From Mobula hypostoma (lineage: Eukaryota), in assembly GCF_963921235.1 (NCBI RefSeq), contig NC_086106.1:35650001-35714000 (forward strand): a stretch of DNA of 64,000 nt, given 5' to 3'. Shown here one piece after another: positions 1 to 64,000 of the stretch (positions are counted from its first letter, which is position 1; each line of letters opens with the position of its first letter). The notes under the pieces were generated by a model that made no database searches, was not told the DNA's origin, and saw only the letters and a program-made list of their open reading frames with translations. Both the position numbers and the translations under genes were made by a program.

Positions 1-904
1 CTTCTTAAAATTGTACTTTAGATAAGACAGTAAAATTATTTTATTTCTAATCTTGAGATTTACACTTGAGAACCGGCATCCGTGCCATTAGGGCAGTTCT
101 CTCACTTGCCATGTTTGCCGTGAAGGCCGGGTTTCGTGTAAACCTGATTGTACAGACCTAGGTTTTCACTAGATTTGGTACACCCGCCGTTTGCCTATAT
201 GGTTCAGGACTCAAATGCCCTACAACCTGTTCGCATTTTACCACTACGTCAGTGATAATAATCCCGATAGTGACTTCGATACTACACTAGGGTGGAGCAT
301 GCATGAGACAGTGTTTAGTGGCAATCAACAACAATATTATTTGCATACAATGAGGATTTATGAGTTGACATGAATCTGAGTTTCCGATCGAGAGTGCTGA
401 GTAAATAACTGTATATATACTCACTGTATGATGAGGCAAAACAAACAGAACATTAATAATAGTGGGATGTTAAACATAGACGGAAGTGCTTAGGTTAGGA
501 AAGTCGGATGTCAAACAATTTATGAGATATATTGAAATGTGACATGTTTCCATACTTGGGGAGGCGCTTCTGGATTTCTTTAGACTGCAGTTGTTTCGGT
601 TTAGCTCTATGGATTATCTTGCATTATTTATTTGGTGCTTTCTTCTTGCTGAATGTAATGAATTCGTATTTGATTGTTTCACGAAGCGGTCAAACCAAAA
701 GATGATCTTTAATCGGACAGGCTTCCATTCCCTGAGCAGAGATTTTTTTTTCTGCTTCATTTTGCAATAGTCACACGACACACGAAGAATAAGGAGAGCG
801 CATTTGTTAACTTGTTTGTTTAATGACACGAACTTATGTAAATAGCACTTTCAATGAGCATATGTTTTTCGTTGCCTGTAACTAAAAATATACTTCTGCC
901 TCAG

Positions 905-930
905 GAGATAAAACTGACATCTATAAGACG
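905..930 (+). promoter_or_regulatory. Putative core promoter of gene A (AGATAA and TATA-like)
   Basis: TATAAG at 922, about 65 nt upstream of the ATG. The paralogous position in gene B is TATAAAA (18354-18360). AGATAA is conserved in both. Confidence 0.45.
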
Positions 931-986
931 CAAATAACTAGACTGCTGGTAGCATAACCAATATCTGCGCTTCTATTCAGGAGAAA

Positions 987-1056
987 ATGCACTTTCCACC
1001 TCAAGGCCTAGTGTATTCAATATACTACACTACCCTTGCTGTTGTCGCTGTACCAG
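987..1056 (+). CDS. GPCR gene A, coding exon 1 (MHFPPQGLVYSIYYTTLAVVAVP, phase 1)
   Basis: ATG at 987, 70 nt, ends CCAG|gtatcg. Joins in frame to the acceptor at 2428 to give ...VP-A-NLVAIVILSRG, completing TM1. The same exon is found upstream of all four paralogs. Confidence 0.9.
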
Positions 1057-2427
1057 GTATCGTCGTCAGTTTTCTGATCTAATTGCATGTTAACCTTCAG
1101 CTAATTTCTTTAGCACAGCCATCAGTCGAAATATTTCGTTTACCTCAAATTTAGTGCTTTCGGGGGTGATGCCGCACAAATATTTCCGAATTATGTCTGA
1201 TTTTGTTGGTTACGTCATGAAGAGGTTTTAGGAAAGTGTCTCGAAGTTGGTGGAACATTAAATGAACTTAGCAGTGAAGAACGTGTATAAGACGGCTCCA
1301 AGAAATATCATTTCTTCGCACTTCCATCACAGGGCCGAGATGTTTACAACCGGCAATTATTCCAATGATCTCTGCCTTCTCAGTGGCAGCAAGACAAGCA
1401 CAAAGCTGCGTTCGGCAAAATATGGCGCTGATATACTGCCCATCAGTTTAAAACAAATCGCACTGTTAATTTGAAGACTATTCTTCAGCCTGCTCAGATG
1501 ATGATACCAGAAAATGGGCGATGTAATCCTGCCCCCCTGGCTGTCTCGGAATTTCATAGAGCATGAAAAATGAAAGATATTATTACATTGTTCTAGTGAC
1601 GAGCATATCCATCAATCAAATCTTATAAAACGGGATCTGTTTTTTAAATAACGTAAACATTCAGTAGAAAACTATATATAGTAAGATATCAGATTTGTAC
1701 AATTCCTAATTGAATTCTTCACTGCTCAGACTCTACCTCCGATTCTTCGAAAGCTTTCAAGATAAACTCTCGAATATATGTTGGTAAATTAGACCTCTGA
1801 CTGATTCAAAAAGTAAATAGCAAATCAAGTATAATCTAGATCACTTGAAGTGATCTAACTCGATGAAATTAACGTAAAAACAAAGGATGTTTGATTTAGT
1901 ATCCCAAAGATCGGGCAATTTTTCCCGTTAACTGAAACCTCATTTGCCTGGATTACAAGCCCACAATTAAAAGGAAAGGTGACGATCGTGTTAGCATACA
2001 CTAGAAGGAGGTTTGAGTGCAGGACTAACGGTACCTTGTTCAAATTATGCGGGACTTCCCTAGGACCTAAACTGGAGTGTCGTTCATCGTTTTGAATCGT
2101 ATGAAACATATATCGATGTATTTCTGTATATTAAGAATACAGAGACCAGTAGGAAAATTACAAAAATGTAGGTAATAACCAATGATTTCGACTGCGTAGA
2201 CTCAAGGGTTGAAGCGGCTCATATTAGATATGAAGTTCCCTATCAGATCGTTGGTTTAGACATAGGTGTTCTCTATCTAATCTATTTCACTTAATTTTGT
2301 GCGTTTTCATATTAACACGAGCGTTTCACCTGTTAGAGTTCTAAAACATTCGTATTTTTTGTCTATATACTGCTGCTGCAGACAGTCTTTTTCATAAACT
2401 TTCTGTCTCCCTTTCTCTTCCCTAAAG

Positions 2428-3329
2428 CTAATTTAGTGGCGATTGTGATCCTGTCCCGCGGGAAGTGTGGCCTCTCTAAATGCATCACTCGCTACTTGGT
2501 CTCCATGGCAGTGACCGATTTGCTCCTCATTATTACCGCTGTGATTATCAACCGCATTTGTGGCATTTATTTCCCAGGAAGTTTCCTCTCCATCACCCCA
2601 GTGTGTAGTGTCATCGTCGCACTAACCTATGCAGCCAGGGTCAGTTCTGTTTGGTTAACTGTCGCTTTCACCTTTGACCGTTTCGTAGTTATTTGTTGCC
2701 AGAAGCTGAAGTCGAAGTACTGTACCAACAAAACAGCAGCTGTGGTCATAGGAACTGTCTGTGGACTCAGTTGTTTTATTAATATTCCATGGTACTTCAT
2801 TCATGAACCCAGCTATATAATTAACAATGTACCATGGTATTGCAAACTGAAGGATATCCGTTTTACTTCTCCATTGTGGGGTGCTTATGATTGGTTCGAC
2901 CACCTTTTAACCCCTTGCTTCCCATTCCTTTTAATTCTTCTGCTCAACGTTCTCACCGTCAGACACATTTTAGAAGCTAGCAGAGCCCGGAAGAGACTCC
3001 TGGTCCAGAAAAGTGGAAACAATCATAGTGACGCTGAGACGGAGAGCAGGAGGAAATCTATCATTTTACTCTTCGCCGTCTCAGGCAGTTTTATACTGTT
3101 GTGGATGACGTATCTTTTACAGTTCTTATATGAGAGAATTTCTAATGACTATAAAGTCAACGGTTACAGTGATCCAAAGTTTATTTTTATCGAAACGGCC
3201 AACATGCTCCAACTGTTAAGTTGCTGCACAAACACATTTATCTATGCAGTCACTCAGAGCAAATTCAGGGAGCAGTTAAGAAGCACAGCACAATATCCAG
3301 TAAACTTAATAGCGAAATGTATGAAATAA
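2428..3329 (+). CDS. GPCR gene A, coding exon 2; class A 7TM receptor, GPR139/GPR142-like (323 aa spliced)
   Basis: Pyrimidine tract followed by aaag|CT acceptor. Seven hydrophobic segments, AVTDL (D2.50), FDRF, ECL2 Cys, TM7 NTFIY followed by helix 8 (KFREQL). Open frame to TAA at 3329. Confidence 0.92.
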
Positions 3330-3899
3330 TGGATGGAGCAAATTCAACCATGAATATGCAACATTGTTTTAAATAGAATTCGTCTTGTGTTAAATGTGAA
3401 CCAGAAACATTTATCCTCGATGACAAAACCAGTTCTGCAAATACAGGGACAACAAAAATTTTAAAACAGAATTGTCGTGAAATGTGCAGGTTGGATATAC
3501 CTCTGTTGGCTTTCAAAATGTAGCAATGTAATGACAGGAAACTTCCCTACATATGTCGGACGAATATTACATTTTACTAATAGATGACCTCTTTCATACC
3601 ACAGAAGCTGTGAATGATAGTTCAAGGCTGGAGGGAGCTGCGAAGTGAATAAAAAGGCAGTAAATGCCATAAAGCATGTGGTCAACGTTTTTTGTGGGAT
3701 AAGAAATAGCTGGAGTAACTCACTGCAACTATTCATCTCTGTCCGCGTTTCCCAGCTCCTTACAAATCGGTACAAATGTATCACGCAGTCCTGCTTGCAA
3801 TTGCTATTACTACCTCTTCCATCATAAAATATCGTTATATATCCTCGTTGGAACAAAGAGAAATTTAGACAGAGACGTAACGTAAAGATTTTCACTTCT

Positions 3900-4147
3900 C
3901 ATGTACATGAAGGGAGGCAGGGGAGGGAACGTCGACTCAGACCATGAGAGGCCAGCATCGGGCATTTTCATGACTTACAAAGTGCAGATTGGAAGTCTGT
4001 GTGGGGCGCCACTCCTCGCACAGACACTAGAGCAATGTGTGGTTAAGTGCCTTGCTCAAGGACACACGCACGCTACCACAGCTGAGGCTCGAACTAGCGA
4101 GCTTCAGATCACTAGACAAACGCCTTAACCACTTGGCCACGTGACAA
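3900..4147 (-). mobile_element. tRNA-derived SINE (V-SINE/Mermaid-like core)
   Basis: Minus strand shows A box TGGCCAAGTGG, B box GTTCGAGCC, then GTGTCCTTGAGCAAGGCACTTAACC core. Confidence 0.75.
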
Positions 4148-4949
4148 CATGAAGGATATAAGTGGTAAAGTCAATTCAATTCAAATTCTTCCCCAATTGT
4201 CCATTCGTTGGGAGCCGTAACAAAGATAAGAACATCGAGACAGTCCCGTTATTAACGGACCACTAACATTTAGAAGTATGAGTAATCACTTTGGGCATGG
4301 CAACAAAATGGTCGATTATACAAATCGGCTTTCAAAACAGATTGAGCAACTCTAATTGTGTATGTTAGTGAAACATGTCACTATCTGTGCAATCCACTTA
4401 CGTTTTGGGGCAGGGATTTGAGTTGTTGATGCGAGCTGATCTATGGGTAAATTAACTTCATTGCTGCCTTTGATGTGGTGAAGCCCTGAAAGCTGTTATG
4501 GAAAATTAGACTGAACGACTTCCAGGAAGAGCTTAGCTAGCTGGATTGAGAATTAGACTGATGGGTGAGGGCGATGGTGTTTAAGTTTGAGTTTACATTT
4601 TGGACTGGTGGTCCATGAATAATGGAAATCCCTATTGATCGGTTCTAGGCCCGTTTAGACCTGGACACTGACAGTTCAGTTTCATCCCAGTCCTAAGCAT
4701 CGATTGTATATTTTCAATTTTTAATGCTGCCTCAGCTGTCAGTTTCTCTGGAGTTATGTATGTGTGTGTTGCTTTAACTAGGGAGTTCCGCGATCCCTAT
4801 AAGTTCTCCCACTGAATTTTCAGTCATCTGTTCTAGTTCATCTCTCTACAGCAGCTCCAGTTGTTGCCCCCTCCAGTGCTTCGTTGGAATATCGGCATGT
4901 TCATAAAAAAAAACGCTAATGGATGTATTTAATAAATGCTGCCACTTGC

Positions 4950-5400
4950 GACCGCCTTGCACTCAAGATGTCTCAGTCTATATTGGGGTAGCTGAAGCCA
5001 CTCACAACAACAACCCTGTTGTTGTTAGACCTTTCCCTGGTTTACCTTCACATTTCTCAGCATCTATTTCCTCAAAATCTAGTTCACTATCAGGGTGCGT
5101 GTAGTACACAGCCATCAGGGTGTTTGCAACTTCGTTAATGTTGATTTCCAGCCTTGTAGCCTGAGTGGATGAACCCTCTATTATTTCCTCGCAGAGTACA
5201 GCTGCGTATTTTCCCTGAATTAACACCCCACTCTTCCCGTTATCACTTTCTCTATCTTGCCTAAAAATATAAACCATGAAACAGTAAGCATGCAATAATG
5301 TCCCACTGAAACGAGTCTCTATATTGGGCACAGCATCATAGTTTCATGTACTGATCTATACTGTAAATTCATCGCCCTTAACGGTGCACCACTGTCTTAA
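4950..5400 (-). mobile_element. Old CR1 LINE fragment (endonuclease region)
   Basis: Degenerate translation FRQDRE...GKSGVLIQ...LMAVYYTHP resembles the CR1 APE domain seen elsewhere in the window. Confidence 0.55.
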
Positions 5401-5419
5401 AATGTCGATAGATTGGTAC

Positions 5420-6230
5420 TTAAGGTCTCAGCAGATACACAGAATTATGGTTTTGCTGATTGTGCAAATTTACAAAGAATACAGCGAAATATAGATCAGT
5501 TGCTGAACAATGGTAGATGGAGATTAATCCGCCTAAATGTGAGCACTTGCAGAGATCAAGTGGCAAAGACCAGTGTACCGCTAATGGTGAGATCCTTAAC
5601 AGTGTTGATATTCAGAGGAATAGTGGAGTCCAGGCGCATCACACCGAAATATGACTGCACAGTTTCAAAGAGTGGTAAAGAAGGCATATACCATGCCTCC
5701 CTTTCCTTTTATCAGTTCAGGCATTGACTTCAAGGGTCGGGATATTATGTTGACGCTTAATAAAGCTCTAATTGGATACCATCTCGAGCATTGCATTCAT
5801 ATTTGGTTGTTCCATAATGCATGTGAAAGGATGTGAAAGTTTTTATGATAGTGTATCACATGGTTATTAGGTTGCTACTTGGATTAGAGGGCGTAGGATA
5901 TAATGTGGGGTTGCATAAAGTAACGCCTGCTTCGCTGAAGCACAGGAAGCTGAAGGGAGAACTAATAGAAATTTATAAGAGTATCTGCGGAATCGATAAA
6001 ACAGACAGTGGTGTATATTTCTAGGATAGATTTGTTTAATGCTATATGTCTACTGTATATAAGGAAATAATATATTAGTCCAAAGGAAATATAGGGAAAA
6101 TAGTATTTTTACGCAGGGGATGGCTGGAATGCGCAGCCGGGGTAAATAGGCAAATGTGATATGTCTAACAGGTTGTTATATATGAAGCCATTATGTAGGA
6201 AGAAGAGATTAATTTCATTAAACATTGCTA
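5420..6230 (+). mobile_element. Old CR1 LINE 3' fragment
   Basis: Decayed LQRNIDQL, VVKKAY, HLEHCI and LKGELIEIYK motifs of the CR1 ORF2 C-terminus. Confidence 0.7.
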
Positions 6231-8699
6231 TTTCAATATTGCGGATGGAAGAGCCTGTTGTATGCTACATATGGATCAATAGCTGTCAAATGGTACTTGA
6301 TTTAATCGGAATGCTGTTGAGCAGGTGCGAGTTGCCGATGGGCCTGCCTGACTCTCTAATTTGATCATTATAAACGGAAGTAGATAGAGCCGACTCTGGC
6401 TCAAGTACTCGAAGAAGAGATGAAACGTAATGGCACCGTTCGAGAGGACTACATACGAAGGGGCGGATTGAAAAATGCAGACTTTTCTCTGATGGGGAAA
6501 CAATGCAGGTGAGAAACAACGAAGACAACAAGTCAACGTAACGCATACAAATTGCTGCAGGAACTTAGCAGCTCAGGTGGGGTCTCTTGTGTTTATGATG
6601 TGTCATCGAAATTGTTCTAAATATGTCGTTGATATTTTCAACAGAAACGAAACAGTATTCCTTAAAATAGCAGTTGGTTTTATGGGGATATCGGTTACAC
6701 TTGGAGTTCCACGAAGATAGGAGAAACCATTGGGAAATGTCATTTTTTCCTTTCAGAATGCTACAGCTATCAGAGTACCAGGTGTCAATTTCGGAAGCAG
6801 AGCCAACCAGTGAGGTGATGATGGTAGATGTAAACGCAAGAACAAATATGATGGCAAAGAAATCAACGGCTAGCGTATTTATTTGAAAGAAAATAAAGAT
6901 GTTCCTGAAATTAGTCGGCATGAACGATTTTCCTTATTGAAAATAACAACCAAGATATACAAAACTCCAATGCATAAACACCTACGAATAAAGAACTAAC
7001 GTGACAGTCTTAATGTAAACATATTTATGGCCATCCATAACCTGTTGCGAGACTCGTGCTGGAAGATTAATCTGATTTTAGATTGTACATAGTTTAATCC
7101 ATGCAGTAGCTTCGCAGCTTCTATAATTTGGATATAGACTCATACTTTAGTTCATATTTCTACTTACGGAAATATTTTCACTGTTGATTTACTTCTCAAA
7201 ACGGGGAAACGTTTGAACTTTTAGGGAGTTACTTTTGCCCAAAATAAAAGCCAAAAACTGATCCTAAATTTAATTAGTTATTTTTTAAGGCATGCTTATA
7301 TGTATGTTCATTCTCATGCAACAAATGATGAGAAGATTTGGATCTAATTTCTAACCTGGTCTCACATGTATATGATATAACTAATCCCTTCTTATTGAAG
7401 TTATCACCCCATCTCAGCAGCGAGGCATATAGGTCTGCAGCGCCCTCCGCAATGCTTCATCCAACCGGTTTTCTCTATATACTTAATTCTAACAACTTTA
7501 TTATACATCTGCCATCTGCAACTTTTTAAATGATGGTAATATAATCAGACGTCTTGTTTAGTTATGGATGACCTTTATCCCACGTTTTCGCTTACATCCC
7601 TTCTATACGCAGCCAGAGCAACAGTTGGGTATTTCAACATCAGTAGCCTCCTCATTCAATGAGTCCTAATTGTTATTTTCTCCAACTTCAAGAAGATTGC
7701 ACAATCTGACACATTGTCCGCTCTTCGTTTAGGTTTGCAAAAGTACAAATGTTTTTGTTCGGCCGAACTTTCCTTTTCCATCTCAAACAATTGATTCCAT
7801 AGAAAGGAATACAACAACTTTTGCTTCATTCCCTGCTATTATTCAAGAACTCAGTAGTCTTTCCGGTGTGAACGCGTCTATTTTGTAGAAATCATATTTA
7901 GATCAGACAAACTGTTTCACAGGACTCTCCATTGACACACATTTCAGATAGGTCTTCTGTGGCAAATCTTCCCCAGCAGTCCGAAAACAGAGGTGAACAA
8001 GCAACCTTGCTTCACGCCAAACGTCAAATAATATGTCGAATATCCTGCATTTAATTCTGTGTACAGTTGCAGCAGTGGACCAGATGCTCAACATGCTGAC
8101 TCCATTTGCTCTTCTTGCTGATCTCCAGGGTTTATTCTCTGTAGTTTATAGAGCAGGTTACATGCTCAGCACAACATTGTCGGCCGAAAGGTCTGTAACG
8201 TGCTAAATATTTCTATGTTCCGAGCATATCTAGGAATGTCCCGGGCTAGGAATCACCCTGAGGGTGATAAGGTGTCGTCCTCGAGTTCTCGACTCCAAGA
8301 ATGCTCAACAACACATGCATGAGCCTACGCTCCAAATCCCATCACTTATCGCTATCTATTCGAACGGGAGGCCATAATGGACGAAAGACTTCTCCAGTCC
8401 TCTCTGACATGTCGGCATTTATACAGTAACTGATACTGTACTTACGATTACTTTATTTAAATCGAACGATTCAAGCGATTGGGGAGCTAAGTTGTGTGAG
8501 AAAAACTGAGAGATAATCGGAAACTCTGACTGAATTATTATAATGCCATTAGCTTCAGAGTAAATATGGAAAAAGTAGGTGTGGTCCGGGGGTTGCGATT
8601 CTAAATTGGATTGAAAAATGATAATTTTAATGGTATCAGATAGGATCTGGAAAACGTGGATTAGGACAGACTGTTTTCTGTAATTATTTATCAAGTGTA

Positions 8700-10480
8700 A
8701 ATGATAAGTGTAAGGCCTTCAAAACTGACCTTTTGAGAGTGTAAAACTCATGAGTGCCTGTCCGAATAAAAGGCAAAGACAACAAGTCTTGGGAACATTG
8801 GTATACAATGGATATTGATACCAGAAAACAAAAGAGATGCATAACAGGTAGAGGGAAATAGGGGAAATGTGGTGCTTATACAGTATTGGAAATGCAAGGG
8901 AGCACTTAAGCAAAAATCCGGAGAGCTAAAGGAAAGCATGAGGTTGCCGTAGCAGACAAGCCGAACGAGAATCCTAAGGAATTCAAGCGATAGGTTTAGG
9001 GCAAGAGAAAAATGGTCCTCCAGATGATCGGAATGACAATCCGTGTGTGGTGTCAGAAGAGCTGGGGAGATCTTAATTGATTGTTCCTTGCATCTGAATT
9101 TACTTAGGAGAGAAACCAGAGTATACAGAATTGATGTAAAGCAGCATCGATCATGGATCCTGATACAGAGGAGTAGTTATTTGCTGCCTTGAGGTACATT
9201 AGTGTGGAGAAGGTCTTCACGTGGACCCTGTGGAAGGCAAGTGCAGAACATGTATGAATTACAGACGACAATGGAGATGAAAATAGGCAAATCCAAGACC
9301 TTGCTGTGAAAAAGAAACAATCACCGACATGCTGATCTTAATGCAATAGATGGCTCGTAGTTGTCATTTCTGACGTAATTTATTGTTGTTCAAGTCAACT
9401 CACCAGCTGATATTGGTAGGAAATTTGCAGTTCATGAACTTTGGCACGTAGAGCTTAAAGACCGTCTTAAACAGCTTCAAACTGGTTTAAAACAAAATGA
9501 ATCTTACTTCATTTCTCTGCTGATGTAAATACGCGTTGGTCACCGAGCGTTACAATACTCCATGTAGTTTTTCACGCTCAGTGTTCTTCGTTAATTATCT
9601 AAATGTATGTGTATAGAGAGGGGGAGGGAGAGAGAGGGAGAGAACAGTGGTGAAGATTTAGATAGATAGCAAACGACTTTTAAACGCTGTAATTGCTCCT
9701 GCCTCCACCACTTCCAGAATATCGTTCCGTTTGTTCACCATTCACTATCCAAACTTTGCCCCTTTGTCACTTCAAATCTTGCCCACTCAAATCTTACACC
9801 TGCATCCTTCATCGTTGCAAATGTCACATTGTGTCGGAGAGGGACCCCGTGGATTTCTGTTTTCTGTGTAATATGTGCCGTAAGCTTATATTTTATGTCG
9901 CATTCGCTAGAGGCGAAGGTATAGTCCTCGTTCTATCCTCGTTCTATCTGATGTACAACATTACAGAGGCTCCTGTCAGGAACTATCGATGTCTTGCCCT
10001 GGATCACTTCACACTTGTCCGAATTGAATTCCACAGTTCATTCGTTCATCCCCTTTCTCAGCTGACCTAGATCCTGTTGCCTTCAAACAACTGTTTTATT
10101 ATCCACTAGTCTACTCATTTTGGTATAATCCGTAAATTAACAAACATTCCACCTATAGTCTCACCCAAATCAATTATATAAATCATAAACCACAGTAGAT
10201 CCAGCGTTGACTTCTGAAGAGACACAATTCTTCAACATCAAGGTTGTCTCCATCGGCCATGTCTAATCTGCAACACACTTATGTATTATTCTGGGCCTGC
10301 TTGCCATACAGTACTTGTCAGGGTCTGACTAGATACTGTATAGACATTTCCCTTTGTCTGTCAATCTTTTTCCTCAAATTCCGTCCTTCGACACACGTCT
10401 TCAAATTCATGAGACATGACATTCGCAAGCACAAAACCATGTTGATGATCTCCATACAGTCATTGCCTTTAAATGCAGAT
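8700..10480. mobile_element. Mixed old CR1 fragments (+ ~8700-9250; - ~9900-10480)
   Basis: Degenerate similarity to the CR1 ORF2 segments of the younger copies in the window. Confidence 0.5.
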
Positions 10481-10639
10481 GGTTCCCATGAAGAATCATT
10501 GTTTTCTCTACTCTAAAGTGGCTATCAGATAATAACGGAAATCTGGGACAGTCGGGCGTTCTGTGAGGAATTGACATGTGTAAAATGTCATATTTTGTCG
10601 AAGAACTATCCTATGAATAAGAGTGGGGATAGTGAACAA

Positions 10640-11390
10640 CTGATGGGAAGGCGGTGGATGTTGTGCGTATGGACTTCAGCAAGACCTTTGACAATGCCCT
10701 GCATAGGAGGTTAGTCAAGTGTGTTCACTGGCTTGATATTCAAGATCAAGTCGTAAATAGGATAAGACAATGTCTTCACGAGAGAAGCCACGGAGTGTCT
10801 GTAGACGGTTGTCTCTCTGACTGGAGGCCTCTGCATAGTGGTATGCCACAGGAATCGGTGATGGGTCAGTTGTTTTTGGTCATCCATATCAACGATCTAG
10901 ATGATAATCTGGTTGTCTGTTCTTCCTCTCTGCGCCTGTGAAGATGCCATTACAGCATCAGCAGGCTAATGTGGTAATCCGGAGCAGCAAACGTGCGAAT
11001 AACGTTAATACTGGGAGTGTCGTGGACAGCCAGGAAGACGGCTAGAGTGTGCAGTGGGATCTGCACCAGTTAGAAATATGGGCTGCAAATGATAGATGAA
11101 ATTAAATGAATACACGTACGGCATCAAATGTAGAATTGGCCTTGAAGTAAGTTTTGGCACATATGCCAGCATAAGTCAAGTTACTGAGTAGAGGAGTTGA
11201 AGAGCTGAAAGTGGAAGTGCTGCATACGAGCTCGATTTCAATGCTTACGAGGCTTGGATATGCACATGGGTGGTAGGAGTATGGAGGGCTGTTGTTCCGT
11301 TGCAGGTCGATGGTACTGGAACAGTTTAACTAGTTCGGCGCCGTCATGATGGGCCTAAGAGGCTGTGCTGTATTTTTTTCTGATTCTCTA
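10640..11390 (+). mobile_element. Decayed CR1 RT/3' fragment
   Basis: MDFSKTFD...SGMPQESVMG...INDLD RT motifs, plus a CR1-type 3' UTR. Confidence 0.8.
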
Positions 11391-11599
11391 TTACTCCCTA
11401 AATCTGAGGCGTTGATGTCTGTGAGAATCAGCTTGCGTAGCTCTTACACTTCTAAGCAGTGGGACAGTAAAGCGATAAGAATGGGGCAGTAGTACAGATG
11501 GATTTGGGAATAGAGATCTGGCTCCTAAAGAAAGTTTTTAACACTTTGGCCTTCATAAGTCAATGTACCGAGTATGGGAGTTGCCGTGTTTTGCCCATA

Positions 11600-14500
11600 G
11601 CTTTGGCTCAACGGGCGTAGGCAGTAACGAGACGAGGTAGGTCTACCTGTGTTAATTGCGGAAAGGAAGCAGTATGTGTGTGAGGCCGGTTTTCTGTGCT
11701 TAGTGTCAGATGTGGGAGGTCCTGGAGTCTCCCAGCCTCCTGGACTGCCATATCTGCACATGGTGCGTCGAACTGCAGCTCCTAAGGGACCGAGTTAGGG
11801 AACTGTAAATATAGCTCGATGACCTTCGTCTGGTCAGGGAGAACGAGGAGGTGATAGAAAGGAGTTATAGGCAGGTGGTCACACCGGGGCCAAGGGAAAC
11901 ATGCAAGTGGGTCAGAGTCAGGAGAGGGAAGGTGAAGGGTCAGGTACTGGAGAATACCCCTGTGGCTGTACCCCTGAACAATAAGTACTCCTGTTTGAGT
12001 ACTGTTGGGGGGGGGGGGGGCAGCCTACCTGGGTGAAGCAACAGTGGCCGTGCCTCTGGCACAGAGTCCGGCCCTGTGGCTCAGAAGGATAGGGAATGCA
12101 AGATAAGGGCAGTAGTGATAGGGAACTCTATAGTTAGAGGGTCAGACAGGTAATTCTGTGGACGCAGCAAAGAAACTCTGGTGGTAGTTTGCCCCCCAGG
12201 TGCCAGGGTCCGGGATGTTTCAGATCGCGTCCAAGATACCTTGCAGTGGGAGGGAGAAGAGCCAGAGGTCGTGGTACATATTGGTACCAACGACATAGGT
12301 AGGAAAAGGGAAGAAATCCTGAAAAAAGGACTACAGGGAGTTAGGAAGGAAGTTGAGAAGCAGAACCACAAAAGTATTAATATCAGAATTACTGCCTGTA
12401 CCACGCGACAGTGAGAATAGGAATAGAATGAGGTGGAGGATAAATGCGTGGCTGAGGGATTGGAGCAGGGGGCAGAGATTCAGATTTCTGGATCATTGGG
12501 ACCTCTTTGGGGCCTGTACAAAAAGGACGGGTTGCACATGAATCCCGGAGGGACCAATATCCTGGCGGAGAGGTTTGCTAAGGCTACTGGGGAGAGTTTA
12601 AACTAGAATTGTTGTGGGGTGGGAACCGAACTGAAGAGACTGCGGAAGAGGCAGTTGGCTCACATAAAGCTGGGAGACAATGTGTGATGGAGGATAGGCA
12701 GTTGATAGAGAAGGGGCGCGGTCAGATGGTCAGATGGTTTGATATGGGTCTATTTTAAGGCAAGGAGCGTTGTGAACAAAGGGGATGTGCTTAGAGCGTA
12801 AATTAGTACTTGGTGCTATGGTGTGGTTGAGAGACTTGGATGGTTCAGGGACAGGAATTGTTACTTCAAGTGCCGGGTTTTAGGTGCTTCAAAAAGGATA
12901 TGGAGGGAGTCAAAAGAGGTGGGGGCGTGGCACTGTTGATCAGAGATAGTGTCACGGCTGCTGAAAAGGCGGACGTCATGGAGAGATTGTCTATTGAGTC
13001 TCTGTGAGTGGAGGTTAGGAACAGGAAGGGGTCAGTAACGTTACTGGGTGCTTTTCATAGGCCGCCCAATAGTAACAGGGATATCGAGGAGCAGATAGGG
13101 AAACAGATCCTGGAAAGGTGTAATAATAACAGAGTTGTCGTGATGGGGGATTTTAATTGCCCAAATATCGATTGGCGTCTCCCTAGAGCAAGGGGTTTAG
13201 ATGGCATGGAGTTTGTTATGTATGTTCTGGAAGGTTTCAATATATAGATAAGCCTACAAGAGGAGAGACTGTACTTGATTTGGTATTGGGAATTGAACCT
13301 GGTCAGGTGACACAGTGGGAGAGCATTTTGGAGATAATGATCGCAATTCTATCTCCTTTACAATGGCATTGGAAAGAGATACGAACAGACAAGTTAAAAA
13401 AACGTTTAATTGGAGTAAGGGGAATTATGAGGCTACCAGGCAGGAAATTGGAAGGTTAAATTGGGAAAAGAAGTTCTCAGGGAAAAGTACGCAAAAATGT
13501 GACAAATGTTCAGGGGATATTTGTGTCGAGTTATGCACAGGAAGCTTCCAATGAGACAGGGAAGTTATGGCAGGGTACAGGAACCGTGGTGTACAAACGC
13601 AGTAATAAACCTAGTCAAGAAGAAAAGAAAAGCTTACATAAGGTTCAGAGAGTTAGGTAATGTAGGTATCTAGAAGATTATAAGGCTAACAGGATGGAGC
13701 TTAAAAAGGAAATTCGGAGAACCAGAAGGGGCCATGAGAAGGCCTTGACGGGCAGGATTAAGTAAAACCCCAAGGCATTCTACAAGTATGTGAAGAGCAA
13801 GAGGATAAGACATGAAAGAATAAGACTTATCAAGTGTGACAGTGGGGAAGAGTGCATGGAATCGGAGGAAACAGCAGGGTACTTAATGAATACTTCACTT
13901 CAGTATTCATTATGGAATAGGATTTTGGTGATTGTCGTGCAGACTTGAAGAGATTCAGCATGTAGATATTAAGAAAGAAGATGTGATGGAGCTTTTGGAA
14001 AGCATCAAGTTAGATAAGTCGTCGGGACCGGATGAGAGGTACCCCGGTCTACTGTGGGAGGCGAGCGAAGAGATTGCTGAGCCTCTGGCGATGATCCTTG
14101 AATCATCAATGGGGACGGGAGAGGTTCAGGAGGATTGGAGGGTTGCGGATGGTGTTCCTTTATTCAAGAAAGGGAGTAGAGATAGCCCAGGAAATTATAG
14201 GCCAGTGAGTCTGACTTCAGTGTTTGGTATGTTGATGGAAAAGATCCTGAGAGGCAGGATTTATGAACATTTGGAAAGGTACAATATGATTAGGAATACT
14301 CAGCGTGGCTTTGTCAAGGGCAGGTCGTGCCTTACGAGCTTGATTGAATTTTTTGAGGGCAGGTTGTGCCTTACGAGCTTGATTCACTAAACACATTGAT
14401 AAAGGAAGAGCAGTAGATGTAATGTTTATGGATTTCAGCAAGGCATTTGATAAGGTACCCCATGCAAGGGTTATTGAGAAAGTAATGAGGCATGGGATCC

Positions 14501-15577
14501 AAGGGGACATTGCTTTGTGGACCCAGAACTGGCTTGCCCACAGAAGGCAAAGAGAGGTTGTAGACGGGTCATATTCTGCATGGAGGTCAGTAATCAGTGG
14601 TGTGCCTCAGGGATCTGTTTAGGGACCCTTACTATTCGTGATTTTTATAAATAACCTGTAAGAGGAAGTGGAGGGATGGGTTAGTAAGTTTGCTGATGAC
14701 AGAAAGATTGGAGGTGTGGTGGATAGTGTGGAGGGCTGTCAGAGGTTACAGTGGGGCATTGATAGGATGCAAAACTGGGCTGAGAAGTGGCAGATGGAGT
14801 TCAACCCAGATAGGTGTGAAGTGGTTCATCTTGGTAGGTCAAATATGATGGCAGAATATGATGTTAATGGTAAGACTCTTGGGAGTGTGGAGGATCACAG
14901 GGTTCTTGGGGTCCGAGCCCATGGGACGCTTAAAGCAGCTGCGCAGGTTGACGCTGTGGTTAAGAAGGCATACGGTGTATTGGCCTTCATTAACCGTGAA
15001 GGTGAAGTTAGGAACCGAGAAGTAATGTTGCAGCTATACGGGACCCTGGTTAAAACCCACATGGAGTACTGTGCTCAGTTCTGTTCGCCTCACCAAAGGA
15101 AGGATGTAGAAGCTGTAGAAAGGATGCAGAGGAGATTTATAAACTTATTGAAAACTTATGAAAACCTATGAGTGAACTATGCCTTTTCTCCTTGGAGCAA
15201 CGGAGGATGAGAGGTAAACTGATAGAGGTGTATAAGATGATGAGAGACTTTGATCGTGTGGATAGTCAGTGGCTGTTTCTCAGGGCTGAAATAGTTGCCA
15301 AAAGAGGACACAGGTTTAAGGAGCTGGGAAGTAGGTACAGAGGAGATGTCAGGGGTGATTTTTTACTCAGAGAGTGGTGAGAGCGTGGAATGGACTGCTG
15401 GCAATGGTGGTGGAGGCGGATATCATCGTGTCTTTTAAAAGACTTTTGTATAGGGAAATTGAGCTTAGAAAATAGAGGGCTATGGGGAAGTCTAATAATT
15501 TCTAAGGTAGGGACATGTTCGGCACAACTTTGTGGGCCGAAGGGCCTGTATTGTGCTGTAGGTTTTCTATGTTTCTT
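11600..15577 (+). mobile_element. Near full-length decayed CR1 LINE (ORF1 zinc finger + SGNH esterase; ORF2 APE + RT)
   Basis: ORF1 PGARVRDV...HIGTND; ORF2 MGDFN, NYRPVSLTS, DFSKAFDKV, KFADD; TTTCTATG tail at ~15563. Many stops and frameshifts. Confidence 0.92.
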
Positions 15578-15599
15578 TGTATATGACCTTGTTTCTGGA

Positions 15600-16370
15600 T
15601 CGGAGCTATGATGGCGCTTAACAGCAAATTCTTCGAGCTCCTTTACGGAAACAGCTTAACATCTGCCTTTGATGTCTCTCTTTTACCTTTTCAGGGTGGC
15701 TGGGATTCCGTTACAGTTACACCCTGACTTTGATTCTTTGTGGCGGTGGAAACTACTCCCGGAGTCTCACAGCTTTACGAAATCCCAAGGACATGGCCTA
15801 GAAGACCAGCGCTCTTTCAGTGTTCGAAGGCTTTCCGGCCCTGTGGACGGCTGATTCTACGTCGGTGCCACCAACTGAAACGTCACGGGAGCAGCGGATC
15901 CGCGAATCGGGCTGTTGCTCTCTCTCTCTCGTTGGTGGAGGAGAGTTTGTTGTGTATTCACAAGTCGGAAATAGCGACGACAGAGGCATTCGGATTGCAA
16001 ATCCGCAAGATTTTTTTGTCATGCCTCCCGTCTTGCTGTCAAAGAAGACACCTCTGTCTCTTTATCCGAGGGAGAAAAAGCCTGTGGTATGTCGAAATAG
16101 CGAGTGAGCAATTTGTTTTTGTTGTACTGCAGATCATGGTCCTTCTTGGAGGTCCTGCTGTTGCTTGGTGGATGGAGGTTTCTGATGTTTTTTTGCGGAA
16201 GTGGGTGAAGATGTGGAAGGGTCGTTGCTTTGCTGCTGCTTATGCGTGGGAGGGAGAGTAGGGAGAACTCTTTCAATATCATTCATTTTTGCGGTATTCT
16301 TCTGTTTTCGTGGATGTATGCAAAGAACAAGAATATTGCATATACTTCTATGATACTAAATGGAGTATTG
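15600..16370 (+). mobile_element. Non-coding interspersed repeat with GATGGCG head (probable non-autonomous retroelement)
   Basis: Its 3' part (ttttcgtggatgt..gcaaagaa..agaat) recurs at ~37070-37140 (+) and ~62680-62880 (-). Confidence 0.5.
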
Positions 16371-16890
16371 AATTATTGAAACCTATTTTGGAGTACTTCG
16401 TCCAGTGTTGGTCACCTGCTTCCAGGAAAAATGCAAATACATCTGAGAGAGTGCAGCGTGATTTTACAAGGATGTTACTGGAACCCGAGGAAATGAGTTA
16501 TAGGTGAAGATTGAATAGGTAAAGCTTTTATTCCCTAGAACGTAAACGCTTGAAGGGAAATTTGGTAGAGGGACACTAAAGTATGACATGTGTAGTTGGC
16601 GTAAATGTCAGCAGTCTTTTTCCCACTGAGTTTGGTGAAACTGAAACTTAGCATTCATGGGTTCAGGGTGAAAAGTGGAGGGGAATGGATTCACTCAGAC
16701 GGTGTGAGAGCTTGTATCGAGCTGTCTACGCACGTGATGGGTGGCTGGGCTGAATTTCACACTGCAGAGAAGTTTGGATACATGGATCTGAGGTGTATGT
16801 GGAAGGTATGGATCGGGTGCACATTGATCGTCCAAGACAGATTAATTGTTCGGCACAGACTAGATGACCTGAAAGGCTTGTTTCTGCATA
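16370..16890 (+). mobile_element. Old CR1 3' fragment
   Basis: LEYFVQCWSP...ERVQRDFTRML motif. Confidence 0.75.
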
Positions 16891-17239
16891 ATAGCGTGCT
16901 TCGGAAAACTTGGCATAATGTATTTTATTTTTAATATTGTGAATTGAGAAATGACATCCAGATCTCCGGTGCAGTTCTCTCTCTTGCCATGTTTGGCATT
17001 AAGGCTGGGTTCGATTAAGCCACATTGTGCAGACCGATATTTTCAGTGGATCACGTACACTCCTCAGTTGCCTATCTAGTTCAGAATTCAGTGCACCAGA
17101 GACTGCTCTGAAATTTGGCAGCTAGAACACATTATATGCATTCTGACTCTCCACTGCTACCAATAAACGATTTCTCGACTTCGTTAGAATTTCGAGGAAA
17201 TTTTAGGATATTTAGAATGTTAAAAAAGACACTTACAAA

Positions 17240-17710
17240 TCTCTTACCAGCTCTCTACTGTGGAGAGCATTTTAAATAGTTGCATCACTGCCTCGTATGG
17301 AGCTTCCGGTGAACATGATTGCAAAAACTCAAAGCTTTTTGACTCAGGCAATTCCATCTCGGACATAACGTTCCCCACATTGAGAAGATCTTCATGAGGT
17401 AGTGCCTCAGGAACCGGCATCTACTGTTGAGTATCCTCACCATCGGGGACAAGCCAGTTGGTTGTCGATAAGGCTTCTAGGAGAGAGGTCCAGGAGCATG
17501 AAGACCCAGACACTATGTTAAGAACACATCTTCCCCACCACACTGAGATTTATGAACGGTTCTTGGACCCACGAGCGCCACATTGTTATTCTTTTTTTGA
17601 AATATTGACTTAGTTTTGCGACTTATTGTGATTTTTATTTCTGTCGATATACTGCTGCCCCAAAACAATACTTTTTACGACATACGCCAGAGTTAATAAT
17701 TCTGATACTG
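17240..17710 (+). mobile_element. Rex1/Babar-like LINE 3' fragment
   Basis: VESILNSCITASYG motif typical of the Rex1 C-terminus. Only the tail survives at the paralogous site in unit A (~235-275). Confidence 0.6.
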
Positions 17711-18418
17711 CACCAGTACGGAGCATGAGCAGAGAGTGCTTAATGGCAATCAACAAGAAAATAATTTGCTTACAATGAGGATTTATGAGTTGCCATGAAT
17801 CCGAGTTTCGGAAGTAGCAGCTCTGAGTAAATAACTGTGCATGTGCTCACTGTATGGTGAGGCTAAACAGACAGAACATTAACAGTCATGAAATGTGAGA
17901 CATGGACGGAAATTAACCAATGGATTTCAACCAATTCATGAAATGTATTGAAATGTGATATGGTTCCATAATTGGAGAGGCGCTTCTGCATTTCTTTAGA
18001 CTGCAGCTTTTTCCCGATTTAGTGTCCAGACTTCAGCTCCGTGGATCAACTTGCATATTTTATTTGATCGTTTCCTTACACTGCATTTGATTAGTTCTTA
18101 TTTGATTGTCTCATGAGGGCAGTCAAAACAAAAAGATAAACTGAAATTGGACCGACTTACATTCCCTGAGGAGAATTTTTTTCTGCTTTATTTTGCAGGC
18201 ATCATACTGCACACGAAGAAAAGGGTGAAGCACATTTATTAACTTGTTTGTTTAATGAAACGAACTAATGTAAATGACGCTTTCAATGAGCATGTGTTTT
18301 TCTTTGTCTGTAACTAAAAATATACTTCAGCATCAGGAGATAAAAGTACCACCTATAAAATGCAAATGTGAAGACTGTTGGTAGGGTAACCAATAACGGC
18401 GCTTCTATTCAGGACAAA

Positions 18419-20439
18419 ATGCACTCTCCACCCCAAGGCCTAGTGTATTCAATATACTACACTACCCTTGTTGTTGTCGCTGTACCAGTAGATTTTCTTA
18501 TCTAATTGCATGTTATCCGTTATCGAATTTCTTTTGCTCAGACATCACCTGAAATACATCGTTCACCTCAAATTTTGTGCTCTCGGGGGTGAACCCGCTC
18601 AAATCTTTCTGAATGATGCCGGATTTCGTCGGCTTAGAAATGAGTGGGTTTTAGGAAAGTGAATGGAAACTAGTGGAATATTATATGAATTTAACTGTAA
18701 GGAATATGAGTGAAAGCTTTCGAGGAAATATCATTTGTTAACACTTCCATCACAAGGACGAGATTTTTACAACCGGCAACAATTCAACTGAGCTGCGCCT
18801 TTTCAGCGGCAGCAAGACAAGTGTCAAACTGCATTTGGCGAAATATGGCGCTGAAATACTGCCCATCGTTTTAAAACAAATCGCACCTTTAAAATGAAGG
18901 TTATGTCTCAGCTTGCTCAGATGATGCTACCGGATAACGGGCGATGTAAGCGTGCCTTCCTTGCTCTCTCTGAATTTCACATTTCACGAAAAATTATAGG
19001 CAGATAATTAAACTGTCCTAACGACGAGGATACCTATCAGTCAGATGAAATAAAAGGGATTTTTTTTTTTTACTGACGTAAAATCCTGTGGAAAACTATA
19101 CTAGGATCTCAGATTTGTGTAATTCCTAATTGAATTTTCACTGCTCAACTTCTAACTCCGATTCTTCAAAAGCTTTCAAGATAAACTTATATGTCTGTAA
19201 ATGACATCTCTGACCGATTCAAAAGGTAAACAGAAAGTAAAATATAATCTAGATAAATTTGGAGAGATCTATTTCGGTGCAAAATAAAACCTTAAAAACA
19301 AAGCACGTTTGTTTTATCGTCCCGAGGTTTGGCATGTTTTACTGTTAATTGGAACTTTGTTATCATAGAATTCAAGCCATGTCGACCCATCAGGTTGAAA
19401 GGCGACGAATGTGTTAGCGTACATTATAAGGTGGTTTGAGTGCAGTGCGAACGGTGTTTTGTTCAAATTATGCAGGGCCGCCCTGTAACCTTAACGAGAG
19501 TGATGTTCAGAGTTTTGGCTCCCCTGCCTAATAAAACAATAGCTCCAAAAAGGAAGTGGAGCATAACGCGTAAACCTAGGCTAACAGAATAAGGCTGTCT
19601 CTCTGAGGTTTTAAGGTGTAGTATGCTATTGAGTTCAGCCGGGTAGGTCGAGGAGTTTCGAACCAAAGAGTTTGTCTCAAAAATCATGAGACCATTTATA
19701 ACTGATATGGAAATAAAAATGTTCAATTAACTTCGTTGAACATGCAGACTCTGTCACTGAATCGTCTGAAACATATATCGATATGTTTCTGTATATTAGT
19801 AATAGAGGCAAGCAGGAAAATGACGAAAAGTTAGATCATAAGCTCTGATTTCGACTGCAAAGACTCAAGGGTTGAAGCGGCTTATATTACTTATGATTTT
19901 TCCAATGAGATCGTTGATTTATGTATACGCGTTCTCTAACCTAACCAATTTCACTTAAACTTGTGGGGTATCATATTATCATGAACGTTTCTCGTGTCAG
20001 AGTTCTGAAATATATGTATTTCCTGTCTATGTATTGCTGCTGTCGACAGTCTATTTCATAAACTTTCTGTCTTCCTTTCTCCTCCCTCAAGCTAATTTAG
20101 TGGTGATTCTGATTCTCTCCCGCGGGAAGTGTGGCCTCTCTAAATGCATCACTCGCTACTTGGTCTCCATGGCAGTAACGGATTTGCTCCTCATTATTAC
20201 CGCAGTGATTATCAACCGCATTTGTGGTATTTATTTCCCAGGAAGTTTCCTCTCCATCACCCCAGTGTGTAGTGCCATTATTGCAATAACCTATGCAGCC
20301 AGGGTCAGTTCTGATTGGTTAACGGTCGCTTTTACTTTTGACCGTTTTGTAGTTGTTTCCAGAAGCTGAAGTCAAAGTATTGTACCGACAAAACAGCAAA
20401 TGTGGTCATAGAAACTGTCTGTGGACTCAGTGGTTTCAT
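18419..20439 (+). pseudogene. GPCR gene B pseudogene (exon 1 18419-18488; exon 2 remnant 20092-20439)
   Basis: Exon 1 MHSPPQGLVYSIYYTTLVVVAVP with the splice donor altered by a small deletion (ccag-tagat vs ccag-gtatc). 4-nt deletion after DRF gives a frameshift and TGA at 20367-20369. Truncated in TM4 by fusion to Gypsy integrase. Confidence 0.92.
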
Positions 20440-22999
20440 CTGATTGTATTTCCTTAGGCAGCCCAAAATAAGTGAAGAAGTTTATAAGAGCTTTTGTCAC
20501 AGTCTTAGCTGTTATATTCCTAAGATGGACCGCTTCTGGAAACCTAGATGCTGTGCACATAATAGTTAATAAATATTGATGTCCAGTTTTAGTTTTTGGC
20601 AAAGGACATACACAGTCTACAATGATTTTGAAAACGGCTCACCAAATACAGGAATTGGTTGCAGTGGAGCCACTGGAGTAACCTGATTAGGTTTACCAAC
20701 AATTTGACATGCATGACACGTTCTGCAAAATGTCGCCACATCTTGACTTCAACTAGGCCAATAAAAATGTTTCGAATCTTTGTTCATAGTTTTCTTTACC
20801 CCTAAATGACCACGCAAAGGAATACTATGAGCCATAGTCAAAATCTCATTTCGGTAAATTTCAGGAACGACAACCTGATGATTAACTTCCCATTCCTCAC
20901 TAGCAGGAATTGTAGGCGATCTCCACTTTCTCATTAATACCCACCTTTCAAAATAATTACTAACTGGTATTTTTTTTCAATTTCACTATCTGGAGGAGCT
21001 TGTTCTTTTAATTTAACTATCTCAGGATCCCCACCCTGCTCTGCTATTATCTCCTTCCGAGATAAAGACAAATCTTCCTGATCAGACTTACCATCAAAAT
21101 CCTAATCAAATAAGGTAGGTAAGGAAGTTTCTGATACATCCTCAAAATTCGAATCTTGATTTGAACTGTCATGGGTAAAACGTCATCCTTTACATCAGCC
21201 TTTTTAGCTACAGCTCTTGTTACAACACAGGAAGAATCTGTGTTAGAATCCCTCTGTGGTTCCTCAGAATTTGAACTTATTGTCAAATGCACTTCAGGAA
21301 AAACTTGTCTACCTGCTAAATCATTCCCTAACAAAAGACAGACATCATTCACAGGTAAACGGGATTGTAATCCTACTTTAACAAACCCTGTAACTAATCC
21401 TGACCTTAAATTTACTCTATGTAAATATACTGGCATAAGGGCACTCCCTACTCCTCTTATTTAATTTACATCACCAATGACAGACTCAACACTAAACCTT
21501 AACACACTGTCTAATATTAGTGATTGCGAAGCTCCGGTATCTCCAAGTATCCTGATTGGTACTGCATTGGATCCTTCTTTCAAGGCTACAAATCCTTCTG
21601 TTATAAAAGCTTCATATCCCTTCTTAACTTGGTCAGACTCTGACACATCTTTATTAATATTTTCTAACCCCTGTGGTTTTACAGGTTTTCCAATATGCTG
21701 CACACAAGCATCTGCGACCACTTATTTCTCTTTCCGCTTCAACTGGAAGCAATTAGCCACTACATGTGCAGGTTTCTTACAAGAATTACAAATAATACCA
21801 AAAATGTCTTTCCTTCATCCTTACTTTTCTCATCAACTTCAGATTTAATGTCTGATTTACCTGACTCTCTGTGCTAGTTTTCCTTTTAAAAATTTTACCT
21901 GGAGAAAATTTATTCTTGTGAATTAAAACATACTCATCAGCCAAGTTAGCAATCTCCTGCAATGTAGCAATGTTCCGTTCATTTAGGTATGCTCTCACTT
22001 CAACAGGAATGCTTCTTTTAAATTTCTCCTGCAATATCAGTTCTTTTAATTTATTATACTCCTCATTCACATTTTTAGCGGAAACCCAAATCTCAAAACA
22101 CACAGAGTTCTCATAGGCAAATTCCACATATGTTTTTTCCACCGATTTCTTTAAACTTCTAAATCTTTCTCTATACGCTTCCGGAACCATCTCGTATGCC
22201 TTTAATATATTCTGCTTAACAATATCATAATGCAGTGCTTGTTCAGCATTTAAAGCTGTATAAACTTGTTGTGCCTTGCCTTTAATTACACTTTGGAACA
22301 TCATTGGCCATTGGTCTTTCGGCCACTTTAAACTCAGAGCAACTATTTCGAAATGTTGGAAATATGCGTACACATCAGCTTTATTAAATGGAGGAGCCAA
22401 AACAACCTCACGACTAGCAATAAACTGTTTTGTAGAACCAGAAGGCTGACTCCCGAACTTTACTTTCTGCATCTCTAACTCGAATTTCCTCTGGTTATCA
22501 GCATCTCTTTCCGCAAACTGCCTTTCTCTAAGGGCATCCTTTTCTTCAAATTCCCTTTTTTTATTAGCGTCTCTTTTGGCCATTTCCGCTTTAAATGTTT
22601 CAAACTTTAACTGTTCAAGATGCAACTGCATTTCCAGATTACTCAGTGGAAACTTATCTAACACCTCCTGATCAAACAATTCCAAATTAATATAATGTTC
22701 AGCAATTTTTCTTTGTATGAAAGCCTTGGTGGAATTTCTCGTAATCCCTTTAATATCCAACTTCTTAGCAATCTCCAATACCACAGGTTTTCCCGCATTC
22801 TCTAAAGATCCCGAGTCAGGCGCCTTCAAAAAATCGTCAATATCCATTGTTGCCGAATACAACACACACACCAATCAAACCAAAAAAAAAAATCGGGTAT
22901 TCCCATTTTCCAAATCAAAATGGCAATTACCAGCACTTAAACTCAAAATCGGAACATATCCTGGCCGACTCCCCCCCCCCGCCCCCCCCCCACAAATTA
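20438..22999 (-). mobile_element. Gmr1-type Gypsy LTR retrotransposon, unit 1 (gag, protease, 5' part of integrase), truncated
   Basis: gag 22874-21786 (GKAQQVY...EAYRERFR), protease GDTGASQS, integrase HHCC region and MCTASRFPEA...EIQSD. Degenerate tRNA-Pro-like PBS next to the LTR. Confidence 0.9.
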
Positions 23000-23275
23000 T
23001 GTTACGTAACCGGAAATAATGAATATTAATCGAGACAGGTTACATAAAAACAACCAAACATTTATTAAACACGTATAAACGATAAGGGAAAAAAAACAAA
23101 GGAAAACTTTAACCGGAATTTAACTGATATGCAGCCGTTCACCAACTCCACTCGGCTCTGGTTCTTAAAGCATTAAATGTGAAAACAGTTCGCATCGGCG
23201 GGAAAATCACATCTGACCTCCAAAAGACCATTACATCATTCTCACAAAAAAACAGATCTCGTTGAGCATGTAACA
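23000..23275 (-). mobile_element. LTR shared by the two Gypsy units
   Basis: Termini TGTTAC...GTAACA. On the minus strand, PPT AGGAGGGAGG lies immediately 5' (23276-23285), AATAAA is at 23061-23066, and a PBS-like TGtGGGG...GTCGGCCAGGAT lies immediately 3'. Confidence 0.88.
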
Positions 23276-25062
23276 CCTCCCTCCTAAAAAAAATCTCTTG
23301 AAGAACAAAATTCTAACAATTTATACAAAAAAATACAAAGGTATAAAATTTACAAAATACACAATATATACAATTTTATCTTTCAGCCTTTTACAAACTA
23401 ATGTATGGTAGGAGTGTTACAAATGTTAAAACTATCACTCCAAAAAAAACCAAATTTTCCTTGTACATTTAACATCTAGACAAGCAATCAGCGATCACAT
23501 TGTCTTTATCCTTAATATGAGTGATCAAAATATTGTACTCCTGTAACATTAAACTCCAATTTAATAATCTTCTATTTTTGTTTTTCATCTTACTTAAAAA
23601 CACTAATGGATTGTGATCGGTGGAAACTGTGAGTGGTTTATGCGTAGAACCAACATACACTTCAAAATGTTGCAAAGCTGAAACAAGAGATAACAATTCT
23701 TTTTCTATTGTTGAATAATTTCTTTGATGGGCGTTAAATTTCTTAGAAAAATAAACTACCGGACGATGAACTTCATCACCATCATCTTTTTGAAGTAACA
23801 CTGCTCCTGCAGCTTCATCACTAGCATCTACAGCTAACAAAAATGGTTTTTCAAACTCAGGAGATTAAAGTACAGGTTGACTACATGTTATAGTTTTCAA
23901 TTTATCAAATGCCTCCTGACAAGACTCTGTCCAAACAAACTTCTCATTTTTCTTCAAGAGATTAGTTAATGGAAGAGCAATATTTGCAAAATCCTTACAG
24001 AATTTTCTGTAATATCCTACCATGCCCAAGAATCTTCTCAGAGCTTTTCTACCAGTGGGAGTGGGTACTTCTAAAATTGCCTGAACTTTTGCTTGAACAG
24101 GTGCTAATTTCCCCTGACCCACAACATAACCAAGGTAAGTCACTGTGGCATGCCCAAATTCACTCTTAGCTAAGTTAATAGTTAAGTTAGCTTTCGAAAG
24201 TCTCTCAAATAATTTCTCCACCGCCGCAATATGTGCCTTCCACGTATTATTTCCAGTAAACAGATCATCAATATAAGCATCTGTATATTTTAATCGCTGA
24301 ATCACGCTATTAGTCATCCTCTGAAAAGTACTTCGTGCATTCTTTATCCCAATGGAAGAACATTATATTTATACAACCCAGATGGGCTTACAAATGCTGA
24401 AATATCTCTATCTCTATTCATCAATGGAACACATCAATATCCTTTTAACAAATCAAATTTTGTAAGGAATTTGCCCTGTCCAACTTTATCCACACAATCA
24501 TCTACCCTGGGGATTGGATATGCATCAGTTTTTGTCACAGCATTCACCTTCCTATATTCCGAATGAAACCTAATACTATTGTCTGGTTTAGGCACTATAA
24601 CACAGGGTGAACTCCAATTCGAATTAGAATGTCTAATAATATCATTCTCTAACATGTACTTAATTTCTTGCTCAGTAAGTTCACATTTTTCCCTGTTCAT
24701 TCGCTATGGATGTTGTTTTATGGGTTTTGCATCTCCAACATCTACATCATGGGTAGCTACAATGGTTCTTCTAGGGACGTCTGGAAATAAATCTCTGTAC
24801 TTAAAAATTAACTGTTTCATCTGCTCTTACTGCTCCGGCTGTAAATGAGCTAATTTTCCATCAATATTTTCCAGAATTTTTGAATTTGGTAACAAATAAT
24901 GTTGGGTTTAAAATGAGTTTCGGATGAATCCTCTATTAAGTTCCCATCAAGATCATAGTCATTATTGATCACAACAGTCATAGTAGCAAGTTCTTTCACA
25001 TAATACGGTTTTATCATATTTATATGACACAGCTGTGTTGTCTTTCTCCGATCTGGGGTTTT

Positions 25063-28000
25063 TATCCTGGCAGGGAGATTAGCGGGGGCTACTGAGGTGA
25101 CTTTAAACTAGAATGGTTGGGGGGTGGGAATCAAATTAAAGAGGCTAGGCGTGAGGAGGTTAGTTCACAACAGAGGGATGGGAACCAGTGCAGAGAGACA
25201 GAGGGGTGTAAAGTGAGGGTAGAAGCAAAAAGTACAAAGGAGAAAAGTAAAAGTGGCAGGCCGACAAATCCAGGGCAAGATTTAAAAAGGGCCACTTTTC
25301 AACATAATTGTATAAGGTCTAAGAGAGTTGTAAAAGAGCGCCTGAAGGCTTTATGTGTCAATGCAAGGAGCATTCGTAATAAGGTGGATGAATTGAAACT
25401 GCAGATTGTTATTAATGACAATGATATAGTTGGGATCACAGAGACATGGCTCTAGGGTGACCAGGGATGGGAGCTCAACGTTCAGGGATATTCAATATTC
25501 AGGAGGGATAGACATGAAGGAAGGGGAGGTGGGGTAGCGTTGCTGGTTAAAGAAGAGATTAATGCAATAGAAAGGAAGGACATAAGCCGGGAAGATGTGG
25601 AATCGATATGGGTAGAGCTGCGTAACACTAAGGGGCAGAAGACCCTGGTGGGAGTTGTGTACAGGCCACTTAACAGTAGTAGTGATGTCGGAGATGGTAT
25701 TAAACAGGAAATTAGAAATGTGTGGAATAAAGGAACAGCAGTTATAATGGGTGACTTCAATCTACATGTAGACTGGGTGAACCAAATTGGTAAAGGTGCT
25801 GAGGAAGAGGATTTCTTGGAAGGTATGCGGGATGGTTTTTTGAACCAACATGTTGAGGAACCAACTGGAGAGCAGACTATTCTGGACTGGGTTTTGAGCA
25901 ATGAGGAAGGGTTAATTAGCGATCTTGTCGTGAGAGGCCCCTTGGGTAAGAGTGACCATAATATGGTGGAATTCTTCATTAAGATGGAGAGTGACACAGT
26001 TAATTCAGAAACAAAGGTTCTGAACTTAAAGGGGGGTAACTTTGAAGGTATGAGACGTGAATTAGCTAAGATAGACTGGCAAATGACACTTAAAGGATTG
26101 ATGGTGGATATGCAATGGCAAGCATTTAAAGGTTGCATGGATGAACTACAACAATTGTTCATCCCAGTTTGGCAAAAGAATAAATCAAGGAAGGTAGTGC
26201 ACCCGTGGCTGACAAGAGATATTAGGGATAGTATCAATTCCAAAGAAGAAGCATACAAATTAGCCAGAGAAAGTGGCTCACCTGAGGACTGGGAGAAATT
26301 CAGAGTTCAGCAAAGGAGGACAAAGGGCTTAATTAGGAAGGGGAAAAAAGATTATGAGAGAAAACTGGCAGGGAACATAAAAACGGACTGTAAAAGCTTT
26401 TATAGATATGTAAAAACGAAAAGACTGGTAAAGACAAATGTAGGTCCCCTGCAGACAGAAACAGGTGAATTGATTATGGGGAGCAAGGACATGGCAGACC
26501 AATTGAATAATTACTTTGGTTCTGTCTTCACTAAGGAGGACATAAAGAATCTTCCAGAAATAGTAGGGGACAGAGGGTCCAGTGGGATGGAGGAACTGAG
26601 CGAAATACATGTTAGTAGGGAAGTGGTGTTAGGTAAATTGAAGGGATTGAAGGCAGATAAATCCCCAGGGCCAGATGGTCTGCATCCTAGAGTGCTTAAT
26701 GAAGTAGCCCAAGAAATAGTGGATGCATTAGTGATAATTTTTCAAAACTCGTTAGATTCTGGACTAGTTCCTGAGGATTGGAGGGTGGCTAATGTAACTC
26801 CACTTTTTAAAAAAGGAGGGAGAGAGAAACCGGGGAATTATAGACCGGTTAGCCTAACGTCGGTGGTGGAGAAACTGCTGGAGTCAGTTATCAAGGATGT
26901 GATAACAGCACATTTGGAAAGCGGTGAAATTATCGGACAAAGTCAGCATGGATTTGTGAAAGGAAAATCATGTCTGACGAATCTCATAGAATTTTTTGAG
27001 GATGTAACTAGTAGAGTGGATAGGGGAGAACCAGTGGATGTGGTATATTTGGATTTTCAAAAGGCTTTTGACAAGGTCCCACACAGGAGATTAGTGTGCA
27101 AACTTAAAGCACACGGTATTGGGGGTAAGGTATTGGTGTGGGTGGAGAATTGGTTAGCAGACAGGAAGCAAAGAGTGGGAATAAACGGGACCTTTTCAGA
27201 ATGGCAGGCGGTGACTAGTGGGGTACCGCAAGGCTCAGTGCTGGGACCCCAGTTGTTTACAATATATATTAATGACTTGGATGAGGGAATTAAATGCAGC
27301 ATCTCCAAGTTTGCGGATGACACGAAGCTGGGTGGCAGTGTTAGCTGTGAGGAGGATGCTAAGAGGATGCAGGGTGATTTGGATAGGTTGGGTGAGTGGG
27401 CAAATTCATGGCAGATGCAATTTAATGTGGATAAATGTGAAGTTATCCACTTTGGTGGCAAAAATAGGAAAACAGATTATTATCTGAATGGTGGCCGATT
27501 AGGAAAAGGGGAGGTGCAACGAGACCTGGGTGTCATTATACACCAGTCATTGAAAGTGGGCATGCAGGTACAGCAGGCGGTGAAAAAGCCGAATGGTATG
27601 CTGGCATTTATAGCGAGAGGATTCGAGTACAGGAGCAGGGAGGTACTACTGCAGTTGTACAAGGCGTTGGTGAGACCACACCTGGAGTATTGTGTGCAGT
27701 TTTGGTCCCTTAATCTGAGGAAAGACATCCTTGCCATAGAGGGAGTACAAAGAAGGTTCACCAGATTGATTCCTGGGATAGCAGGACTTTCATATGAAGA
27801 AATACTGGATGAACTGGGCTTGTACTCGTTGGAATTTAGAAGATTGAGGGGGGATCTGATTGAAACGTATAAGATCCTAAAGGGATTGGACAGGCTAGAT
27901 GCAGGAAGATTGTTCCCGATGTTGGGGAAGTCCAGAACGAGGGGCCACAGTTTGAGGATATAGGGGAAGCCTTTTAGCACCGAGATTAGGAAAAACTTCT

Positions 28001-28247
28001 TCACACAGAGAGTGGTGAATCTGTGGAATTCTCTGCCACAGGAAACAGTTGAGGCCAGTTCATTGGCTATATTTAAGAGGGAGTTAGATATGGCCCTTGT
28101 GGCTACGGGGATCAGGGGGTATGGAGGGAAGGCTGGGGCGGGGTTCTGAGTTGGAGGATCAGCCATGATCATAATAAATGGCGGTGCAGGCTCGAAGGGC
28201 CGAATGGCCTACTCCTGCACCTATTTTCTATGTTTCTATGTTTCTAT
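25063..28247 (+). mobile_element. Young 5'-truncated CR1 LINE inserted in Gypsy unit 2
   Basis: Near-intact ORF2 and (TTTCTATG)n tail. Flanks rejoin into continuous Gypsy sequence. TATC microhomology at the 5' junction. Confidence 0.95.
25540..27963 (+). pseudogene. CR1 ORF2 (APE endonuclease + reverse transcriptase), 807-aa open segment bounded by premature TAG codons
   Basis: GDFN, SDHN, YRPVSL, KFADD motifs. Stops at 25453 and 27961; the latter is AAG in the sister copy. Confidence 0.9.
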
Positions 28248-30304
28248 AATCCACATCATTTACCTTCAATTTAATCTCATAGGGACCGTGGAATTTGGCT
28301 TGTAATGGCGTTGTTTGCACTGGGAAAAGAACCAACACTTTATCTCCAGACTCAAATGGCCTCATCCTAACTTCCTTATCATACCACGTTTCTTCTCTTG
28401 AGCTAACTTTAAATTTTCCTTGGCCAAACTACAAGCTTTGCACAATCTCTCATTAAATTTCAAAACATAATCTAACAAACTAGTGTGTACTTCTTTATTA
28501 ATCCACTGTACCTTCAACAAAGCCAAAGGTCCTCGAACTCTATGTCCGAACACAAGTTCAAAAGGACTAAAACCTAATGAATCCTGTACTGCCTCCCTTA
28601 CTGCAAAAAGTAGTAAATGTATACCTTCATCCCAATCCTTTTCATTTTCTACACAATATGTCCTAATCATAGTTTTTAGTGTAGAATGAAACCTCTCCAA
28701 GGCTCCTTGTAATTCTGGATCATAGGCTGAGGAAATAATCTGCTTTGATCCCAGCTTATAAACTGTCTGCGGAAACAACCCAGACATAAAATTACTACCT
28801 TGATCTGATTGTATTTCCTTCGGAAACCCAAAATAAGTGAAGAATTTTATAAGAGCTTTTGTCACAGTTTTAGTTGTTATATTCCCAAGAGGTACTGCCT
28901 CTGGAAACCTAGATGCTGTGCACATAATAGTTAATAAATATTGATGTCCAGTTTTAGTTTTTGGCAAAGGACCTACAATGATTTTTGAAAACGGCTCACC
29001 AAATACAGGAATTGGTTGCAGTTGAGCCACTGGAGTAACCTGATTAGGTTTACCAACAACTTAACATGTATGACACGTTCTACAAAATGTCGCCACGTCT
29101 TGTCTTCAACTAGGCCCATGAAAATGTTTAGAAACTTTGTTCATAGTTTTCTTTACCCCTAAATGACCACCAAAAGAATACTATGAGCCATAGTCAAAAT
29201 CTCATTTCAGTACATTTTAGGAACAACAAACCTGATGATTAACTTCCCATTCCTCACTAGCAGGAATTGTAAGCGATCTCCACTTTGTCATTAAGACACT
29301 CTTTTCAAAATAATACTGGTACTTTTTCAATTTCACTATCTGGAAGAGCTTGCTCTTTTAATTTAAATATCTCAGGATCCCTACCCTGCTCTGCTATTAT
29401 CTCCTTCCGAGATAAAGACAAAACTTCCTGATTAGACTTACCATCAAAATCCTGATCAAATAAGGTAGCTAAGAAAGTTTCTGATACGTCCTCAAAATTC
29501 GAATCTTGATTTGAACTGTCATGGGAAACAACCTCATCCTTTACATCAGTCTTTTTAGCTATAGCACTTGTTACAACTCGGGAAGAATCTGTGCTAGAAT
29601 TCCTCTGTGGTTCCTCAGAATTTGAATTGATTGTCTAATGCACTTCAGGAAAAACTTGTCCACCTGCTAAATCGTTCCCTAACAAAAGAGAAACATCATT
29701 CACAGATAACCTGGATTGTAATCCTACTTTAACAACCCCTGTAACTAATCCTGACCTTAAATATACTCTATGTAAATGTACTGGCATAAGGGCACTCCCT
29801 ACTCCTCTTATATAATTTACCTCACTAATGTCAGACTCAACACTAAACTATAACACACTGACTAATGTTAGTGACTGCGAAGCTCCCGTATCTCTAACTA
29901 TCCTGATTGGTACTGCATTGGATCCTTCTTTCAAGGATACAAATCCTTCTGTTATAAAAGCTTCATATCCCTTCTTAACTTGGTCAGACTCTGACACAAC
30001 TTCATTAATATTTTCTAACCCCTGTGGTTTTACAGGTTTTCCAATATGCTGCACACAAGCATCTGCGACCACTTATTTCTCTTTCCGTTTCAGTCGGAAG
30101 CAATTAGCCACTACACGTCCAGGTTTCTTACAGGAATTACAAATAATACCAAAAATGTCTTTCCTTCATCCTTACTTTTCTCACTAACTTCAGATTTAAT
30201 GTCTGATTTACCTTCACTCTCTGTGCTAGTTTTCCTTTTAAAACTTTTACCTGGAGAAAATTTATTCTTGTGAACTAAAATGTACTTTAAATGTAAATTA
30301 AAAT

Positions 30305-31674
30305 GAAGTAGTAGGGGACAGAGGGTCCAGTGAGATGGAGGAACTGAGCGAAAGCGGTGAAATCATCGGACAAAGTCAGCATGGATTTGTGAAAGGAAAA
30401 TCATGTCTGACGAATCTCATAGAATTTTTTGAGGATGTAACTAGTAGAGTGGATAGGGGAGAACCAGTGCATGTGGTACATTTGGATTTTCAAAAGGATT
30501 TTGACAAGGTCCCACACAGGAGATTAGTGTGCAAACTTAAAGCACACGGTATTGGGGGTAAGGTATTGATGTGGGTAGAGAATTGGTTAGAAGACAGGAA
30601 GTAAAGAGTGGGAATAAACGGGACCTTTTCAGAATGGCAGGCAGTGACTGGTGGGGTACCGCAAGGCTCAGTGCTGGGAACCCAGTTGTTTACAATATAT
30701 ATTAATGACTTTGATGAGGGAATTAAATGCAGCATCTCCAAGTTTGCGGATGACACGAAGCTGGGCAGCAGTGTTAGCTGTGAGGAGGATGCTAAGAGGA
30801 TGCAGGGTGACTTGGATAGGTTGGGTGAGTGGGCAAATTCATGGCAGATGCAATTTAATGTGGATAAATGTGAAGTTATCCACTTTGGTGGCAAAAATAG
30901 GAAAACAGATTATTATCTGAATGGTGGCCGATTAGGAAAAGGGGAGGTGCAACGAGACCTGGGTGTCATTATACACCAGTCATTGAAAGTGGGCATGCAG
31001 GTACAGCAGGCGGTGAAAAAGGCGAATGGTATGCTGGCATTTATTGCGAGAGGATTCGAGTACAGGAGCAGGGAGGCACTACTGCAGTTGTACAAGTCCT
31101 TGGTGCGACCACACATGGAGTATTGTGTGCAATTTTGGTCCCCTAATCTGAGGAAAGGCATCCTTGCCATAGAGGGAGTACAAAGAAGGTTCACCAGATT
31201 GATTCCTGGGATGGCAGGACTTTCATCTGAAGAAAGACTGGATGAACTGGGCTTGTACTCGTTGGAATTTAGAAGATTGAGGGGGGATCTGATTGAAACG
31301 TATAAGATCCTAAAGGGATTGGACAGGCTAGATGCAGGAAGATTGTTCCCGATGTTGGGGAAGTCCAGAACGAGGGGTCACAGTTTGAGGATAAAGGGGA
31401 AGCCTTTTAGCACCGAGATTAGGAAAAACTTCTTCACACAGAGAGTGGTGAATCTGTGGAATTCTCTGCCACAGGAAACAGTTGAGGCCAGTTCATTGGC
31501 TATATTTAAGAGGGAGTTAGATATGGCCCTTGTGGCTACGGGGATCAGGGGGTATGGAGGGAAGGCTGGTGCAGGGTTCTGAGTTGGATGATCAGCCATG
31601 ATCATAATAAATGGCGGGGCAAGCTCGAAGGGCCGAATGGCCAACTCCTGCACCTATTTTCTATGTTTCTACGT
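30305..31674 (+). mobile_element. Second young CR1 copy (same subfamily), 5'-truncated, with internal deletion
   Basis: Nearly identical to 26558-28247, lacks the 315 nt equivalent to 26606-26920, has the TTTCTATG tail, and splits the Gypsy gag. Confidence 0.95.
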
Positions 31675-31819
31675 ATCAGCCAATTTATTAATCTCCTGCA
31701 ATGCAGCAGTGTCCCGTTCATTTAAGTATGCACTCACTTCAACAAGAATACTTCTTTTAAATTCTTCCAGCAAAATCAGCTCTTTTAATTTATTATACTC
31801 CCCATTCACATTTTTAGAG

Positions 31820-32991
31820 CAGGGGTCCCCAACCTTTTTCGCACTGCGGACAGGTTTCATATTGTCAATATTCTTGCGGACCGGCCGAACGGGGTGGAGG
31901 GGGAGCGGGGGGGGGGGCTGGTGGGGTAACGGTTGTCAACGAACAAGAGTTGCAGTCAAATACGCTGGGTTTTCCCATGATAGACTACAATGACCATGAA
32001 ACCTTGCGCGGTCACCAGTGCGCATGCGTAACTTTTTCTTACCGTTTTTGGCGATTCTGTTCCGGGGGGTGGGGGGATGTTAATCACGACCGGAATACAG
32101 ATGATAATTAGCTAATACACTCAATTTCGTTTCTAAAAGGGTTTATCTAACGAATTTAATATTAAACACACAGCGCATATTTTCCTCGCATGAATATAGT
32201 GATAAGTCAATTATTAGGGGAGGACAGGGGAACGAAGTAAATGTTGAACGAACTTCCAGTGGAAGTGGTAGAGGCAGGTTCGATATTGTCATTTAAAGAA
32301 AAATTGGATAGGTATATGGACAGGAGAGGAATGGAGGGTTATGGGCTGAGTGCAGGTCGGTGGGACTAGGTGAGAGTAGCGTTCAGCACGGACCATAAGG
32401 GCAGAGATGGCCTGTTTCCGCGCTGTAATTGTTTTATGGTTATATAAGTCAATAGCATCATAACATTTTAAGTATCCTTTGGATATTAAACACGCAGCAC
32501 ATATTTTCCCCGTATGAACATACAACACACCATTGCAACACACCAATATCGCTGAATCAATGGGAGCCCTGGGATTGTTTTCCTGCAACAAGACGGTCCT
32601 ATCGAAGGGTGACGAGAGACAGCGATACTCGAACGGGGTTCCTAATGTCCAGTCTATTCCGCAATTTAGTTTTCGTTGCATTCATTGCAGAGATGCGTTG
32701 GAAATGGAACCAAAGTTTTCAGTGCTTTCGTGGCTGTCTCAGGATATTTAGCCTTGACTTTTATCCATAATGCCGGCAGAGATGTTATGTCAAACATACT
32801 TTTCAGCCCGCCGTCATTTGCAAGCTCCAGGAGTTGATCTTCTTCCCGCGCTGAAATGGATGACGCGCGGGTAATGAGCTTACATGCTTAATAACTCAAC
32901 AGGGGGCGTGACAGGGAATGAGGAAAGGTGCAGCTGACTCATATAGCCAAATCATATCGCTTCCTCGCGGCCCGGTGGTTGGGGACCGCCG
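31820..32991 (-). mobile_element. Non-autonomous hAT (Charlie/Buster-like) DNA transposon
   Basis: TIRs CAGGGGTCCCCAACC and GGTTGGGGACCGCCG. Left flank TTTTAGAG fits the NTNTAGAN target. Minus-strand transposase C-terminal remnant at 32555-32853 (EEDQLLELANDGGLK...ATKALKTLVPFPT...KTKLRNRLDI). CR1 3' fragment embedded at ~32246-32444. Confidence 0.85.
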
Positions 32992-33691
32992 GCTTAATTT
33001 ACCTGCCTTAATTTCTTTCTCCTTAATGAATAGCGATGAGAAGTATTAATTTAGGATCTTCAGTATGCACCATGGCTTTAAACATAGCTTAACCGTTCAG
33101 TCCAGGACGGAACTACCTACTCTTTAGCTATGCTCTTATTTTTAATCGATCACGTTTCATTGAAGTTCAGCGAAATGTAACATAACTAGGCAGTGTTTCT
33201 TTTGGGAAAGTCGTTCCCTTAAGCATGTAGGCTGAAAATCACATAAAGTACAACACGGAAAAGGGCCTTTCGTCCGATCTAGTCCGTGCCTGCACCCATC
33301 GAACTGTCGGGACCAACACCCTCCATATCCCTAGAATCCATGTACCTTTGCGACCTTCTGTTAAACTGTGAAATCGAGATTGTATGCATCTCGTTCCACA
33401 CTCTCAAGGCCCTCTGAGTGAAAATATTTCACTTCAGGTTCCCCTTAAGTTTTTCAATTTTCACCCTTTACAAAAGACTACTATTTGTAGTCCAACCCAA
33501 CCAGACTGGGAATAAAACCTTCTTCAATTTATCCAAGCTCTACTCTTCATAATTTTGTATACCTCTATAAAATCTCCCTTCAATATTCTTCGTCCATGAA
33601 TCAAGTCCTAACCCCTTCAATCTTCCCTAAAACTCAGCTCTTCCAGTCCCGTCAATACCCTTGTAAATTTTCTATGTTTCCGTTAAAGTTA

Positions 33692-36600
33692 TGTAGCCCC
33701 CTGGTAAGCCAGAGGCTCGCTCAGCTCGCTTCCTTCTCGGGGGAGCAGCCTTCGGCCCCGCCAAACTCTGTAATCGAGTTTGTGTAGATTCAGTGTGATG
33801 TACCCCACCACGCCCAATAACAGACAGTACACCTTATTCAATTTACACAATACAATTTATAGATCTTACTGGAACTATATAATTAATAGAGATACAATAT
33901 AAAAGGTCACGCCTGCGCAGTCCTGCCTCTCTCGACGCCGATGACAAAAACCGAAAAATTTGAAAAAGGCTTCCTCCACACGCCCGCTCCGAATCTCAGT
34001 CTTCTTTCTCCCAATTGGGTGGAATTGAGAAATAGGAAAGGTGTTGTGACGCTTATAAGGGTGAATTTAGACCACCTAATGGGGATCGAGAACTGGAGGA
34101 GCAAATTTGTAAGGAGATAGCAGATATTTGTAGTAAGCACAAGGTTGAGATTGTGGGAGATTTAATTTTCCACACATAGACTGGGAAGCCCATTCTGTAA
34201 AAGGGCTGAATGGCTTGGAGTTTGTAAAATGTGTGCAGGATAGTTTTTTGAAGCAATACATAGGGGTACCGACTAGAGAAGGGGCAGTGTTGGATCTCCT
34301 GTTAGGGAATGAGATAGGGCAGGTGACGGAGGTATGTGTTGGGGAGCACTTCGGGTCCAGTGATCACAATACCATTAGTTTCAGTGTAATTATGGAGGAT
34401 AGGACTGGACCTAGGATTGAGATATTTGATTGGAGAAAGGGTAACTTTGAGGAGATGCGAAAGGATTTAGAAGGAGTGGATTGGGAAAATTTGTTTTATG
34501 GGAAGGATGTAACAGAGAAATGGAGGTCGTTGAAAGATGAAATTTTGAGGGTTCAGAATCTTTATGCTCCTGTTAGGTTGAAGGGAAAGGTTAAAAGTTT
34601 GAGAGAGCCATAGTTGTCAAGAGATATTAGAAACTTGGTTCAGAAAAAGAGAGGGATCTTCAAGAAATATAGGCAGCTTGGGGTTAGTGAGGTACTCGAG
34701 GAATATAAAGAATGTAAGAAGAATCTTAAGAAAGAAATTAGAAAAGCTAAAAGAAGATACGAGGCTGCTTTGGCAAGTAAGGTGAAAATAAATCCAAAGG
34801 GTTTCTACAGTTATGTTAGTGGCAAAAGGATAGTGAGGGATAAAATTAGTCCCTTGGAGAATCAGAGTGGACGGCTATGTGCGGAGCAAAAAGAGACGGG
34901 GGAGATTTTGAACAATTTCTTTTCTTCAGTATTCACTAAGGAGAAGGATATTGAACTGTGTAAGGTAAAGGAAACAAGAAGAGTAGTTATGGAAAGTATG
35001 ACAATTAAAGAAGAGGAAGTACTGGCACTTTTAAGGGATATAAAAGTGGATAAGTCTCCGGGTCCGGACAAGATATTCCCTAGGACTTTGAGGGAAGTTA
35101 GTGTAGAAACAGCAGGGGCTCTGATAGAAATATTTCAAATGTCATTAGAAACGGTGATGGTGCCGGAGGATTGGCCTATTGCTCATGTGGTTCCATTGTT
35201 TAAAAAGGGTTCTAAGAGCAAACCTGGCAATTATCGGCCTGTGAGTTTGACGTCAGTGATGGGTAAATGGATGGAAAATATTCTTAGAGATGGTATATAT
35301 AATTTTCTGGATAGACAGGGTGTGATTAGGAACAGTCAACATGGATTTGTGCGTGGAAGGTCATGTTTGACAAATCTCATTGAATTTTTTGAAGAGGTTA
35401 CTAAGAAAGTTGACGGGGGTAAAACGGTAGATGTTGTCTATATGGACTTCACTAAGGCCTTTGATAAGGTTCCACACGGGAGGTTAGTTAGGAAGGTTCA
35501 ATCGTTAGGCATTAATATGGAAGTAGTAAAATGAATTCAGCAGTGGATAGATGGGAGACGACAGAGAGTAGTGGTGGATAACTGTGTGTCAGATTGGAGG
35601 ACGGTGTGTAGCAGTGTGCCTCAGGGATCTGTACTGACTCCAATGTTGTTTGTAATATATATTAATGATCTGGATGATGAGGATAGGTAGTGCTGTGGAT
35701 GATGAGGTAGGTTTTCAAAACTTGCAGAGAGATTTAGGACAGTTTGAAGAGTGGGCTGAAAGATGGCAGATGGAGTTTAATGCTGAAAAATGTGAGGTGC
35801 TATATTTTGGTAGAACTAATAAAAATAGGACTTCATGGTAAATGATAGGGTATTAAAGAATGCTTTAGAACAGAGGGATCTAGGAATAATGGTGCATAGT
35901 TCCCTGAAGATGGAATCTCATGTGGATAGAGCGGTGAAGAAAGCTTTTGCTTTGCTGGCCTTTATTAATCAGAGCATTGAGTATAGGAGTTGGGACGTAA
36001 TGTTGAATTTGTATAAGGCATTTGTAAGGCCAAATCTGGAGTATTGTGTACAGTTCTGGTCACCGAATTATAAGAAAGATGTCAATAAAATTGAGAGAGT
36101 GCAGAGGAGGTTTAATAAAATGTTGCCTGGGTTTCATCTCCTAAGTTACAGAGAAAGGTTGACAGGTTAGGTCTTTATTCTTTGGAGCGTAGAAGGTTGA
36201 GGGGAGACTTGATAGAGGTGTTTAAAATTATGAGGGGCTTGATAGAGTTGACGTGAATAGGCTTTTTCCATTGAGAATAGGGGAGATTCAAACAGGAGGA
36301 CATGAGTTGAGAGTAAAAGAACAAAGGTTTAGGGGTAACAAGAGGGGGAACTTCTTTACTCAGAGAGTGGAAGCTGTATGGAACGAGCTTCCAGCAGAAG
36401 TGGTTGAGGCAGGTTCGATGTTGTCGTTTAAATTTAAATTGGATAGATATATGGACAGGAAAGGAATAGAGGGTTATGGGCTGAGTGCAGGTCGGTGGGA
36501 TTAGGATCGGGTAAGAGTTCGGCACGGACTAGAAGGGCAGAGATGACCTGTTTCCATGCTGTAATTGTTTTTTTTATGGAAAGTAAAAGGTGCCAAACTT

Positions 36601-37059
36601 ATCAGAGTTCAACCACTTCGTGCACAACCTTTGGAGCTCAATGAACGGGGTCTTCTTTCCACCATGCGTTCTCCTCGGACCCTGTCGACCCACCGTTTGG
36701 GACCAACCACGGTGGTCGACCAGAGCGCGTCCAGCACTTCCTTCCTCTTCGGTTCTCCTCCCAAAAACCCTGGGCCTCGGACTTCCGCTCGGGGTCCGTT
36801 CCGTCGCCCAGCTTATAGCATCCCGTCTCGTCTCTCTGTCCCCACCGCGTCTTGTGCCCCAAAGCCCGCGAAAACAATAGCTTACAGACACACAAGAAAG
36901 AATAACATCTATCCCAATTGGTTAGCAAATGAATACAATTCTCATTGTCAGAAATATAACCCAAACAAGCTGCTAGAGAACCACTGTCTCAGCAGTTAGC
37001 ATTACAGAGAAGCCATTTTATTAGCCTTACCAATAACATAAAAGAAGATACCCCTTATA
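33692..37059 (-). mobile_element. Solo LTR interrupted by a CR1
   Basis: Termini TGTAGCCCC ... CCCCTTATA, imperfect 4-bp TSD gtta/ctta, absent at the paralogous site in unit D (~48310). Arms are 33692-33906 and 36578-37059. Confidence 0.65.
34012..36577 (+). mobile_element. 5'-truncated CR1 LINE (ORF2, decayed)
   Basis: SDHN, KSPGPD, NYRPVSLTS, DFTKAFDKV, LEYCVQFWSP motifs. The FADD segment is deleted near 35680. Confidence 0.92.
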
Positions 37060-37499
37060 CTTACTTATCTTTGCGAAGAAAAAGAATTTCAGGATGTATA
37101 TTGTATACATTTGGCTGACACTAAATGTACCTATTGAAACTGTTGAAAACTACTGAAATCTCTTTACGCTTGGTCAGACAAGATCTACCACGCACGATAC
37201 CATGCGGACTATCCTGTATCGGTCCCTGTGTATCAAAATATTCATTTATCAGGTCCCGTAGAATACCTGCCAATAGCTTACCCACTACTGGTGTCAGGAT
37301 TGCTGGCCTGTCATTTTCAAATGTACTTATTTTTAGAGTCTTGCTTGAGCAGTAGATAACATTAGCCATCCCCCAGCCCTCATTTCACTCAGGATGATTT
37401 AAATATCTCTGCTAGGACTCCGGCAATTTCTATACATGCCTCCGCCTTTAATCCCTTCTTCTCCTTCGCGTCTAAACTAGCGGAACATTGGAATAGTGA

Positions 37500-37700
37500 G
37501 CTGCTAATGTGGCTCTCCTGCAACCAAGGAGAGAACTGCATCAGAGCAATCAATGTACGATGTAAGAGGAAGTTTGAACACCCATAATAAACCAATTAAT
37601 GCATAGAGATGACTGCCAATCTCCAGACAGATAGCAGTAAAGATCAGGATTGACCTTAGGTCGCTGGCGATTAGCGACAACAGTTCGACTTGCTGCGGAA
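37500..37700 (-). mobile_element. Old tRNA-derived SINE (HE1/V-SINE-like)
   Basis: Degenerate ctccagacagatagca...tcaggattgacc...gtcgctggcg pattern. Paralogous remnant at ~49160-49275. Confidence 0.5.
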
Positions 37701-39131
37701 AGGTAACGCACTATAGTCGTGGAGTGGACTACCGGCCCAAATAAATCTCTGATCCTATTTTGTATGTTTATCAGTGTGCGAATATAATATATACCTGTTG
37801 AATTATTGACATTTTAAATTCCATGTCATGTCACGCGGAAATGTTCCATATTGAAATAATATTTTGCAGTGTTTTATACAACGTCCCCAATTTCTAATAT
37901 TTTAGATAAATATATCTGTGCAGCTATCCGCATCAATTTTTCCCATGAATACAACATAACATTCCAGCGCTACCCCACGCCTGCATTCCCCAAGCTGCTC
38001 GATTAGTTGCAGAAGATTTGACTCGTACCAACAAATACTGTTAGTACGAGACAAAACTTCTGCTCCAACGAGCTATTTGACTGAACGGCCAATCGCAGGA
38101 GTGATTTGTAGTCTGAGGCAGCACTTGTTCCCTTCTCTCCGAAAGGATTTTTTTTAACAGCCATGTTACAGTCCTTCGTGTATCGAATCGGATCGGTTGG
38201 TTAATCAGTGCACAAGGCCTATTTTCTGTTTTTTCTTCAATGTTCAGTTTATATTCGCAGCATTATGTCGTGGATGGAACTTAAAGAACATGAGATTTTA
38301 ACATGTAACTCGATTATCGTGTTTTTCGACTCACCCTACTTATTTAGTAATACAATTTTACCGTTTTATATGTCGTCGTGTTCCCATTATAATGTTACGT
38401 GCAAACAAGGTATATGATTTTTTCAATGAAATCATCGCCATATGAGGAACAGTAATAACCTTAGTGCCAATACTTGCAGGACACCACTACACCAAATTAT
38501 TCCTTTTGTGGCCTTGACTAGCAACCCATCACACAGTATTGTCCCGATTCTATATTTCTGTTTCCCTTTCAATAGATCTCGAGTGGAAAGAGATTAAGCA
38601 TTTTCAGAAAGTTTGGTTAAATATCGCAGAGACACTCTCATAATCTCTTTGACAGTGGTGTAAAAGGAATTTTAATGAGATACAGCAAAGATATAGCAGC
38701 TTTCAACCAAAAGCAGCAATGAGGTCTTGAAATCTAAAGGCTTCCAATTACGAGTTTTCATATTAATCTAGACTGATAATTATATGCACATGATTGACCA
38801 TACCATTCGGTGCTACATATTGCACAGCTCGTAAACCCATAACGCTACACTTTGCTCAGTTATTAGTTTAATTTAATCGCATCCACACTGGCGTAATATC
38901 GAATAGGAGTAGCTTCCAATAGTTGAGAATACAACGAACAGACCTGTTCTTAAATAATGGTCAAATGATGATCACATTTGACCATTGCGTATGGATACAT
39001 GATGTATCATTCCTTTTTCCAGTGTACGATAGAAAAAGTGAAATGCTGCAAACACCGAGCAACTGTGAGCTTGAAGGAACAAAAAGATACAGGATAGAAA
39101 CAATGAAGGATTATCACCAGAAACAACAATT

Positions 39132-40042
39132 TCAGTAAACCATTAACTTCCAGATTAAGCGGAACGGATATTTTGTCGCATCTTTTAACTCCTCTCTGAA
39201 TTTCCTCTGAGTGCCTGCATAGATGCACGTGTTAGTGCAACAACTCCAAAGCTGAAGCATATATCCACTTTCCTGCAGTATGAATCTAGGGTCGTTAAAA
39301 TCTGATCCTGCAAAATAGCTACTGTTTGTAAGTCGCACATCCAACAGATTTATAACATAAGTCAGCCATAAAAGGATAAAAGTCCCCGAAATGGACAACA
39401 ATAAAACGATGGACTTCCTCCGGTTCTCTATTTCTGGGTCACTCTGTTCGGTTCCTTTGTTACGCACTTGTAACCTCCTCCGGGCTCTGTTGGCCGCTAG
39501 GATATGCCTGACTGTGAGACCGTTGAGCAGCAGGATCAGAACGAAGGGCAGACATGGGGTTAAAAATTTATCTAGCCAGTCAAATGCTGCCCATCCAACT
39601 GAAGTGTAAAATACGGATCTTATGCTGCAAAACCAGGCTACACTGTTTAATATATACAATGGTTCATACATGAAGTAACAGGGAACGTTCCTAACCAAAC
39701 TAAAGACACAGACGGTAACGATCACCACAACTGATGTTTTCTCGTTGCAATATTTGTTTTTCAGTTTTACGCAACAAATGACTATGTATCGATCTAACGT
39801 GAAAGCGACAGTCAAGCAGACGGAGCTGTCCCTGGCTGCATACGTTATGACCGCTGTAACACTACAACCGGTAGTATGGGTCAGAAAACTTAGTTGGAAG
39901 TAAATACCACGAATGCGATTTAATATCACCGCAGAGATCACGACTAGTAGATGAGCCACAGCCATGGACACCAGGTACCGAGTAATGCATCTGGACAGAC
40001 CGCACCTTCCTCGGGAGAGAATCGCAATCGCCACTAAGTTAG
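39132..40042 (-). CDS. GPCR gene C, coding exon 2 (GPR139/GPR142-like; 326 aa spliced)
   Basis: Acceptor tcttctttgccttgcag|CT, 7TM, LDRY, NTCIY, open frame. Carries D2.50H and other radical substitutions. Confidence 0.88.
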
Positions 40043-40753
40043 CTGCAAGGCAAAGAAGACACAATTAGTAAAGTAATAATAAAGTGGGAACGCCGTTGAT
40101 CGAAATTGAGCATGAGTGTTGCGTTCTCGCTGTCTACGCAAGCCAAGGCAGAACTACGTGGAGGGCAAGCTGGTGTTCATGCAGCAGATTCCCCCTGATC
40201 ACGTAGCTGATCAATCTTAAGGAACTGCTGAGTATGGTTTGGTACCAGCAGCTTCACGGTAACTGCCAGCCAGTGTTCAACGCATCGGAGGACAGGCTTA
40301 GGTCATACAACTCTAGAATTTTCCTCGGGGTTTACGCCCGAAAGTGTCCATATGAGTGTGTATAGCTGCAAGGCTGCGGAGGTCTGTGATTAGACATTTC
40401 ATTCTCATAGATGTGCAGCTAACCATCTGCCCGAAACGACCGGTTTTACGGCGCCAAAATCGTGTCTTTGTCTCTACTCCTGTCAGCAGAAACGGTTTTG
40501 CTGGGTAGTAGCTAAGCCGCAAGTGAAAGACAGGGGCTTGACTTGGTTGTCACCGGCTATTTGGGACACACGCTGTTCGGAGCATTTAATAGGTAGTGGG
40601 AGCTTTCCACACTACGTCGCCGGCTCTGATACTTCAGTGAACTCACAAAGCGACAATGATAATACACGCAGATAAATTCTTCCTCGTAGAATTGATAAAA
40701 CCCGTAAAACATGAAAAACTAATTTATAATCCTTGGGTAAACCAGTGTCTTAC

Positions 40754-40823
40754 CTGGAACCGCAAACGCGGCGAAGATGAGATAGTATATTGCAAATGCA
40801 AGTCCGGTGACTGGGTTGTGCAT
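40754..40823 (-). CDS. GPCR gene C, coding exon 1 (MHNPVTGLAFAIYYLIFAAFAVP, phase 1)
   Basis: 70 nt, ATG at 40823, donor CCAG|gtaaga. TATA-like TATATATAG at ~40897-40907. Confidence 0.9.
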
Positions 40824-41498
40824 TTCAAAAAATGCGCAAAGGACGAGGAGACCAGTTCTATCTGTTGTAGCTGACGTTAAACTGATCTGTGGTGTATCTA
40901 TATATATTAACTCCACTGAGACAAGTGATCGTGACAATGAGATTAAGAAACAAATTAATGCAGTAATTTCCACCGTCATCGAATATTGTCGTAATGTACA
41001 ACTATACATAATTGTTAAACACGGCTTAAAATCCGTACTCGCGCAGTTTGAAGCCATTCATTACAACCTAATTTCATAGTGATGACTTCATCCAAATTCG
41101 AGAAAATAATATTTCCTTCTGACTAAGATGATTTGTGGCAGTGTCCAGTAGCTGGCGAATCATGATGAATCTTTGTGTACAGGATTTCTGGTTGTTGTGT
41201 GCGAAAATATATTAACATGTTTCGCAGGTCGTGAAAATATCAGCCTTTAGTAGGGACTATTCACAAGGATACAGCATAATTCCAGAATTTCTATCTGGTT
41301 AATCCCAGAAGAATTTCAACATTTCATTAAAATCAGAGGATATGTGAACTTCCATCCTTAAGGACGAAACTACTTCAGCTGGGTGTCAATCTTCTCTCTG
41401 GTACGATTTGTTTATGTCCGAATTTGGTAATATGTCCCAGCGTTACATAAAATCGATGAGAAGGAAAAGAAAATCTTCAGATGCCGGAAATCCAAGTA

Positions 41499-41705
41499 CC
41501 ACACACAAAATACTGGAGGAACTCAGCAGGCCAGGTAGCTTCAATGGAAAAGAATAAACAGTCGACGGTTTTGGCCGAGATTAGAATAGGAATAGACTCA
41601 TAAACGGTCCTGATGAAAAGTCTCGAACTGAAAGGTCGACTGTTTACTATTTTCTAATGATGTTGCCTAGACTGCTGAGTTCTTCCAGAATTTTGTGGGT
41701 GTTGT
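41499..41705. mobile_element. Palindromic Penelope-pLTR-derived (MER6-like) element with hammerhead core
   Basis: Inverted arms acacacaaaatactggaggaactcagcag... / ...ctgctgagttcttccagaattttgtgggt. CGGTC-CTGATGA-n13-GAAA-GG-TC-GACTG at 41605-41642. Confidence 0.75.
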
Positions 41706-42139
41706 TAAAATCAATGCAGGCTACATTTAGAGACAGTTAAATAACTTTATTGTGATACCATACGTACCTGGTTTGGCATAGGTCAGCGATTCAAACGTAA
41801 CATCAAACATCTGGGCATCTTTTAGTTTTCCACATCATGTTTAAAATGCATATTTGATAACTAATCTAAACATAATATCCGCTATTATATCGATATTTGA
41901 CTACCCCTAATGACCATGATTGTATAGGGCGTAATAACCTGTCTCCATGCCCTATGAATCCTGGACTGCCGTTGATAACAATATGATATTTGACTGAGTA
42001 TGCCATCAAGTTGCACAGCCCACCAAAGCCAATAAGAAACAAGAGGGAGAAATCTGACAGGTGCGAGTTGAAAGACCAGCTGATTAGAATTCTGAACCGG
42101 CATGCATCAGTGAGGAAGGGAAAACGTAATTGTAGAAAA

Positions 42140-42350
42140 TTCAGGAAGACCACTCTCCGTCTAGAGAAGCAATACCTTATTTTTCATCTGGGTTGTCTCC
42201 AGCCTCATGATATATACATCGATTTCTCCAAAGTCTGGTAATTTCCCCCACCCCCTCTTTCTTTTTTCAGTTCCCCACTCTGGCCCCCATCTTACCTCTT
42301 TTCATCTCCTCACCTGCCTATCACTTCACTGCCCCACCACCATCCCCTGC
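42140..42350 (+). mobile_element. Penelope-like element fragment (GIY-YIG C-terminus + pyrimidine-rich 3' region)
   Basis: RLEKQYLIFHLGCLQPHDIYIDFS matches the E..LIFRLG.LQP.G.N.DFS end of PLE ORFs. Confidence 0.7.
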
Positions 42351-42665
42351 CCCTCCTGTGGAAGTTTTAAGAATCAGAAATAAAACATGGTCCTTGAGTA
42401 ATATAAAGAAATCACCAAAGAAGAGAAACGGGGATTGAGGAAGCCAACAGTAGCTGTGAAATATCCGAGGTGAACAGGATTAAGGAAATTGCCAAGGAAT
42501 GTTGTGCTTACAGTACATTATAACTTGAGGTCAGGACTACTCAGTGACAAGGGCAGGTCTAAATGCAAGCCTGGAAACAGAGGAAGTGTGTTGCGGGGCA
42601 GAAAAATGCGTATTTTGCATCACGGTTCAACAAGGAGAAGGACTTCGAGGACAGTGAAATAAGTG

Positions 42666-43055
42666 TTTTGCCTATTGCCTGTGACAGGGGCCGGGGTCGA
42701 AGCGCTCGGCAGAGATGGTGCTCGGTGCTTGGTGTCGGAGAGCTGGTCGGAGGCTCGCAGTTTTCAGACGGACTCAGAGTCGGACTGTGGTCGGATGCTT
42801 CCGATATGCTGCAACGGCAAGTTGGCGGTGCTGGTGATTCACCGTCTGCGTGAGATGATGGGACTTTAGAGCGGTATTGCTTTGCACTGTTGTAACTATG
42901 TGTTACAATCATGTGTTTTTCGTTAGTTTTTAAGTCGGTTTGTCATGTGTTTCTGTGATATCATTTTGGAAAAACATTGTATCAGTTCTTAATGCATGCA
43001 TTACTAAATGACAATAAAAGAGGACTGCGTGTACTCATAATCCAATCTAATCTAT
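42666..43055 (+). mobile_element. (AATCT)n-tailed non-autonomous retroelement, 5'-truncated copy
   Basis: High similarity to 48358-49005 (-) and 54123-54720 (+). AATAAA followed by an AATCT tail. Confidence 0.85.
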
Positions 43056-43614
43056 CCTCCATAGGTCTATTGTGTTTCACTTGATCCCAATCCAGGAAGT
43101 TTGGTATCTGATCCAAGCTCCTTTTTTTCTCGACTAGTGTTACGATATCCCTTGCCATCCAGGGTTCCATTTCCCATCAGCTTTACATTTTACTTTATCA
43201 TGGACATCTATGCCTTGCTATCTAGCGTTTAAAAACATACAATTTACCAGAGGTCCCTGTGACTGAAAACAGCTTAATCTGATTAAATCTTTCCAGCTCC
43301 TGTCCAATAGCATCAAAATTCACCTTCCCCAATTCATAACTTTAATATACAAAAGAGATCTCCCCTTTTCATTAAGTATTTTAACAATGACAGAACTATG
43401 GTCACTGATTCAAACTGCCCCCCTACTGTGAATTTAGTTACTGGCCCTTCCTTATTTTCAAGGAGTAGATCAATGTTGTCTGCCACAGCTCTATTTTTAT
43501 ACTGCCTGAATGAATGAATGAATTTATTTAAGTCTTACATCCATCCCACAACCTGAAGGAGTAAAAATCTTTGCGTTATGACTCGGTCGCAACGCACAGA
43601 CATGTAAATTTTAT

Positions 43615-43831
43615 CCCTATCTGTAAAATCATCTCTCATTGCTCCCCATCTGTACTTCTGTTCGACGGGAGTTCAGTGACACCATCTCTCACTGCTCCCC
43701 ATCTGTAATTTCTTCCACTCTTCAACTTTTCGGAGTCCTGACGAAGGATCTTGGCCCGAAAAGTCGACTGTACCTCTTCCTAGAGATGCTGCCTGGCCTG
43801 CTGCGTTCACCAGCAACTTTTATGTGTGATG
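43615..43831 (+). mobile_element. Penelope pLTR fragment with hammerhead-like core and 13-bp TSD
   Basis: Flanked by ATGTAAATTTTAT (43602-43614 and 43832-43844). AGTC-CTGACGA-aggatcttggccc-GAAA-AG-TC-GACT at 43734-43769. Confidence 0.75.
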
Positions 43832-45499
43832 ATGTAAATTTTATAATGGCTTATAGAAAGATGATGTCCCGTGGCCTTTTCGTCCTGGCTTTAATGCGGT
43901 GGTACCGTTTGCCAGACAGAAGCAGCTGATAAAATAATATGGTTGTGGTGACTGGTGTCTCCGATGATCATCCAGGCATTTTCTATGCGTCTGCCGCTGT
44001 AAATGTCGTCAACGTAGGGAAGTGCAAGTTCACAGATTCGCTGGGAAGTCCGTACCACTCTTTGTAGCGCCCACTAGACGAGGTTGTTGCAGTCCCCGTA
44101 CCAGGTGGTGATAGAGCCAGTCAGGATGCTCTAAATGCTGCCCCTATAGAAGGTCTTGAGGATTTGGGGGCTCATACCGTAGGAAACATTTTTAAACACA
44201 CTAAATAATTCCCACTCCATCTAAACATTTATCACAATGGCAACCCCAGTCAATCCTAGAAATCAACTATGGTGAGAACTCTACCAGTCTTAAATTCTCC
44301 CCATCTCCCTGAAGTTGTATTCCTCAAATTCCTGAGGACTTTTTCAGACCCTATGGTACAATGCAAATGAAGTAACCATCCCTTTCTTGTTTCTCAGATC
44401 CATCCAGAAATCCTCACCAGATTATCTTTCAATAATATCATCTCTAATTACTAGTATGATGTTCCTCTTAATAAAAAAAACACAACATCACCTCCTCCTT
44501 TCTCCACGTCTCTAAATTTCTTTTAGCACGCTTATTGTGCAAGATTAAGCTGCTGCTCCTAACCATCCCTTAGCCATGCAGCTCTCCATGTCCTAAATTA
44601 ACCTATCTTATGCACATAAAATACTTTAGACAAAAATATAGATGGATTGATTAGGAAGTTTTACACATGGCAGAAAACTATTGTAGTAGAGGATTATGAA
44701 TAGGATTGTTGAAGGATTCAACAGGATATACTGTAGATCAGAATGAGATACGGGTAGAGGAATAATAGGTGAAGTTTACTCCGGACAAATATGAGTCGCT
44801 TTACTTTTGGAAGTCAAACATCTAAGGAAATATTACTGTTAATGTCTGGGTCCTTTGCGGCATTTAAATACAGGTGGATCATGGGGAGCATGTCCATTGC
44901 TCCCTACGTAAAGACTGGATATGGCATGTTTGACTTCACGGGTTAGGGCACTGAGTACAAAATCAGGACAGTTCCACAGCTTTGTAAAGACCACTTTCGG
45001 GGCATTGTTTGATGTTCGAGATGTTGTATTGCAGGAATGAAATAGAATTATTATAGTGCTAGCATAAGAGGTTCACAATGATAATGCATAAACTGGAGAG
45101 TATTTGATATCACGGCAAGATGGGCAACGATAGAATTTAATTACACCACTGATCATTTTATAAAATTCTTCAGGTCATCCTTCAGCTCCTTTATTCCAGG
45201 GAAAAACGTCCCAGCTTATCCAGCCTCTCCTTATAAATCAAGTCTTCCAGTTCTGGCAACTGTATTGTGAGTCTTTATTGCTACTTCATGTCTATTTAAC
45301 CACATCTTTTCTCATAGTATAGCAATGAGAAATTCACACAATATTTCAGATATAGTCCCACAAACCTCTTGCGCAGCTGAAACATTCCTTCCCATCTATT
45401 GTATTGAATGCACCATTTGATGAAAGTCAACATGCCGTATGCCTTATTCACTATCATTTTCGTACATCATAAGAACATAATACATAGGAGCAGCAGGAG

Positions 45500-46680
45500 C
45501 CATTCGTAATGACCTTTCAAAGTCATTGGACTCCGGCAGAGTGCCAGAGGACTGTGAAATTTCAAATGTCACTCCACTCCTAAAGAAAGGAGGAACGCAG
45601 CAGGAGAGAAACTATAGACCAGTTAGCCTGAGGTATCTGGAGACACATGACAAGATAGGGCAACATCAGCATGGATTTCCTCAAAGGAAAATCTTGACCG
45701 GCAAGCCTGTTGGAGCTCTTTGAGGAGATTAAAGGTATGCTAGATAAAGGGGATACAGTGGATGTTGTACATTTGGACTTTCAGAAGGCCTCTGACAACG
45801 TGCCACACATGAGTCTGCTTACTAAGCTAAGAACTCATGGTGTTACAGGAAAGTTACTGGAACACCTTAAAGGTTAACGTGCACGTGGAGTCGGTGGTAA
45901 CGAAGGCAAATGCAATGTTAGCATTCATTTCAAGATGTCTAGAACATAAGAGCAGGGATGTGATGCTATTTTTTTTTTGTTCGTCTGTCGTCGACGATGA
46001 TAAGGACCTTGTCACCATTATGATGGTGTCGAGACTAGCGCGTGATAAGTCAGGGAGAGTTGAGCAGCGTCAGCCTCTCTCTCTCTCTTCCCAATTCCCA
46101 TCTAGATCCAGTGGCAAGACAGAGTCGAGACAGCTGGAGAAGGGACTAGGCGCAGTGGATGACCAGGAAGTCTTCTGTGTCTTGTCCTGCTCTACACGTT
46201 CCACGACGCTTGCAGAGACTGCCTTCTTGACCGTTGGACCTTCCATTTGTCTCAACCACTCAGTCCGCTGGAGTCTGTCTTCACATGCTAAAGCTTTATA
46301 AGTCATTGGCGAGCCCTCACCTTGAGTTTTGTGACCAGTTGAGGACACCTCATCTAACTCAAGATATGCTGGCATTGGAGAAGATTCAGAGGAGGTTTAC
46401 AAGTATGATTCAGGGAATTAAAGGTTTAGTGAGTCCACACCAAAAGGAAACAGCTTCAGGATAGAGATGTGTCCATTTAAAAGAGAGATGCAGAGAAATT
46501 TCTTTACCCAAAGGGTGGAGAACTTGTCGAGTTCGTTACCAGAGGGAGCTGTGGAGGCCATGTCGCTGGGTGTATTTAAGGCAGAGCTTGAGAGTGTAAA
46601 AAGGATCAGCAATGATTGAATTGTGGAGCAGGCTCGATAAGCCAAAATGGCCTAATTCTACTCCTATGTTTTATAATCTT
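45500..46680 (+). mobile_element. Deleted CR1 ORF2/3' fragment (paralog of 57070-58745)
   Basis: NVTPLLKKG, NYRPVSL, DFQKA and QRRFT motifs; CR1 3' UTR. Confidence 0.8.
45969..46284 (-). mobile_element. Short poly(A)-tailed retroposon (RTE-derived non-autonomous type, tentative)
   Basis: Poly-T at the left end, 6-bp TSD ATGCTA (45963-45968 and 46285-46290), empty site in unit D at ~58155. Confidence 0.7.
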
Positions 46681-48357
46681 TTAGGAACATGCAAATTCAT
46701 ATTTCATACAGTATGTGGTGGTATCTGGAATGAGCTGCCGTTATAAGTAGTCAAAACAAAAATGATAGAAATGTTTATGAAGCTGTCAGTGGGCACACGA
46801 ATGAGCAGAGAATATGATGATTTGCACATTTTGTAGGCAGAAGGGACTAGTTTAGTTGGACATCCAATGACTAACTACCTTGGCACAACATTATACGATG
46901 AAGAGTGTCTTCCTATTCTATGTTGTATTTATATGTTACTCCCACTACTGATTCAAGCCTCATCCTCAAGGAAACTAAGATTAATTTAATCTACTTTCTT
47001 CATTTATTGTAAAAGCTCTTATTGACCATCTTTATGTTACTTATGAGTTTACTTTAATGGATTTCTCTCCTTAGAGTTTAGAAATAGAAGATTTGGTAAT
47101 CCTCTGCAAGGTTCTTACAATGTGATTCACTGACTACTATTAATATTTGCAATATTGCATGCTATTACTTTTAATTTCATCCTATCCATCACTTCTGTTA
47201 TTAGGCATATTGAATGCATCCTACTTTAATCTTTTCTTTCTCATTGGAATACACCGCTGTTCAGATTTTACAGAATGTCTACTACAACTTTGTCTACCAA
47301 AATTATATAATGTTTTCTTCTGTAATATATTTTGACATTAGCCAACTCTTGTTTCCTTAAAGTTCTCATTACTTGTGGGGAGGGGGCTTTGGTAGAGTGG
47401 ACACTAAGGCTTAGTATCTTTGCAGTGATACAGTATGCAGTGATACAGTGATTTTCGCCAGGAGATGAAATAAAGGTGCATTACTTGGAACTTCAAACCA
47501 GTCAATTTGTGCAGATGGGGTTTGTCACCCATGGTTGTCTGCTCATCGAGGAGAAGGAAAACTCTAATTTCAAACCTCTGCTCTCTTGTGTCTATATCGA
47601 CTCATGTGGAAGGTTTCTGGAGTAAACCCGAGGAACATTTCCAGAGCTGGAATTGATAAATAGTGATAAGAAGTATTAATTTAGGATCTTCAACATATAC
47701 CCATGGATCTAAACTTAGTTTAACTCCTCAGACGATGACGGAATTATTCGTTCGTTAGCTATGATCTTGCTTTTAATCGATCACGTTTCTTTGAAATGCA
47801 GCGATATGCAACGAGACTCGGCCGTGTTCCCTTTGGAACATATGGTCAGTTAGGTGCAGGAAGGTACAGCACAGAAACTGGCTCAACACCCCATTTAGTC
47901 CATGCTGAGCAATTTAAACTTTCTACTCTCATCTTCCTCCATATCCCTAGGATCCATGTACCTTTCGGATCTTCCCTTAAATGGTGAAATCTAGCGCGCA
48001 TGCACCACGTGCGCTGGTACCTCGTTGTACACTCTCATGGCCATCTAACTGAAAAGATTTCCCATGATGTTCCGTTAAACTTTTCACCTTTCACCCTTAA
48101 CCTCTATTTGCAGTACAACCTAACTGGAGTGGGAAAAAAGCCTGCTTGTTTTTACCCAAAATACACCCCTCATAATTGTGTACATCTCTAGGAAGTCCCC
48201 CCTCAATCTCCGTTGTTCCGAGACATAATGTCCTAAAGTATTCAAACCCTCCTTATAACTGAGGTCCTCCAGCCCCGTCAAAATCCTTGTAAATTTTCTC
48301 TATACTCCTTGAACCTTACTTGCACCGTTTCTATACTTAGGCGACAAAAAAATTACA

Positions 48358-49005
48358 TTAGATTAGATTAGATTAGATTATGAGGACACACAGTCCTCCT
48401 TTATTACAATTTAGTAATGCATGCATTAAGAAATGATACAATGTTTCTCCAGAATGATATCATGGAAACACATGACAAACCGACAGAAAAACTAACAAAA
48501 ACCACATACCTATAACATATAATTACAACGGTGCAAAGCAATACCATAATTTGATAAAGAGCAGACCATGGGCGCGGTAAAAAGTCTCAAAGTCTCTCGA
48601 AAGTCCCATCATCTCACGCAGACGGTGAAACTCCAGTGCCGCAAACTTGCCGATGCAGCATCCTGGAAGCATCCGACCACAGTCCGACTCCGAGTCCGTC
48701 CGAAAACTCCGAGCCTCCGACTAGCTTTCCGACACCAAGCACCGAGCACCATCTCTGCCGAGCGCTTCGAACCCGGCCCCGGCAACAGGGAAAACCTAAG
48801 ATTTGGGGCCTTCCCCTCAGGAGATTCTCGATCGCACAGTAGCAGCGGCAGCGAAGCGGGCATTTCAGAAGTTTCTCCAGGTGTTCCTGCATGCTTCTCA
48901 CGGCTGTCTCCATCAAATCCGGATGGTGCACGGCATCTTAGTTAACACATACGATATCATTCGGAACGGCCGCGCGTGCTGTGTCGCGCTGCCATCTTCT
49001 CCTCC
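48358..49005 (-). mobile_element. (AATCT)n-tailed non-autonomous retroelement, apparently full-length copy
   Basis: Minus-strand head GGAGGAGAAGATGGCAGCG, CpG-rich body, AATAAA, (AATCT)4 tail. Confidence 0.85.
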
Positions 49006-49349
49006 TTCCTATCGCGTAATGCACGCGATACTCCAATTTAGTCCTCACCAATGCCTTGCATAACTTCAACAGATCACCCTTCCTCCTGTACTCAATACAT
49101 TGATTTATGAGGGCAATGTGCCAATGGCTTTCTTTACAACACTATCTACCCGTGACGCGCCCATAAATGCACAGACAGGACATCAAAACTCCATACAGAC
49201 AGCAACTGAGATCAGAATTGACACTAGGTCTCTGACGTTCTGACACAGCAGTTTGACTTTCTGCGCAAGGTAACGCTAAATAGCGATAGAGTGGACTAGA
49301 CAGCCCAAATACATTTCTGAACCCCTTTTCTCTGTTTATCAATGTGCAT

Positions 49350-50054
49350 TGTCACGTGTTCCCAGTTTCGTTTTCCTGGGTGTCCATAGTTTCATTTTTG
49401 TAGCCTTACCTTACGACGTATGCCGACGGTATAAAGGAAATCTGGTCATAGTGTTGAGGAGGAGTCGAAGGAAAGAGAAAGAGAGTGAGGATTGCAGACT
49501 TCGAGCTATCCGGGAACAGCTCACGATCGAGAAGGGTAAAGTCTAATGCTTACCCATACCCAAAGGATTGCGTTAATTAGCGGCACACTGTGCATTGTGG
49601 AGACGTGTCTGACCTTCGTATGATCCATGGGTGTGGATTTCGTGACAGTCACTTCGTGAAATCGCTCTTCGTGGACTTCGGAACAGTATTCCTCGGCTGG
49701 GATCTTCGGCAGCCTTTTCTTCGTTCGCTAGGCGTGGATTCTTTGGAATTCGTCGTGATCGCCTCTTCGCTGCACTGTGAATCCACAAGTGTCTCCTCTC
49801 ACCTATTTCGTGAATTGCTGGGACTCTCTGACTGCCACTTTAAGACTATGCTTGAGTAAGATTTATTAAGAACGGGTTCTACGTTTGACTGTAAGTGAGC
49901 TATTGACGCATAACATTGTTAACTTCTGTTTAAGAAAGTAGTTTATTTAATTTTCTATATTTTTGAGTAGATGAAATTAAATATAGTGATTTTAATATTA
50001 TAACCCGACTCAATTTGTCATCTCTTGCTGCTGGTACGTTACGAAATCGTAACA
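49350..50054 (+). mobile_element. Solo LTR (705 bp)
   Basis: TGTCACG...CGTAACA termini, perfect 4-bp TSD GCAT, TATAAA at ~49430, empty site in unit C (~37778). Confidence 0.9.
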
Positions 50055-50965
50055 GCATATATAATATTTACATGTTAAATTATGAGCATTATAAATTCCA
50101 AGTCATACACGCCGAAACTACACATTGAACGAATATTTTGCACTGTTCTATACGACGTTCCCAATTTCCGATGTTTTAGTTCTCTGTGCAGCTATCGGTA
50201 TCATGTTTCCCAAAGAATATACCGAACATTTCAGAGCCCTCCCACACCTGCATTCCCCATGCTGCTCGATCAAATAGCTTGATGAGCTGCAGAATGTTTA
50301 CCTCGTAACAACAAATACTGTCGCTACTAGACGAACCTTAAGCTCCACCGAGCTATTCGATTGAACGGCAGAAGTGATTTTCAGTCTACCGCATCACTTG
50401 TTCCCTACTGTGCGGAAAAGCCTTTTTTTTTACATTTGTTCGTCTATCGAATTTGTTAATCTGCGCTTAATGCCTCTTTCCTATTTTTCTTCAGTTTTCA
50501 GTTTATATTTGCAACATTAGGACGTAGATGGAACTAAAATCTAAAAGGCACCCGATTACGAGTTTCGATATCGATCTAAACTGATATTTACATTTACATG
50601 GTTAACCGTACCATTTGGTGCTACAGATCCCGTAATTCGTAAAGCCACAGCAGTCTGCTTTGCTTAGTTGTTACTTTAATCTAATCTCGTTCACACTACC
50701 GTTAAATTCGAATAGTAGTAGCTTTCAATAATTGACAATGAAACGAACAGATCTATTCTTAAATACTGATCAAATGAATATCAGATTTTATCAATTTATT
50801 TCGTATGGATACATGATGTATTGTGCAGCACCCAGTGTGAGAAACAATGAACTAGATTAAACGGAATGTTACAAATGCCGAGACGTTGAGAATTAACTTT
50901 CAGATTGATGAAACAAAAAGACACAGGATAGAAACTTTGAAGGATTTTCGCCACTGAATACAATT

Positions 50966-51876
50966 TCAGTAATCTATTAATTTCCAGATTAATCGGAAAG
51001 GATATTTTGTCGCATCTTTTAACTCCTCTCTGAATTTCCTCTGAGTGCCTGCATAGATGCACGTGTTAGTGCAACAGCTCCAAAGCTGAAGCATATATCC
51101 ACTTTCCTGCAGTATGAATCTAGGGTCGTTAAAATCTGATCCTGCAAAATAGCTACTGCTTGCAAATCGCACATACAACAGATTTATAACATAAGTCAGC
51201 CACAAAAGGATAAAAGTCCCCGAAATGGACAACAATAAAACGATGGACTTCCTCCGGTTCTCTATTTCTGGGTCACTCTGTTCGGTTCCTTTGTTACGCA
51301 CTTGTAACCTCCTCCGGGCTCTGTTGGCCGCTAGGATATGCCTGACTGTGAGACCGTTGAGCAGCAGGATCAGAACGAAGGGCACACATGGGGTTAATGT
51401 TCGATCCAGCCAGTCAAACGCTGCCCAGCCAACAGAAGTGTAAAACACGGATCTTATGCTGCAAAACCAGGGCACACCATTTAATACATACAATGGTTCA
51501 TACATGAAGTAACAGGGAACGTTCCTAACCAAACTAAAGACACAGACGGTAACGATCACCACAACCGATGTTTTCTCGTTGCAGTATTTGCTTTTCAGTT
51601 TTGCGCAACAAATGACTATGTATCGATCTAACGTGAAAGCGACAGTCAACCAGACGGAGCTGTCCCTGGCTGCATAGGTTATGATGGCAGTAACACTACA
51701 ACCGGTAGTATGGGTCAGAAAACTTAGCGGGAAGTAAATACCACGAATGCGATTTAATATCACCGCCGTGATCACGACCAGCAGATCCGCCACTGCCATG
51801 GACACCAGATACCGAGTAATGCATCTGGACAGACTGCACCTTCCTCGGGAAAGAATCACAATCGCCACTAAATTAG
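50966..51876 (-). CDS. GPCR gene D, coding exon 2 (GPR139/GPR142-like; 326 aa spliced)
   Basis: Acceptor tcttctctgccttgcag|CT; AVADL, SVWLT, LDRY, NTCIY; open frame. Confidence 0.92.
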
Positions 51877-52457
51877 CTGCAAGGCAGAGAAGACACAGTT
51901 AGTACAGTGATAATACAGCAGGCACGACGTTGATTGGGGCTGACTGTGGATGCTACGTTCTAGCTGTCCACGCAAGCCATTGCGCAAGAAATGGCATAAT
52001 AATATGGAGAGCATCTGTTTTTCGTACAGCAGGTTCGCCGCTTCGCGCAGCGGATGAATCCAAAGGTAGCGGAGGTCTGAGATCACAGGTTTCCTTCTGG
52101 TAGATGAGCAGCCAAATATGGCTAACATGCCCCACCTGCCCGAAATCATTGGTCTTAAGGCGCCAATAATGCGCCACTTCCCCTGCTCCTGTCCTTAGAA
52201 ACGGTTCCGCCGAGTTTAGTAGCTAAGTACACATCAAAGACAGGAGCTTAACTTGGTTGCCAGAGGCTTTTGGACACGCACATTTTTGGGAGCATTTAAT
52301 AGGTAGTGGGAGCTTAACGCAGGACATCACGGCTCTGACACCCCAAGGAAATCACAAAACCTCCGTGATTATACATGCAGATGAAACTCGTACAATTGAT
52401 ACATCCCGTAAACCATGAATGAATAATTTTAAACCCTTGGATAAATCAGTATCTTAC

Positions 52458-52527
52458 CCGGAACCGCAAACGCAGCGAAGAGAGGATAGTATATTGCAAA
52501 TACAGGTCCGGTGACAGGGTTGTGCAT
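52458..52527 (-). CDS. GPCR gene D, coding exon 1 (MHNPVTGPVFAIYYPLFAAFAVP, phase 1)
   Basis: 70 nt, ATG at 52527, donor CCGG|gtaaga. TATAAAT on the minus strand at ~52598-52604. Confidence 0.9.
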
Positions 52528-53037
52528 TTCAAGAGATGCGCAAGGGACGAGGAGCCCAGTCCTAGCTGATCTGGCTGACGCCCAGAGGATCCGCAGTATT
52601 TATATATTAACTTCACTGAGACAAGTGATCGTCACAATGAGCTAATGAAACAAATTAACGCAGTACTTTCGACCGTCATCGGACATTGTCAGAGCGGTCG
52701 AAATCATGAGGAACCTCTGTGTACAGGATTTATGGCTATATTCCAGGGAAGATATACCACATGTTTCACAGGTCGCGATGGTATCAGCTTCTGGCAGGGG
52801 AATATTCACAAGGAGGCAGCATTATTCTAGAACTTCTTTCAGGTTGTTTCTCGAAAACGTTCAATATTGAATAAAGTCAGTAGGTGTGTTTACTTTCATT
52901 CTTCAGGGCGAAGGTAGTCGGACTAGTGTCAATCTTCTATCCGGCACTATTCGTCTATGTCCAAATTGGGAAATATGACACCGACTCATTTTAAATCAGT
53001 GAGAAACATCAGAAAATCGTCAGATGCTGGAATTCCA

Positions 53038-53243
53038 AGCAACACACAGAAAATTTTGGAGGTAACACAGCAGGGCAGGCAGCATCGAAGGAAAAGGGTA
53101 ATCAGTTGACGTTTCGGGCCGAGACCTTTCATTAGGATTCCAGTCGTGATGAAGGGTCTCGGCCTGAAACGTCGATTCTTTATTTTTTTTCCATAGATGC
53201 TGCCTGGCCTGTTCAATTCTTCCAGCATTTTGTGTGTGTTGCT
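53038..53243. mobile_element. Palindromic Penelope-pLTR-derived element (paralog of 41499-41705)
   Basis: Inverted arms of about 100 bp around ~53140, each with a mutated hammerhead core (GTGATGA on +, CTAATGA on -) followed by ggtctcggcc-GAAACGTC. Confidence 0.8.
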
Positions 53244-54122
53244 GAATTCAATGCAGACTATATTTAAAGAGAAGCAAATAACTTTTTTTTCTTGTAAAGA
53301 TATGGTCTGGCACTGCTCAGCGACTGAAACGTAACATCAAATATTTGTACATCTTTTAGTTTTGCACACCAAACATAAAATGCATACTTGACAACTTATC
53401 AATGCACAATCGAGTTCATCCGCCAATACTCCGACATTTGACGAACCCCTAAAGGACATCGGTGTTGTGGGCCTAATGCCCCATCTCCTTGCTTTATGTC
53501 AGTTGCAGAAGAACCTATGTTATACTAAAGACAAATTCTCCTACCGCCGAAATAAGTCACATCTGACTTCCAGAAGGAATGTAAGAGTGACAGCCCTTGA
53601 TCAGAATACAGTTATTGTCTGAGAATGGCATCAAGCGGCCCAGTCCACGAGAAGCCAAAGAGAATCAAGAGGGAGAGTGCTGCGTCAATAGCGGTATCTT
53701 ACCCTGGAACATGATTATGGTTATTGTTATCATTATCTACGCGTCAGGGCATTGCAGTAAGAATTTGTGGTGTCAGTAGGAATCCCTCGCTCAACCATCC
53801 AGCTCCCGTCTAATACCATTACAACTCACCGTGACCAAATTCAGAACTCAGATCTCTCCTTTTCATTAACTATTTTAAAATAGGCAGAACTACCGTCACC
53901 GGCTTCACACTGCTCCCCTACTGTAAATCTAATCACTTGCCCTTCCTTATTTCCAAGTAGTAGATAAATTTTGGTTGCCTCACAGTTAGGACCCTTTGTA
54001 TACTGCCTGAAATAATGAATGGATTTATTTAATTCTTACATGCATCCGACAATATGAAGGAGTAAAAAATCTCTACGTTATCACTCCATTGTGATGTACA
54101 GACACGCGTATTTGTAAGTCTA

Positions 54123-54720
54123 TGGATATGTGTTAACTAGGGGGCCATACACCATCCTGATTTGATGAAAACAGCCGTGGGAAGCATGGAGGAACACCTG
54201 GAGAAACTTCTGAAAAGCCCGCTTCGCTGCCGTTGCTACCGTGCGATCGAGAATCTCCGGAAGGAAAGGCCCCAAATCCTTGGCTTTGCCTATTGCCTGT
54301 TGCCGGGGCCGGAGTCGAAGTGCTCGGCAGAGATGGTGCTCGGTACTCGGTGCTCAGTGTCGGAGAGCTGGTCGGAGGCTCGGAGTTTTTGGACGGACTT
54401 GGAGTCGGACTGTTGTCGGATGCCTCCAGGATGCTGCATCGGCAAGTTTGCGGCCCTGGAGGTTCACCGTCTGCTTGAGATGATGGGAATTTCGAGAGAC
54501 TTTGAGACTTTTACTGTTCCCATGGTCTGTTCTTAACAAATTACAGTATTGCTTTGCACTGTTGTAACTATATGTTATAATTCTGTGGTTTTTGTCAGTT
54601 TTTCAGTCGGTTTGTCATGTGTTTCTGTGATATTCTGGGAAAACATTGTATCATTCCTTAATGCGTGCATTACTAAATAACAATAAAAGAGGACTGCGTG
54701 TTCTCATAATCTAATCTAAT
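54123..54720 (+). mobile_element. (AATCT)n-tailed non-autonomous retroelement, third copy
   Basis: Similar to 48358-49005. Tail aatctaatctaat. Absent from unit C at this site. Confidence 0.85.
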
Positions 54721-55655
54721 AGCTTGTAGAATCCATTGGCCAGACAGAAGCAGCTGAAGCAGTTTGGGTTGTGCTGACTGGTGTCACCAATGGTCTGCTA
54801 GGTCTCGTTAATGCACCTGCTGCTGCAACTGCCCTTAATGGAGGAATTGCGCGTCCACAAATGCGCTGGGCTATCCTTACCACACTCTGCCGTGCCCTAC
54901 GATCAAGTTTGTTTCTGTTCCTGTCCCAGTCTGTGATACAGCTAGTCAGGATGGTCTCAATGGTACCTCAGTAGAGGCTCATGATGATTTGGCGGCTCAT
55001 GATGAAGGAAATTTTTGTTAACACACTAAATAAATTCCACTCCATCTGGACGTTTATCACAATGGTAATCCCAGTCAATCTTAGCAATTTAAAATCTGCT
55101 GTTATAACAACTCTACTATTCTTACAATTCTCTCTCATCTCTCTGCACATATAATACTCTCACTCATGAGGACTGTGCTGATCATCGGTACAATCCAAAT
55201 GAAGTGATCATCCCCTTCTTATTGCGCAGATCTAGCCTCGCCAGAGGATCTTCCAATAATATCATCTCCGACTAATGGCATGACATTGCCCTTAATCAAA
55301 TTTTTTCTTAAAAAATCCTCCCTCCATTCCCCACAGTTCTCTATCTCTTTTAGCACCTGTATCCTGTAACATTAATCTATCTCTCCGACCCTTCCCTTAT
55401 CCATGTAGTTATCCATATCCAAAATTAACTGACCTTATACATATAAAAATGGGTTAGGCCGCTTGATTAGGAAGTTTACTCATGGCACAAAACTAGAGAA
55501 GTAGTGGATTATGAAGGGGATTGTGAAAGAATACAGCATTATATACTGTGGATCAGTTGTAAATATGGGTAGAAAAATAGCAGGTTGAGTTGACTGCGGA
55601 AAAATATGAGTTGCTGCACCTTCGTAAGTCATACATCAATAGAAATAGCAGGATC

Positions 55656-56185
55656 AGACACAGAGATACCACGGATATTTTGAGGAATTATGCATTTGTT
55701 ACATTGATGGCTAGGAGGGCCATTTTGTTGAAGTGGAAGGATACATCGGCCCCCACTTTGTCACAATGGTTCTCTCAAGTGATGCTATGTCTTAGTTTGG
55801 AGAAAATTAGAAGTCAAGCCTTTGAACCTATGTTTGATTTTGAGAAAAGATGGGGTTCATTTGCTCGTTATTATCATTTGAGTTAATTGATAGATTTCCT
55901 CCACGATCTAATTGTAAATTTTTGGTACACTTTTTTTTGTTGCTGGCTGTTTGATGTTTATCTTTAGAAGCTTTCTGTATAACGCATGGTTCCGGTGTTG
56001 AACACTTAATGGGGTTTTTCCCACCTTTTCTTGCTTAGTAGGGTTTTATATCACCAAATTTTTTTCAATCTTTGAAATTAAGTTTTTTTTTTCTTGAGAC
56101 ATTGTAAGTGTTGCTTACTTCGATGTACTGTGTTAATTTTGGATAATAATAATAATAATAATAATAAAAGATTTGAAAAGGAAAT
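55656..56185 (+). mobile_element. L1/Tx1-clade LINE 3' fragment
   Basis: ARRAILLKWK...W..LEKI...F.KRW C-terminal motif, T-rich 3' UTR, (AAT)n, AATAAA. 13-bp TSD AAATAGCAGGATC (55643-55655 and 56186-56198). Confidence 0.85.
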
Positions 56186-57069
56186 AAATAGCAGGATCCT
56201 TATGAGCAATGGAATACAGATGGATCATGGGGTACGTCAATTGCTTCCTGTGTAAATTTCGCAGTAAAAGACTGATGTAGCATTCTTGACTTCATTGGTT
56301 GGGGCATTGAGAACAAAAGTTGAGAAGACATACAGCTAGCTGTGTGAACCAATGGTTAGGTCATTTCTGGGGCATGGTGTGCAGTTCGAGATGCTGCATT
56401 ACAGGAATGATATGGAGTGATTAAAGGTTTGGCAGAAGAGGTTCACAATGATATTGCTTAAACTGGAATGTATTTGATACAAGGATCTGATATACAACCT
56501 TTGCTTGTTATCCAACAAAGGGGCGAAGGAAAGACATGATAGAATTTATCGATGCCACTCAAGATTTGATGAAACTCTAAGGTAATCTGTCAGCTCATTT
56601 ATTTTAGAGGGGGAAAAACAGCCGCTGCTTACCTAGCCTTTTCTTAAAAATCAAGTCTTCCAGTTCTGGAAGCAGCATTGTGAGTCTTTTCTGCTATTTA
56701 ATCTATAGTTTCATCACAGATTTATTAGATATGCCACGTTAATTCTCCTCCATATCACTCAAATACAGTGAATGTCAATTAGCAGGAGACTAATTCCAAG
56801 CGCATAGCTCTGGTCACACACTTTCACATTGAAAAGCGTCCACTTGTACCCGCTGACTCCTATCACTAAGATAAATGTGCATCTATTTGGCCTGATCACC
56901 TAGAATCCCATGTGACCTACCTGACCACCTTACCACGCTTGTATTTGTCAAGAGGCTCGCTAAAGCCCATGCCAATATTCATGGTCGTACCTACAATAAT
57001 CTCAATGAAATTTCCAGACGGGCATAGTCAGCTTGTATATAATTTCTGGGATTGCAGTGTCTAATACCA

Positions 57070-58745
57070 GACCATAGACATTCCAGCTGAAAGAAGTTAA
57101 GTGAAAACCAGATGCCAGATTCCAGATATATGCCAGTGTGCCAGATATTGAAGGGTGTGAGGAAAGAGAAGTGGGTTCAGTTACGAATAGATGGAAGAAG
57201 GTGCTCAAAAAGGTGAAATACCTAAGGGTACCTAAGGCTTCCGGACCCGATGAACTGCACCCTAGTTTTCGGAAGAAGGTAGTTTTAGATATTGTGGAGG
57301 CATTAGGAATGATCGTTCAAAAATCATTTGACTCTACCAAAGTGCCAGAGGACTGGCAAATTGCAATTGTCACTCGACTATTTAAGAAAGGAGGAAGGCA
57401 GCAGAACCGAAACAGGATCAAGTACTTGGTGAAACAGAACAAGATTGGACAAAGTCAGTATGGTTTTCCTTCAGGGACAGTCTTGAATGACGAATCTGTT
57501 GGAATTCTTTCAGGAGATTACAAGTAGGATCGATGAATGGGATGCATTGAATATTGTATATTTGGACTTTCAGAAGGCCTTGGACAAGGTGCCACACATG
57601 AGTCTGCTTACCAAGTGACGAGCACATGGTATTATAGGAACGCTAATGGCATGGTTAGAGCATTGTCTGACTGGTAAGAGGCAAGTCGTGGGAAAAAAAT
57701 GGATCCTATTCTGGTTGGCTGCCAGTTACCAGTGGTGTTCCGCAGGGGTCGGTGTTAGGTTCACTTCTTTTTATGTTTTATATCAATGATATAGATGATG
57801 GAAATATGTTTTTGCCAAGTTTGCAGATCTTATAAAGATTAGTGGAGGGGCAGGTGGTGTTGAGGAAACATGTAGACTGCAGAAAGGCTTAGACAGTTAA
57901 GGAGAATGGGCAAGAAAGTGGCAAATGAAATATAATGTTGGAAAATGTAAGGTTGTGCACTCTGGTAGTCGAAATACATGTGCAGACTATTTTCTAAATG
58001 GGGGGAAAATCCAAAATTCCGAGATGCAAAGGGACCTTGTCGTCCTTGCGCAGACTATTCTAAAAGTTGACTTCTAGGTCGAGTTGATGGTGAGGAAGGC
58101 AAATGCAATGTTAGCATCCACTTGAAGAGGTTTAGAACATAAGAGCAGGGATATGATGCCAAGGCTTTATAAGTCACCGGTAAGGCCTCACCTTGAGTGC
58201 TACTCTGGGCACCTAAGAAAAGACCGGCTGATGTTAGAAAGGCTTCAGAGGAGATTCACAAGGATGATTCTGGGAATGAAAGAATTATCATATGAGAAGC
58301 ATTTGATAGCTCTGGGTCTGTACTTTCTGGACTTTAGAAGGATCGGGGGGTGGATCTTACTAAAACCTTTCCAATGTTGAAAGGCCTGGACAGGGAAGAC
58401 GTGGAAAGGCTATATCCAATGGTGGGGGGAGGGACGGGATAAGTCTAGGACAACAGGGCACGGACTCAGGATAGAGGGAAATCTATTTAAAACAGAAATT
58501 TCTTTAGTCAGAGGGTGGTGATTTTGTCGAGTTCTTAACTACAAGGAACTGTGGAAGCCAGGTCGTTGGGTATATTTAAGACAATGCTTTCTAGGTTCTT
58601 GATTGGATACGGTATCAAAAGATACGGGGAGAAGACCGGGGAGTGGGACTGAAAAGGGGAAGTAAAAGGATCTGTCATGTTTGAATGGCGCAGCAGACTT
58701 GAAGGGCAGAATGGCCTAATCCTACTCCTGTGTTTTATGGTTTCA
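57070..58745 (+). mobile_element. Decayed CR1 ORF2/3' fragment
   Basis: ASGPDELHP, VPEDWQIA, VRPHLEC and QRRFTRM motifs. Confidence 0.85.
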
Positions 58746-59449
58746 TAGAGATGTGCAGGGCAAGTTTATATTTCATACAGTGTATGGTGGTACCTGAAGT
58801 ATGCTGCAACGAATAGCAGCAAAGGCAAATATGATAGAAAATTCAGAGAGGCTTTGAGACGGGCACAAGAATGAGCAGAGAATATGGTTATTTGCGCATT
58901 GTGTAGGCAGAAGGAATTCGTTTCGTTCGATATCGAAAGACTAATTAGCTTGGCTGAAGGGTACTGTCCAATTCGATGCTATATTTATAGGTACTGAAAT
59001 GGATTCAAGTCTGATCCTCAACGGAGCTAACATTAACTTCATCTACTTTCTTCATTTATATTAACTCTAAAAGCTTTTATTGGCTGTCTCTGTGTTAGTT
59101 ATGACTTTACATTGACAGAATTATCTCCTTAAGAGTTGAGAAATAGAAGATTTGATCATGCTTTTCAAGATGCTTACAATGTGATAATCTGACGACTATT
59201 ACTGTTTGTAACATTGCATGCTATTACTTTTAATTTCATTCTATCCATCACTTCCTGTATTAGGCACATTGAATGCATCCTTCTCTAATCATTTCTTTCT
59301 CATTGGAATGCCACTGTTGATATTTTACAGAATATCTACTAAAACGTTTTGTACTAAAATTATATAATATTTTGTTCTTTAATATACTTTGACTTTAGCC
59401 AGCTCTTGGTTCCTTAAGGTTGTTATTGCTGGTTGGTGGGGAGGGGGAC

Positions 59450-59940
59450 GTTGATGGAGCGGCTAAGCCCCCACTTTCTTTCCAGTATTCCCAGTGCTGT
59501 GTACAAAACATTTGTACTGACAGGAGAAGAAAGAAAAGGTATTCAGTAGTACTTTAAAACCAGTCACTTTGGGCAGATGGGGCTTGTCAGCCTTGGTTGG
59601 CGGCTTATCGAGGAGAAGGAAAACTCTAATTTCAAGCCTCTGCTTTCTTACGGGTACAGCCTCTTATGGGGAAGCCTTCTGAAGTAAACCTAGTAAACCC
59701 GAGGAAAAATGCCAAAGCTGGACTTCCCAAGGCAGTCTTACAGTGAGAAAACTTCGGCTGCCAACTCCTGCGATGTCGCTGATGCCAAACTGTATCGGTC
59801 TTTGCCGTTCCTTTAGATTCATCAGCTGCTGCATGGGCTACCATTTGCTCTGCATATCGTACTTCCTGGCGTGCGTATGCAACATGAACAGCTAGGATCC
59901 AAAATCCATGGTCGACACCCGACCAGCAGAGGGCCTGTAG
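59450..59940 (+). mobile_element. RTE-like 5' UTR-derived repeat (truncated paralog at 47370-47654)
   Basis: GGAGAAGGAAAACTCTAATTTCAA motif, recalled from RTE-family 5' regions, preceded by an imperfect hairpin (59575-59609). Confidence 0.45.
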
Positions 59941-60299
59941 CTAACTCCATACTCATACCTTTACTTAAATTTAAGATATTGATTTCAAACCCTGTTTTCT
60001 AATCTTTAAACTGAGTTTGAAACTCTACCATGCTATGAACTAATGATGAGCCTTTCCCCCGGGACTTATATTATGAGATCATTTGTTAATCATATCTTAT
60101 TACACAATAACATTTTCAAATTACCCTGCTCCCCATGGGTTTCTCAATGTACTGTACTAAACGCACAATATTACGAATCCCAGATAAGATGTTTTATTTT
60201 ATGTGATGATTAAAATCGCTTATTATTCGATTACCTTTCCTTTTTGCTGTGAATATGTTTGAGTCTTACTCTGTTCCGCCACGTATGCTAACACTTCCA

Positions 60300-62330
60300 T
60301 TGTGAGCAGTCACTGTCTGTAAGCAGATGTGAGAAAGAATCTGCAGAAGGTTAACCCTCTTAAGATGAGTGGACCATACAACAGCCCAGGGTAAGTGCTC
60401 AGGGTGTGTGTAAGGCTGCTTACTGACGACTTCCAACCATTTACAACATTTCACCTGTCCAGGTTCCAGTTACCACACGCTTCAAACCTGCCTCCATCAT
60501 CACTGTACCCAAGAACGCTACATGTTCAAACCTAAATGACTACCACCCAAATGGTACTGATGCCGATCATCATAAGCTGCTTCGAATGGCTAATGCTTTC
60601 ACAATTCAAGAACTCCATTGATAGAAACAGAGAAACATAGAAATCTACAGCAATATCAGGCCCTTCGGCCCACATTGTCGTGCCGACCAGGTAACCTAAT
60701 GTAGAAACTGCCTAGAATTTCCCTACCACATAGCCCTCTCATTTTCTAAGCTCCATGTACCTATCTAAGAGTATCTTAAACATCTCTATTCTATACGCCT
60801 CTTCCACATTCACTGGCAGTGAATTCCACGCTCCCACCACTCTCTGTGTGAAAAAATAGCTCCGACACCTCCCTTCTACCTACTTCCAATCACCTTAAAT
60901 CTATGATCACTTTTGTTAGCCATTTCAGCTCTGGGGAAATGCTTCTTGTTATCCACACGATCAATGCTCTCATCATCTTACATACCTCAATCAGATCACC
61001 TCTGATTCTCCGTCGCTCCAAAGACAGAAGGCCAAGTTTACTCAACCTATTCTCAGAAGGCAATCTCTCCAATCCGGACAACATGATTGTAAATCTCCTC
61101 TGCATTCGCAGCATTCTATCCACATCCTTCCAGTAATGAGGTGACTAGAGCTGAACACAAGACTCCAAATGGGCTCTAACGAAGGTCTTATACAGCTGTA
61201 ACATTACCTCACGGTTCCTGAAAATTTGGGCTCTTACCAATATGCTCACCAACAAAACTGTTTTACGACAGATGCCATAGCATCTCCTTACCCTTGACAT
61301 ACCTAAAATACAAGAGCAATTGTGTCAGAATGTTATTTCTGGATTCCAGTTCAGCATTCAACACTATCGTCCGACATCTTTGTAAAAATGCTGCTACACT
61401 GCGGTATAAATCCACACTCTGCAACAGGAAGTTGGACTTCCTAACGAGAAGACCTCAGACAGTCAGGCTGCATAATCATTCCATCCTCTCTGTTAGCCTC
61501 AACATGCTGCACCCCCACCCCAGCACAGTGCGCTGAGCCCATCGGTGTGCACTCTGCTCAGACATGACTGCACGGCCTGAGCAATCTCATCGTCAAATTC
61601 ACCCATAACACGACAGTGGTGAGACACATCACCAACAATGATGAGACGGCCTACAAAGAGGAGGTGAAGGAGCTCCATCAAATAACCTCTTCTTTAATGT
61701 AAACAAGACAAAGGAGATAGCTGTCATGTTCAGGAGAAATCATATCATTCACACTCCCCTTTACATCGGCAGAAGCGTGTTGGAAATTGCAATCAGTTTC
61801 AACCTCCTGGGGGTGCATATCACGCATAACCTCTTGCTGTCCCAGAACACATCCTACTCAGTACGGAAAGCTCACCAACACCTCCACGTTCTGAGGAGAA
61901 TAAAGAGGGCGGCATTTTTCAGACCCATACTCACGTCATTTCACAGAGGAGTAGTAGGCATTCTAATTGGTTACATCACTGCTTGGTACGGAAACTGCAC
62001 TGCGACAGATAGGAGAGCTCTACAATGGGTAGTAAACACTGCCCAACGCATGACTCACACCAGCGTACCCACCATCAAGGACACGTGTACAGAAAAATGA
62101 GGGAAAATGGCTCGTAACATCATAATATATCCCATACTTCGTATTCATGGACGGTTTGTCTCACTCACGTCAGGGAGGAGGCTATGTAGTTTCCATGCCA
62201 GGACCATCAACCCACTAACTCGACCACTATTTTACTTATTTCCATCAATCACCTTATGTAAACCTTAGCATCACTTTATGGACATACAATTAATCCATGT
62301 ATTTATATTTATTGTATTTATTACGATTAT
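60300..62330 (+). mobile_element. Decayed Rex1/Babar LINE, with a CR1 3' fragment inserted on - strand (~60622-61222)
   Basis: VRMLFLDSSSAFNTIV, LLGVHIT, ITAWYGNC...RALQWVV motifs. The CR1 insert has a (CATAGAAA) tail at its left end. Confidence 0.8.
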
Positions 62331-62999
62331 TATTGTATTTGTACTTTTTCTGAACTTAACGCTAGTGAAACTTGAGGCACGGCAAATAGTGTTTCATATT
62401 GAGGCTTTCTGAAGATTTACATAACTATTGCGTGCAGGGCTAATTTTAACGCTATTTAATACTTTGGAGATGCCGATTGTAGATATTACTACTACCCTGT
62501 TCATGTTCCACACCCTTTCAACTTTCTCTTTTAATTCCGTGTATTTCTGGTATTTTTCATCTATCAATATCTGTTTGTTGTGTGTGTTTTGAATGGTTAT
62601 ATCTATTGTATTGTATTACAGTATATCTATGTATCTAAGATATTGGGGCTTTTTACGAGTTAGTATGTTAAACGTTTAAAGGTACAAAGGTCGAAATTAA
62701 TGTCAGAGAAATGTAAACAATATACATCCTGAAATGCTTTTTCTACGCAAACATCCACGAAAACAGATAAGTGCCTCAGAGAATGAACGACAGATGAATG
62801 TGTGAACCCCAAAGTCCCCCCCCCCTCAGTTCCCACCTCCCGCTCCTAAGCGGTAGCAAGCAACGATCCCCGACTCACCAAAGCAAGTTTTTTGTGAATG
62901 ATCTTTGCAACTTGATTGTGCCTGTGTAAACAATCAGATTGAGTTAAACTGCTGAAGTATCCACTACTTCAGGTAAATGGAGAAAATCAGGTAGGTGCT

Positions 63000-64000
63000 G
63001 AGTTACAGGAGAGAGGATGTCTGGAGTGTCTATGAGATGGCTTTTTTGAGCAGCTCCTGGTTGAGTCCACTACAGGATCAGATATTCTGGATTAGCTGTT
63101 ATGCAATGAACCAGAACTAATTAGAGAGATTTGGGAAAAATTATCATAAAATGATCGAATTCACCAGAATTTTTTTAGAAGGATAATCTAAATTGAGATA
63201 TATCATTACCACAGTGGAGATAAGGAAGTTACAGAAGCATGAGAGAGAAGTTGGCCAGACATGTTCGGAAAAGTACATTGGCAGTGATAACAACAGAGCA
63301 GCAATGTCTGGAATTTCTGGAAGAAATTCTGAAGGCGCAGGATATATATCTCCCAAAAAAGTAATCCAAATGGAAAACTATACAACCATTGCTAACAAGA
63401 GAAGTCAAAGCCAATATAAAAGCCAAAGAGCTGGCATATAATCGAGCAAGACGTCATGGGAGCTTCGGGAATTGGGAAGCTTTCAAATAGCAACAGGAGG
63501 CAACTAAAATCATAAAGAATGTAAAGATGAAGTATGAAAGTAAGTTAGCCAATAATATTAAAGAGGATCTCCGAAATTTCCTCAAATACATAAAGTGAAA
63601 ACGGGAGGCGAGAGTCGCTGGGATTTCTGGAAAAAGATGCTGGATAGGTAATGTGGGAAAAGGAAATGGCAGACAATTTGAAGAAGTATATTTCGTCAGT
63701 CTTCACTGTGGAAGACACTATCAGTATGGTGGAAGTTCCAAGCACCGTGGGTGTGAGCCACCATACCTAGAGAGAAATATCTTGTGAAACTGAAAGATCT
63801 AAAGGAAGATGAGTAACCTGGATCAGATAGGTTATACTCCAGGATCTAAAGGACATGGCTGAAGAGAGCGTGGAAGCATTAGTAATGATACTTCAATAAC
63901 CACAGGATTCTGGTTTTGTTCCAGAAGACAGGAAAATTGCAAATATCACTCCACTCTTCAAAGATAAAGGAAACTATCGGCCATTTAGTCGACCATGCAA
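63000..64000 (+). mobile_element. Old CR1 ORF2 fragment
   Basis: F.SVFTVED, VPEDRKIANITPLFK motifs. Confidence 0.75.

What the first reader, a model, noticed from the sequence alone, without database searches (positions are those of the whole stretch)
987..52527. Birth-and-death cluster of orphan GPR139-like receptors: candidate uncharacterised chemosensory or ligand-diverse receptor repertoire
Seen in sequence: four paralogous 7TM genes in 52 kb, two clearly diverged subfamilies (A/B and C/D) in convergent orientation, one dead copy and one with radical changes, all sharing one exon structure. Established: GPR139 and GPR142 are low-copy receptors for aromatic amino acids (Trp/Phe) in bony vertebrates, and cartilaginous fishes have very few OR genes. 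Inference: tandem expansion, pseudogenisation and minimal N-termini are the genomic signature of sensory or immune receptor repertoires. This may therefore be a lineage-specific expanded amino-acid/peptide sensing family normally hidden under the automatic label 'probable GPR139'.
Basis: partly seen in the sequence, partly recalled or inferred. Interest (0 to 1): 0.85.

Follow-up and report, generated by a model that had tools for sequence, protein, structure and literature searches.

The report
Expanded GPR139-like receptor cluster in ray
Four neighbouring copies (two sound, one damaged, one dead) of an orphan cell-surface receptor gene in a devil ray belong to an apparently undescribed family that has multiplied to dozens of genes per genome in sharks and rays and varies most in its ligand pocket, which makes it a plausible but untested new sensory receptor repertoire.

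Summary
The window (Mobula hypostoma) holds four two-exon class A GPCR genes. A (+) and D (-) are intact. B (+) is a pseudogene: splice donor lost, 4-bp frameshift, exon 2 cut off at a retroelement junction. C (-) has an open frame but has lost the invariant TM2 Asp (D2.50H) and W3.41.

A/B and C/D are segmental duplicates from two old subfamilies that sharks and batoids share. The family is large: 1,245 database relatives, and 49 distinct Heterodontus proteins in the top 120 hits alone. All named close hits come from elasmobranchs.

GPR139 is the nearest solved receptor, but only distantly. The family is not orthologous to the conserved GPR139-like gene that sharks also carry (AU test p = 6.6e-5). 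It has replaced GPR139's carboxylate-binding R6x51. Activation motifs are nearly invariant, while predicted pocket positions are the most variable.

The birth-and-death expansion and ligand diversification are therefore supported. The amino-acid-sensing idea is not. Chemosensory or immune expression could not be tested here. I found no paper describing the expansion. The scan's first readers flagged the same family in at least eight other notes on this genome. Interest is moderately high.

The parts
987..1056 (+). Copy A, exon 1 (N-terminus and most of TM1; 23 codons + 1 nt; GT donor)
2428..3329 (+). Copy A, exon 2 (rest of TM1 to the stop). Intact 323-aa receptor with no departures at 40 near-invariant family columns
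18419..18488 (+). Copy B, exon 1. Open, but the splice donor is destroyed (CAG|TAGA)
20092..20439 (+). Copy B, exon 2 remnant. It has a 4-bp deletion just after the DRF motif that shifts the frame and brings in a stop. Homology to A ends at 20439. B is a pseudogene
20435..22874 (-). Truncated copy of a Gypsy-type retroelement (SCAN-like gag; domain order gag-INT-RT-RNaseH) that abuts the broken end of B. A second, longer copy runs from 23469 to about 31817 and is interrupted by LINE sequences
39132..40042 (-). Copy C, exon 2. The frame is open, but it carries D54H (D2.50), W99C (W3.41), P73Q and Y258D
40754..40823 (-). Copy C, homologous exon 1 (intact, GTAAGA donor). RefSeq's model does not use it
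41766..41810 (-). Alternative first exon used by RefSeq's 317-aa model of C (P0285, 'uncharacterized protein'). It encodes 14 non-hydrophobic residues, so that product would lack TM1
50966..51876 (-). Copy D, exon 2. Intact
52458..52527 (-). Copy D, exon 1. The spliced product is identical to RefSeq protein P0001 (326 aa)
278..2779 (+). Segmental duplication unit of A, paired with 17704-20439 (B). About 76-86% nucleotide identity, including upstream sequence and the intron
50059..54104 (-). Segmental duplication unit of D, paired with 37782-43602 (C). About 72-86% nucleotide identity, including flanks and the intron

Best explanation
[quoted passage not shown] The family belongs to the GPR139 superfamily and evolves by birth and death.

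Shown: the four gene models and their states. Segmental duplication produced A/B and C/D. Intact copies keep the signalling core: N1.50, D2.50, W3.41, D/R3.49-50, the TM3-ECL2 cysteines, P5.50, W6.48 and N7.49-x-x-x-Y7.53. ICL1 is almost frozen. Variation concentrates in the extracellular halves of the helices and at canonical pocket positions. The duplicates are under purifying selection. The family has many members across sharks and rays.

Inferred: each intact paralogue is a working receptor that binds a small or short-peptide ligand in the transmembrane pocket. The 7-residue N-terminus leaves little else to bind with, although ECL2 forms a beta-hairpin lid as in peptide receptors. All paralogues signal through a common transducer, and they differ in ligand specificity. 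The family would then act as a multi-ligand detection repertoire, most likely chemosensory. The tissue of expression is unknown.

Within the window, A and D are functional and B is dead. C is a recently compromised or functionally shifted copy.

The confidence given is for the ligand-diverse repertoire reading as a whole. The anatomy and evolutionary history alone I hold at about 0.9. A specifically chemosensory role I hold at about 0.33.
For: Gene models and lesions. Class A identity: Pfam 7tm_1 at E 1e-18 to 1e-22; AlphaFold2 7TM model with pLDDT 80, pTM 0.78, TM1 starting at residue 8 and an ECL2 hairpin. Family size and range: 1,245 hits at E<=1e-5, and every named hit in the top 120 is an elasmobranch, including 49 Heterodontus and 19 Heptranchias proteins; 116 clusters at 50% identity with E<=1e-30; M. 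hypostoma members on this chromosome and on another. Constraint: dN/dS is 0.24 for C/D and 0.27 for A/B; exon K is 0.06-0.08 against 0.23-0.32 for introns and flanks; D-type orthologues are 76-85% identical across rays and sharks. Diversification: extracellular helix halves carry 1.13 bits against 0.68 for intracellular halves (p=1.6e-5); 31 canonical pocket positions carry 1.89 bits against 1.30 for other TM positions (p=1.3e-4); positions equivalent to GPR139's ligand contacts (3x32, 5x43, 6x51, 7x38) are variable while activation motifs are at least 95% conserved. Superfamily link: GPR139 is the best solved match for the family profile, 1.3e-17 against 1.6e-12 for TRHR; all groups lack Pro7.50; the phase-1 intron before N1.50 is shared with the conserved sister clade.
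Against: There is no expression or ligand evidence of any kind. The family is rather conservative for a chemoreceptor family: mean pairwise identity is 55% in the sample, and subfamilies are stable across the shark-batoid split. The coding region contains an intron, whereas the classical vertebrate class A chemoreceptor families (OR, TAAR, V1R) are, from general knowledge, typically single-exon. A catshark study found no GPCRs among the 50 genes most specific to its 'brain & olfactory epithelium' library (PMC11979771); this is weak, because receptor transcripts are rare. Extra variability at the extracellular face and pocket is also expected for any GPCR family whose ligands differ, including endogenous peptide receptors. 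The alignment sample is biased towards relatives of copy D.
Confidence: 0.5

Rival explanations
1. These are receptors for endogenous neuropeptides or neuromodulators. The expansion tracks an expanded or diversified set of internal ligands, and the receptors work in brain or endocrine tissue, as GPR139 does in the habenula and hypothalamus. It is not a sensory system.
For: The nearest solved and predicted structures are peptide or neuromodulator receptors: GPR139, TRHR, NTSR1, GHSR, galanin, CCK and the sex-peptide receptor. ECL2 forms a beta-hairpin as in peptide receptors. Subfamilies are conserved between sharks and rays and under purifying selection, as expected for receptors with stable internal ligands.
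Against: Dozens of tandem paralogues per genome with pseudogenes and lineage-specific bursts, for example six Heterodontus copies in one subclade, is not the usual pattern for vertebrate neuropeptide receptors (general knowledge). The conserved single-copy sister gene shows what a stable receptor of this superfamily looks like. No co-expanded ligand family is known.
Confidence: 0.2
2. This is an immune or barrier 'sentinel' receptor repertoire, comparable to the formyl-peptide or chemokine receptor expansions. It would be expressed on leukocytes or epithelial cells and sense microbial or tissue-damage ligands.
For: Chemokine receptors, GPR15 and CXCR2 are among the next-best sequence and fold matches. 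Tandem birth-and-death evolution is also typical of immune receptor families (general knowledge). An unchecked scan note places another cluster of this family beside a TCR-beta V array.
Against: The similarity to chemokine receptors is no better than to many other class A receptors. I found no sequence signature specific to chemoattractant receptors, and there is no expression evidence. The TCR-adjacent note was not verified here.
Confidence: 0.15
3. The array is mostly genomic by-product. Segmental duplication in a retroelement-rich region has amplified a receptor gene, and the copies are drifting towards pseudogenes with little collective function.
For: One of the four copies is dead and another has lost D2.50 and W3.41. 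The intergenic space is full of LINE and Gypsy-type elements. RefSeq's models of D and of other paralogues show no UTRs or have odd spans.
Against: dN/dS is about 0.25 for both young pairs. Exons are much better conserved than introns and flanks. A shows no departures and D one at 40 near-invariant columns. Orthologues are kept across sharks and rays.
Confidence: 0.05

Closest known systems
GPR139 / GPR142 (vertebrate orphan class A receptors activated by L-Trp/L-Phe)
   Same: GPR139 is the best solved-structure sequence match for the family profile and for the family's relatives in bony vertebrates. Shared features: the TM1 'YY...P-A/S-N' motif, W3.41, W6.48, and a TM7 N-x-x-x-Y motif with no proline. 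The fold belongs to the same peptide-receptor-like group.
   Different: The match is only 67 bits with a profile and 27.6 bits with a single sequence. Foldseek alignments give about 20% identity. The carboxylate-binding R6x51 is replaced by Y/F/L/N in all but 6 of 177 sequences, and H5x43 is D, H or variable. The motif is DRF/DRY, where the GPR139-like outgroups have ERF/ERY. The N-terminus has 7 residues. There are dozens of copies per genome rather than one. True GPR139 and GPR142 could not be placed in the tree here.
Conserved 'coelacanth-type' GPR139-like gene next to TMEM183A (probably the GPR210A/B clades of PMC6504862)
   Same: It is the nearest conserved relative, at about 32% identity. 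It has the same two-exon structure, with a phase-1 intron in the codon before N1.50, and it also lacks Pro7.50.
   Different: It is an essentially single-copy orthogroup found from sharks to squamates, and it keeps R6x51. Sharks have their own orthologue of it (P0301, P0308). The expanded family falls outside that clade (100/99 support; AU p=6.6e-5). The equation with 'GPR210' rests on the paper's taxon lists only and was not verified by accession.
Salamander-only GPR139-like gene (P0218, P0273, P0276)
   Same: It is sister to the whole elasmobranch family in the careful tree (100/99).
   Different: In the clusters I looked up, it occurs only in three salamander species. It sits on a very long branch (1.46), it has N at 2.50 and K at 6x51, and its placement could be affected by long-branch attraction.
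Vertebrate class A chemosensory repertoires (OR, TAAR, V1R/ORA) and sensory or immune expansions such as MRGPR and FPR
   Same: Tandem arrays, pseudogenes, lineage-specific bursts, very short N-termini, a conserved intracellular face and a variable pocket.
   Different: There is no detectable specific sequence relationship to these families. The coding sequence contains an intron. Turnover is slower, with subfamilies shared by sharks and rays. Expression is unknown.

Membership tests
Class A (rhodopsin-like) GPCR | Seven-transmembrane fold and a match to the 7tm_1 profile | tested here: met
   Pfam PF00001 at E 1e-18 to 1e-22. AF2 model with seven helices plus helix 8, pLDDT 80.
Class A (rhodopsin-like) GPCR | Conserved microswitches: N1.50, D2.50, D/E-R-Y/F, the TM3-ECL2 disulfide cysteines, P5.50, W6.48 and NPxxY | tested here: met
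   All are at least 83% conserved across about 175 paralogues and present in A and D. Exception: 7.50 is Thr (NTxxY) rather than Pro in most sequences. C lacks D2.50.
GPR139/GPR142 subfamily | Clearly closest sequence relationship to GPR139/142 | tested here: inconclusive
   GPR139 is the top solved match, but by a modest margin: 67 against 50 bits with a profile, and level with CXCR4 using a single sequence. Structure searches do not separate it from other peptide-type receptors.
GPR139/GPR142 subfamily | Agonist-site residues F3x33, H5x43, W6x48, R6x51 and N7x38 (PMC5430874) | tested here: not met
   The family has Y (114/178), D/H/variable, W (147/178), Y/F/L/N (R in only 6/177), and N/Y/F at these positions. 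The bony-vertebrate and amphioxus outgroups keep R or K at 6x51.
GPR139/GPR142 subfamily | Low-copy, one-to-one orthologues across vertebrates | tested here: not met
   There are at least 49 distinct proteins in one shark species among the top 120 hits alone, and the family is not orthologous to the conserved GPR139-like gene.
GPR139/GPR142 subfamily | Shared intron position with GPR139 itself | not tested
   The intron position and phase are shared with the conserved coelacanth-type clade. The GPR139 gene structure could not be checked with these tools.
Conserved coelacanth-type ('GPR210'-like) orthogroup | Falls inside that clade in a phylogeny | tested here: not met
   The clade, including its shark members, has 100/99 support and excludes the expanded family. 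The AU test rejects joining the expanded family with the shark members (p=6.6e-5).
Chemosensory receptor repertoire (a functional kind, not a clade) | Large tandem multigene family with pseudogenes and lineage-specific gains | tested here: met
   In this window, one of the four copies is dead and one is damaged.
Chemosensory receptor repertoire (a functional kind, not a clade) | Variation focused on ligand-contact positions, with a conserved signalling face | tested here: met
   Pocket positions were assigned by generic numbering from motif anchors, not from a ligand-bound structure.
Chemosensory receptor repertoire (a functional kind, not a clade) | Sparse, receptor-exclusive expression in sensory cells, and activation by external chemicals | not testable with these tools
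   No expression data were reachable. The supplements of the catshark atlas paper are not held. No paper on these genes was found.

The most novel reading that the evidence does not exclude
This family is an unrecognised chemosensory receptor family of sharks and rays, expressed receptor by receptor in olfactory, oral or solitary chemosensory cells. If so, it would supply the receptor diversity that their very small OR, TAAR and V1R repertoires lack, and would be a further vertebrate chemoreceptor family that arose from a GPR139-type ancestor.
Probability: 0.33. Interest if true: 0.9.

Novelty: new variant of a known kind. Interest (0 to 1): 0.66.

Why it matters
Cartilaginous fishes are known for acute chemical senses, yet they have only a handful of OR, TAAR and V1R genes, and their noses rely mainly on V2Rs (PMC6368271, PMC10116579; listed). 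A class A receptor family with dozens of tandem genes per genome, a conserved signalling core and a diversified pocket is an obvious candidate for missing receptor diversity, whether chemosensory, somatosensory or immune. In public annotation it is hidden under one misleading automatic name.

The claim can be tested directly with existing elasmobranch RNA-seq and with standard deorphanisation assays. Even if the family turns out not to be sensory, it shows three things. The GPR139 superfamily has at least one more ancient jawed-vertebrate lineage than is currently named. 'Probable GPR139' labels in shark and ray genomes should not be read as GPR139 orthologues. And GPR139 pharmacology (Trp/Phe, R6x51) should not be transferred to these genes.

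Tried and rejected
1. I first read the 1-kb direct repeats at 20435-21478 and 28800-29829 as LTRs of an element inserted into B. Pfam domains and a longer alignment showed instead two partial copies of a minus-strand Gypsy-type element, the first itself truncated at 20435. B therefore ends at a rearrangement or deletion junction, not at a clean insertion. No remainder of B's exon 2 exists in the window.

2. Structure comparison (afdb_swissprot and pdb) does not separate GPR139 from GHSR, NTSR1, galanin, CCK or chemokine receptors. It is uninformative for subfamily assignment.

3. I looked for a promoter element shared by A/B and C/D in the 400 nt upstream of each ATG. The sequences align within pairs only, and I saw no convincing shared motif. 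A/B have CCAAT-like and TATA-like boxes, and C/D have a TATA-like run.

4. I tried to get chromosome coordinates and neighbours of other M. hypostoma paralogues. The assembly file is too large for that tool, so it returned no DNA or coordinates.

5. Expression evidence: the catshark atlas supplements are not held, and seven literature searches found nothing on these genes.

6. I did not place bona fide GPR139 or GPR142 in the tree.

7. NCBIfam gave no hit, as expected for a prokaryote-oriented library.

8. The hypothesis that the coelacanth, salamander and anchovy 'GPR139' proteins are true GPR139 orthologues is rejected: they score only 53-70 bits against human GPR139.

Full report
**Source and observation.**
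The spliced product of copy D is identical to RefSeq protein P0001, 'probable G-protein coupled receptor 139' of Mobula hypostoma. That protein lies on a 135.9-Mb chromosome of assembly GCA_963921235.1.

tblastn with the three long 7TM ORFs finds four copies in the window and no more. Mapping P0001 locates four homologous first exons, at 987, 18419, 40823 and 52527. These are exactly the limits of the finding.

All four copies share one structure: a 70-nt exon 1 (N-terminus plus most of TM1), a phase-1 intron in the Ala codon of the TM1 'P-A-N' motif, and an exon 2 of about 900 nt. Introns are 1371, 1603, 711 and 581 nt. A and B lie on the plus strand, C and D on the minus strand, so the two pairs converge.

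**State of each copy.**
- **A (323 aa)** is intact and departs at none of 40 near-invariant family columns.
- **D (326 aa)** is intact and departs at one of those columns, G38S.
- **B is a pseudogene three times over.** Its splice donor reads CAG|TAGA. A 4-bp deletion directly after the DRF motif shifts the frame into a stop. Its homology to A stops at 20439.
- **C has an open 326-aa frame but has damaged key residues.** The TM2 Asp (D2.50) is replaced by His; Asp occupies that column in 177 of 178 family rows, and the one His is C itself. W3.41 is replaced by Cys (W in 172/177). C also carries P73Q and Y258D.

At B's break I first inferred an LTR insertion and then corrected it. The repeat is a unit of at least 1.6 kb from two partial minus-strand copies of a Gypsy-type element. 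That element has a SCAN-like gag and the order gag-INT-RT-RNaseH. The copy next to B is itself truncated at 20435. The break is therefore a rearrangement or deletion junction, and the 3' half of B is absent from the window.

RefSeq models C as an 'uncharacterized protein' of 317 aa (P0285). That model uses a different first exon at 41810-41766, which would leave out TM1.

**History of the duplicates.**
A/B (278-2779 against 17704-20439) and C/D (50059-54104 against 37782-43602) are segmental duplicates that include introns and flanks. dN/dS is 0.24 for C/D (dS 0.15) and 0.27 for A/B (dS 0.17).

Exons are much more alike (K 0.06-0.08) than introns and flanks (K 0.23-0.32). Even dS is only about half the non-coding divergence. 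That points to constraint on the exons, and probably to some exon-limited gene conversion.

In both trees D pairs with a M. birostris protein (P0284, 98% identical) and C pairs with another (P0002). The C/D duplication is therefore older than the split of the two Mobula species. P0002 keeps D2.50, W3.41 and P73, so C's damaging changes are recent and specific to the M. hypostoma lineage or to the sequenced individual.

**What the family is.**
The proteins are class A GPCRs (Pfam 7tm_1). An AlphaFold2 model built on 93 family members is confident (pLDDT 80, pTM 0.78). TM1 starts at residue 8, ECL2 forms a beta-hairpin, and there is a helix 8. D has no N-glycosylation sequon at all.

A search of 5.8 billion proteins gave 1,245 hits at E<=1e-5. 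Every named hit in the top 120 is an elasmobranch protein, nearly all called 'probable GPR139'. They include 49 distinct Heterodontus francisci proteins, 19 from Heptranchias, 8 from M. birostris and 5 from M. hypostoma.

An exhaustive search of 1.84 billion cluster representatives found 116 clusters at 50% identity with E<=1e-30. All the mid-distance representatives I looked up are sharks or batoids, and none is a chimaera. One is a M. hypostoma gene on a different chromosome.

First-stage notes of this scan flag the same kind of cluster in at least eight other notes on this genome, one of them about 1 Mb away on this chromosome. I did not verify those notes. Taken together, the refuting condition 'only a handful of copies' is not met.

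**Relationship to GPR139.**
With a single sequence, human GPR139 is the best solved match but is level with CXCR4 and rhodopsin (E about 1e-5). With the family profile it leads clearly but modestly: 1.3e-17 and 67 bits, against 1.6e-12 and 50 bits for the TRH receptor. That alignment shows specific shared features: the 'YY...PAN' TM1, W3.41, and a TM7 N-x-x-x-Y motif with no proline. Fold searches only place the model among peptide-type class A receptors.

The nearest non-elasmobranch relatives, at 26-34% identity, are proteins of salamanders, coelacanth, teleosts and amphioxus that carry the same automatic name. None of the three I tested (coelacanth, salamander, anchovy) is a true GPR139 orthologue: they score only 53-70 bits against human GPR139.

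Searching with the coelacanth protein showed that it belongs to a conserved, essentially single-copy orthogroup. This group is present in sharks (66% identity), sturgeon, bowfin, bichir, teleosts, amphibians, turtles and squamates. Gene predictors often fuse it to the neighbouring TMEM183A. It probably corresponds to the 'GPR210A/B' clades that a 2019 survey listed beside GPR139/142 (PMC6504862). That survey included no cartilaginous fish.

**Phylogeny.**
A tree built with a site-heterogeneous model recovers three things. The conserved clade, including its shark members, has 100/99 support. The elasmobranch family is monophyletic at 94/91. The elasmobranch family is sister to a salamander-only gene at 100/99.

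An AU test rejects joining the expanded family with the shark members of the conserved clade (delta lnL 80, p=6.6e-5). One caveat applies: I defined that group after seeing the tree.

The expanded lineage is therefore an old jawed-vertebrate paralogue, not an orthologue of any conserved receptor. Only its expansion is specific to elasmobranchs. Common ancestry with the conserved clade is supported by gene structure. A teleost locus has the same phase-1 intron in the codon before N1.50, and a bowfin locus breaks at the same residue. Within the family, the A-type and D-type subfamilies each contain both sharks and batoids, with local bursts such as six Heterodontus copies in the D-type clade.

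**How it probably works.**
Across about 175 paralogues, the activation and structural positions are 83-99% conserved: N1.50, D2.50, W3.41, D3.49, R3.50, P5.50, W6.48, N7.49 and Y7.53. So are the TM3-ECL2 cysteines. ICL1 is almost invariant at 0.29 bits. This argues for signalling-competent receptors that share one intracellular partner.

Variation is concentrated elsewhere. The extracellular helix halves carry 1.13 bits against 0.68 for the intracellular halves (p=1.6e-5). Thirty-one canonical pocket positions carry 1.89 bits against 1.30 for the other TM positions (p=1.3e-4).

The residues that mutagenesis identified as GPR139's agonist site are F3x33, H5x43, W6x48, R6x51 and N7x38 (PMC5430874). 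In this family the equivalents are:
- **3x33:** Y in most sequences.
- **5x43:** D, H or variable.
- **6x48:** W.
- **6x51:** Y, F, L or N.
- **7x38:** N, Y or F.

The Arg that binds the amino-acid carboxylate survives in only 6 of 177 family sequences. All seven bony-vertebrate and amphioxus outgroups keep R or K there.

I infer a repertoire of receptors for small or short-peptide ligands that bind in the TM pocket, with specificities that differ between paralogues and do not follow the GPR139 Trp/Phe mode. The inference that this is a chemosensory repertoire rests on the analogy of genomic behaviour and on the known poverty of OR, TAAR and V1R genes in cartilaginous fishes (PMC6368271, PMC10116579). 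I give it about one chance in three. Endogenous-ligand and immune roles remain open.

**Novelty and limits.**
Seven full-text searches found no paper describing this expansion. The genes are visible in public annotation, but only under a misleading name.

What I could not do:
- I could not obtain any expression data.
- I could not count the genes genome-wide.
- I could not place true GPR139 or GPR142 in the tree.
- I could not run codon site models, because coding DNA of the other species was not available.

Pocket positions were assigned by generic numbering from motif anchors, and the alignments are biased towards relatives of copy D. Species labels for the top 120 hits were transcribed by hand.

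**Verdict.**
- **Observation:** confirmed.
- **Interpretation:** partly supported. The expansion, birth-and-death evolution, pocket diversification and lack of one-to-one orthology hold. The amino-acid-sensing idea is not supported. A sensory or immune role is untested.
- **Classification:** a new, expanded variant within a known kind (a class A GPCR multigene family of the GPR139 superfamily), of moderately high interest.

Noticed in passing
window 20435-32600 (- strand): Two partial tandem copies of a Gypsy-type retroelement with integrase ahead of RT/RNaseH and a gag that matches the SCAN domain (ORF 21786-22874, PF02023, E 2.8e-8). From memory, this domain order resembles the Gmr1-like group of fish elements from which the vertebrate SCAN domain is thought to derive.
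   Followed up: partly
window 25540-27963 (+), and 30350-31582 (+): An uninterrupted 807-aa LINE ORF2 (endonuclease + RT) is nested inside the Gypsy-type element. A second fragment of the same LINE family, 97% identical over 300 nt, lies 3.4 kb away, which suggests a recently active LINE family. Further RT fragments lie at 13932-15171, 34215-35534, 57138-57527 and 61726-62100.
   Followed up: partly
window 41766-41810 (-) and 53303-53344 (-): RefSeq's model of copy C starts in a short upstream exon about 1 kb above the homologous exon 1. A 64%-similar stretch sits at the same relative position upstream of D. It may be a shared 5' (normally untranslated?) exon of these genes or an annotation artefact.
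   Followed up: no
window exons against introns of A/B and C/D: Synonymous divergence in the exons (dS 0.15-0.17) is only about half the intron and flank divergence (K 0.23-0.32). This holds even for the pseudogene B, which suggests exon-limited gene conversion among paralogues or a recent death of B.
   Followed up: partly
window 53030-53249; also 41500-41704 and 43732-43834: A sequence of about 220 nt matches its own reverse complement at 75% identity, with related copies upstream of C. It may be a palindromic or MITE-like repeat in the upstream regions of C and D.
   Followed up: no
M. hypostoma paralogue P0104 (not in the window): The annotated gene for this 321-aa paralogue spans 74.6 kb. 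The model probably joins exon 1 of one family member to exon 2 of another across a cluster, so annotated counts for this family are unreliable.
   Followed up: no
L002 1-1094 and 6001-6891 (bowfin): The conserved coelacanth-type GPR139-like gene lies directly downstream of TMEM183. NCBI models in a shark and a frog fuse the two genes ('transmembrane protein 183A isoform'), which indicates conserved synteny across jawed vertebrates.
   Followed up: partly
database hits P0256, P0261 and unnamed Logan/ENA proteins P0258-P0269: Amphioxus 'GPR139' proteins and a clade of unnamed 370-460-aa proteins from sequencing-run assemblies score closer to this family (84-89 bits) than human GPR139 does (27.6 bits). 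The GPR139-like superfamily is broader in chordates than its name suggests.
   Followed up: partly
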